Below are positions 1-64,000 of a stretch of 64,000 nt of DNA, in pieces. The stretch lies in the NCBI GenBank assembly GCA_964016885.1, contig OZ024742.1, forward strand, positions 221,216,001 through 221,280,000. Direction: 5' to 3'. Under the pieces are notes generated by a model, which searched no databases, had not been told where the DNA came from, and saw nothing but the letters and a program-made list of their open reading frames with translations. The position numbers were made by a program, and so were the translations under genes. This DNA is from Eledone cirrhosa (lineage: Eukaryota). The stretch's first letter is position 1, and each line of letters starts with the position of its first letter.

Positions 1-410
1 CCATAAACATATGATTTGATACACACCATATGCTTGTTGCTTGAACATGACAAAACGAAGGGAGCCATCAATATTATAAAAATAGTCATTATTCTTGGGA
101 TAAATCCAAATGTGATACCACTAAGTAATTTCATTTGGCCTTGATAGACTAGCTAGCCCTGTGCCACCAAAAATGATGGCTAATTGTAGTATTTTGTTTA
201 ATAATTCTTTTATTATAAACTTTTTTGTGTGGATAGACTATCCACAACTAACATAGATAACCAAGATAATATATTTGTGTGAATATCTATACATTTATGT
301 ATATGTATGGTCCTGAGTTGTAGGGATGCCGTATTGATATACTACATTTTTTGAACATTTGAAGCCTACCGGAACCCATCCCTCTCCAGGACTGAGTACA
401 GTAGATTTAT

Positions 411-570
411 TCAAGAGCGAGGAAGAATTGACACAAGTACTAGACTGGTGCTTCTTTTACCGACCTCAAAAGGATGAAACTCGGCGCGATTTGAACTCAG
501 AGAACAGAAAGCCGGAACAAATTCCATAAAGCTACCGATCCGACGTTCTGATGACTCTGCCAATTCGCTG
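411..570 (-). mobile_element. Degenerate tRNA-derived SINE in the spacer unit (also ~4762-4921, ~19920-20079, ~24448-24607)
   Basis: Minus strand reads TTGGCAGAGTCATCAG (A-box-like) ... GAGTTCAAATC (B box) ... TTTCATCCTTTTGAGGTCGGTAAAA. The same core occurs in the SINEs at 26633, 34205, 57620 and 59958. Confidence 0.7.
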
Positions 571-763
571 CTTTTATCTATACATTTATATGTATGAGTA
601 TAAAATATAAACACACAAACACATATACACTCATACAAATATAGATATATTCACACAAACACATATTCACACGCATACATTCACACAAGTGATATAAACA
701 CATAAAAACTAACATCATCATCATCATCATCGTTTAACATCTATCTTCCACGCTAGCAGAAAG

Positions 764-2683
764 CCGGTAATATCACTTTAGAGTATTGGGTGCATCTTAT
801 TGTGGCACCAGTAATATCACTTTACAAAGTATTGCGAGCATCTTATTGTGGCACCAGTAATATCACTTTACAAGGGTATTGGGTGCATCTTATTGTGGCA
901 CCAGCAATATCACTTTACAGAGTATTGGGTGCATATTATTGTGACACCAGTAATATCACTTTACAGAGTATTGGGTGCATCTTATTGTGGCACCAGTAAT
1001 ATCACTTTACAGAGTATTGGATGCATCTTATTGTGGCACCAGTAATATCACTTTAGAGTATTGGGTGCATCTTATTGTGGCACCAGTAATATCACTTTAC
1101 AGAGTATTGGGTGCATCTTATTGTGGCGCCAGTAATATCACTTTACAGAGGATTGGGTGTATCTTATTGTGGCACCAGTAATATCACTTTAGAGTATTGG
1201 GTGCATCTTATTGTGGCACCAGCAATATCACTTTACAGAGTATTGGGTGCATCTTATTGTGGCACCAGTAATATCACTTTACAGAGTATTGGGTGCATCT
1301 TATTGTGGCACCAGCAATACCACTTTACAGAGAATTGGGTGCCTCTTATTGTGGCGCCAGTAATATCACTTTACAGAGGATTGGGTGCATCTTATTGTGG
1401 CACCAGTAATATCATTTTACGAGACTATTGGGTGCATCTTATTGTGGCACCCATAACATCACTTTACAGAGTATTGGGTGCACCTTATTGTGGCACCAGT
1501 AATATCACTTTACAGAGTATTGGGAGCATCTTATTGTGGCATCAGTAATATCACTTTACAGAGTATTGGGTGCATCTTATTGTGGCACCAGTAATATCAC
1601 TTTACAGAGTATTGGGTGCATCTAATTGTGGCACCAGTAATATCACTTTACAGAGTATTGGGTGCATCTTATTGCGGCACCAGTAATATCACTTTACAGA
1701 GTATTGGGTGCACCTTATTGTGGCACCAGCAATATCACTTTACAGAGTATTCGGTGCATCTTATTGTGGCACCAGTAATATCACTTTACAGAGTATTGGT
1801 TGCCTCTAATTGTGGGACCAGTAATATCACTTTACAGAGGATTGGGTGCATGTTATTGTGGCACCAGTAATATCACTTTACAGAGTATTGGGTGCATCTT
1901 ATTGTGGCACCAGTAATATCACTTTACAGAGTATTGGGTGCATCTTATTGTGGCACCAGTAATATCACTTTACAGAGTATTGGGTGCATCTTATTGTGGC
2001 ACCAGTAATATCACTTTACAGAGTATTGGGTGCCTCTAATTGTCGGACCAGTAATATCACTTTACAGAGGATTGGGTGCATCTTATTGTAGTACCAGCAA
2101 TATCACTTTATTAGAGTATTGGGTGCATCTTATTGTGGCACCATTAATATCACTTTACAGAGTATTGGGAGCATCTTTTTGTGGCACCCATAATATCACT
2201 TTACAAGAGTATTGCGAGCATTTAATTGTGGCACCAGTAATATCACTTTAGAGTATTGGGTGCATCTTATTGTGGCACCAGTAATATCACTTTACAGAGG
2301 ATTGGGTGCATCTTATTGTGGCACCAGTAATATCACTTTACAGAGGATTGGGTGCATCTTATTGTGGCACCAGTAATATCACTTTACAGAGTATTGGGTG
2401 CATCTTATTGTGGCACCAGTAATATCACTTTACAGAGTATTGGGTGCATCTTATTATGGCACCAGTAATATCACTTTACAGAGGATTGGGTGCATCTTAT
2501 TGTCGCACCAGTAATATCACTTTACAGAGTATTGGGTGCATCTTATTGTGACACCAGCAATATCACTTTACGAGAGTATTGAGTGCATCTTATTGTGGCA
2601 CCAGTAATATCACTTTACAGTGTATTGGGTGCATCTTATTGTGGCACCAGCAATATAACTTTACGAGAGTATTGGGTGCATCT
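764..2683. repeat. Satellite array 1 (~42 monomers of 44-47 bp)
   Basis: Consensus CAGAGTATTGGGTGCATCTTATTGTGGCACCAGTAATATCACTTTA (46 bp), head-to-tail with no spacers. Confidence 0.98.
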
Positions 2684-3083
2684 CGCTCGATTTTGGTGGG
2701 AAATAATTATCTTTCCTTGTTTTTTCTGAACCTTAAAGATTTAACCCTTTTTTGTTTGTTTGTATCCCTACATAACATCTAGCTATATTTGAGAGAAATT
2801 TGTTTACTATATCGCCAGCTGATGGAGACTCATTACATAGTGACTTTTCTCTATGGCTCATTAACCTTCGTATCAACAAGTCCTGCACATCGAATCGAAT
2901 TATTTCCCTATTACAAATTGTATGCGTCATTTGAAAAAAAATTATCTTCTCTCAATATAATTGTTCTTATGAAAAAGAAAAGAAAAGAAAAGTCCTTTTG
3001 AATACAATTTGAAATCATTTGTGATACTATAACATAATATAACATTTATACAGTATATATAGTTAATTTGTTAATATGTGTTT

Positions 3084-3185
3084 GGTGTGGGAGCTTAGCC
3101 GTGTGGTTACTTCGTTTATACTTAAGAACTATCCAAATGTTTTCAAAGCTAACGTCTACTGGCGCTGTCTCGTACATTCATTTTT
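3084..3185 (+). ncRNA. Putative vault RNA gene, subtype A1 (carries a mismatch in the 3' block)
   Basis: TATATATA at 3054-3061. GGTGTGGGAGCTTAGCCGTGTGGTTACTTCG ... CGTCTACTGGCGCTGTCTCGTACATTCA then T5. Resembles the vtRNA 5' block TAGCTCAGCGGTTACTTCG and 3' block GACCCGCGGGCGCT. Confidence 0.6.
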
Positions 3186-3269
3186 GTCCCTTAAGCAAAT
3201 TTATCACCACCATCGTCACAAATTATTTTATTTTCAACAACTCACCACTTCAATAATTTCTGTGTATCG

Positions 3270-3603
3270 ATAAGGCGTCAGATAACGATTTGCGGTATAG
3301 TTATCTCCCTTTACCTTTTGATTTCAAATCCAGTCTCGGTTAAGCTTTACCTATCATCCTTACAGAGTCGATAAAATAAAGTATCGGTAACTCACTGGCG
3401 TCGATTTAATCGATTTCCTCACAAAAATGTTTGTCTTGTACCTAAATCAGAAACCATTATTATTTTAAAATGAGTTCAAATCAACCAAGATCAGCTTTGC
3501 TTTTCATCCTTCCGGGACCAATTAAGTAAAGTACAAGTTATGAACTGGTTTGACATTATCGAACTTCCCCTTCAAATTACAGGCCTTGTGTCTAAACTAG
3601 AAG
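3270..3603 (+). mobile_element. Two adjacent degraded SINE fragments in the spacer
   Basis: Two copies of the core GCTTT(A/G)C(C/T)T(A/T)TCATCCTT, followed by TCTTGTACCTAAA / GCCTTGTGTCTAAA tails like the intact SINE at 26633. Confidence 0.6.
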
Positions 3604-3997
3604 GGGCGCAGCACAAACACTGCCCTGCCCTATGCCCAGAGCCCATCACCCTCTCCTTCTTCTGTGGTCAAAAGTCTTTGCTTTTTTCCTTCTTTTCCTC
3701 TTAACTATGGCATTTATAGTCCTTTCCTCTACTTTCCCATACAACTAGATCTGCCCTTTTTTTTACCCCTTCCCTTTTTTCTCATTACTTTTGTTTTTAT
3801 CTTTCCTTTTCATATTTCCATCATTGTATAACATATTTTTTATTTGTATATAAATATTTGTGTATTATTGGTGTTCTATACAGAATATATTAATCTCTAA
3901 TCCCAAAATTATATGTTAGCATATAAAAAGAATGTTCTAGTTTATTTCTATAGTGACTTGATTTTTGCAATTCTACTGTTTGTTTGTGTGTGTCTGT

Positions 3998-4270
3998 ATG
4001 TGGTAATGGTGTTCTGCTCTTGATTGTAAGATCATGAGTTCAATTCCCTGTGATATGTGTCCTTGTACAAGATACTTTATTTAACGCTGCTCCACCTGGC
4101 AAAATCAAGTTGTACTTGTCATTCAAAGGGCCCCATCACACTGAATCTCCCTGAGAGCTATGTTAACAGTACACGTGTCCATGGATTACTCAGCTACTTG
4201 CATGTTAATTTCATCTGCAGGCTGTTCCGTTGGTCGAACAGTTGGAGCACCCATCGTCGGAACCGACAGA
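3998..4270 (+). mobile_element. tRNA-headed CORE-type SINE relic in the spacer (present in every complete spacer copy)
   Basis: TGTGGTAATGG, GAGTTCAATTCC (B box), then GTGTCCTTGTACAAGATACTTTATTT, which aligns by eye with TTCCTTGAGCAAGACACTTTATTTC of the SINE at 62368. Confidence 0.6.
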
Positions 4271-5114
4271 GACCCAACAGCAGCAATAGTGCATGTGTGT
4301 GTGTGTGTGTGTGTAATGCCTGGCTCTTTATTGATTTGTTACTTTTGTAAACCATAAACATATGATTTGATACACACCATATGCTTGTTGCTTGAACATG
4401 ACAAAACGAAGGGAGCCATCAATATTATAAAAATAGTCATTATTCTTGGGATAAATCCAAATGTGATACCACTAAGTAATTTCATTTGGCCTTGATAGAC
4501 TAGCTAGCCCTGTGCCACCAAAAATGATGGCTAATTGTAGTATTTTGTTTAATAATTCTTTTATTATAAACTTTTTTGTGTGGATAGACTATCCACAACT
4601 AACATAGATAACCAAGATAATATATTTGTGTGAATATCTATACATTTATGTATATGTATGGTCCTGAGTTGTAGGGATGCCGTATTGATATACTACATTT
4701 TTTGAACATTTGAAGCCTACCGGAACCCATCCCTCTCCAGGACTGAGTACATTAGATTTATTCAAGAGCGAGGAAGAATTGACACAAGTACTAGACTGGT
4801 GCTTCTTTTACCGACCTCAAAAGGATGAAACTCGGCGCGATTTGAACTCAGAGAACAGAAAGCCGGAACAAATTCCATAAAGCTTCCTATCCGACGTTCT
4901 GATGACTCTGCCAATTCGCTGCTTTTATCTATACATTTATATGTATGAGTATAAAATATAAACACACAAACACATATACACTCATACAAATATAGATATA
5001 TTCACACAAACACATATTCACACGCATACATTCACACAAGTGATATAAACACATAAAAACTAACATCATCATCATCATCATCGTTTAACATCTATCTTCC
5101 ACGCTAGCAGAAAG

Positions 5115-8100
5115 CCGGTAATATCACTTTAGAGTATTGGGTGCATCTTATTGTGGCACCAGTAATATCACTTTACAGAGTATTGGGTGCATCTTATTGT
5201 GGCACCAGTAATATCACTTTACAGAGTATTGCGAGCATCTTATTGTGGCACCAGTAATATCACTTTACAAGGGTATTGGGAGCATCTTATTGTGGCACCA
5301 GTAATATTACTTTACAGAGTATTGGGTGCATCTTATTGTGGCACCAGCAATATCACTTTACAGAGTATTGGGTGCATCTTATTGTGGCACCAGTAATATC
5401 ACTTTACAGAGTATTGGATGCATCTTATTGTGGCAGCAGTAATATCACTTTAGAGTATTGGGTGCATCTTATTGTGGCACCAGTAATATCACTTTACAGA
5501 GTATTGGGTGCATCTTATTGTGGCACCAGTAATATCACTTTACAGAGTATTGGATGCATCTTATTGTGGCACCAGTAATATCACTTTAGAGTATTGGGTG
5601 CATCTTATTGTGGCACTAGTAATATCACTTTACAGAGTATTGGGTGCATCTTATTGTGGCGCCAGTAATATCACTTTACAGAGGATTGGGTGTATCTTAT
5701 TGTGGCACCAGTAATATCACTTTACAGAGGATTGGGTGCATCTTATTGTGGCACCAGCAATATCACTTTACAGAGTATTGGGTGCATCTTATTGTGGCAC
5801 CAGTAATATCCCTTTACAGAGTATTGGGTGCATCTTATTGTGGCACCAGCAATACCACTTTACAGAGAATTGGGTGCCTCTTATTGTGGCGCCAGTAATA
5901 TCACTTTACAGAGGATTGGGTGCATCTTATTGTGGCACCAGTAATATCACTTTACAGGACTATTGGGAGCATCTTATTGTGGCACCAGTAATATCATTTT
6001 ACGAGACTATTGGGTGCATCTTATTGTGGCACCCATAACATCACTTTACAGAGTATTGGGTGCACCTTATTGTGGCACCAGTAATATCACTTTACAGAGT
6101 ATTGGAGCATCTTATTGTGGCATCAGTAATATCACTTTACAGAGTATTGGGTGCATCTTATTGTGGCACCAGTAATATCACTTTACAGAGTATTGGGTGC
6201 ATCTAATTGTGGCACCAGTAATATCACTTTACAGAGTATTGGGTGCATCTTATTGCGGTACCAGTAATATCACTTTACAGAGTATTGGGTGCACCTTATT
6301 GTGGCACCAGCAATATCACTTTACAGAGTATTGGGTGCATCTTATTGTGGCATGAGTAATATCACTTTACAGAGTATTGGTTGCATCGTATTGTGGCACC
6401 CATAATATCACTTTACAGAGTATTGGGTGTATCTTATTGTGGCACCAGTAATATCACTTTAAGAGAGTATTGGGTGCATCTTATTGTGGAACCAGTAATA
6501 TCACTTTACAGAGTATTGGGTGCATCTTATTGTGGCACCAGTAATATCACTTTACAGAGTATTGGGTGCATCTTATTGTGGCACCAGCAATATCACTTTA
6601 CGAGACTATTGGGTGCATATTATTGTGGGACCAGCAATATCACTTTACAGAGTATTGGGTGCATCTTATTGTGGCAGCAGTAATATCACTTTACAGAGTA
6701 TTGGGTGCATCTTATTGTGGCATCAGTAATGCCACTTTACAGAGTATTGGGTGCATCTTATTGTGGCACCAGTAATATACCTTTACAGAGTATTGGGTGC
6801 ATCTTATTGTGTCACCAGTAATATCACTTTACGAGAGTATTGGGTGCATCTTATTGTGGCACCAGTAAGCTCACTTTACAGAGTATTGGGTGCACCTTAT
6901 TGTGGCACCAGCAATATCACTTTCCAGAGTATTGGGTGCATCTTATTGTGGCACCAGTAATATCACTTTACAGAGTATTGGGTGCATCTTATTGTGGCAC
7001 CAGTAATATCACTTTACGAGAGTATTGCGTTCATCTTATTGTGGCACCAGCAATATCACTTTACAGAATATTGGGTCCATCTTATTGTGGCACCAGTAAT
7101 ATCCCTTTACAGAGTATTGGGTGCATCTTATTGTGTCACCAGTAATATCACTTAATGAGACTATCGGGTGCATCTTATTGTGGAACCCATAATATCACTT
7201 TACAAGACTATTGGGAGCATGTTATTGTGGCACCAGTAATATCACTTTAAGAGAGTATTGGGAATATCTTATTGTGACACCAGTAATATCACTTTACGAG
7301 AGTATTGGGAGCATGTTATTGTGGCACCAGTAATATCACTTTAAGAGAGTATTGGGTGCATCTTATTGTGGCACCAGTAATATCACTTTACGAGAGTATT
7401 GGGAGCATGTTATTGTGGCACCAGTAATATCACTTTAAGAGAGTATTGGGTGCATCTTATTGTGGCATCTGTAATATCACTTTACAGAGTATTGAGTGCA
7501 TCTTATTGTGGGACCAGTAATATCACTCTACGAGAGTATTGGGTGCATCTTATTGTGGGACCAGTAATATCACTTTACAGAGTATTGGGTGCATCTTATT
7601 GTGGGACCGGTAATAATCACTCTACGAGAGTATTGGGTGCATCTTATTGTGGCACCAGCAATATCACTTTATGAGGGTATTGGGTGTATCTTATTGTGGC
7701 ACCAGTAATATCACTTTACGAGAGTATTGGGTGCATCTTATTGTGGCGCCAGTAATATCACTTTACGAGAGTATTGGGTGCATCTTATTGTGGCACCCAT
7801 AATATCACTTTACGAGAGTATTGGGTGCATCTTATTGTGGCACCAGTAATATCACTTTACAGAGTATTGCGTTCATCTTATTGTGGCACCAGCAATATCA
7901 CTTTACGAGAGTATTGGGAGCATCTTATTGTGGCACCAGTAATATCACTTTACGAGAGTATTGGGTGCATCTTATTGTGGCACCAGTAATATCACTCTAC
8001 GAGAGTATTGGGTGCATCTTATTGTGGAACCAGCAATATCACTTTACGAGAGTATTGGGTGCATCTAATTGTGGCACCAGTAATATCACTTTCCAGAGTA

Positions 8101-10482
8101 TTGGGTGCATCTTATTGCGGCACCAGTAATATCACTTTACAGAGTATTGGGTGCACCTTATTGTGGCACCAGCAATATCACTTTACAGAGTATTGGGTGC
8201 ATCTTATTGTGGCACCAGTAATATCACTTTACAGAGTATTGGTTGCATCGTATTGTGGCACCCATAATATCACTTTACAGAGTATTGGGTGCATCTTATT
8301 GTGGCACCAGTAATATCACTTTAAGAGAGTATTGGGTGCATCTTATTGTGGAACCAGTAATATCACTTTACAGAGTATTGGGTGCATCTTATTGTGGCAC
8401 CAGTAATATCACTTTACAGAGTATTGGGTGCATCTTATTGTGGCACCAGCAATATCACTTTACGAGACTATTGGCTGCATATTATTGTGGGACCAGCAAT
8501 ATCACTTTACAGAGTATTGGGTGCATCTTATTGTAGCAGCAGTAATATCACTTTACAGAGTATTGGGTGCATCTTATTGTGGCATCAGTAATGCCACTTT
8601 ACAGAGTATTGGGTGCATCTTATTGTGGCACCAGTAATATACCTTTACAGAGTATTGGGTGCATCTTATTGTGTCACCAGTAATATCACTTTACGAGAGT
8701 ATTGGGTGCATCTTATTGTGGCACCAGTAAGCTCACTTCACAGAGTATTGGGTGCACTTTATTGTGGCACCAGCAATATCACTTTACAGAGTATTGGGTG
8801 CAACTTATTGTGGCACCAGTAATATCACTTTACAGAGTATTGGGTGCATCTTATTGTGGTACCAGTAATATCACTTTACGAGAGTATTGCGTTCATCTTA
8901 TCGTGGCACCAGCAATATCACTTTACAGAATATTGGGTCCATCTTATTGTGGCACCAGTAATATCCCTTTACAGAGTATTGGGTGCATCTTATTGTGTCA
9001 CCAGTAATATCACTTAATGAGACTATCGGGTGCATCTTATTGTGGCACCCATAATATCACTTTACAAGACTATTGGGAGCATGTTATTGTGGCACCAGTA
9101 ATATCACTTTAAGAGAGTATTGGGAGTATCTTATTGTGACACCAGTAATATCACTTTACGAGAGTATTGGGAGCATGTTATTGTGGCACCAGTAATATCA
9201 CTTTAAGAGAGTATTGGGTGCATCTTATTGTGGCACCAGTAATATCACTTTACGAGAGTATTGGGAGCATGTTATTGTGGCACCAGTAATATCACTTTAA
9301 GAGAGTATTGGGTGCATCTTATTGTGGCATCTGTAATATCACTTTACAGAGTATTGAGTGCATCTTATTGTGGGACCAGTAATATCACTCTACGAGAGTA
9401 TTGGGTGCATCTTATTGTGGGACCAGTAATATCACTTTACAGAGGATTGGGTGCATCTTATTGTGGGACCAGTAATATCACTTTACAGAGTATTGGGTGC
9501 ATCTTATTGTGGGACCGGTAATATCACTCTACGAGAGTATTGGGTGCATCTTATTGTGGCACCAGCAATATCACTTTACGAGGGTATTGGGTGTATCTTA
9601 TTGTGGCACCAGTAATATCACTTTACGAGAGTATTGGGTGCATCTTATTGTGGCGCCAGTAATATCACTTTACGAGAGTATTGGGTGCATCTTATTGTGG
9701 AACCCATAATATCACTTTACGAGAGTATTGGGTGCATCTTATTGTGGCACCAGTAATATCACTTTACAGAGTATTGGGTGCATCTTATTGTGGCGCCAGT
9801 AATATCACTTTACGAGAGTATTGGGTGCATGTTATTGTGGCACCCATAATATCACTTTACAGAGTATTGGGTGCATCTTATTGTGGGACCAGCTATATCA
9901 CTTTACAGAGTATTGGGTGCATCTTATTGTGGCACCAGCAATATCACTTTACGAGAGTATTGGGTGCATCTTATTGTGGCACCAGTAATATCACTTTACG
10001 AGAGTATTGGGTGCATCTTATTGTGGCACCCATAATATCACTTTACGAGAGTATTGGGTGCATCTTATTGTGGCACCAGTAATATCACTTTACAGAGTAT
10101 TGGGTGCATCTTATTGTGGCACCAGTAATATCACTTTACAGAGGATTGGGTGCATCTTATTGTGGCACCAGTAATATCACTTTACAGAGTATTGGGTGCA
10201 TCTTATTGTGGCACCAGTAATATCACTTTACGAGAGTATTGCGTTCATCTTATTGTGGCACCAGTAATATCACTTTACAGAGTATTGGGTGCATCTTATT
10301 GTGGCACCAGTAATATCACTTTACAGAGTATTGGGTGCATCTTATTGTGGCACCAGTAATATCACTTTACGAGAGTATTGGGTGCATCTTATTGTGGCAC
10401 CAGTAATATCACTTTACAGAGCATTGGGTGCATCTTATTGTGGCACCAGCAATATCACTTTACGAGAGTATTGGGTGCATCT
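5115..10482. repeat. Satellite array 2 (~116 monomers) with an internal 1862-bp duplication
   Basis: Same monomer as array 1. Rare variants recur at an 1862-bp offset (6381/8243, 7399/9261). Confidence 0.98.
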
Positions 10483-10882
10483 CGCTCGATTTTGGTGGGA
10501 AATAATTATCTTTCCTTGTTTTTTCTGAACCTTAAAGATTTAACCCTTTTTTGTTTGTTTGTATCCCTACATAACATCTAGCTATATTTGAGAGAAATTT
10601 GTTTACTATATCGCCAGCTGATGGAGACTCATTACATAGTGACTTTTCTCTATGACTCATTAACCTACGTATCAACAAGTCCTGCACATCTAATCGAATT
10701 ATTTCCCTATTACAAATTTTATGCGTCATTTGAAAAAAAATTATCTTCTCTCAATATACTTGTTCTTATGAAAAAGAAAAGAAAAGAAAAGGACTTTTGA
10801 ATACAATTTGATAACATCTGTGATACTATAACATAATATAACATTTATACAGTATATATAGTTAATTTGTTAATAATAGTTA

Positions 10883-10984
10883 GGTGTGGGAGCTTAGACG
10901 TGTGGTTACTTCGTTCATACCTAATATCTAAGCTGATGTTTTCAAACCTAACGACCACTGGCGCTGTCTCGTACATTCTTTTTT
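10883..10984 (+). ncRNA. Putative vault RNA gene, subtype A2
   Basis: GGTGTGGGAGCTTAGACGTGTGGTTACTTCG, a central loop different from A1, GACCACTGGCGCTGTCTCGTACATTC, T6. TATATATA lies ~30 bp upstream. Confidence 0.6.
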
Positions 10985-12316
10985 GTCCCTTAAGCGCTGT
11001 CTCGTACATTCATTTTTGTCCCTGAACCACCATCGTCACAAATTATTTTATTTTCAGCAACTCACCACTTCAATATTTTCTGTGTATCGATAAGGCGTCA
11101 GATAACGATTTGCGGCATAGTTATCTCCCTTTACGTTTTGAGTTCAAACCCAGTCTAGGTTAAGCTTTACCTTTCATCCTTACAGAGTCGATTCAATAAA
11201 ATATCGGTAACTTACTGGCGTCGATTTAATCGATTTCGCCACAAAATTGTTGGTCTTGTACCTAAATCAGAAACCATTATTATTTTAAAATGAGTTCAAA
11301 TCAGCCAAGATCAGCTTTGCTTTTCATCCTTCCGGGACCAATTAAGTAAAGTACAAGCTATGAACTGGTTTGACATTATCGAACTTCCCCTTCAAATTAC
11401 AGGCCTTGTGTCTAAACTAGAAGGGGCGCAGCCCAAACACTGCCCTGCCCTAGTGACTTCATTTTTGCAATTCTACTGTTTGTTTGTGTGTGTCTGTATG
11501 TGGTAATGGTGTTCTGCTCTTGATTGTAAGATCATGAGTTCAATTCCCTGTGATATGTGTCCTTGTACAAAATACTTTATTTCACGCTGCTCCACCTGGC
11601 AAAATCAAGTTGTACTTGTCATTCAAAGAGCCCCATCACACTGAATCTCCCTGAGAGCTATGTTAACAGCACACGTGTCCATGGATTACTCAGCTACTTG
11701 CATGTTAATTTCATCTGCAGGCTGTTCCGTTGGTCGAACAGTTGGACAACCCATCGTCGGAACCGACAGACGCCCAACAGCAGCAATAATGCATGTGTGT
11801 GTGTGTAATGCCTGGCTCTTTATTGATTTGTTACTTTTGTAAACCATAAACATATGATTTGATACACACCATATGCTTGTAGCTTGAACGTGACAAAACG
11901 AAGGGAGCCATCAATATTATAAAAATAGTCATATTCTTGGGATAAATCCAAATGTGATACCACTAAGTAATTTCATTTGGCCTTGATAGACTAGCTAGCC
12001 CTGTGCCACCAAAAATGATGGCTAATTGTAGTATTTTGTTTAATAATTCTTTTATTATAAACTTTTTTGTGTGGATAGACTATCCACAACTAACATAGAT
12101 AACCAAGATAATATATTTGTGTGAATATCTTTACATTTATGTATATGTATGGTCCTGAGTTGTAGGGATGCCGTATTGATATACTACATTTTTTGAACAT
12201 TTGAAACCTACTGGAACCCATCCCTCTCCAGGACTGAGTACAGTAGATTTATTCACACAAACATATATTCACACAAACATACATTCACACGAGTGATATA
12301 AACACATAAAAACTAA

Positions 12317-12470
12317 CATCATCATCATCATCGTTTAACATCTATCTTCCACGCTAGCATGGGTTTAGACGGGAATTGTCCCACTTGAGGCAAGATTGAT
12401 TGTCTTGCTCGTATAGGACTGTCTGGCAGGTTTTCTACGACTGGATGCCCTTCCTAACACCAACCATGTT
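12317..12470 (-). mobile_element. RTE-type 3' tail fragment with (ATG)n end
   Basis: CATCATCATCGTTTAACATC..CGCTAGCATGGG..GGATGCCCTTCCTAACACCAACCA is the reverse complement of the RTE 3' end at 56500-56650. Confidence 0.75.
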
Positions 12471-12479
12471 TAAATAACC

Positions 12480-13990
12480 AATGTAAGAAGAAATTCCAAA
12501 CCTGGAAGAATGGCCTAGAATCAAAAGGTATTAAAGTTAACTTGTCAACGCCCAAAGTCCTAGTATGTAGGAAGGAAAACAGGGCCCAGACTCTCACAGA
12601 GAAATGGCCTTGCTCAGTGTGCAAAGAAGTATATCATCATCATCATCATCATCATTTTACGTCCGCTTTTCCCTGCTTGCAAGGGTGGGACGGGAACTGA
12701 TTCTGGCTTGATTTCTACAGCTGGATGCCCTTCCTAACACCAACCTCCTTTACAGTGAGTGCTGGGTGCTTTTTTGCCGTGGCACCTCCACGACCACTTT
12801 GCAGTGGAATGATAGGGACCCCAGTCCCTATCATCTCATTTCTACAGCTGAGTAAACTGGAGCAATGTGAAATAAAGTGTCTTGCTCAAGGAAACAACAC
12901 ATCACCCAGTCTGAGATTTGAACTCACAACCTTTCGATTGCAAAGCCAATGCTCTAACCACTAAGCCATGTGCCTGTAGGTAGAAATTCCATCCTATGTC
13001 CCAAATGCAAACTGTGGGTACACAAGACATGGCGTGGAATCTCAGGCAGATTAACAAAGAAAGTAGGTTTTACGTGTGGCTGTTGCACAGGTGTAGTAAG
13101 TAGGAAGAGCTCATAGGATATACTCTCCTTCGAATGCCCAGAGGGCTCTGTAAATCTAGTAGATAGTTTCTGTTACCTGGGTGACTAAATTAGCAGTGGA
13201 GGAGTGTGTTCTGAAAGTACAGTAGCTACCTGGGTGACTAAATTAGCAGTGGAGGAGTGTGTTCTGAAAGTACAGTAGCCAGAGTGAGATCGGGTTGGGG
13301 AAAGTTCAGGGAGTTACAACCGCTGCTAACTACAAAACGTTTTTCTCTCAAAATGAAAGGCAGACTGTATGATGCATATATACGAATAGCAATGTTGCAT
13401 GGTAGTGAGACTTGAGTACTATGTGTAGAGGACCTGTGAAGATTGGAAAGAAATCAAGCTTCCATGCTTTGATGGATGTTTAATAGTAATATACATCAAT
13501 GGTAAAGCATAAATGAAATGAAAGAGAAATTAGGTATAAGAGGAATGAGATGCAGTATGCAGGAAAGGAGATTGCATTGGTATGGACATGTGATACATAT
13601 GAAGGATGACAGCTGCATAAAAAGGTGCACAACACTCAAAGTTGATGGAAGTTGTGGAGTGCGGAGACCTAGGAAGACTTGGAATGAGGTGATAAAAGCT
13701 GACTTTGCATAATTGCATCTCTTAAAGGCAGAACTGTGATCTCTGGCGCTATGCAGTAATATAGAAGACCCACCTTCCCATATGCAGGGACTGAGGCATA
13801 CATCTAGTATGCACTACCCTCCCTCCCATCATCCCCCACATTGTAATCGCCCCACCTACATCCTAACACCCCACCACTAGATCTACCTCCCCAGTTTCCC
13901 CATGTATCTCCTCCACCCAAGCCCCCATTTCACACTATAAAGTGGTCATGTAGGTGTTACAACAAAAACCACCATCACACACTGTAAAGC
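12480..13990 (+). mobile_element. Degenerate RTE-clade LINE, 3' portion of ORF plus 3' UTR, interrupted by a SINE
   Basis: Translates as WKNGLESKGIKVN..KWPCSVCK / VGRNSILCPKCKLWVHK..VDSFCYLGD..GWGKFRELQPLL..RRLHWYGHV..RPRKTW, with stops and frameshifts. Confidence 0.85.
12633..12974 (-). mobile_element. Young tRNA-CORE-RTE-tail SINE nested in the RTE LINE
   Basis: Near-identical to 58039-58380 and 62368-62686. A/B boxes on the minus strand (TGGCTTAGTGG, GAGTTCAAATC) and an (ATG)n tail. It splits the CSVCK/VGRNS motif of the LINE. Confidence 0.9.
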
Positions 13991-14479
13991 AGGCTCTGGC
14001 CAATTGGATAGACCCAAGCCTCTCTGTCCTCCAGTATACAAATGTACAATGTAACTGGTTTAGCAGAAAGGTTCTTTAGAATAATATTTTTGGTTGTTCA
14101 CTGTATTTATTATTGGTGGTAGATGGGATCCGAAAGAGATGATGTATTAAGGCTGTGTGTTTGATGTTGGTAGTCCATGCGGAAGGATAATAGAGGAAAA
14201 TGGTGTGAGGATATATAACAAAGGATTTTTTTTTTTTTCTTAAAATATTACTATAAAATGCTATTTGAAATAAGGGCAGAATGTTGCTGGGCCCTTGCCG
14301 AGAGGACCAAAGTTCCTGGGTAAATGTTTCATCTTGCCAATTGCTCCAGGGAATAGATTGACATAACGTCCTGTTTGTAAGAAGAAGCTGCAACTTGTTG
14401 AAGTAAAAAAGAGGCGCACATTTTTTAACTGGGCGGAAGTAAGTGCCTGATATTTCTATGCCGCCGACTTACAGACCCA

Positions 14480-15540
14480 GTGACTTATCAAGCACAACTC
14501 AATTATTCCACCACGGTAAGTAGTGCCTTTGCTTACTACACTGGGAAAACATCAAGTGCATGTCTTCCTTCTGATGGATCGAATCTGGCTCAGACCAATA
14601 CCACCTCGCCTGCCTCCGATTCGCTTTGCAGCCATTCAGAGGTGTGTGTGGCTCAATTCGGTCCCCACCTCATCAACTGGTATCCTTCTTGATGATGAGT
14701 GCACTTGCATTCAAGTGGCCCAACACCTCGGCCTAACATGTGTGAGCCACACAAATGCTATTGTGGAGCTATTGTTGATAAGTTTGGTCTGCACCCGCTG
14801 TCGTGCCACCAGAGCACTGGCCAGTTTCCCTGACATGCTGCTCTCAATGACATATTGAGAAGGAGCCTGGACGTAGCTAGTTTCCCATCATAACTGGAGC
14901 CAGCAAGCCTTGACCAGGGAGATGGCAAGCGCCCTGGTGGAATTACTCTCTTCCCATTTGAAGGATGTAGATCCTTCATCTGGTATGCCACATGTGACAC
15001 ATTCTCTGCCTCCAACTTAGTTGCTTTAGCCACAGACCCCAGTACTGCGGCCCTCAATGCAGAGGACAGGAAAACAAATACCAGGAATTGTCCACCCACT
15101 TGCTCTTTGCACCGGTTGCTGTCGAGACTTCAGGAGTCCTCAGACTCCATACTGCCAAGCCGCTCTGTAAAATCAGAACTTCAGCAGCCTGTCTGAGGAA
15201 GGAGCCCTCAATGTGAGATGGCTGTTGCTGGCCATTGTCTGTAGAAATGTCTTTGCAATTTTGTGCGTGGGGTGCAGCTGAAACACCACCCCACTATAGG
15301 CATAGAGCCCATCATTCTCTCCCCTCCCCACCTTTCTTCCGTGGCCTAATAGTCTTTGCTTTTCCTCCTATTCATAGCATTTATAGTCCTTTCCTATACA
15401 GTCAGATCTACCCTTCGTTACCTCTTCCTCCTGTTTTCATTACTTAATTTTGTTTTTATATTTCCGTCATTGTATAACTTCTGTCTGTAAAGTATAGTTA
15501 ACATGTCTATGTATAATTGATAAAATAAAAAAATATATAA
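14480..15540 (+). mobile_element. Degenerate CRE-clade non-LTR retrotransposon 3' end (zinc knuckle plus restriction-like endonuclease)
   Basis: From 14741: CEPHKCYCGAIVDKFGLHPLSC..HAALNDILRR..LEP..DGKRPGGITLFPF..WYATCDT..AALNAEDRK..FAPVAVETSG, with in-frame stops. A-rich tail at ~15520-15540. Confidence 0.8.
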
Positions 15541-16047
15541 CAAAACAATGGACTAAGGGAGATAATTAGGAAGGTTTAGTCTCTTGTCAAATTATGGGAG
15601 TGAAGTTATAAATACGAAATTGATGCGCCTTGATCTTAATTTTTATTCGAATTTATTTACCTTTATCTACCTGTCTGTGCCAGGGGTTCCTAAAGTGATT
15701 TGATATCAGCCTCCAAACCAGAGATCGATAAGCTTACCCAGGGAATCAATTGAACTTATTGGCAAAAACCTGACATTTCTATCAGAAATAAAAATATATA
15801 AAATAATATAAAATCTAACTTATATAGGTTTTTGATTTATATATAACTAGATGAGGACGACGTCTTCTTCCACTTTCTGTCACCCCCACACACTCACTCA
15901 CTCATTCTGTTTCTCTAAACCTGACATTTCCTTCTCTCTCTCTATGTACATATCTCCTCCTTTCTCTCTCTATATATAGACGAGGATGACGTAACTTTCT
16001 GTCTATCTACCTCTTTCAGTCATCTTGAAAACACACGGCTTCCCTTT

Positions 16048-16082
<35 letters not shown>

Positions 16083-16469
16083 CTCGTTTGGCGTTTCCAC
16101 TCTCTATATAAAGTGAACTTGATGGAGGGACGGACGGACATACATACATCGCTCTTATTATAATATAGATTAGTCTTTATTTTCTGTTTACCGATTTATT
16201 TACTGACTTATACATTTTTGTACATGGGTGCGGGTCGATGAGGGGAATCAAGGATTCTATGAAGGGGTCTATAAAGTTTCGGGATTCTTGCGTTATGTCT
16301 ACCTGTTAATTTTCCATCTATCTTTATTGTTACCTACCTGCAATTTTGTTGTCTCAATTTCTCTCTGGTCTATCTCACTGTCAGTATGTCTGCTTGTCTA
16401 TCTCACAGTCTGCCTATATATCTCATTGCCTGCCTGACTGTCGTCTGTCTACTTTATTCTTCTTCACCC

Positions 16470-16730
16470 ACTTATTCCTGAGAGGGTTGTGGGGGCAGAG
16501 ACCTCAAACAATCCTTCCAGCGGATCCTATCAGAAGCAACCATCTCCAACTGATCCAATTGGATCCCCAAGCGAGACCAGCCAAGCTCATGGGTGTTATC
16601 CAACCATGTTGCTCTGGGTCTCCTGCTGGTTGGTTTTGCCCGTAAAATATGTTGCACAATTCTTTCCTTAGACATTCTAACCATATGCCCATAGTATTAG
16701 GCATAATGTCTACGTGACTATCCACATTTT
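16470..16730 (-). mobile_element. LINE C-terminal fragment (RTE-like)
   Basis: YGHMVRMSKERIV..RRPRATWLD..ASDRIRWK, a typical LINE ORF C-terminus. Confidence 0.65.
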
Positions 16731-17699
16731 AGGTGTCTGTCTGACTAGTCATCTATCAATATAAGTTTCTCTCTGTCCCACTGTGATTATGAAGGATAAT
16801 CTAAAGGTGCACAGCTCTACTGTCTACTTCTCTATCTACCTATCTGTCTGTCTACCAGTTTGATGACGTCATAGCATGGGACTGCCTAGACATGGTCATA
16901 TCCCAAATGCTCCCTGGTTGGGTTACCTACAGTAAGCTTGAGGAATTTTAGGGAGCAACTGGTAAGGAAATCAATTTAAGGTAAAATTTAAAATTAAGTG
17001 AGTAAACAAAGGGTAAATTGATTAAAAATTACACAAATGGTAAGCAAGTTTCATCAAAGGATGGAGTGGGAAACCCAAATTGACAAAATTTCTTCTATAC
17101 TGGTGGTAGTCTCCGAAATCATAAGGTGAATTTGGTATTGAATGTCTTCCTTTTGAAGTTTAGATAAATGTTTGGTTCTAGTGGGCTTTCAAAATGAGCT
17201 GGCTGTTTGTTAGAGTTCATATTTGCTAGCATGATATATCCTGTACACTCTGTAAGTGGCTGATGTTAGGAAAGGCATCCAACCATAGAAACCATGCCAA
17301 ATGTGGAACATATGAACAGGATGAGTTCTCACCAACCAATCTAGTCTTGGTTTGCATAGATTGTCGCAGTCCATGTCATATGGAAGGTGAACATAAATGA
17401 TAATGGCGATGAATGATTATATACAGCCACATGATGTATATTGGATTTTAAGTCTGCTTCCTGTACTGGCATGGGTTGAATGGATCATAAAAGTTGAAGT
17501 CAGCTCTGTGTATTCTGAAGTCCTGCCTCCTGGCAGTGGAAAAATGGCGAAATAAGGCTGAATAGTCACAGATAGTCAACTCTTGTTCAAAGATAATGCT
17601 CTCCTAGATATGTTTGAAGGGGGAGAGGGAACCAAGCCACACTTGTATGTTGCATTTTTGGAATGGGATCTACGGTTGGATGCCCTTTTAAATGCTAAC

Positions 17700-18146
17700 C
17701 ACCATACACAGAATACAGGGTGCATCTTATTGTGCAACCAGCAATATCACTTTATGAAACTATTGGGAGCATCTTATTGTGGCACCAGTAATATCACTTT
17801 ACAGAGTATTAGGTGCATCTTATTGTGGCACCAGTAATATCACTTTACAAGAGTATTGGGTGCATCTTATTGTGGCACCAGTAATATCACTTTACAGATT
17901 ATTGGCTGCATCTTATTGTGGCACCAGTAATACCACTTTACGAAAGTATTGGGTGCATCTTATTGTGGCACCAGTAATATCACTTTACAAGAGTATTGGG
18001 TGCATCTTATTGTGGCACCAGTAATATCACTTTAAGAGAGTATTGAGTGCATCTTATTATGGCACCAGTAATATCACTTTACAGAGTATTGGGTGCATCT
18101 TATTGTGGCACCAGCAATATCACTTTACAGAGTATTGGGTGCATCT
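17700..18146. repeat. Satellite array 3 (~9-10 monomers) with a natural, degenerate left end
   Basis: Begins directly after CTACGGTTGGATGCCCTTTTAAATGCTAACC (RTE-tail motif) with diverged first monomers. Confidence 0.95.
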
Positions 18147-18545
18147 CGCTCGATTTTGGTGGGAAATAATTATCTTTCCGTGTTTTTTCTGAACCTTAAA
18201 GATTTAACCCTTTTTTGTTTGTTTGTATCCCTACATAACATCTAGCTATATTTGAGAGAAATTTGTTTACTATATCGCCAGCTGATGGAGACTCATTACA
18301 TAGTGACTTTTCTCTATGGCTCATTAACCTACGTATCAACAAGTCCTGCACATCTAATCGAATTATTTCCCTATTACAAATTTTATGCGTCATTTGAAAA
18401 AAAATTATCTTCTCTCAATATACTTGTTCTTATGAAAAAGAAAAGAAAAGAAAACTCCTTTTGAATACAATTTGAAATCATTCGTGATACTATAACATAA
18501 TATAACATTTATACAGTATATATAGTTAATTTGTTAATACCAGTA

Positions 18546-18645
18546 GGGTGTGGGAGCTTAGCCGTGTAGTTACTTCGTTCATACCTATCTAAGCTGATGT
18601 TTTCAAACCTAACGACCACTGGCGCTGTCTCGTACATTCTTTTTT
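18546..18645 (+). ncRNA. Putative vault RNA gene, subtype A2
   Basis: GGGTGTGGGAGCTTAGCCGTGTAGTTACTTCG ... GACCACTGGCGCTGTCTCGTACATTC then T6. TATA lies ~30 bp upstream. Confidence 0.6.
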
Positions 18646-20272
18646 GTCCCTTAAGCGCTGTCTCGTACATTCATTTTTGTCCCTTAAGCACCATCGTCAC
18701 AAATTATTTTATTTTCAACAACTCACCACTTCAATATTTTCTGTGTATCGATAAGGCGTCAGATAACGATTTGCGGCATAGTTATCTCCCTTTACGTTTT
18801 GATTTCAAATCCAGTCTAGGTTAAGCTTTACCTTTCATCCTTACAGAGTCGATACAATAAAATATCGGTAACTCACTGGCGTCGATTTAATCGATTTCGC
18901 CACAAAATTGTTGGTCTTGTACCTAAATCAGAAACCATTATTATTTTAAAATGAGTTCAAATCAGCCAAGATCAGCTTTGCTTTTCATCCTTCCGGGACC
19001 AATTAAGTAAAGTACAAGTTATGAACTGGTTTGACATTATCGAACTTCCCCTTCAAATTACAGGCCTTGTGTCTAAACTAGAAGGGGCGCAGCCCAAACA
19101 CTGCCCTGCCCTAGTGACTTCATTTTTGCAATTCTACTGTTTGTTTGTGTGTGTCTGTATGTGGTAATGGTGTTCTGCTCTTGATTGTAAGATCATGAGT
19201 TCAATTCCCTGTGATATGTGTCCTTGTACAAAATACTTTATTTCACGCTGCTCCACCTGGCAAAATCAAGTTGTACTTGTCATTCAAAGAGCCCCATCAC
19301 ACTGAATCTCCCTGAGAGCTATGTTAACAGCACACGTGTCCATGGATTACTCAGCTACTTGCATGTTAATTTCATCTGCAGGCTGTTCCGTTGGTCGAAC
19401 AGTTGGAGCACCCATCGTCGGAACCGACAGAGGCCCAACAGCAGCAATAGTGCATGTGTGTGTGTGTGTGTGTAATGCCTGGCTCTTTATTGATTTGTTA
19501 CTTTTGTAAACCATAAACATATGATTTGATACACACCATATGCTTGTAGCTTGAACGTGACAAAACGAAGGGAGCCATCAATATTATAAAAATAGTCATA
19601 TTCTTGGGATAAATCCAAATGTGATACCACTAAGTAATTTCATTTGGCCTTGATAGACTAGCTAGCCCTGTGCCACCAAAAATGATGGCTAATTGTAGTA
19701 TTTTGTTTAATAATTCTTTTATTATAAACTTTTTTGTGTGGATAGACTATCCACAACTAACATAGATAACCAAGATAATATATTTGTGTGAATATCTATA
19801 CATTTATGTATATGTATGGTCCTGAGTTGTAGGGATGCCGTATTGATATACTACATTTTTTGAACATTTGAAGCCTACTGGAACCCATCCCTCTCCAGGA
19901 CTGAGTACAGTAGATTTATTCAAGAGCGAGGAAGAATTGACACAAGTACTAGACTGGTACTTCTTTTACCGACCTCAAAAGGATGAAACTCGGCGCGATT
20001 TGAACTCAGAGAACAGAAAGCCGGAACAAATTCCATAAAGCTTCCTATCCGACGTTCTGATGACTCTGCCAATTCGCTGCTTTTATCTATACATTTATAT
20101 GTATGAGTATAAAATATAAACACACAAACACATATACACTCATACAAATATAGATATATTCACACAAACACATATTCACTCGCATACATTCACACAAGTG
20201 ATATAAACACATAAAAACTAACATCATCATCATCATCATCGTTTAACATCTATCTTCCACGCTAGCAGAAAG

Positions 20273-22373
20273 CCGGTAATATCACTTTAGAGTATTGGGT
20301 GCATCTTATTGTGGCACCAGTAATATCACTTTAGAGTATTGGGAGCATCTTATTGTGGCACCAGTAATATCACTTTACGAGAGTATTGGGTGCATCATAT
20401 TGTGGCACCAGTAATATCACTTTACGAGAGTATTGGGTGCATCTTATTGTGGCACCAGTAATATCACTCTAGAGTATTGGGTGCATCTTATTGTGGCACC
20501 GGTAATATCACTTTAGAGTATTGGGTGCATCTTATTGTGGGACCAGTAATATCACTTTACGAGAGTATTGGGTGCATCTTATTGTGGCACCAGTAATATC
20601 ACTTTAGAGTATTGGGTGCATCTTATTGTGGCACCAGTAATATTACTTTACAGAGGATTGGATGCATCTTATTGTGGCACCAGTAATATCACTTTAGAGT
20701 ATTGGGTGCATCTTATTGTGGCACCAGTAATATTACTTTACAGAGTATTGGGTGCATCTTATTGTGGCAGCAGTAATATCACTTTACAGAGTATTGGGTG
20801 CATCTTATTGTGACACCAGTAATATCACTTTACAGAGTATTGGGTGCATCTTATTGTGGCAGCAGTAATATCACTTTACAGAGTATTGGGTGCACCTTAT
20901 TGTGGCGCCAGTAATATCACTTTACAGAGTATTGGGTGCATCTTATTGTGGCACCAGTAATATCACTTTACAGAGGATTGGGTGCATCTTATTGTGGCAC
21001 CAGTAATATCACTTTAGAGTATTGGGTGCATCTTATTGTGGCACCAGTAATATTACTTTACAGTGTATTGGGTGCATCTTATTGTGGCAGCAGTAATATC
21101 ACTTTACAGAGTATTGGATGCATCTTATTGTGGCACCAGTAATATCACTTTAGAGTATTGGGTGCATCTTATTGTGGCACCAGTAATATCACTTTACAGA
21201 GTATTGGGTGCATCTTATTGTGGCAGCAGTAATATCACTTTACAGAGTATTGGGTGCATCGTATTGTGGCACCAGTAATATCACTTTACAGAGTATTGGG
21301 TGCATCTTATTGTGGCACCAGCAATACCACTTTACAGAGAATTGGGTGCCTCTTATTGTGGTGCCAGTAATATCACTTTACAGAGGATTGGGTGCATCTT
21401 ATTGTGGCACCAGTAATATCACTTTACAGGACTATTGGGAGCATCTTATTGTGGCACCAGTAATATCATTTTACGAGACTATTGGGTGCATCTTATTGTG
21501 GCACCCATAACATCACTTTACAGAGTATTGGGTGCACCTTATTGTGGGACCAGTAATATCACTTTACAGAGTATTGGGAGCATCTTATTGTGGCATCAGT
21601 AATATCACTTTACAGAGTATTGGGTGCATCTTATTGTGGCACCAGTAATATCACTTTACAGAGTATTGGGTGCATCTAATTGTGGCACCAGTAATATCAC
21701 TTTACAGAGTATTGGGTGCATCTTATGGTGGCACCAGTAATATCACTTTACAGAGTATTGGGTGCACCTTATTGTGGGACCAGCAATATCACTTTACAGA
21801 GTATTGGGTGCATCTTATTGTGGCACCAGTAATATCACTTTAAGAGAGTATTGGGTGCAACTTATTGTGGCACCAGTAATATCACTTTACAGAGTATTGG
21901 TTGCATCGTATTGTGGCACCCATAATATCACTTTACAGAGTATTGGGTGCATCTTATTGTGGGACCAGCAATATCACTTTACAGAGTATTGGGTGCATCT
22001 TATTGTGGCACCAGCAATATCACTTTACGAGAGTATTGGGTGCATCTTATTGTGGCACCAGTAATATCACTTTACGAGAGTATTGGGTGCATCTTATTGT
22101 GGCACCAGTAATATCACTTTACGAGAGTATTGGGTGCATCTTATTGTGGCACCAGTAATATCACTTTACAGAGTATTGTGTGCATCTTATTATGACGCCA
22201 GTAATATCACTTTACAAAGTATTGGGTGCATCTTATTGTGGCACCAGTAATATCACTTTACGAGAGTGTTGCGTTCATCTTATTGTGGCACCAGCAATAT
22301 CACTTTACAGAGTATTGGGAGCATCTTATTGTGGCACCAGCAATATCACTTTACGAGAGTATTGGGTGCACCT
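20273..22373. repeat. Satellite array 4 (~46 monomers)
   Basis: Same monomer, with many 44-bp variants at the left end. Confidence 0.98.
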
Positions 22374-22771
22374 CGCTCGATTTTGGTGGGAAATAATTAT
22401 CTTTCCTTGTTTTTTCTGAACCTTAAAGATTTAACCCTTTTTTGTTTGTTTGTATCCCTACATAACATCTAGCTATATTTGAGAGAAATTTGTTTACTAT
22501 ATCGCCAGCTGATGGAGACTCATTACATAGTGACTTTTCTCTATGGCTCATTAACCTGCGTATCAACAAGTCCTGCACATCTAATCGAATTATTTCCCTA
22601 TTACAAATTTTATGCGTCATTTGAAAAAAAATTATCTTCTCTCAATATACTTGTTCTTATGAAAAAGAAAAGAAAAGAAAAGTCCTTTTGAATACAATTT
22701 GAAATCATTTGTGATACTATAACATAATATAACATTTATACAGTATATATAGTTAATTTGTTAATGTGTTT

Positions 22772-22873
22772 GATGTGGGAGCTTAGCCGTGTGGTTACTT
22801 CGTTTATACTTAAGAACTATCCAAATGTTTTCAAAGCTAACGACTACTGGCGCTGTCTCGTACATTCATTTTT
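22772..22873 (+). ncRNA. Putative vault RNA gene, subtype A1
   Basis: GATGTGGGAGCTTAGCCGTGTGGTTACTTCG ... GACTACTGGCGCTGTCTCGTACATTCA then T5. TATATATA at 22744-22751. Confidence 0.65.
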
Positions 22874-24803
22874 GTCCCTTAAGCAAATTTATCACCACCA
22901 TCGTCACAAATTATTTTATTTTCAACAACTCACCACTTCAATATTTTCTGTGTATCGATAAGGCGCCAGATAACGATTTGCGGTATAGTTATCTCCCTTT
23001 ACGTTTTGATTTCAAATCCAGTCTTTGGTTAAGCTTTACCTATCATCCTTACAGAGTCGATAAAATAAAGTATCGGTAACTCACTGGCGTCGATTTAATC
23101 GATTTCCTCACAAAAATGTTGGTCTTGTACCTAAATCAGAAACCATTATTATTTTAAAATGAGTTCAAATCAGCCAAGATCAGCTTTGCTTTTCATCCTT
23201 CCGGGACCAATTAAGTAAAGTACAAGTTATGAACTGGTTTGACATTATCGAACTTCCCCTTCAAATTACAGGCCTTGTGTCTAAACTAGAAGGGGCGCAG
23301 CCCAAACACTGCCCTGCCCTATGCCCAGAGCCCATCACCCTCTCCTTCTTCTGTGGTCAAAAGTCTTTGCTTTTTTCCTTCTTTTCCTCTTAACTATGGC
23401 ATTTATAGTCCTTTCCTTTACTTTCCCATACAACTAGATCTGCCCTTTTTTTTACCCCTTCCCTTTTTTCTCATTACTTTTGTTTTTATCTTTCCTTTTC
23501 ATATTTCCATTATTGTATAACATATTTTTTATTTGTATATAAATATTTGTGTATTATTGGTGTTCTATACAGAATATATTAATCTCTAATCCCAAAATTA
23601 TATGTTAGCATATAAAAAGAATGTTCTAGTTTATTTCTATAGTGACTTGATTTTTGCAATTCTACTGTTTGTTTGTGTGTGTCTGTATGTGGTAATGGTG
23701 TTCTGCTCTTGATTGTAAGATCATCAGTTCAATTCCCTGTGATATGTGTCCTTGTACAAGATACTTTATTTAACGCTGTTCCACCTGGCAAAATCAAGTT
23801 GTACTTGTCATTCAAAGGGCCCCATCACACTGAATCTCCCTGAGAGCTATGTTAACAGCACACGTGTCCATGGATTACTCAGCTACTTGCATGTTAATTT
23901 CATCTGCAGGCTGTTCCGTTGGTCGAACAGTTGGAGCACCCATCGTCGGAACCGACAGAGGCCCAACAGCAGCAATAGTGCATGTGTGTGTGTGTGTGTG
24001 TAATGCCTGGCTCTTTATTGATTTGTTACTTTTGTAAACCATAAACATATGATTTGATACACACCATATGCTTGTAGCTTGAACGTGACAAAACGAAGGG
24101 AGCCATCAATATTATAAAAATAGTCATATTCTTGGGATAAATCCAAATGTGATACCACTAAGTAATTTCATTTGGCCTTGATAGACTAGCTAGCCCTGTG
24201 CCACCAAACATGATGGCTAATTGTAGTATTTTGTTTAATAATTCTTTTATTATAAACTTTTTTGTGTGGATAGACTATCCACAACTAACATAGATAACCA
24301 AGATAATATATTTGTGTGAATATCTATACATTTATGTATATGTATGGTCCTGAGTTGTAGGGATGCCGTATTGATATACTACATTTTTTGAACATTTGAA
24401 GCCTACCGGAACCCATCCCTCTCCAGGACTGAGTACAGTAGATTTATTCAAGAGCGAGGAAGAATTGACACAAGTACTAGACTGGTGCTTCTTTTACCGA
24501 CCTCAAAAGGATGAAACTCGGCGCGATTTGAACTCAGAGAACAGAAAGCCGGAACAAATTTTATAAAGCTTTCTATCCGACGTTCTGATGACTCTGCCAA
24601 TTCGCTGCTTTTATCTATACATTTATATGTATGAGTATAAAATATAAACACACAAACACATATACACTCATACAAATATAGATATATTCACACAAACACA
24701 TATTCACACGCATACATTCACACAAGTGATATAAACACATAAAAACTAACATCATCATCATCATCATCATCGTTTAACATCTATCTTCCACGCTAGCAGA
24801 AAG

Positions 24804-25907
24804 CCGGTAATATCACTTGAGAGTATTGGGTGCATCTTATTGTGGCACCAGTAATATCACTTTTCAGAGTATTGAGAGCATCTTATTGTGGCACCAGTAA
24901 TATCACTTTACAGAGGATTGGATGCATCTTATTGTGGCACCCATAATATCACTTTATAAGAGTATTGCGAGCATTTAATTGTGGCACCAGTAATATCACT
25001 TTACAGAGTATTGGGAGCATCTTATTGTGGCACCAGTAATATCACTTTACAGAGTATTGGGAGCATCTTATTATGGCACCAGTAATATCACTCTACAGAG
25101 TATTGGGAGCATCTTATTTTGGCACCAGTAATATCACTCTACAGAGTATTGGGAGCATCTTATTATGGCACCAGTAATATCACTTTAAGAGAGTATTGGG
25201 TGCATCTTATTGTGGCACCAGCAATATCACTTTACGAGAGTATTGGGTGCATCTTATTGTGGCACCAGTAATATTACTTTACAGAGTATTGGGTGCATCT
25301 TATTGTGGCACCCATAATATCACTTTACAGAGTATTGGGTGCATCTTATTGTGGTACCAGCAATATCACTTTACAAGAGTATTGGGTGCATCTTATTGTG
25401 GCACCCATAATATCACTTTACAGAGTATTGGGTGCATCTTATTGTGGCACCAGTAATATCACTTTACAAGAGTATTGGGTGCATCTTATTGTGGCACCAG
25501 TAATATCACTTTACGAGAGTATTGGGTGCATCTTATTGTGGCACCCATAATATCACTTTACGAGAGTATTGGGTGCATCTTATTGTGGCACCCATAATAT
25601 CACTTTACAGAGTATTGGGTGCATCTTATTGTGGCACCAGTAATATCACTTTACGAGAGTATTGGGTGCATCTTATTGTGGCACCCATAATATCACTTTA
25701 CAAGAGTATTGGGAGCATCTTATTGTGGCACCAGCAATATCACTTTACAGAGTATTGGGTGCATCTTATTGTGGCACCAGTAATATCACTTTACAAGAGT
25801 ATTGGGTGCATCTTATTGTGGCACCAGTAATATCACTTAACGAGTCTATCAGGTACATCTTATTGTGGCACCAGTAATATCACTTTACAAGAGTATTGGG
25901 TGCATCT
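24804..25907. repeat. Satellite array 5 (~24 monomers)
   Basis: Same monomer as the other arrays. Confidence 0.98.
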
Positions 25908-26632
25908 CGCTCGATTTTGCTGGCAAATAATTATCTTTCCTTGTTTTTTCTGAACCTCTTAGATGCTCGAAATCGACTCTTTTCCGGATTAGGGTTAGTT
26001 AGGGTTTCTGTTTTACGCGGAGGAAGGGGGTGGGACAATTACGAGCATCTAAGAGGTCAGATTAGTTGATAGCAAAAAAAAAATAAAGAGGTGATACAAT
26101 TATTTCCGACCAAACGTGAGAGGTGTGTACATCTGCGAAACTCCGACGGTCTTTTCATCCCCTTTTCACTCCCATTTGTCTACAGATCTGGTTACCGATT
26201 GGTTTGGAGGTCATATTCGTCGATAACAAGCAATAAAAAAAAAAAAAAAAAGAGAGAAAACTCCGAGGAAGTGGGAGGAGCACCAATCCTCCGAGCATCT
26301 TAGAAGTTAGATTAGTTGATAGCACACGATTAAAAACAACAACAAACGAGGAAAAAATGTTTTTTGCCACTGAGATCCAGGGAGTGTTTTATAAATTTAC
26401 AATAATATTAACCAGGGTAATGTTATAGGTTGTCTATAGGAAGGTAATGACATTTCTACAATTATAAAAATGCGAAAAACCAAAACACGCACGCACGGAC
26501 CCACACATAGATACATACAATTACATTTAATCAACATAATGACAGTTATGAGAAAGTTATGAGGAAATAGAAACGAAAAATAGATATTTAAAGACGAAAC
26601 TATATTTACGTGTCATTAATATAATGTACAAA

Positions 26633-26820
26633 GGGCGGTGGATTGGCAGTATCGGTAGAGGGTCGGACGCCATGCTTTCCAGCATAGTTACGTCCCTTTA
26701 CGATCTGAGTTCAAATCCCGCCGAGGTTGACTTTGCCTTTCATCCTTACGGGGTCGATAAAATAAAGTACCAGTAATGCACTGGTGAATTGCTGGCCTTG
26801 TGCCTAAAGTAGAGACAATT
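26633..26820 (+). mobile_element. tRNA-derived SINE (tandem pair at ~34205-34600 in the second type B spacer)
   Basis: TTGGCAGTATCGG A box, GAGTTCAAATCC B box, core GCCTTTCATCCTTACGGGGTCGATAAAATAAAGTACCAG, tail GGCCTTGTGCCTAAAGTAGA. Confidence 0.85.
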
Positions 26821-26912
26821 AATATAACGTACATGTATATATATATTGTTATATTTTAGATATATGTTGTTATAATATTGCAATATATATGTTATTTTCT
26901 ACATCAATATTT

Positions 26913-27004
26913 GTGTGCGGGCTTAGCCGTGTGGTTACTTCGATACATAATACTGAAATTATTTCTCCAATCTGCGACCATTGGCGCCATTCCGCGCACT
27001 TTTT
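26913..27004 (+). ncRNA. Putative vault RNA gene, subtype B
   Basis: GTGTGCGGG pairs with TCCGCGCAC (9 bp, 2 G-U), immediately followed by T5. Inner stem GCCG(T)GTGGTT/GACCATTGGC. GGTTACTTCG motif present. TATATAT at about -30. Confidence 0.72.
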
Positions 27005-27062
27005 GGCCTTGTTTTACATAGTGACTTTAAAGATTTAACCTTTTTTGTTTGTTTGTATCCCT

Positions 27063-27242
27063 AGGCGGATTCTGTTTTGTGTGTGTGTCTGTGTGTGATG
27101 CAAGCCGCCCATCCGTCGTCCGAGTTGGTTAGTTATGTTTGACGCGTAGCAGGCGGATTCTGTTTCGTGTGTGTGTCTGTGTGTGATGCAAGCCGCCCAT
27201 CCGTCGTCCGAGTTGGTTAGTTATGCTTGACGCGTAGCAGGC
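27063..27242. repeat. Two tandem copies of an 88-bp GC/CpG-rich unit unique to this spacer copy
   Basis: AGGCGGATTC starts at 27063 and 27151, with a partial third start at 27239. Absent from the other spacer copies. Confidence 0.95.
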
Positions 27243-27513
27243 CGCCAGCTGATGGAGACTCATTACATAGTGACTTTTCTCTATGGCTCATTAACCTACG
27301 TATCAACAAGTCCTGCACATCTAATCGAATTATTTCCCTATTACAAATGTTATGCGTCATTTGAAAAAAAATTATCTTCTCTCAATATACTTGTTCTTAT
27401 GAAAAAGAAAAGAAAAGAAAAGTCCTTTTGAATACAATTTGAAATCATTTGTGATACTATAACATAATATAACATTTATACAGTATATATAGTTAATTTG
27501 TTAATATGTGTTT

Positions 27514-27615
27514 GGTGTGGGAGCTTAGCCGTGTGGTTACTTCGTTTATACTTAAGAACTATCCAAATGTTTTCAAAGCTAACGACTACTGGCGCTGTCT
27601 CGTACATTCAGTTTT
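27514..27615 (+). ncRNA. Putative vault RNA gene, subtype A1 (T4 terminator)
   Basis: Same blocks as 22772. Ends CATTCAGTTTT. Confidence 0.62.
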
Positions 27616-28881
27616 GTCCCTTAAGCAAATTTATCACCACCATCGTCACAAATTATTTTATTTTCAACAACTCACCACTTCAATATTTTCTGTGTATCGA
27701 TAAGGCGTCAGATAACGATTTGCGGTATAGTTATCTCCCTTTACGTTTTGATTTCAAATCCAGTCTAGGTTAAGCTTTACCTTTCATCCTTACAGAGTCG
27801 ATAAAATGAAGTATCGGTAACTCACTGGCGTCGATTTAATCGATTTCCCCACAAAAATGTTGGTCTTGTACCTAAATCAGAAACCATTATTATTTTAAAA
27901 TGAGTTCAAATCAGCCAAGATCAGCTTTGCTTTTCATCCTTCTGGGACCAATTAAGTAAAGTACAAGTTATGAACTGGTTTGACATTATCGAACTTCCCC
28001 TTCAAATTACAGGCCTTGTGTCTAAACTAGAAGGGGCGCAGCCCAAACACTGCCCTGCCCTATGCCCAGAGCCTATTACCCTCTCCTTCTTCTGTGGCCA
28101 AAAGTCTTTGCTTTTTTCCTTCTTTTCCTCTTAACTATGGCATTTATAGTCCTTTCCTCTACTTTCCCATACAACTAGATCTGCCCTTTTTTTTACCCCT
28201 TCCCTTTTTTCTCATTACTTTTGTTTTTATCTTTCCTTTTCATATTTCCATCATTGTATAACTTATTTTTTATTTGTATATAAATATTTGTGTATTATTG
28301 GTGCTCTATACAGAATATATTAATCTCTAATCCCAAAATTATATGTTAGCATATAAAAAGAATGTTCTAGTTTATTTCTATAGTGACTTGATTTTTGCAA
28401 TTCTACTGTTTGTTTGTGTGTGTCTGTATGTGGTAATGGTGTTCTGCTCTTGATTGTAAGATCATGAGTTCAATTCCCTGTGATATGTGTCCTTGTACAA
28501 GATACTTTATTTCACGCTGCTCCACCTGGCAAAATCAAGTTGTACTTGTCATTCAAAGGGCCCCATCACACTGAATCTCCCTGAGAGCTATGTTAACAGC
28601 ACACGTGTTAATGGATTACTCAGCTACTTGCATGTTAATTTCATCTGCAGGCTGTTCCGTTGGTCGAACAGTTGAAGCACCCATCGTCGGAACCGACAGA
28701 GGCCCAACAGCAGCAATAGTGCATGTGTGTGTGTGTGTGTGTAATGCCTGGCTCTTTATTGATTTGTTACTTTTGTAAACCATAAACATATAATTTGATA
28801 CACACCATATGCTTGTTGCTTGAACATGACAAAACGAAGGGAGCCATCAATATTATAAAAATAGTCATTAGGTTCATAGCC

Positions 28882-31800
28882 AGTATTAGGTTCATCTTAT
28901 TGTGGCACCAGTAATATCACTTTACAGAGAATTGGGTGCATCTTATTGTGGCACCAGTAATATCACTTTACAGAGAATTGGGTGCATCTTATTGTGGCAC
29001 CAGTAATATCACTTTACAGAGTATTGGGTGCATCTTATTGTGGCGCCAGTAATATCACTTAACGAGACTATTGGGTGCATCTTATTGTGGCACCAGTAAT
29101 ATCACTTTACAAAGTATTGGGTGGATCTTATTGTAGCACCAGTAATATCACTTTACAAGACTATTGGGAGCATCTTATTGTGGCACCAGTAATATCACTT
29201 TACAAAATATTGGGTGCATCTTATTGTGGCACCAGTAATATCACTTTACGGGACTATTGGGAGCATCTTATTGTGGCACCAGTAATATCACTTTACGGGA
29301 CTATTGGGTGAATCTTATTGTGGCACCCATAATATCACTTTACAGAGTATTGGGTGCATCTTATTGTGGCACCAGTCATATCACTTTACAGAGTATTGGG
29401 TGCATCTTATTGTGGCATCAGTAATATCACTTTACAGAGTATTGGGTGCATCTTATTGTGGCACCAGTAATATCACTTTACAGAGTATTGAGTGCATCTT
29501 ATTGTGACGCCAGCAATATCACTTTACGAGACTATTGGGAGCATCTTATTGTAGCACCAGTAATATCACTTTATAGCATATTGGGAGCATCTTATTGTGG
29601 CACCAGTAATATCACTTTACAGAGGATTGGGTGCATCTTATTGTGGCACCAGTAATATCACTTTACAGAGTATTGGGTGCATCTTACTGTGGCACCAGTA
29701 ATATCACTTTACGAGAGTATTGGGTGCATCTTATTGTGGCAGCAGTAATATCACTTTACAGAGTATTGGGTGCATCTTATTGTGGGACCAGTAATATCAC
29801 TTTACGGGACTATTGGGTGCATCTTATTGTGGCATCAGTAATATCACTTTACAGAGTATTGGGTGCATCTTACTGTGGCACCAGTAATATCACTTTACGA
29901 GAGTATTGGGTGCATCTTTATGTGGCACCAGTAATATCACTTTACAGCATATTGGGAGCATCTTATTGTGGCACCAGTAATATCACTTTACGAGACTATT
30001 GGGAGCATCTTATTGTGGCACCAGTATTATCACTTTACAGCGTATTGGGAGCATCTTATTGTGGCACCAGTAATATCACTTTACGAGAGTATTGGGTGCA
30101 TCTTATTGTGGCACCCATAATATCACTTAACGAGACTATCGGGTGCATCCTATTGTGGCACCAGTAATATCACTTTACGGGACTATTGGGTGCATCCTAT
30201 TGTGGCACCAGTAATATCACTTTACAGAGTATTGGGTGCATCTTATTGTGGCACCAGTAATATCACTTTACGAGAGTATTGGGTGCATCTTATTGTGACA
30301 CCAACAATATCACTTTACAGAGTATTGGGTGCATCTTATTGTGGCACCAGTAATATCACTTTACAGAGTATTGGGTGCATCTTATTGTGGCACCAGTAAT
30401 ATCACTTTACAAAGTATTGGCTGCATCTTACTGTGGCATCAGTAATATCACTTTACAGAGTATTGGGTGCATCTGATTGTGGCATCAGTAATATCACTTT
30501 ACAGAGTATTGGGTGCATCTTATTGTGGCACCAGTAATAACACTTAACGAGTCTATCAGGTACATCTTATTGTGGCACCAGTAATATCACTTTACAGAGT
30601 ATTGGGAGCATCTTATTGTGGCACCAGTAATATCACTTTACAAAGTATTGGGTGCATCTTATTGTGGCACCAGTAATATCACTTAACGAGACTATCGGGT
30701 GCATCTCATTGTGGGACCAGTAATATCACTTTACAAAGTATTGGGCGCATCTTATTGTGACGCCAGCAATAGCACTTTATGAGACTATTGGGAGCATCTT
30801 ATTATAGCACCAGTAATATCACTTTACAGCGTATTGGGAGCATTTTATTGTGGCACCAGTAATATCACTTTACAGAGTATTGGGTGCATCTTATTGTGGC
30901 ACCAGTAATATCACTTAACGAGACTATCGGGTGCATCTCATTGTGGGACCAGTAATATCACTTTACAAAGTATTGGGCGCATCTTATTGTGGCACCCATA
31001 ATATCACTTTACAGAGTAATGGGTGCATCTTATTGTGTCACCAGTAATATCACTTTACAGAGTATTGGGAGCATCTTATTGTGGCATCAGTAATATCACT
31101 TTACAGAGTATTGGGTGCATCTTATTGTGGCACCCATAATATCACTTTACAGAGTATTGGGTGCATCTTATTGTGGCACCAGTAATATCACTTTACAGAG
31201 TATTGGGTGCATCTTATTGTGGCACCAGTAATATCACTCAACAGAGTATTGAGTGCATCTTTTTGTAGCACCAGTAATATCACTTTACAGCATATTGGGA
31301 GCATCTTATTGTGGCACCAGTAATATCACTTTACGAGACTATTGGGAGCATCTTATTGTGGCACCAGTAATATCACTTTACAGCGTATTGGGAGCATCTT
31401 ATTGTGGCACCAGTAATATCACTTTACGAGAGTATTGGGTGCATCTTATTGTGGCATCAGTAATATCACTTTACAGAGTATTGGGTGCATCTTATTGTGG
31501 CACCAGTAATATCACTTTACAGAGTATTGGGTGCCTCTTATTGTGGCACCAGTAATATCACTTAACGAGACTATCGGGTGCATCCTATTGTGGGACCAGT
31601 AATATCACTTTACAAAGTATTGGGTGCATCCTATTGTGGCACCAGTAATATCACTTTATAGAGTATTGGGTGCATCTCATTGTGGGACCAGTAATATCAC
31701 TTTACAAAGTATTGGGCGCATCTTATTGTGACGCCAGCAATAGCACTTTACGAGACTATTGGGAGCATCTTATTGTAGCACCAGTAATATCACTTTACAG

Positions 31801-33488
31801 CGTATTGGGAGCATTTTATTGTGGCACCAGTAATATCACTTTACAGAGTATTGGGTGCATCTTATTGTGGCACCAGTAACATCACTTTACAGATTATTGG
31901 GTGCATCTTATTGTGGCACCAGTAATATCACTTTACGGGACTATTGGGTGCATCTTATTGTGGCACCCATAATATCACTTTACAGAGTATTGGGTGCATC
32001 TTATTGTGTCACCAGTAATATCACTTTACAGAGTATTGGGAGCATCTTATTGTGGCATCAGTAATATCACTTTACATAGTATTGGGTGCATCTTATTGTG
32101 GCACCCATAATATCACTTTACAGAGTATTGGGTGCATCTTATTGTGGCACCAGTAATATCACTTTACAGAGTATTGGGTGCATCTTATTGTGGCACCAGT
32201 AATATCACTCAACAGAGTATTGAGTGCATCTTTTTGTGGCACCAGTAATATCACTTTACAGCATATTGGGAGCATCTTATTATGGCACCAGTAATATCAC
32301 TTTACGAGACTATTGGGAGCATCTTATTGTGGCACCAGTAATATCACTTTACAGCGTATTGGGAGCATCTTATTGTGGCACCAGTAATATCACTTTACGA
32401 GAGTATTGGGTGCATCTTATTGTGGCACCCATAATATCACTTTACAGAGTATTGGGTGCATCTTATTGTGGCATCAGTAATATCACTTTACAGAGTATTG
32501 GGTGCATCTTATTGTGGCACCAGTAATATCACTTTACAGAGTATTGGGTGCATCTTATTGTGGCACCAGTAATATCACTTAACGAGACTATCGGGTGCAT
32601 CCTATTGTGGCACCAGTAATATCTCTTTACAAAGTATTGGGTGCATCCTATTGTGGCACCAGTAATATCACTTTACAGAGTATTGGGTGCATCTTATTGT
32701 GGCACCAGTAATATCACTTTACGGGACTATTGGGTGCATCTTATTGTGGCACCAGTAATATCACTTTACGAGAGTATTGGGTGCATCTTATTGTGGCACC
32801 AGCAATATCACTTTACGAGAGTATTGGGTGCATCTTATTGTGGCACCAGTAATATTACTTTACAGAGTATTGGGTGCATCTTATTGTGGCACCCATAATA
32901 TCACTTTACAGAGTATTGGGTGCATCTTATTGTGGTACCAGCAATATCACTTTACAAGAGTATTTGGTGCATCTTATTGTGGCACCCATAATATCACTTT
33001 ACAGAGTATTGGGTGCACCTTATTGTGGCACCAGTAATATCACTTTACAAGAGTATTGGGTGCATCTTATTGTGGCACCAGTAATATCACTTTACGAGAG
33101 TATTGGGTGCATCTTATTGTGGCACCCATAATATCACTTTACGAGAGTATTGGGTGCATCTTATTGTGGCACCCATAATATCACTTTACAGAGTATTGGG
33201 TGCATCTTATTGTGGCACCAGTAATATCACTTTACGAGAGTATTGGGTGCATCTTATTGTGGCACCCATAATATCACTTTACAAGAGTATTGGGAGCATC
33301 TTATTGTGGCACCAGCAATATCACTTTACAGAGTATTGGGTGCATCTTATTGTGGCACCAGTAATATCACTTTACAAGAGTATTGGGTGCATCTTATTGT
33401 GGCACCAGTAATATCACTTATCGAGTCTATCAGGTGCATCTTATTGTGGCACCAGTAATATCACTTTACAAGAGTATTGGGTGCATCT
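28882..33488. repeat. Satellite array 6 (~100 monomers)
   Basis: Same monomer, with diagnostic variants ACGGGACTATT, CAGCGTATT and TTAACGAGACTATCGGG. Confidence 0.98.
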
Positions 33489-34697
33489 CGCTCGATTTTG
33501 CTGGCAAATAATTATCTTTCCTTGTTTTTTCTGAACCTCTTAGATGCTCGAAATCGACTCTTTTCCGGATTAGGGTTAGTTAGGGTTTCTGTTTTACGCG
33601 GAGGAAGGGGGTGGGGCAATTACGAGCATCTAAGAGGTCAGATTAGTTGATAGCAAAAAAAAAATAAAGAGGTGATACAATTATTTCCGACCAAACGTGA
33701 GAGGTGTGTACATCTGCGAAACTCCGACGGTCTTTTCACCCCCTTTTCACTCCCATTTGTCTACAGATCTGGTTACCTATTGGTTTGGAGGTCATATTCG
33801 TCGATAACAAGCAATAAAAAAAAAAAAAAAAAGAGAGAAAACTCCGAGGAAGTGGGAGGAGCACCAATCCTCCGAGCATCTTGGAAGTTAGATTAGTTGA
33901 TAGCACACGATTAAAAACAACAACAAACGAGGAAAAAATGTTTTTTGCCACTGAGATCCAGGCAGTGTTTTACAATAATATTAACCAGAGTAATGTTATA
34001 GGTTGTCTATAGGAAGGTAATGACATTTCTACAATTATAAAAATGCGAAAAACCAAAACACGCACGCACGGACCCACACATAGATACATACAATTACATT
34101 TAATCAACATAATGACAGTTATGAGAAAGTTATGAGGAAATAGAAACGAAAAATAGATATTTAAAGACGAAACTATATTTACGTGTCATTAATATAATGT
34201 ACAAAGGGCGATGGATTGGCAGTATCGGTAGAGGGTCGGACGCCATGCTTTGACGCATAGAGTTACGGTCTTTGCCATTCTGAGTTCAAATCCCGCCGAG
34301 GTTAACTTTGCCTTTCATCCTTACGGGGTCGATAAAATAAAGTACCAGTAATGCACTGGATAATTGCTGGCCTTGTGCCAAAAAGTAGAAACAATTAATA
34401 TAATGTACAAAGGGCGGTGGATTGGCAGTATCGGTAGAGGGTCGGACGCCATGCTTTCCAGCATAGTTACGTCCCTTTACGATCTGAGTTCAAATCCCGC
34501 CGAGGTTGACTTTGCCTTTCATCCTTACGGGGTCGATAAAATAAAGTACCAGTAATGCACTGGTGAATTGCTGGCCTTGTGCCTAAAGTAGAGACAATTA
34601 ATATAACGTACATGTATATATATATATATATTGTTATATTTTAGATATATGTTGTTATAATATTGCAATATATATGTTATTTTCTACATCAATATTT

Positions 34698-34789
34698 GTG
34701 TGCGGGCTTAGCCGTGTGGTTACTTCGATACATAATACTGAAATTATTTCTCCAATCTGCGACCATTGGCGCCATTCCGCGCACTTTTT
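34698..34789 (+). ncRNA. Putative vault RNA gene, subtype B
   Basis: Identical by eye to 26913-27004. Confidence 0.72.
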
Positions 34790-35161
34790 GGCCTTGTTTT
34801 ACATAGTGACTTTAAAGATTTAACCTTTTTTGTTTGTTTGTATCCCTACATAACATCTAGCTATATTTGAGAGAAATTTGTTTACTATATCGCCAGCTGA
34901 TGGAGACTCATTACATAGTGACTTTTCTCTATGGCTCATTAACCTACGTATCAACAAGTCCTGCACATCTAATCGAATTATTTCCCTATTACAAATGTTA
35001 TGCGTCATTTGAAAAAAAATTATCTTCTCTCAATATACTTGTTCTTATGAAAAAGAAAAGAAAAGAAAAGTCCTTTTGAATACAACTTGAAATCATTTGT
35101 GATACTATAACATAATATAACATTTATACAGTATATATAGTTAATTTGTTAATATGTGTTT

Positions 35162-35263
35162 GGTGTGGGAGCTTAGCCGTGTGGTTACTTCGTTTATACT
35201 TAAGAACTATCCAAATGTTTTCAAAGCTAACGACTACTGGCGCTGTCTCGTACATTCAGTTTT
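35162..35263 (+). ncRNA. Putative vault RNA gene, subtype A1 (T4 terminator)
   Basis: Identical by eye to 27514-27615. Confidence 0.62.
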
Positions 35264-36529
35264 GTCCCTTAAGCAAATTTATCACCACCATCGTCACAAA
35301 TTATTTTATTTTCAACAACTCACCACTTCAATATTTTCTGTGTATCGATAAGGCGTCAGATAACGATTTGCGGTATAGTTATCTCCCTTTACGTTTTGAT
35401 TTCAAATCCAGTCTAGGTTAAGCTTTACCTTTCATCCTTACAGAGTCGATAAAATGAAGTATCGGTAACTCACTGGCGTCGATTTAATCGATTTCCCCAC
35501 AAAAATGTTGGTCTTGTACCTAAATCAGAAACCATTATTATTTTAAAATGAGTTCAAATCAGCCAAGATCAGCTTTGCTTTTCATCCTTCTGGGACCAAT
35601 TAAGTAAAGTACAAGTTATGAACTGGTTTGACATTATCGAACTTCCCCTTCAAATTACAGGCCTTGTGTCTAAACTAGAAGGGGCGCAGCCCAAACACTG
35701 CCCTGCCCTATGCCCAGAGCCTATTACCCTCTCCTTCTTCTGTGGCCAAAAGTCTTTGCTTTTTTCCTTCTTTTCCTCTTAACTATGGCATTTATAGTCC
35801 TTTCCTCTACTTTCCCATACAACTAGATCTGCCCTTTTTTTTACCCCTTCCCTTTTTTCTCATTACTTTTGTTTTTATCTTTCCTTTTCATATTTCCATC
35901 ATTGTATAACTTATTTTTTATTTGTATATAAATATTTGTGTATTATTGGTGCTCTATACAGAATATATTAATCTCTAATCCCAAAATTATATGTTAGCAT
36001 ATAAAAAGAATGTTCTAGTTTATTTCTATAGTGACTTGATTTTTGCAATTCTACTGTTTGTTTGTGTGTGTCTGTATGTGGTAATGGTGTTCTGCTCTTG
36101 ATTGTAAGATCATGAGTTCAATTCCCTGTGATATGTGTCCTTGTACAAGATACTTTATTTCACGCTGCTCCACCTGGCAAAATCAAGTTGTACTTGTCAT
36201 TCAAAGGGCCCCATCACACTGAATCTCCCTGAGAGCTATGTTAACAGCACACGTGTTAATGGATTACTCAGCTACTTGCATGTTAATTTCATCTGCAGGC
36301 TGTTCCGTTGGTCGAACAGTTGAAGCACCCATCGTCGGAACCGACAGAGGCCCAACAGCAGCAATAGTGCATGTGTGTGTGTGTGTGTGTAATGCCTGGC
36401 TCTTTATTGATTTGTTACTTTTGTAAACCATAAACATATAATTTGATACACACCATATGCTTGTTGCTTGAACATGACAAAATGAAGGGAGCCATCAATA
36501 TTATAAAAATAGTCATTAGGTTCATAGCC

Positions 36530-39500
36530 AGTATTAGGTTCATCTTATTGTGGCACCAGTAATATCACTTTACAGAGAATTGGGTGCATCTTATTGTGGC
36601 ACCAGTAATATCACTTTACAGAGAATTGGGTGCATCTTATTGTGGCACCAGTAATATCACTTTACAGAGTATTGGGTGCATCTTATTGTGGCGCCAGTAA
36701 TATCACTTAACGAGACTATCGGGTGCATCTTATTGTGGCACCAGTAATATCACTTTACAAAGTATTGGGTGCATCTTATTGTAGCACCAGTAATATCACT
36801 TTACAAGACTATTGGGAGCATCTTATTGTGGCACCAGTAATATCACTTTACAAAATATTGGGTGCATCTTATTGTGGCACCAGTAATATCAGTTTACGGG
36901 ACTATTGGGAGCATCTTATTGTGGCACCAGTAATATCACTTTACGGGACTATTGGGTGAATCTTATTGCCGCACCCATAATATCACTTTACAGAGTATTG
37001 GGTGCATCTTATTGTGACGCCAGCAATATCACTTTACGAGACTATTGGGAGCATCTTATTGTAGCACCAGTAATATCACTTTATAGCATATTGGGAGCAT
37101 CTTATTGTGGCACCAGTAATATCACTTTACAGAGGATTGGGTGCATCTTATTGTGGCACCAGTAATATCACTTTACAGAGTATTGGGTGCATATTATTGT
37201 GGCACCAGTAATATCACTTTACAGAGTATTGGGTGCATCTTACTGTGGCACCAGTAATATCACTTTACGAGAGTATTAGGTGCATCTTATTGTGACAGCA
37301 GTAATATCACTTTACAGAGTATTGGGTGCATCTTATTGTGGCACCAGTAATATCACTTTACGGGACTATTGGGTGCATCTTATTGTGGCACCAGTAATAT
37401 CACTTTACAGAGTATTGGGTGCATCTTACTGTGGCACCAGTAATATCACTTTACGAGAGTATTGGGTGCATCTTATTGTGGCGCCAGTAATATCACTTTA
37501 TGGGACTATTGGGTGCGTCTTATTGTGGCACCCATAATATCACTTTACAGAGTATTGGGTGCATCTTATTGTGGCACCAGTAATATCACTTTACAGAGTA
37601 TTGGGTGCATCTTATTGTGGCACCAGCAATACCACTTTACAGAGTATTGGGAGCATCTTATTGTGACACCAGTAATATCACTTTACGGGACTATTGGGTG
37701 CATCTTATTGTGGCACCAGTAATATCACTTAACGAGACTATCGGGTGCATCCTATTGTGGCACCAGTAATATCACTTTACAAAGTATTGGGTGCATCCTA
37801 TTGTGGCACCAGTAATATCACTTTACAGAGTATTGGGTGCATCTTATTGTGGCACCAGTAATATCACTTTACGGGACTATTGGGTGCATCTTATTGTGGC
37901 ACCAGTAATATCACTTTACGAGAGTATTGGGTGCATCTTATTGTGACACCAACAATATCACTTTACAGAGTATTGGGTGCATCTTATTGTGGCACCAGTA
38001 ATATCACTTTACAGAGTATTGGGTGCATCTTATTGTGGCACCAGTAATATCACTTTACAAAGTATTGGGTGCATCTTACTGTGGCATCAGTAATATCACT
38101 TTACAGAGTATTGGGTGCATCTTATTGTGGCATCAGTAATATCACTTTACAGAGTATTGGGTGCATCTTATTGTGGCACCAGTAATATCACTTAATGAGT
38201 CTATCAGGTGCATCTTATTGTGGCACCAGTAATATCACTTTACAGAGTATTGGGAGCATCTTATTGTGGCACCAGTAATATCACTTTACAAAGTATTGGG
38301 TGCATCTTATTGTGGCACCAGTAATATCACTTAACGAGACTATCGGATGCATCTCATTGTGGGACCAGTAATATCACTTTACAAAGTATTGGGCGCATCT
38401 TATTGTGACGCCAGCAATAGCACTTTACGAGACTATTGGGAGCATCTTATTGTAGCACCAGTAATATCACTTTACAGCGTATTGGGAGCATTTTATTGTG
38501 GCACCAGTAATATCACTTTACAGAGTATTGGGTGCATCTTATTGTGGCACCAGTAACATCACTTTACAGATTATTGGGTGCATCTTATTGTGGCACCAGT
38601 AATATCACTTTACGGGACTATTGGGTGCATCTTATTGTGGCACCCATAATATCACTTTACAGAGTATTGGGTGCATCTTATTGTGGCACCAGTAATATCA
38701 CTTTACAGAGTATTGGGTGCATCTTATTGTGGCACCAGTAATATCACTCAACAGAGTATTGAGGGCATCTTTTTGTGGCACCAGTAATATCACTTTACAG
38801 CATATTGGGAGCATCTTATTGTGGCACCAGTAATATCACTTTACGAGACTATTGGGAGCATCTTATTGTGGCACCAGTAATATCACTTTACAGCGTATTG
38901 GGAGCATCTTATTGTGGCACCAGTAATATCACTTTACGAGAGTATTGGGTGCATCTTATTGTGGCACCCATAATATCACTTTACAGAGTATTGGGTGCAT
39001 CTTATTGTGGCACCAGTAATATCACTTTACAGAGTATTGGGTGCATCTTATTGTGACACCAGTAATATCACTTAACGAGACTATCGGGTGCATCCTATTG
39101 TGGCACCAGTAATATCACTTTACAAAGTATTGGGTGCATCCTATTGTGGCACCAGTAATATCACTTTACAGAGTATTGGGTGCATCTTATTGTGGCACCA
39201 GTAATATCACTTTACGGGACTATTGGGTGCATCTTATTGTGGCACCAGTAATATCACTTTACGAGAGTATTGGGTGCATCTTATTGTGACACCAACAATA
39301 TCATTTTACAGAGTATTGGGTGCATCTTATTGTGGCACCAGTAATATCACTTTACAGAGTATTGGGTGCATCTTATTGTGGCACCAGTAATATCACTTTA
39401 CAAAGTATTGGGTGCATCTTACTGTGGCATCAGTAATATCACTTTACAGAGTATTGGGTGCATCTGATTGTGGCATCAGTAATATCACTTTACAGAGTAT

Positions 39501-42500
39501 TGGGTGCATCTTATTGTGGCACCAGTAATATCACTTAACGAGACTATCGGGTGCATCTCATTGTGGGACCAGTAATATCACTTTACAAAGTATTGGGCGC
39601 ATCTTATTGTGACGCCAGCAATAGCACTTTACGAGACTATTGGGAGCATCTTATTGTAGCACCAGTAATATCACTTTACAGCGTATTGGGAGCATTTTAT
39701 TGTGGCACCAGTAATATCACTTTACAGAGTATTGGGTGCATCTTATTGTGGCACCAGTAACATCACTTTACAGAGTATTGGGAGCATCTTATTGTGGCAC
39801 CAGTAATATCACTTTACAAAGTATTGGGTGCATCTTATTGTGGCACCAGTAATATCACTTAACGAGACTATCGGGTGCATCTCATTGTGGGACCAGTAAT
39901 ATCACTTCACAAAGTATTGGGCGCATCTTATTGTGACGCCAGCAATAGCACTTTACGAGACTATTGGGAGCATCTTATTGTAGCACCAGTAATATCACTT
40001 TACAGCGTATTGGGAGCATTTTATTGTGGCACCAGTAATATCACTTTACAGAGTATTGGGTGCATCTTATTGTGGCACCAGTAACATCACTTTACAGAGT
40101 ATTGGGTGCATCTTATTGTGGCACCAGTAATATCACTTTACGGGACTATTGGGTGCATCTTATTGTGGCACCCATAATATCACTTTACAGAGTATTGGGT
40201 GCATCTTATTGTGTCACCAGTAATATCACTTTACAGAGTATTGGGTGCATCTTATTGTGGCACCAGTAATATCACTCAACAGAGTATTGAGTGCATCTTT
40301 TTGTGGCACCAGTAATATCACTTTACAGCATATTGGGAGCATCTTATTGTGGCACCAGTAATATCACTTTACGTGACTATTGGGAGCATCTTATTGTGGC
40401 ACCAGTAATATCACTTTACAGCGTATTGGGAGCATCTTATTGTGGCACCAGTAATATCACTTTACGAGAGTATTGGGTGCATCTTATTGTGGCACCCATA
40501 ATATCACTTTACAGAGTATTGGGTGCATCTTATTGTGGCATCAGTAATATCACTTTACAGAGTATTGGGTGCATCTTATTGTGGCACCAGTAATATCACT
40601 TTACAGAGTATTGGGTGCATCTTATTGTGGCACCAGTAATATCACTTAACGAGACTATCGGGTGCATCCTATTGTGGCACCAGTAATATCACTTTACAAA
40701 GTATTGGGTGCATCCTATTGTGGCACCAGTAATATCACTTTACAGAGTATTGGGTGCATCTTATTGTGGCACCAGTAATATCACTTTACGGGACTATTGG
40801 GTGCATCTTATTGTGGCACCAGTAATATCACTTTACGAGAGTATTGGGTGCATCTTATTGTGACACCAACAATATCATTTTACAGAGTATTGGGTGCATC
40901 TTATTGTGGCACCAGTAATATCACTTTACAGAGTATTGGGTGCATCTTATTGTGGCACCAGTAATATCACTTTACAAAGTATTGGGTGCATCTTACTGTG
41001 GCATCAGTAATATCACTTTACAGAGTATTGGGTGCATCTGATTGTGGCATCAGTAATATCACTTTACAGAGTATTGGGTGCATCTTATTGTGGCATCAGT
41101 AATATCACTTTACAGAGTATTGGGTGCATCTTATTGTGGCACCAGTAATATCACTTTACAGAGTATTGGGTGCATCTTATTGTGGCACCAGTAATATCAC
41201 TTAACGAGACTATCGGGTGCATCCTATTGTGGCACCAGTAATATCACTTTACAAAGTATTGGGTGCATCCTATTGTGGCACCAGTAATATCACTTTACAG
41301 AGTATTGGGTGCATCTTATTGTGGCACCAGTAATATCACTTTACGGGACTATTGGGTGCATCTTATTGTGGCACCAGTAATATCACTTTACGAGAGTATT
41401 GGGTGCATCTTATTGTGACACCAACAATATCATTTTACAGAGTATTGGGTGCATCTTATTGTGGCACCAGTAATATCACTTTACAGAGTATTGGGTGCAT
41501 CTTATTGTGGCACCAGTAATATCACTTTACAAAGTATTGGGTGCATCTTACTGTGGCATCAGTAATATCACTTTACAGAGTATTGGGTGCATCTGATTGT
41601 GGCATCAGTAATATCACTTTACAGAGTATTGGGTGCATCTTATTGTGGCACCAGTAATATCACTTAACGAGACTATCGGGTGCATCTCATTGTGGCACCC
41701 ATAATATCACTTTACAGAGTATTGGGTGCATCTTATTGTGGCATCAGTAATATCACTTTACAGAGTATTGGGTGCATCTTATTGTGGCACCAGTAATATC
41801 ACTTTACAGAGTATTGGGCGCATCTTATTGTGACGCCAGCAATAGCACTTTACGAGACTATTGGGAGCATCTTATTGTAGCACCAGTAATATCACTTTAC
41901 AGCGTATTGGGAGCATTTTATTGTGGCACCAGTAATATCACTTTACAGAGTATTGGGTGCATCTTATTGTGGCACCAGTAACATCACTTTACAGAGTATT
42001 GGGAGCATCTTATTGTGGCACCAGTAATATCACTTTACAAAGTATTGGGTGCATCTTATTGTGGCACCAGTAATATCACTTAACGAGACTATCGGGTGCA
42101 TCTCATTGTGGGACCAGTAATATCACTTTACAAAGTATTGGGCGCATCTTATTGTGACGCCAGCAATAGCACTTTACGAGACTATTGGGAGCATCTTATC
42201 GTAGCACCAGTAATATCACTTTACAGCGTATTGGGAGCATTTTATTGTGGCACCAGTAATATCACTTTACAGAGTATTGGGTGCATCTTATTGTGGCACC
42301 AGTAACATCACTTTACAGAGTATTGGGTGCATCTTATTGTGGCACCAGTAATATCACTTTACGGGACTATTGGGTGCATCTTATTGTGGCACCCATAACA
42401 TCACTTTACAGAGTATTGGGTGCATCTTATTGTGTCACCAGTAATATCACTTTACAGAGTATTGGGAGCATCTTATTGTGGCATCAGTAATATCACTTTA

Positions 42501-43282
42501 CAGAGTATTGGGTGCATCTTATTGTGCAACCCATATCACTTTACAGAGTATTGGGTGCATCTTATTGTGGCACCAGTAATATCACTCAACAGAGTATTGA
42601 GTGCATCTTTTTGTGGCACCAGTAATATCACTTTACAGCATATTGGGAGCATCTTATTGTGGCACCAGTAATATCACTTTACGAGACTATTGGGAGCATC
42701 TTATTGTGGCACCAGTAATATCACTTTACAGCGTATTTGGAGCATCTTATTGTGGCACCAGTAATATCACTTTACGAGAGTATTGGGTGCATCTTATTGT
42801 GGCACCCATAATATCACTTTACAGAGTATTGGGTGCATCTTATTGTGGCATCAGTAATATCACTTTACAGAGTATTGGGTGCATCTTATTGTGGCACCAG
42901 TAATATCACTTTACAGAGTATTGGGTGCATCTTATTGTGGCACCAGTAATATCACTTTACAGAGTATTGGGTGCATCTTATTGTGGCACCAGCAATATCA
43001 CTTTTCAGAGTATTGGGTGCATCTTATTGTGGTACCAGTAATATCACTTTACAGAGTATTGGGTGCATCTTATTGTGGCACCAGTAAGTTCACTTAACGA
43101 GACTATCGGGTGCATCTTATTGTGGCACCAGTAATATCACTTTACAAAGTATTGGGTGCATCTTATTGTGGCACCAGTAATATCACTTTAGAAAGTATTG
43201 GGAACATCTTATTGTGGCACCAGTAATATCACTTTACAAGACGATTGGGAGCATCTTATTGTGGCACCAGTAATATCACTTC
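36530..43282. repeat. Satellite array 7 (~146 monomers) with a degenerate right end
   Basis: Same monomer with multi-monomer higher-order repeats. Fades through a diverged unit at 43283-43325. Confidence 0.98.
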
Positions 43283-43422
43283 AGTGTACAGGATGAATTT
43301 TATGGCTCCAGCACTGCCACTTTATATTGATGACAGATACTTCCTTATGCAACTCTTGCTCTCTTTACATATCATGTGACCATGCTAGCTCAATTCAGTG
43401 CCTTTATCACTTCATTCATGTA

Positions 43423-43610
43423 TCATCATCATCATCTTTTAACGTCCATCTTCCACGCTAGCATTGGTTTAGACGAGAATTGTCCCAAGTGAGGTAAGAT
43501 TGGTTGTCTTGCTCGTATAGCACTGTCCGGCAGGTCTTTTACGGCTGGATGCCCTTCCTAACACCAACCACGTTTACAGTGCGGACTGGGAGGCTTTTAT
43601 CGTGTTACCT
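43423..43610 (-). mobile_element. RTE-type 3' tail fragment
   Basis: (CAT)n, TTTAACGTCCATCTTCCACGCTAGCAT, GGATGCCCTTCCTAACACCAACCA. Confidence 0.75.
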
Positions 43611-44058
43611 ACGTATGCTAATATATAAATTCTATAAAAATCTATCTTACTATCTATTTCTTTTCCCCTCTTCTGACTTTACTAACAAATCCTCTTCCTG
43701 TTCTTCATGTACACCCTGCTGCTAAGAAAGAGAGAAGTGTTTACATTAAAGCAATATTGGTCTGAAATTTCTTAATACATTTAGGATTCCATCTAAGAAA
43801 ACTTGTCAGAGCTTGTTGTAGACATTTGCCTACATACTAAGCATTATGTGTGTGATGTACTTGTTTTGACAACAGGAGCAGACAAGTAATAATGATGATT
43901 ATAAATAAGAAGCAGAACACAAAAAGTATATTTTAACTGTTTTATTTTGTTCATATGGTCAAAAGGTTACTACAATGGAATGTATTTATCAAATAATAAC
44001 TATTGAGGAAGATCAGTTTCATATTTCTTTAGTTTGATATCAGAAAATTTCTGTTTTG

Positions 44059-44092
<34 letters not shown>

Positions 44093-44599
44093 GGATGGTA
44101 GATTAAATTTGCTGCCCAGTTTAAACCCCCCCCCCCCCATCTAGCCCTTGGGAATTCTTTAGCAGAGTCTGCTCTATTGCTAGATCTGTGATTTGAGTAT
44201 ACCTTCTTTCCTCTCTCACCAATCTTGAAGGCCCAGACAACAGCCACATGCACAACCCTTCTCTCACGCTTAAACCCCCCCCCCCCCCCCAGGAGAGAGA
44301 AAGTATATTCCTCTATCTTTGGTTGTAATGTTATCTTAATCATTGTTGTCACCATTCATCAGTCCAATATTAACCATCTCTTCCAGCAGCTGCCTATTGC
44401 TGAAGATCCTTCATATACTGGTTGCAATGGTTCTTATTTGGATCAATATAACTAATTGTATTCATTTTTCATTCATACTAGCATGAATTGTATTATTTTT
44501 CAAATTCAAGACATCAATAAAAATTGTTTGAAAATTGGTTGACTGACAGAATTGTAACCATTTATAAGTGTTTAAATATACTTAATTTTGTAAATTTAT

Positions 44600-44842
44600 T
44601 TAACCCTTTTGATACCAAACCACACGAAACCGGCTTTAGGTTTATGGTACAAAACTGTCTGAGTGAAAGTTTATATATCTAAAAACCCTCCATCATAATT
44701 TTATGTAAGAACCTCTGTTTTAAACACCACCTTAATAATGAGAAAGTTATATTAATAAATCCCTTAAAATTCTTCATTTTCAAATGATTTGAAAATCAGA
44801 AGCAGTGTCTTTTATTAAGAATATGGTAAAGAAAGCAGTTAT
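44600..44842. mobile_element. Non-autonomous DNA element with a TTAA-CCC end (piggyBac-like MITE); relatives at ~57290-57450, ~57800-57938, ~63300-63770
   Basis: TTAACCCTTTTGATACC at 44600. The related body sequence recurs, ending in AAAGGGTTAA (63538-63547) and TATCAAAAGGGTTGA (~57925-57939). Confidence 0.5.
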
Positions 44843-46121
44843 ATATTTGTTTCTGTAATGCTTGATGAATGGTGAAATTGGTGCAAAACAAACATTCTTA
44901 GAGAAGTGAAACTAATAGGATTAAACCATAACTTTACAATAAATTAAAAATAATTCAATGTTTTGATATATATTTTATCAACTGTAACAAATTAACCTTT
45001 TCATTATTATATTTCTAATGAAAGATACTGCCTATAATTTTCAAATAATTTTGTTTGGTTCGTACATAAAATTTTTCAAAATATAGAGTTTTGTATTGTA
45101 GAATCAGGAGTAGTTTGGTGTCTAAAAAGTTAAGTTTTTATAGAATATTTTAAAACTGCATTAGAAACAATTTGTTTTGTTTAACTGAAAACTGTAAAAG
45201 TTACTGAAGAAAACACAAAATCTATCTACTAAATTTTTTTGAAAGTTAAAAAATACAGAAATTTTTTTTTTTCAAATTAGTTGAAAGATAAATAAAAACA
45301 ATTAAAATAGTAAAATACTTAACAATTGAAAAAGAAATATACAGGTACACCACCAATTTTCCAAAACACTCTTGGATCTAGACTCATGTTAGGTAATCCA
45401 TTTTGTCAAGACTAAATTCACTAAAAACATATGAAGTCAGAAACACTCTTACTATTCACCTATAATAATATGAAAGCATAAATGTTATCCGGTGTTTGTT
45501 CAGTTTAGAATAAATATACCATATCATTGTGTGTTACATGAGGTGACTAAATGGGTTGGTGCCAGGAAGGGCATCTGGCTGTAAAACATTACCTCAAAAA
45601 GGGCCATATAATGAGTATAGGGCCTGCTTTAACAGGTCAAATGGCCTTACAACCCTTGTAAATGTTTAACGCCAAGTGCTAACCTTCTAATGTGAATCAA
45701 CTAGAGTTGTTCATGGGAAATTCAAGTGTCTGCTCATAATTATGTTAGAATTAAAAGAGGTGCCTAACCATAAGTTGCCAGAAAAATTGGTGTTATACCT
45801 ATATCAGAGACAAAAATCCCAAATTTTTAGTTCTGTGGTAAATCATTTTCTCAAATTTTAACCATTTAGCCCCCAAATGAAATACAGAAAAATTTACAAA
45901 ACAGCTAACATTACACACACAGACACACATTTAGTATCACAAGTTAAATAGAGGCAACCAAAATGTGGCCTTTTATTTAATAGGTGGCAGTTCTTAGTAT
46001 AATGTAGAACAACACTTTATATTATTATACACAGTTATACAAATGTATGACAACCACCCATACAATGAAACACACACACAACCTTTTTTATATAGTTAAA
46101 CAATTATTCAATGAAAATATT

Positions 46122-46402
46122 TTATAATTCCTCGTGGAGGAGATGAAGATGTTTGCCATAATCAGTAGCTTGACTTCCCACAAAAACATCATGATTTTCT
46201 AAAATTTCTTCTTTACTCAGAAAGTTATCCTTATTTGTGTCAACTTCATTCATTATATGTTCAGCTTCTTCCAAGGCATTTTCCATTGTACTGGGAGTGA
46301 TCCAAGCTTTCATTTCAATTGTGTCCAAAGTACCATCTTTATTTGTATCAAATTCATCAAACTTAACTTTCTCAGCAAGCTTTTCAGCTTCATCTGAATG
46401 AG
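46122..46402 (-). CDS. RCN2: Reticulocalbin-2-like (CREC family) last coding exon
   Basis: Acceptor ttttccag, phase 1. HSDEAEKLAEKVKFDEFDTNKDGTLDTIEMKAWITP..EEAEHIMNEVDTNKDNFLSKEEILENHDVFVGSQATDYGKHLHLLHEEL*. Two EF-hands, the CREC ATDYG motif and the ER-retrieval signal HEEL. Confidence 0.93.
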
Positions 46403-46759
46403 CTGGAAAAAAAATCCAAACAAGTAATAATAATTATCAATAAAATTAGTGCATAATCCAATGTTTTACTGACAGTAAGTAATATTCTGTTTCTACATCA
46501 AACTTTAACAAAGCTATGTTTGGATTTATACATACACACTTATTTTTTTTTTAAAATTCATCGAAGTTCTAATTGTACAGAGGCAACACAAGCGAAATTA
46601 TTTGAGGTAGTTCCTATACACACAATGATGTGAGAAAGGAATTCCTTGAACCAGTGTGGAAACTTTAGAGAGAAACACCATGCATAATTAGACCACATGT
46701 ATACCACCTACAATTGACAACAACATTACTTCAATTGGTGAGATATGTCCCCTCTCTGC

Positions 46760-47450
46760 TCTCTCTCCACAATTCCCCTTCAACTTGACCTATATGCTGT
46801 TCTGGTGGTTCATGTTCCACTTATTAAGCATTTCCTTCAGCACCTCTGAGTTAAATGCAGTGCTATTGTTCATCAGCAGTTCATCCACCCATTCTAGGAC
46901 TATTTTGTTCAGCATTCATACAATTTCATTTGTAGTCCCCATCTTTATTTCTGCTTCCTCTTTCGTTTGTACCCTCCTCTTATCGGTGATCACTGATCTC
47001 ATCAGTTCAAGGCAAATGGTCACATACCAGCTTTCTCTTAGTGGATTCTCTCACTTCATAGCCACCATCACTCTATTCCCCCAGCTGCTTGTCTCTTGAT
47101 GTGGCTTCATGATGTTCAGAGTTTCTCAGCCACATGAAGCTGCAGATATGCTGACTTCAAGTCGATGATTGTGGAAGCTCCCGTCATCTGCCTCCACTCT
47201 TATAAGGTTTACATGTAGACATCTAAAGCCTCACCGCATGTGTGGCAGGATATGTAGTTGTTCAACTTTTGAAAGTCTAGTACTGGCCAGACCTTGTTTT
47301 TCATTGGATTATTGCCATTAGTGGCAACCCTCTGCTTTTCATCTTCTTCCAGGGGATTAAAATACCCTCCTGGAAGTTCTTGTCTTTGATGGTGTGTGCA
47401 ACACATTTTTCTGCACAGCATTCCACCTAGCATTTAGCGTCAACACACAG
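46760..47450 (-). mobile_element. Gypsy LTR retrotransposon relic (RT and integrase fragments) in an intron
   Basis: KNKVWPVLDFQKLNNYI..STIIDLKSAYLQLHVAEKL (RT) at ~47120-47310. DELLMNNSTAFNSEVLKEMLNKWN..GIVER (integrase core) at ~46765-46920. Contains stops and frameshifts. Confidence 0.75.
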
Positions 47451-48119
47451 GCTTAAGTGATTAGTTCGCCCATGGACATTGTCTTGTTGCAGCCTCAGTG
47501 ATATCTCATCAAGGATGGTGTTCATAAAAGCCAACTTTTCTACCTTTTCCAGGTCTTTTATAAATCCACACAGTATAGCCAATCTCTGAATTTCAACCAT
47601 TCTGAGGTACAATGCTACAACGTTGTACAACCAGGTACAGATAGAGAGCCATGAGGTCTGCTACATCTTCAATGCCTTGTAGTCTGGTCACCAACTTGAT
47701 TTTTTTTAATCCATGTGATAACTTATCTTTGTCGACATATCATTTTCACAGGCCAGAAATAAGATAAGGAAGAAAAAAAAAAAAAAAAAGCTTGGTCCTC
47801 TCTTCTCATCAACCTTGTCCAGATGGGATATATCCTAACTTCTGGCCAGAAAACTTAGGACATAATAAACCCAGGTTCAAACTCCAGTTGACAGGACAGC
47901 CCCAAAGGAAAAAAATCTCACATCACTCGTCCTTCCACTTATATGATGTCATCTGGCCCCCTCCTTCTGGCAAGGGCTCCAATGCCACTCGGCCCTATAC
48001 TTCTGGCAAGGCATCCCAAACCCACAGTTATATATAAAAACAATCTCTATTATATTTCAACAACAAAACATACCAAACAGCAAAAATATTGTAGAAATAC
48101 ATAAACTTGGCTAACTTAC

Positions 48120-48324
48120 CTATCTCATCCTCCATGCCATATTCTGCTAAATTTATTTTGCCATCACCGTCCTTGTCATGTTCACGGATGGCTCGTTTTA
48201 TTTCGTGCCCTTGCATGAATTCATAGTCATTTGGATGAAGCATAGCCGGGAACTCCTTTGCATCCAAACTTCCATCCTGGTTACGATCAGCTAATTTGAA
48301 TTTTTCTTCATCATCTTCAATTAC
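48120..48324 (-). CDS. RCN2: Reticulocalbin-2-like internal exon
   Basis: aatag acceptor and GTAAGT donor, 205 bp (phase 0 to 1). VIEDDEEKFKLADRNQDGSLDAKEFPAMLHPNDYEFMQGHEIKRAIREHDKDGDGKINLAEYGMEDEI, two EF-hands. Joins in frame (G+CT = Ala). Confidence 0.93.
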
Positions 48325-48589
48325 CTATTTTAGAAAAAAAATTTTTTTAACATCAGTGTAGGGAGACTGCTGGAAAAAAACCTATTCAACCCATGCAGGT
48401 ATGGAAAAAGGGATGTAAATGGATGATGATATATTTGTGAAAATTTATATCTTCCTTCTACATAATTTTTTGACGAAGACTGAGAATAATCAGTGAAATA
48501 TGTTGAGAGAGAAAAGATGAAGTATATATATAGAGAAAGACTGGATGACAAGGTATGATGATGGATCTTGTGGGTATGGTGTGGCGTGC

Positions 48590-48660
48590 AGTGGCCGGAA
48601 GCGGAGGAGTGCTCCACCGGAAGGATGCTCGACCGGAAGGGCCAGCAGAGGGCCTCTCTC
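48590..48660 (+). promoter_or_regulatory. GC-rich motif cluster: 3x CCGGAAG (ETS-like) and a CTCF-like site
   Basis: CCGGAAG at 48595, 48617 and 48633. GGCCAGCAGAGGGC at 48640-48653. Motif match only. Confidence 0.3.
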
Positions 48661-49439
48661 TAGTGGTGACCAGCAACGGTGTAGACGCGAGTTTTGGCAG
48701 CTCCTGGTGTTAAGCAGTTGGACGCACGTGGAAGAGGAGTAACCTGCAGTGGAGTTAGCGGCGCCTATGAAAAGCGGTAAGTGAGATAGCTTTTTCTAAC
48801 CACAGATCTTCCATCAGTTTTAATGATGAACACACAATCGTTTGATCAACTGAACGTCCAATTTGTGAAATGAATGTGTAACTGTTTGAGTATTCCATAG
48901 ATACATGTATTCTGGGAGATTCAACACGACATTGTGTGACAAGGCTATTTGCCTGTTGGACTTCAATAGAGTTTGTTTACCCAATTTCACTGACAAAGTT
49001 AGGTTTGACTTGAGACTGTGGTAATTGAGACCCAGTTTCACTGACAAAGCTAGGGTTGACTTGAGACTATGGAAATTGAGATTTAAAGTGGGATCGAACC
49101 TGTATATTTCTACAGCTGCCACCAACTATTTTCAGAGTGTACCAGCTGTATTTTATCATGGTATCAACATTAAGGAAATTATGTCTGTGGCAGAACTAAT
49201 AGGACCTTTCTACTCAACATTGTCTCCACTCATTCATCAACCATTTTATAGACGAGGGTCTGGAAGCTAAAGGACCTTTCATTTAAATATAGGTTTAGGA
49301 AAGCCCTATGGGATGTGTATGATGAGAGAGAAGACAAATTAGAATTATATTATATAGAAGTCAACTGGAAGTTCTTATGCAACAACCTACTGCACGCAAC
49401 TGAAGAGACTTGTGGCTGGAGCAAAGCTCCAACCATACA

Positions 49440-50536
49440 GGGTGACTTGGTGGTGAAACAGCACAGCAGATAGAGCCATTAAAGCATGGAAGGATTAGAA
49501 AAATGGGGAGAGTAGAGACCGGTAAAGAGAGGCTAGACGTCAAGTGTACATAGCACGCAGAGAAGCTGAGAGTAGGAAGTATGCCAATGTTTTGTGACGA
49601 GAGGATCAGAGTTGTCAGGTGTTCCGCATTGCAAGGCAGTGTGTCAGCGTGAATCAGGATGTTGTTGGAGATAAGTGTGTCCAAAATGATGCCAGTGCAC
49701 TTAGTGCCACTGATGCTCAGAAAAAGGAGGCCTGGAAATGTCACTATGAGAGACTGATGAATGTTGAGAATGAATGGGAGAGAGAGAAACTGCCCCCAGC
49801 AGAGAGACCAGCTATTGAGGTTGACGACTATAGGGTAAAAAAAAAGCAATTAAAGAAATGAAAAGTGGGAAGGCCACTGGACCATCAGGGATAGTTGCTG
49901 AGATGCTGAAGGCATCAGGAGAAGTAGGGATTAAATTAGTTACACGTATAGTCAATCAAGTTATATATGGCGGAGTCATACCCAAAGACTGGTACAGCAG
50001 TATACTTGTTAATTGTTACAAAGGTAAAGGGGATGCTCTGGAGAGGAGCAATTATAGGGGCATAAAACTGATGGATCAGGTTATGAAAGTAACAGAAAGA
50101 GTGCTAGCACAACTAATTAGAGAAAGAGCCAAATTAGATGAGATGAAGTTTGGTTTTGTGCCTGGGAAAAGTACAACAGATGCCCTCTTTTTAGTGAAAC
50201 AACTACAAGAGAGGTTCTTAGAGAAGAATAAGCCACTATATTTAGCTTTTGTTGACCTAGAGAAGGCCTTTGATTGAGTACCTCGATCTGTCATCTGGTG
50301 GTTCCTAAGGAAACTAGGTGTAGAGGAATGGCTTGTGAGGAGAGTGCAAGCTATGTACAGAGAAGCTGTCAGTAAAGTGAGAATAGCAATGGAGCTTAGT
50401 GAGGAATTCCAGATACAAATAAGAGTTCATCATGGTTTGGTCCTCAGCCCACTTCTATTCATTATACTTCTCCAAGCTATAACAGGAGTTTAAGACTGGC
50501 TGCCCATGGGAACTTCTCTATGCTGACGATATGGTA
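49440..50536 (+). mobile_element. RTE-clade LINE reverse transcriptase fragment, antisense in an intron
   Basis: MKSGKATGPSGIVAEMLK..YKGKGDALERSNYRGIKL..FGFVPGKSTTDA..LAFVDLEKAFD*VPR..LSPLLF..ELLYADDMV. Cut off by a poly-T at 50537. Confidence 0.92.
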
Positions 50537-50689
50537 TTTTTTTTTTTCCCCATGATTACAATAAGATTACAATAAGATAAATAATTTATTTCATAAATAA
50601 CATTACAAATCGTTTGCAATTCTTTCAGAATGAAAATATAAGCAGAACATATAAATAAATTTACAGTAGAATAACATAACAAATATGGC

Positions 50690-50950
50690 ACCGTTATGAG
50701 GAGGGACAGGCCTGTTGACTGTGCTGTATCCTGCTCACATTGGAACCGTAGTGTGGGTGTTGGGTGGTCCCACTATGAGGGAGGTCTGGCCAGTTGGCCA
50801 TACCATCCCTTACTCATAGTGGAGCCCTCAGAAGTGCCACTATGAGGAGGTTCTGGCCAGTTGGCCACGTCGTACCCTACTCACGTTGGAACCATAGTTT
50901 GGGTGCCGGGTGGTCCTACTGTGAGGAAGGTCTGACCAGTTGGCCGCGCT
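50690..50950. repeat. Imperfect 62-78-bp internal repeats (4 units) of an unassigned element
   Basis: Recurring CACTATGAGG..GG(T)TCTGGCCAGTTGGCCA..CTCA..TGGA(A/G)CC units. Confidence 0.7.
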
Positions 50951-51118
50951 AAACCTAATGTATCTTTTACATAGAAATAACTTTTACAGGACTATCCTTA
51001 GGTTGAGTTAACCTGAAGCTATATAATAGCAGGCTCTTACACAAGGTGTCATAATGGAATACAGAACTTCCTAACAACACAGCTATATCTGCAAATCTAC
51101 CAGTTAAATTTATATTAC

Positions 51119-51284
51119 CTTTAATAGTTCTTCATCATCTTCAGACTCTTTTTTCTTCAACTTATACCAAAGTTCCTGAGTAAAGGAAAAATATTTGTTT
51201 ATATGTTCATCCCAAGAGATGATCTTATCCCCATCAGTGTCAACACTGTTAAATTCTTCATCTATTTCAAACTTGTCAAGTGAT
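51119..51284 (-). CDS. RCN2: Reticulocalbin-2-like internal exon
   Basis: tctttcag acceptor and GTAATA donor, 166 bp (phase 2 to 0). SLDKFEIDEEFNSVDTDGDKIISWDEHINKYFSFTQELWYKLKKKESEDDEELLK, with EF-hand DTDGDKIISWDE. Not present in the ORF track. Confidence 0.92.
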
Positions 51285-51300
51285 CTGAAAGACAGGTGAA

Positions 51301-54300
51301 AGTAGTAGTTATATTCTTTCTCTCACACAAAAGGTCTTATGGGGGAGGATAGAAAATGATGGGAATATAATATAATATAATGAAATTATTGTGTAGAGTG
51401 CTCAGGTGCACTACAACTCATCAAATGTCAGGAAAGTGAATAGTGTATGAGTCATGATATACATGTGTGCGTGTGTATGGAAGGGGAATAATAGGTGTAG
51501 TGTGGCGAATCTCAGGAAGCATAGAAGTTTTAAAGTCTCGACAGCTAACAACTGATGCAGGCAGTTTGTTCCATGCTTCAGCAACTTTGAGCATGAAAAA
51601 ATGTTTCCAAGTCATGGGAACTGTGCTGTTTTCTGACTTTGTGGACATGCCCACGTGTGTTAGACACGTGGAAATAAAAAAGGTACTCAGGGTTGTTGGC
51701 AAGATGGTTAGTAGTTTTGTGGGTGTTTACCAAGTCAATTGCCAGACGTCAGAGCTTCAATGTATCCATGCCCAGGGAAGCAAGGCGTTCAGAGTATGGT
51801 AGATGCCTGATGGAGGGTATTCGCTTGGTTGCACGTCTTTGAACAGTTTCCAGGCGTGGAAATGTTCTTAACATGATAGGGGTTCCAGACTGGTAATGCA
51901 AATTCAAAATGTGGCTGCACCATAGCTATATACAGCTTTAAATAGATCTCTGGAGAGCGGCTAACAAAGGTCTTGCTGAGTGATGCCAAGACACCCTTGG
52001 CCTTCTTAACAATTTTAGAGATGTGCTTCGTCCATCGTAAATCGCTGCTGACAGTAATGCCCAGGTCACGTTCACAAGAAGACTTCTTGATATTAGTGTT
52101 GTGGAGGGAGTATGTGGACGTTGGGTTTTTACTCCCAAAATGCATGGTGGCACACTTGTCCACAGCCAGCTTGAGTTGTCAATCTGTGATCCATTGTTGC
52201 ATTGTGTCCAGGTCAGATTGCAGGAAAGATCTATAGTGTTCAGGATCTGTCCTTTTTATCTCAAGGTACAACTTGATGTCATCTGCATATTTCAGTACTG
52301 TGGCATTCTTTAAGTTGGCATCTATGTCATTAATATATGCCATAAACAAAAGTGGGCCAAGAACAGATCCCTGTGGTACACCAGATGACATCTCATACGG
52401 TGAGGAATGCTGTCCGAGAACCGTGACTACCTCTCTTCGACTGAGAATCAAGGACTTCAACCAGTTAAAAAGATCATCCTTCACACCCATTGCAGAGAGT
52501 TTTGCCATGAGTTTTTTGTGTAGCACAGAATTGAAAGCTTTAGCAAAGTCAAGGTAAACAACATCCACCCATGAGCCGCCATCAGTGATCCGGATGATGT
52601 CTTCAAGAAACTCAATAAGTTGATCACAGCAGCTGGAGTTAGGGATAAATCCAAATTGCAAGGGCCAGATAAAACTGTGAGAGTTCCAGAAGTTCCAAAG
52701 ATTCTCTGACACAGGATTCTGTCAGTTTGGCAATGCAACTAGTAAGACTGACTGGACGATAGTTCACAGGTGATGTGCAGTCACCCTTTTTGAACAGAGG
52801 AATGACACTGGCAGTTTTCCACTGTTCTGGAGTAGCACCGTTGTTCAGACAGGATAGGAAAAAGCGTGATAGCTGGTGCAGAAGGAAGTACCCAAAACGT
52901 TTGAGAAGCAGGTACGTAACACCATCGAGACCATGAGAGGCTTGGTCGCGTTTATTTTTAAGGTGATGTCGCAACATTGCAGATGTAAATTTCATAGTTG
53001 TAATAGAATCCGATGTCAGAGGTGGTGGAGATGGTACACTCTGGTCTTCAACAGTGAAAATGCCTGCATAGCATTCAGCAATGAGTTCTGCGCATTCTTT
53101 GGGGTCGTCAGTAACCTGGCTTGTATGGGGATTGCAAAGAGGACCAACTGGAGAGTGAGACCTCTGCTTTGAGTGAACATACTTCCAGAAAACTTTACTG
53201 CCAGGGTTGGTTGCTATGCGCTGCTCAAATTGAAGAACTGCCTTTTTTGTCACCGGCTTGAGATGGTTGGATGATTTATTTCGCTTTTTCCTATTGATAT
53301 CTAATTTATGCAGTGTGTACTCACGTTCAGCATTACAACGCTCTTTCCTGGTAAGATGGACTGCTGCAGTCTCCCAAATTGCATTTTTGGGATGTTTTTT
53401 CTGCTTACATGGCACTGATGCTGCACATGCTGTCCATATTGAGGAGTCAGGATGTTCTGGAGTACAGTGTTGACATCTTCAGAGTCGTACTACTCAAGCC
53501 AGTTTTGAAGTTGTAGCTCGGAGCAGTAACAATTCCAGTCTACTTTATTCTAGTCAAAGTGAGCAGTTTGGAGATGGTTGTGGTTTTTGTTACTGCTCAT
53601 GAGGGCCAGATTGGCAATGATCATAGCATGATCAGAGTCACCTAAAGGTTCCTCAGTAGTAACACTAATAACTGTTTCAGGAGTAGTGGTGAAGAGTAGA
53701 TCTAAAGTGTTGTCACCTCTTGTTGGGGAGGTGACTACTTCGGACCAGTTCGAATCCAGCACTAACACAAGGAAATCATTTGCACTTTGCGGCCAATGAA
53801 AGGTTTCCCAGTCAATCTCAGAGTGACTGAAGTCCCCTGCAATAAAAACATAAGTGGCTGTTTTCCTGGCAGCAGCTCTGAGGGTATCACAAAGTTGAGT
53901 GTACTGATGGTAATTTGGGGGAGGGTAAACGACTTCATGGTCATATGTATATCGCAGAAAAATACTTCTTGCTGTGATTGGTTCAAATCAACACAAGGAA
54001 TTGCTGAAAAATTTGACCGCACGTAGACCATTACACCACCACCACCACAATTAATGTGGTCTTTACGAAACAAGTTGTAGCCAGTTATGCTGAAAACCCC
54101 ATCACAGAGTAAGGAATGTGTCCATGTTTCCGTGACTGTAATGAAGTCAGGGTTGATACTTTTGACGTAGGAATCAAAAAGATGTATCTTATTGCATAGA
54201 CTACATGCATTTAAGGACAACAATTTGTACCTTGATTCCAGTCTATGATTATGTGCAGGGGATGACAGGTTGTTCTGATTTAGTTTTCCAGTTGTTGTGG

Positions 54301-54380
54301 GTACAGTGTTTTCAGACCAGCTGGTATCTCTTTTCCAAGTTTCACCAGTCTTAATAAACTTCCATATCTGCCCATCATCC
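51301..54380 (-). mobile_element. Degenerate CR1-clade LINE ORF2 (APE endonuclease plus RT) with 3' UTR, in an intron
   Basis: LSLNACSLCNK..PDFITVTETW..GGGVMVYV; PTRGDNTLDL..LGDSDH; NYRPVSLTS; VVYLDFAKAF; GVPQGSVLGPLLF; KYADDIKL; ERDLGI. Multiple frameshifts and an (ACT)n tail. Confidence 0.93.
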
Positions 54381-54841
54381 CGTAAGATCTAATGTCAAAG
54401 TTACCATATTTCTAATGAAACAATGATTTTCGATTAATTTCTAAAATAATCAAGAATTAGGAAGGATTTTATTAACTGTTAACATCCTGTACCTCATGAA
54501 ACTACATAAATCAAAAGTGCTGTTATGTACTTTTCAAGAAGATTTTATTTTACTGATGTTTTCACTGTTGATTACTTGTGTGCATCTACCAGACATAAAG
54601 TCTTCTTTTTCTGTTTGTCTATCTGTAAACCCACTACATCTCTTGTGCACTCATAGTTTACACTGGGTTCACTGTATGGAATCCCTACCTACTTCTTTTC
54701 TATATATTGAGTACGACCATTTGCGATGATATCAGAATCTTGTCTCCTTTCCTACTTACTGAAATTTTAGTCTTTGAGTTCTCTTGGTTCTAGATTTTTT
54801 TCTATCACTAGTTAAGTAATCAGGTGTTATATTGTACTTAC

Positions 54842-54989
54842 TTGAAAGAGTTAAAGATCCAAGATTGTAGTTCAGGAATAACAAGCTGGCCATCTTTATT
54901 TAAATCCATCATTGGAATTAAGAGAGCCAGCTTTACTTTTGCTTCTTCAGCAGGCAGCTCATTATACTCTTCCTCAACCTTTTTAGAAC
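54842..54989 (-). CDS. RCN2: Reticulocalbin-2-like exon (5'-most found; signal-peptide exon not found in the window)
   Basis: tttatatcag acceptor and GTAAGT donor, 148 bp (phase 1 to 2). (G)SKKVEEEYNELPAEEAKVKLALLIPMMDLNKDGQLVIPELQSWIFNSF(K), matching the first EF-hand region of CREC proteins. Confidence 0.9.
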
Positions 54990-55253
54990 CTGATATAAAA
55001 ATAAGAAAAATAAACACACAAATATTTCATTTTACTTGCCATTTATTTATTTAATTTGATTCTATATCACATAAGAATTGGCTATGTGGTTAAGAAGTTT
55101 TCTTCACAATCATGTGGTTTGGGTTCTATCCTAGAGTCTGTGCATATATGATGGGTCAATTAGCATTGGCCTATGATTTTGAAGACAAGGAGGGAGGACC
55201 ATTTGGTAAAGAATTGCCTTCTTTTGAAAGTACATCATGTACACTACATGCAC

Positions 55254-55255
<2 letters not shown>

Positions 55256-55288
<33 letters not shown>

Positions 55289-55326
55289 ATATATATATAT
55301 ATATATATACATACACACACACACAC
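55256..55326. repeat. (TA)n/(CA)n microsatellite (others near 16050, 57940, 60420, 60740, 61670)
   Basis: Visible dinucleotide runs. Confidence 0.95.
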
Positions 55327-55379
55327 CTGTAACCTATACATACATCATATACTCTACTTGTGTGTGTAAATATATATAA

Positions 55380-55830
55380 TCATCATCATCGTTTAACGTC
55401 CATCTTCCACGCTAGCATGGGTTGGACGGTTTTGTCTCATATATATCATCATCATCATTTAACGTCCATTTTCCATACTAGCATGGGTTAGACAGGTTGT
55501 CCCATTAGAGGCAAGTTGGGTCAGGTGACCGTATCTTGCTCATATAGGACTGTTTCTGGCTAGATTTCTATGGCCGGATGCCCTTCCTAATGCCAATCAC
55601 TTTACAGTGTGTGCTGGGTGCATTTTGTTGTGACACCTACACGATCACTTTACAGTATGGGCTGGATGCTTTTTGTCAAGACACCTACACAACCACTTTA
55701 CAGTGTGGGAGGCATGTTTTGTGATACCAACATAACTTTACAGTGTAAGGGTGGTGACGATAGATGTGGGAGGGTGATGTAGGGACGTGCGGGTGTATGG
55801 AAGGGGGTATAGTGGTTAAGAGGTGCCTAA
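55380..55830 (-). mobile_element. RTE 3' UTR fragment(s) with ~47-bp internal repeats
   Basis: Two (CAT)n tails, GGATGCCCTTCCTAA, then 3-4 units starting (C/A)ACTTTACAGT. Reverse-complement paralog of 56300-56650. Confidence 0.8.
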
Positions 55831-55980
55831 TATATATATATTTATACTTTAGGAGAGTTATGCTGCCATTTAAAAGCAGCATGACCTTCGCAGAGTATAA
55901 CTACCTGTTTCAACACACTATTTTACATCTAGAATCTTGCAAAACAAATACAAAATTGAAGTGTGTGTGTGTGTGTGTAT

Positions 55981-56651
55981 AACAGCAAAGCATAAATGAA
56001 CTAAGTGAGAAATTAGGAACAAGAGGGATCAGATGCAGTTTACTTGAAAGATTACATTGGTATGGTCATGTGATGCACATGAAACCTGACAGCTATATAA
56101 AAAAGTACAGGGCGATCAAAATTGATGGAAGCCACAGAGTAGGTAGACCCAGAAAAACCTTGGACGACATGATAACATCTTATCTTGCACACTTACACCT
56201 CTCTAAGACAATGTCACTGGATCGAGACCTTTTGCGCTACATAGTAATACAGAAAACCCACCTTCCCTTACGTACTAAGTTAAACCTACAGTCATTAGGC
56301 ACCTCCTAACCAAATATACACCCACCCTCCTACCCACACCATCCCTTCTCTGTAAAGTTATGTTGGTACCAGAGAACATCTAGTCCACACTAAAGTGGTT
56401 GTGTAGGTGTCATAACAAAAAGCACCCAGTCCATGCTATAAAGTGGTCATGTAGGAGACACGGTAAAAAGACTCCTAGTCCACACTGTAAATGTGGTCGG
56501 TGTTAGGAAGGGCATCCAGCCGTAGAAAACCTGCCAGATACAGTCCTATATGAGCAAGACACGGTCACCCAACCAATCTTGCCTCAAGTGGGACAATTCA
56601 CGTCTAACCCATGCTAGCGTGGAAGATAGACATTAAACGACGACAATGATG
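55981..56651 (+). mobile_element. RTE LINE 3' end (ORF tail plus 3' UTR with ~47-bp repeats)
   Basis: RLHWYGHVMHM..RVGRPRKTL..DRDLLR. The UTR has TAAAGTGG..GGTGTCATAACAAAAAGCACCCAGT units, AGGAAGGGCATCC and an ACGACAATGATG tail. Confidence 0.88.
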
Positions 56652-56679
56652 TATATATATTTCTAACCCGTCATTGCCT

Positions 56680-57220
56680 TTGGAATACGAGGGGCATAAA
56701 ACTGGACACCAAGATACAGGGTTATAAAGCTGTTGTACTGACCACACTCTTATATGGATCACACATCAACCAACTAGACGTCTTTCATAAAGGTTATCTT
56801 CACGCAATCTGTGAGTACATACTCGAAGGCAAAATATCTAATGCTGACCTCTTCACCAAGTGCAAAATTGGAGGCAATGAGACCATCCTTATGAAATCAC
56901 AACTATGTCATCAGAATGAGTGACAAAAGAATACCAAAAGTCCATATCCTTGATGGTGGATATAGAAATGTTGGACGTCTATGGCTCAGGTACAAAGACA
57001 AGCTGAAGAGTAATCAATCAGCACCCAATATACCTTATGAGACATTTAAGCGAGTGGCCTTGGAGTGGAAGAACTGGAGATCTGTATGTCATAATGGGAT
57101 CAGGAACGTCAATTCCAGTTGTATGCATAGGCTGCAAGAGCTGAGGAGAAAACATTATCAAACATACCAGCAAGATTATCCAGTAAAACTCACCCTTGCA
57201 AATCTTTGGCAGGTCTAAAA
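56680..57220 (+). mobile_element. BovB/RTE-like LINE C-terminal fragment
   Basis: GIKLDTKIQGYKAVVLTTLLYGS..RMSDKRIPK..RNVGRLWLRYKDKLK. Confidence 0.75.
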
Positions 57221-57619
57221 TGTCAGGCCTGACATAAACATCCGAACATAATAGGTTGTTCGGATACTCATACATCAAAATAAACGGTATTTTCCATAAA
57301 AAACTAATATTTTCAAATGCTGGTGCTAGGAGAACAACTTAACAAAGGTCCTTATAATTATGATTGAAGGTTTTAGATATATATAAACACTTTAAAAATA
57401 TACAACTTAGTATCACAGATCAAGAGATGGTTTTACGTGGTTTGGTATGAAGACGAACACCAGACATGAAATACTGCTGTTAATTACGATCAGTAAGGAG
57501 GAAGAAGAAAATTATATCAATTAAACGTTATCATATTTCTATATAATATATATCGAAAATAATCAAGAATTTTGAGTGATTTCATAAAATAACATTTTTA
57601 TTGTTAAGTCGGTAGAGGA

Positions 57620-57800
57620 TATGTTGGATTGGCAGAATTGTTAGTGTCAGCCAAATGTTTTGCAGTAATTTTTATTTTGTGAGTTCAAGTCCTGCTAGGG
57701 TAGATAAAATAAAGTACCATTTAAGTACTGTGTTCACATAATCAACTATCTTCTCCCCAAAATTTGGTGGCCTTGTGCCTAAATTTGAAATCATTATTAA
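57620..57800 (+). mobile_element. Degraded tRNA-derived SINE
   Basis: TTGGCAGAATTGTTAG, GAGTTCAAGTCC, GATAAAATAAAGTACC, GGCCTTGTGCCTAAA. Confidence 0.65.
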
Positions 57801-57938
57801 ATTTGGGTTTGGAGCTTCACAAAAGTTCTTACATAAAATTATGATGGAAGGTTTTTGATAAACAAATACTTTAAGATAAGCAGCTTATATTTCATAGAAC
57901 CAGGGCAAGTTCCAGACAGTTTCGTATCAAAAGGGTTG

Positions 57939-57969
<31 letters not shown>

Positions 57970-58038
57970 TGACAACTTATGATATAATCTATGGTGTTAC
58001 CAGAATGTAATAGCATTGTTCTATGAAAATAGAGGAGG

Positions 58039-58380
58039 ATCATCATCATCATCATCATTTTACATCCGCTTTTCCCTGCTTGCAAGGGTGGGACAGGAAC
58101 TGATTCTGGCTTGATTTCTACAGCTGGATGCCCTTCCTAACACCAACCTCATTTGCAGTGAGTGCTGGGTGCTTTTTTGCCGTGGCACCTCCATGACCAC
58201 TTTGCAGTGGAATGATAGGGACCCCAGTCCCTATCATCTCATTTCTACAGCTGAGTAAACTGGAGCAATGCGAAATAAAGTGTCTTGCTCAAGGAAACAA
58301 CACATCACTCAGTCTGAGAATTGAACTCACAACCTTTCGATTACAAGGCCAATGCTCTAACCACTAAGCCATGTGCCTCC
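58039..58380 (-). mobile_element. Young tRNA-CORE-RTE-tail SINE
   Basis: Near-identical to 12633-12974. Confidence 0.9.
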
Positions 58381-59957
58381 ATATAAAACAATATATGAAA
58401 TATCTCTGGCACAAAGGACACATACAGTTGTATGGTGATATACAGACACCGAGGAACAAAGGAATACAACAGAAATAGGTGACTTCACCAAGAACTTGGA
58501 TTTCATTTGTAAAAATCATTCAAGCTTTATACTCATACACATTCACTCGCACAGATATACTAGGCCCAGGACACCAGATGTTTCCACCACCAGTATGGGT
58601 TCAACAAAAAACTTATAGGAGAGGGGCCAGTGTTTTGTCAGCGTACTGAGCAATGGATCTGATGTTGATTTCACCATGTTGCCACTAGAGAAACAACAAA
58701 ACTATTTCACTATAAATAGCAAAACAATTAGATTATTTTCCCATGTATAATATTGGGGGATGAGCTCAAAAAGACAAAGATAAACAATGAATTGCAGAGG
58801 ATGATGAAAATAGTCAGTGATGAATGTTGTGAAGAGAAATGGAAGGAGATGGTTGAGTTATGTGTTGAGGAATGATAGAAAGCAAGTAGAAGACTAAGAC
58901 ATGGTTAAAGATGATGGAAGAGAAAATAAAAGCCAGGGTTTTGATGAGGTGGGGCGCAAAGGACAGAGTAGGGTAAATAGCCTTAAAAGGCTTGTGTGTA
59001 TAACGTCAAACATAAAACAAGCTGTGGTGGATGTTTGAAATGATATTGAGACCTTGATAATCAAATACTTTTCCCCACTCAACTACATCAGTTATGTAAA
59101 CAAAATTAAAATCATTATTATTGGCCTTCTGCCAAAAGTAGAAACAATTATTATAGATTCAAAATAGTTTTCTGCTCGAGAAATTGCTTAATCCCAGGAT
59201 TAACTGTATTTTTCCAGATTCCACTAGACTTAAGTCTTAGTTTATGTATCATCATTAACCTAAATAAATTCTGTCTGAATTTCTGAAATGAGGATCTATA
59301 AGTATCATTGAAGTTTGCCTCAATCACAAGGGCCCATCAGGGCAGAGTTTATACCAATTTCATAGACGTTAAGCCCCAAAGTACATTGTAGGGTTACCCC
59401 CCACCCAGCTGCTGCTAGTATACACTTTCAGCTGAGTTGACTAAAGCAATGTGAAATGAAGTGTTTTGCTCAGGAACACAATGTACAACCTGCTTTAGAA
59501 TACAATCTATGACACTGAGTGTAACCACTGGTTTACATACTTTCACATAATCATTATAAAGTTATACTAAAAAGTGCTGAGTGCTTGAAGTAGATAGAAC
59601 CTGAGGAATTTACACAGGATCATGTTTACCGTACTTGAAAAGACCCACCCACCCGCACTAGCAGTGTAAAGCTAAAAGAAAATGTGGCAAGAGATCAGAG
59701 ACTGTATGGAGTGGAGAGGTCTCTTTTTAGCCTGCATGGATGTACCACGCCCAGTTAATTGATGAACGTGCAAACTGCAATGTAGGGTAAGAGGACCCTT
59801 TGGCCTTATCAAGGACTTGTCAATCTCAAGTGTTGTTGGTGCCATGATGAAATGCACCCAGTACAGTGTTAGTGCAGGTACCACAATAAAACAGATCTAG
59901 TACTCTTTGTAAAATGGTAATGCTGGTACCACAATAAAATAGATCTATTATTACTCT

Positions 59958-60091
59958 AGAGTTACGTCCATTTATGATTCGAGTTCAAATCCCGCTGAGG
60001 TTAACTTTGCCTTTCATCCTTACGGGGTCGATAAAATAAAGTACTAGTAATGTACTGGGTATTTGCTGGCCTTGTGCCAAAAATAGAAACA
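59958..60091 (+). mobile_element. 5'-truncated SINE with an 11-bp target-site duplication
   Basis: ATTATTACTCT at 59947-59957 and 60092-60102 flanks the B box and core sequence. Confidence 0.85.
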
Positions 60092-60415
60092 ATTATTACT
60101 CTTTGTACAGTGTTAATGCTGGTACCACAATAAAATACATCTAACACACCTTGTAAAGTAGTTGGCATTAGAAAAGGCATCCGGGTGTCGAAATTGTGCA
60201 AAATATGAAACAAGAGTCAAGATGTGTTTCTCTGACCAATGTAACCTTGGACTATGATAACCCATCCACTATGCCATCATGGAAAGCAGATGATATATTG
60301 AAATTTATGTCCTTATATTTGTTGTTCAGTTGCCAGTTGTAGTAAGGAATTTTCTATAAATGTTGAACTGAATGCTTTAGTTAGTCAGCTGTGATGTTGT
60401 TGGCTGGTACAAGAG

Positions 60416-60469
<54 letters not shown>

Positions 60470-61665
60470 CACACACACACGCTGTCTCAAGAATCAGTAA
60501 ATGCACTGGTCTATTTGCAGGTTATGTGTTGAGACACACATAGACCCACACTTGATCACAGTGATGTGTCTATAGTTTTATGTAGTATATATTCCAGTAG
60601 ATCATCAGATGTTTCTTCTTCTGTGGACTGACAAGTTGTCACAATAGCGTGATGTTTTATACCAAATGATTTTTACAAAAGTAGATAAAATATTGTAAAC
60701 AGATTATAGTAAGGTGGGTGGTGGATGGAAGAAGCGCAGAGAGAGAGAGAGAGAGAGCGGTTCAGTATTTTGAATGGAGGGAGGGTGGAGGAGAATTTAG
60801 AGAAGGTTGTGGATGTTGGATGCCTTGAGAGTCAAATTTGGTAGACAGAAACTGTGTAGAAGTCTATTGTGTGTGTATATATTATATGCTCGTGGTTTGG
60901 GGCACAGTTCAAATGCATAGCATGTTTAGCAAGTATCTTCTATAGCCTTAGACTGACTCATGCCTTTTGAGTAAAATTTTGTAGAAACTATGCTGAAGTT
61001 CATTATATATATATATGTGTGTGTGTTTGCTGGTGTCTGTGTTACTGTTTGTTTAGGTCTTGTAACTTAATGGTTTGGCAAATAGATAATGAAAAAAATA
61101 AGTAGCAGTACTGGGGGTCAATATGACTGACTAAACCTTTGAAGGTGGTGCTCCAGCATGGCCAAAGTCTTGACTGAAACAAGTAAAGAATAGATGTGAA
61201 TTCAAATGGTAGTAGAACAACCAATGAAACTTCACCTGGATTAGAACCAGAATCATTATTTCAGATCTACCACCATCACTTTTCTCCATTTTGGCATAGG
61301 TTGGACAGGACGTTTTTCGAGGTAGTATGAAAGGCAAAGCTGGCTTCTGTGGGATTAGAGTTCATATAAAAGCATAGAGAGTTGGAAAAAATGCTGCAAA
61401 GTATTTAATCTTGATGTTCTAATGACTTGCTAATTTGATTAAAACTGAAATGCTATGACAAGATAATTTAGTTATGTAGTAAATTAGATAAAGTTATAGT
61501 TTGTTATTTTAGTTAACACCCTAGGCATTCCTAATATTTCAGTAGAAAGCTGTGCAAGACAAAATATGTAAATTTGAAATGAGTAGCAGTGTGATATTTT
61601 AATTAACATAATCTTAATTTCTTTTATCAAAGGTCAGCTTTCGTTTTACATGTTATATGTATGTG

Positions 61666-61700
<35 letters not shown>

Positions 61701-62367
61701 CTGTGTATTTGTGTCCTTCATTTCAACATGCTTTCAGTTAGTGGTGATATTTGTTTATGTTCTGCATAAACAATGCATTCTGCAGCTTAGTGGTTTGATA
61801 AATATCGGTATTATACTTTAAAATTATGGGTTGGTGTCAGGAAGACCATCCCAAGTTTATTTTTTGGGGCTATGCAGGGTTCATTTAAGAGTACATTATC
61901 AAAATGCATTCTTTCCTTATGAAGACAGTAGGATGTAATCTGGGTGAGGTTTGGCTGGTATTTCTAGCACATCAAGTGACAATACAATGTAGAGGCTCCC
62001 TTGCTGGCTTATTTTGGAGTTAGTAAAAATATCTTAAAGGTTTGTCCACTGCCCAGACACTCATCAAATGACTGCCAGTGCATTACAGAGTTAACCTCCA
62101 GTTACTGTTAGTATTCATAGCTGAGCAGACTTGAGCAAGATAACATGAAATACCTTGCTTAAAGACTCAATGTCACCTGGTTTGGGAACTGAACTCAATC
62201 TTTCGTCTAACCCATACTAGTCGAAAATTGGATATTAAATGGTGATGATGATGAACCTTACAACTGTCAGCCCAACACACTAAACAAAGTGTAATAATGG
62301 CAACAGAAAAATAAAACCCAAACATCTGCTACCATACTTTTTATTGATTTAACTATTAGAACATTCA

Positions 62368-62686
62368 CACATGGCTTAGTGGTTAGAGCATTGGCCTTGC
62401 AATCGAAAGGTTGTGAGTTCAATTCTCAGACTGGGTGATGTGTTGTTTCCTTGAGCAAGACACTTTATTTCACATTGCTCCAGTTTACTCAGCTGTAGAA
62501 ATGAGATGATAGGGACTGGGGTCCTTATCATTCTACTGCAAAGTGGTCGTGGAGGTGCCATGGCAAAAAAGCACCCAGCACTCACTGTAAATGAGGTTGG
62601 TGTTAGGAAGGGCATCCAGCATCAGTTCCCGTCCCACCCTTGCAAGCAGGGAAAAGCGGACGTAAAATAAAATGATGATGATGATG
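62368..62686 (+). mobile_element. Young tRNA-CORE-RTE-tail SINE
   Basis: TGGCTTAGTGGTTAGAGC A box, GAGTTCAATTC B box, CORE-like TCCTTGAGCAAGACACTT, AGGAAGGGCATCC, (ATG)n tail. Confidence 0.9.
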
Positions 62687-64000
62687 ACACAGAAACAAAC
62701 ATACATACAGACTATATGTAAGACTCATTATACAACAAACAACCTGTATGTAAACAGACACATTTATGTAGAAATTTAACATTCTCCTCTGCCTCCTCAT
62801 TGCATGCTTCATGAAAGGTTTCATACTCATCATGGGGTCCTTTTCGAGGCACGTTTTACAGTTGGATGCTCATCCTGGTGCCAACTCATTTAGTTGTCTT
62901 TTATGACACAAGTGCGTTGTACCTATTTTATACTGAATACACACAGTGAGGCAAAGTTTTATGGCCAGATGCCCTTCCTGGTGCCAACCCACTTTTAGTC
63001 CCCTCTTACAATATGCAGGAATATGGTGTACCTGTTCTAAACCAGATACAGTTATATATAGAAAAAAAACAAAAAACAGGCATCTTCCAAGATTCACATG
63101 TCCTGCTGACATTTACACATTAAAATACTAACCGAGAAGGAAGAATTCATTCTTATTGTTTTTTCTTTCTTCTGGATTTTTTCATATCAAACCAAATACA
63201 TCACTGCTGATGAGAAGTTAATGAGGGAACCTGTATGTGTTTGAGATGTTTGACAAGTTAGAAATAGCAGCCAAATCTTCAAACCACACACTACTATCTT
63301 GGCTGTTTTGATATTAAACTGGCTGAAACCATCTCTGATTCTTCAATACTAAACCTTTAAAAGTGTTTTTATATTTATCTGAAAACTTTACCAGCATAAT
63401 AATGAGAAAGCTAATCATATTACTAAATTCCTCCAAATCCCAGATTACAGAGTTAACCTCCAGTTACTGTTAGTATTCATAGCTGATTCATAGCAATTAT
63501 TTGAAAATCATAAGCAGTGCCTTTTATTACAAATATGAAAGGGTTAAAATGTTTATATTTATCTGAAAACCTTGCACCATAATTTAATGTAAAAATGTTT
63601 GCATTGTTGGAACACGGACGTTAAACGTTGATGATGATTGTTCTCACCAGCATGATATGAGAAAGTTAGTTATATTATTAAATCAGTCCAAATTCTTATT
63701 TTCATAATTATTTTGTCATAGGCAGTATTTTTTATTACAAATATGCTGAAGTTAATAAAAAGGTTAATATGAAAAAGGATACATTGGTTAATGTGATTCT
63801 AGTCAAACTATATTCTTTTATTGGTTTCATGCTGGAGCACTGCTACAATAGGATTTAGTCAATCATATTGAACCCCAGTAATTTCAAGTCTGGTGCCTAT
63901 TTTATTGGTATGTTATCATAACACCTAGCTATGAGCCATAAAAACAGTAAACAAACACACATATATAACAGGCTTTTATACAGTTTCTGCCTACTAAATC

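Follow-up and report, generated by a model that had tools for sequence, protein, structure and literature searches.

A tandem array of predicted vault RNA genes with three loop subtypes in the genome of the octopod Eledone cirrhosa

The 64,000-nucleotide stretch of Eledone cirrhosa DNA that we analyzed (the window) contains eight short units, all on the forward strand, that belong to an array of 15 copies in about 67 kb. The array extends beyond the left edge of the window, where the seven further copies lie, and its copies represent three subtypes, A1 (seven copies), A2 (four), and B (four), with 97 to 99.9% unit identity within a subtype. A 22-nucleotide 5' block occurs eight times in the window (at 3093, 10892, 18556, 22781, 26921, 27523, 34706, and 35171, forward strand) and had no match in 100 shuffles, and all eight units for which the initial annotation had reported a shared 5' block were located. 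Counted from the predicted +1 through the terminal T4 to T6 run, the predicted length is 92 to 101 nucleotides in all 15 copies, so that each, with its ends as predicted, falls within the definition of a vault RNA as 80 to 150 nucleotides long with a Pol III T-run end (PMC8824774).

The window's A1 genes lie at 3085..3185, 22773..22873, 27515..27615, and 35163..35263, the first two ending in T5 and the last two in T4, and the two B genes, both ending in T5, lie at 26913..27004 and 34698..34789. The A2 genes, at 10884..10984 and 18548..18645, end in T6, and in both the 3' 33 bp is duplicated (tandemly at 10961-11023 in the former and at 18622-18689 in the latter); the 18548 copy also has a 3-nucleotide deletion in its loop. 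These predicted starts differ by 0 to 2 nucleotides from the coordinates first assigned to the units. The three single substitutions noted earlier in the conserved blocks were also seen, two in the A box region of the 5' block (10884 and 18548 copies) and one in the 3' block (3085 copy).

The spacers of the array contain a 46-bp minisatellite, with forward-strand blocks at 764..2683, 5115..10482, 17710..18146, 20273..22373, 24804..25907, and 28882..33488 and a further block at the right end of the array, at 36530..43324. A 37-nucleotide exact-match search of the whole assembly placed 206 of 206 matches at this locus. Thus, the description of the genes as hidden in a satellite has to be reversed: the minisatellite exists only at the vault RNA locus and, since all of its exact matches fall there, is best read as spacer DNA that expanded together with the gene array. 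A passenger in the repeat unit, some 200 bp 3' of the A genes, is what remains of a tRNA-like SINE of very high copy number (e.g., 3289..3398, forward strand), and the same SINE is found tandemly doubled upstream of B gene 34698 (34188..34612, forward strand). In three sequencing runs from one sample, possibly the assembled one and of unrecorded kind, 30 of 30 bins of positions 34400-35800 were covered, and contigs of those runs contain the units with a few subtype-level differences, which is neither independent support nor informative on RNA ends. Summed contig depth, which is not a copy number and may likewise derive from the assembled sample, was 37 to 266 over the genes and up to 2e7 over the neighboring SINE.

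We found that all eight window copies match the Rfam Vault covariance model (RF00006) over its full length (model positions 1-99 of 99). Seven score at or above the curated cutoff of 34 bits, with values of 36.4 bits for the 3085 copy, 34.1 for 18548, 39 for each of the B genes, and 41.4 for each of the other A1 genes, and the eighth, at 10884, scores 30.8 bits (E = 0.0095); left of the window, scores reach 43.3 bits. When the window was scanned with all 4,227 Rfam families, down to an E value of 5, Vault was the only family listed over the eight units; matches to miRNA families elsewhere in the window were TA/CA microsatellites far below cutoff. Across the genome, 49 candidates were scored, and the 11 RF00006 matches over the cutoff all lie inside the array. 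An exact core pattern gave 17 genome matches, 13 of them in the array and the remaining 4 truncated or decayed. An exact-pattern scan of a metagenome collection returned 15 loci, of which Rfam identifies 2 (L117 and L126) as vault RNAs but not the other 13. The box A sequence TAGCCGTGTGG followed by the anchor TTACTTCG is intact in 13 of the 15 array copies and has one substitution in the other 2, and it differs at three positions from the TAGCTCAGTGG of the outside vault RNAs.

The complementary termini described in the initial annotation were also recovered by folding, as the ends are paired in the minimum-energy fold of nine of nine copies (six in the window and three outside it), with a modest stability (z from -0.38 to -3.05) that reaches z ≤ -2 in only three of the nine. 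In the specified structure, 93.2% of cells are paired, compared to 31 to 53% when it is slid. Five pairs show two-sided changes, one of them within the genome (A-U in subtype A, G-C in subtype B) and four relative to the two outside vault RNAs.

Upstream, a TATATAT motif lies at -29 to -31 in all 15 copies, in AT-rich surroundings (e.g., 27484..27490 at -31 of an A1 gene and 34669..34675 at -29 of a B gene, both forward strand), an A-box block spans +12 to +22, and a T4 to T6 run ends every copy, with T4 in two window copies. The TATA at about -30 and the T run noted earlier are therefore present in all eight window copies. The consensus of the B box is GTTCRANNC. As the initial annotation had cautioned, this canonical box is not conserved: it is absent beside the 3' block in all subtypes, and TTTCAAA(C/G)C is confined to subtype A, where it is the best match, with one mismatch and about 10 nucleotides upstream of the usual place (TTTCAAAGC at +57 of an A1 gene, 27571..27579, forward strand). 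By a relaxed published standard, this match is acceptable (PMC8824774). Subtype B and a dispersed type C have three mismatches each, compared to none in L117 and L126. These genes were not assigned to the canonical promoter class with A and B boxes (type 2). The U6 genes of the same genome have a TATA at -30 in three upstream types, which also carry TATGC(A/T)AAT at -77 to -79; this element was found in 0 of 15 vault copies in 300 bp of upstream sequence, so the genes do not fit a U6-type (type 3) promoter either, although the TATA is present in all 15.

The yeast U6 gene uses a downstream B box, and the array genes could in principle borrow an external one from the adjoining SINE copies, since a perfect same-strand GTTCRANNC occurs within 700 bp of 13 of the 15 copies, in each case inside a SINE remnant. 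However, no such box lies within 700 bp of two of the four B genes, the closest SINE box (+259) carries mutations in 8 of 11 A copies, and all copies go back by duplication to two or three ancestral units. In the flanking 147 kb, moreover, 15 to 20% of positions are within 300 bp of a box of this kind. We regard the case for borrowing as weak and this arrangement as improbable.

Between subtypes, the ends are conserved and the loops are not. Subtypes A and B have 28 of the first 30 nucleotides in common, while their loops barely align, and A1 and A2 differ at 3 or 4 of 59 block positions compared to 8 to 11 of 37 to 40 loop positions (Fisher P of 0.003 to 0.033 in four non-independent comparisons). 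The A1 and A2 loops also diverge far more than their flanks, which is a residual oddity of the array. This excess has P values of 1e-6 to 5e-5 in three of the four A2 copies and of 0.075 in the remaining one, which has a replaced downstream flank, in a test for which the region limits were chosen after inspection of the alignment and the copies are non-independent. Because A1/A2 differences also concentrate just upstream of +1 and 3' of the terminator, an old diverged patch in converted flanks would suffice to account for the pattern without positive selection. We advance no more than tentatively a reading in which octopod vault genes have a promoter new to the family (in subtype B, a TATA and an A box without a B box or a U6-type element) and loop variants are held under selection in a homogenized array, the loops serving different partners or tissues.

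The genome also encodes both vault proteins whose orthologs the initial annotation had proposed to seek, each recognized here from exons rather than full gene models. For MVP, three stop-free shoulder-domain exons on contig C24 match the solved MVP structure (E = 1.6e-19), and for TEP1, exons for the TROVE, DUF4062, and P-loop domains lie in order and on the same strand on contig C4, and the DUF4062 exons have matches in human TEP1 at E values of 9e-15 and 7e-15. The TROVE exon had no match among solved structures, which argues only against Ro60; Ro60 itself is encoded on contig C10.

Genome searches identified at least 14 dispersed copies of the gene body outside the array, and 13 of the 14 begin near the predicted +1. 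In 12 that were tested, 11 start within 6 nucleotides of +1 and none shares flanks with the array; two further copies start at about +1 to +4, as judged by eye. None of the candidate target-site duplications at 12 dispersed copies was convincing (the best were 4 to 8 nucleotides or TA repeats), so that the argument for retroposition rests on the 5' boundary. These body-only copies are indirect evidence of past transcription, and those of the A type, which resemble older sequence, attest to past rather than present activity.

Taken by its sequence, the locus is an octopus-group tandem array of vault RNA genes, in line with the mollusc vault RNA gene cluster that the initial annotation had proposed, and it belongs to a known family and not to a new kind of element; the Rfam matches, the low copy number, the MVP and TEP1 genes, and the octopus-group taxon all support that proposal. 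A reading of the units as SINE-like mobile element heads or as a chance tRNA-like repeat, with no relation to vaults, would agree with the internal A box, the dispersed copies, and the true SINEs 200 to 250 bp away. We consider that reading largely refuted and highly improbable, because the dispersed copies found number at least 14 and not the thousands with target-site duplications that such a head would have left, the depth over the genes is far below that over the adjoining SINE, ARAGORN found 0 tRNA genes, the sequence past the T run shows neither a tail nor a LINE-like 3' part, and the match spans the entire Vault model. Y RNAs, like vault RNAs, are Pol III panhandles encoded in clusters, and Ro60, the other TROVE protein of the genome, is present, but no Y RNA family was listed over the units in the scan of 4,227 families at E 5, and it is equally improbable that the units encode Y-type RNAs for Ro60.

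It is also unlikely that the units, although derived from vault RNA genes, are now largely silent passengers multiplied by minisatellite expansion, with the loss of the B box a sign of decay. The missing canonical B box, the conserved-block substitutions in three of eight window copies, and the T4 ends in two would fit such a history, the identity within subtypes would make the copies too young for visible decay, and the dispersed A-type copies speak for past transcription only. Against it, the searches found no better vault gene in the genome, as every Rfam match over the cutoff among the 49 candidates scored is in the array and the four core matches outside it are truncated or decayed, the MVP and TEP1 exons that we looked at are open, the blocks are conserved relative to the loops between subtypes, and one dispersed B copy agrees with today's B loop over about 40 nucleotides.

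We conclude that the units probably encode small RNAs of about 90 to 100 bases and, with considerable confidence, that they form a vault RNA family of 15 copies whose panhandle transcripts, probably made by Pol III, would bind TEP1 and partly enter MVP particles. TFIIIB would assemble on the TATA, with the A box and, in subtype A, the one-mismatch B box at +57 aiding polymerase recruitment, and the polymerase would halt in the T run. The closed ends of the RNA and its conserved bulged blocks may bind TEP1 through its TROVE domain, the mode of binding in mammals and trypanosomes. A 2- to 4-kb unit, made up of a single gene or a B gene paired with an A gene, together with SINE remnants and the minisatellite, may have multiplied by unequal exchange, and its flanks would have been homogenized while old loop variants persisted. 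Occasionally, retrotransposon enzymes would have reinserted copies of the transcripts into the genome, and one paralogue, type C, may now be left only as dispersed copies.

Vertebrate members of RF00006 (the human VTRNA1-1/2/3 cluster, rat, and bullfrog) have the same length of 90 to 100 nucleotides and share with the array genes the 5' block with the A box and TTACTTCG and the 3' GGCGC block. They likewise have paired ends, a variable loop, a T-run end, and an upstream TATA, and they form clusters by tandem duplication, with one to four copies in mammals compared to 15 here (PMC10491885). Unlike them, the array genes lack a canonical B box beside the 3' block, and unlike the human cluster, the array has a private minisatellite as its spacer; no link to a protocadherin locus, as in the human cluster, was noticed in passing in the 224 kb around the array. 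Within the same genome, the U6 genes are also tandemly arrayed (32 copies on contig C19) in near-identical units of a few kilobases with one RNA gene each, SINE insertions included, but they have the TATGC(A/T)AAT element, and their array has neither the distinct loop subtypes nor the long, variable blocks of minisatellite found in the vault array.

The initial annotation had expected a protostome vault RNA family amplified inside a satellite to be new, which published work and Rfam contradict. By 2009, vault RNAs had been reported from two lineages of lophotrochozoans, and Lottia is represented in Rfam (PMC2770079, PMC8824774); the lophotrochozoan members of RF00006 include the mollusc Lottia gigantea, Helobdella robusta, and Macrostomum lignano. 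These lophotrochozoan RNAs have the box A and TTACTTCG anchor seen in the array. Fasciola hepatica has five vault RNAs, which are expressed, with four of the five genes clustered in 133 kb and, as in the array, a weak B box ("GTTC or one nucleotide variations") (PMC8824774). What sets the array apart from these sets is that it is dense, recently homogenized, and divided into three subtypes, of which subtype B, in comparison with Fasciola, has no B-box-like motif in its loop. Since catalogues of the family already include molluscs and other lophotrochozoans, the array does not greatly alter the range known for vault RNAs, and a routine Rfam scan suffices to find the array copies. The array does extend the family to cephalopods, its three loop subtypes with common ends offer probes for the TEP1-binding part and for loop specialization, and the subtype without a B box, if expressed, would inform on the minimal Pol III needs at vault genes.

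We found that the conserved 5' block occurs eight times in the window, throughout on the forward strand, and not once in 100 shuffles. The Rfam Vault model (RF00006, cut-off 34 bits) matched all eight of the corresponding units over positions 1 to 99 of 99, with scores of 41.4, 41.4, 41.4, 39, 39, 36.4, 34.1, and 30.8 bits. The initial annotation had suggested a search with this model and had proposed eight vault-RNA-like genes, for which its coordinates, substitutions, T-runs, and TATA motifs were correct. By the Rfam criteria, the array units are a real vault RNA gene family.

The window corresponds to G000:C3:221216001-221280000. When the search was extended to 224 kb of the 3.0-Gb assembly (120 kb to the left and 40 kb to the right of the window, with up to five substitutions allowed), 15 vault RNA copies were found, all on one strand and between window positions of about -32015 and 35263. 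By loop, seven of these are subtype A1, four are A2, and four are B. The genes lie within spacers of 2 to 4 kb, plus one of 7.2 kb with additional inserts; each spacer contains either a lone A gene or a B-A pair, with the A gene 465 to 600 bp after the B gene, and the shared parts of the spacers are 91 to 99.9% identical. Between the spacers are 11 blocks of a 46-bp minisatellite, 0.4 to 16 kb each and about 42 kb in total. Since all 206 exact genome matches to a 37-nt minisatellite probe fall within the array, this satellite is local to it. Dispersed repeats nearby contain short diverged relatives of the 46-bp unit, which suggests that the minisatellite grew out of a dispersed-repeat element. 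The window also contains minus-strand open frames of 180 to 279 codons (52200-54400, separate frames) that read like a LINE endonuclease and reverse transcriptase. Very high-copy tRNA-like SINE families are present at 34400-34600, 12634-12975, 58039-58378, 59957-60070, and 62368-62687; three of these places score 30 to 32 bits on the Rfam tRNA model, and ARAGORN reported no tRNA.

Tandem arraying is not special to the vault genes in this genome. Of 48 U6 matches listed, 32 form one array on contig C19 (at least 32 genes, G000:C19:31780605-31840331, L072-L099) with a spacing of about 1.8 kb. The 5' ends of these U6 genes differ at a few positions from those of two solitary top-scoring U6 genes on contigs C5 and C9.

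Subtypes A and B have 28 of their first 30 nt in common, while their loops are barely alignable and the similarity of their flanks is limited to a weak AT-rich match of 39 bp around the TATA. Subtypes A1 and A2 differ at 2 to 4% of flank positions, 3 to 4 of 59 block positions, and 8 to 11 of 37 to 40 loop positions. A panhandle was predicted in all nine copies folded (z, -0.38 to -3.05). We aligned eight copies from the Eledone genome with two outside vault RNAs and specified a 19-pair structure for them. Pairing in this structure holds for 93.2% of cells, compared to 31 to 53% with the partners slid, and two-sided changes occur at five pairs (a number reached in 28 of 500 shuffles), only one of them within the Eledone genome (A-U versus G-C); because the structure was taken from these same, related sequences, the pairing statistics are support rather than proof.

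General descriptions of vault RNA gene promoters are available (PMC7916137, PMC7279448). Each of the 15 vault copies carries TATATAT at -29 to -31, the same place as the U6 TATA, which is at -30 in three upstream types. The U6 element TATGC(A/T)AAT, located at -77 to -79 in U6 genes, was absent within 300 bp of all 15 vault copies. In 6 of 30 U6 loci examined (e.g., L076:1277-1471), an inverted tRNA-like SINE adjoins the TATA and stands in place of this element; such U6 copies have either been inactivated or are transcribed from a divergent SINE.

The A-box block of the vault genes spans +12 to +22. Subtype A has a B-box-like motif at +57 with one mismatch to the consensus GTTCRANNC, and no match better than three mismatches was found beyond +35 in subtype B or type C, in line with the caveat of the initial annotation that the canonical B box is not conserved. 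In contrast, the two outside vault RNA genes, from a metagenome collection (L117:390-499, 68.5 bits; L126:385-493, 69.2 bits), match this consensus perfectly and also have a TATA near -30 and a T-run; their contigs are probably host DNA. Because the B-box test failed, the array genes are not filed under the canonical A-plus-B-box class. B boxes of nearby SINEs are a poor substitute for an internal one: none lies within 700 bp of two of the four B genes, the nearest is mutated for 8 of the 11 A genes, and such boxes are common in the background. That these genes combine a promoter lacking a B box with loop variants under selection is conceivable, and we consider it rather unlikely.

Five genome searches, whose counts are lower bounds, identified at least 14 dispersed copies: eight are A-like, one is B-like, and five have a third loop, type C, that has no member in the array. 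A SINE head would have left thousands of dispersed copies, compared to the few found in these searches. Twelve dispersed copies were tested; 11 of them start no more than 6 nt from the predicted +1, and flanks in common with the array were seen in none. The remaining two dispersed copies start at about +1 to +4, as judged by eye. Many of the dispersed copies end inside the loop. These features are as expected from RNA-templated insertion, a step that we infer because target-site duplications are unconvincing, and the start of the copies marks the 5' end of the vault RNA. Of the type C copies, one is full length (L151:1515-1607, G000:C4, 22.85 Mb; 33.9 bits), with both blocks kept and no TATA at -30, and four are 3' truncated (L152, L153, L154, and L157); the gene from which type C arose may have been lost or may be missing from the assembly. 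Two independent A-type copies (L148 and L150) break off at about the same point in the loop, around nt 57, where the loop hairpin ends, which may reflect a site favored for priming or cleavage.

The genome also encodes the vault proteins whose presence the initial annotation had proposed as a check. MVP is represented on contig C24 by three stop-free shoulder-domain exons, one of which matches solved MVP (E, 1.6e-19). On contig C4, TEP1 has TROVE exons, then two same-strand exons matching the human TEP1 DUF4062 domain, and then a weakly matching P-loop exon. A second TROVE locus is Ro60; a 172-residue stretch of it is 97% identical to a protein of Octopus bimaculoides, which assigns the genome to the octopus group of cephalopods. 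In one DUF4062 exon (L111:8742-8993, G000:C4, minus strand), CLAE aligns with human CLGE; human TEP1 has NADase activity (bioRxiv 10.64898/2026.05.01.722283), and the CLAE glutamate is likely the catalytic residue described for it.

Most likely, Pol III would start at a G about 30 bp past the TATA, with help from the A box and, for subtype A genes, from the shifted near-B box as well, and would stop in the T-run. The predicted RNA would most likely fold into a panhandle and bind TEP1, with a fraction entering vaults, by analogy with mammals and trypanosomes (PMC3762200, PMC10491885, PMC12547018).

The initial annotation had regarded a protostome vault RNA family amplified inside a satellite as new, with vault RNAs described mainly from deuterostomes, but homologues in two lophotrochozoan lineages were already described in 2009 (PMC2770079). 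Another report uses RF00006 sequences from Lottia gigantea and Helobdella robusta, names Macrostomum, and describes five vault RNAs in Fasciola that are expressed, have a B box of poor conservation, and in four cases lie in a cluster (PMC8824774); mammals have one to four copies (PMC10491885). We found no cephalopod vault RNA paper in the openly accessible literature searched, and loci of this kind may already carry a label from automated genome annotation. The Eledone array consists of further vault RNA genes of an already known family.
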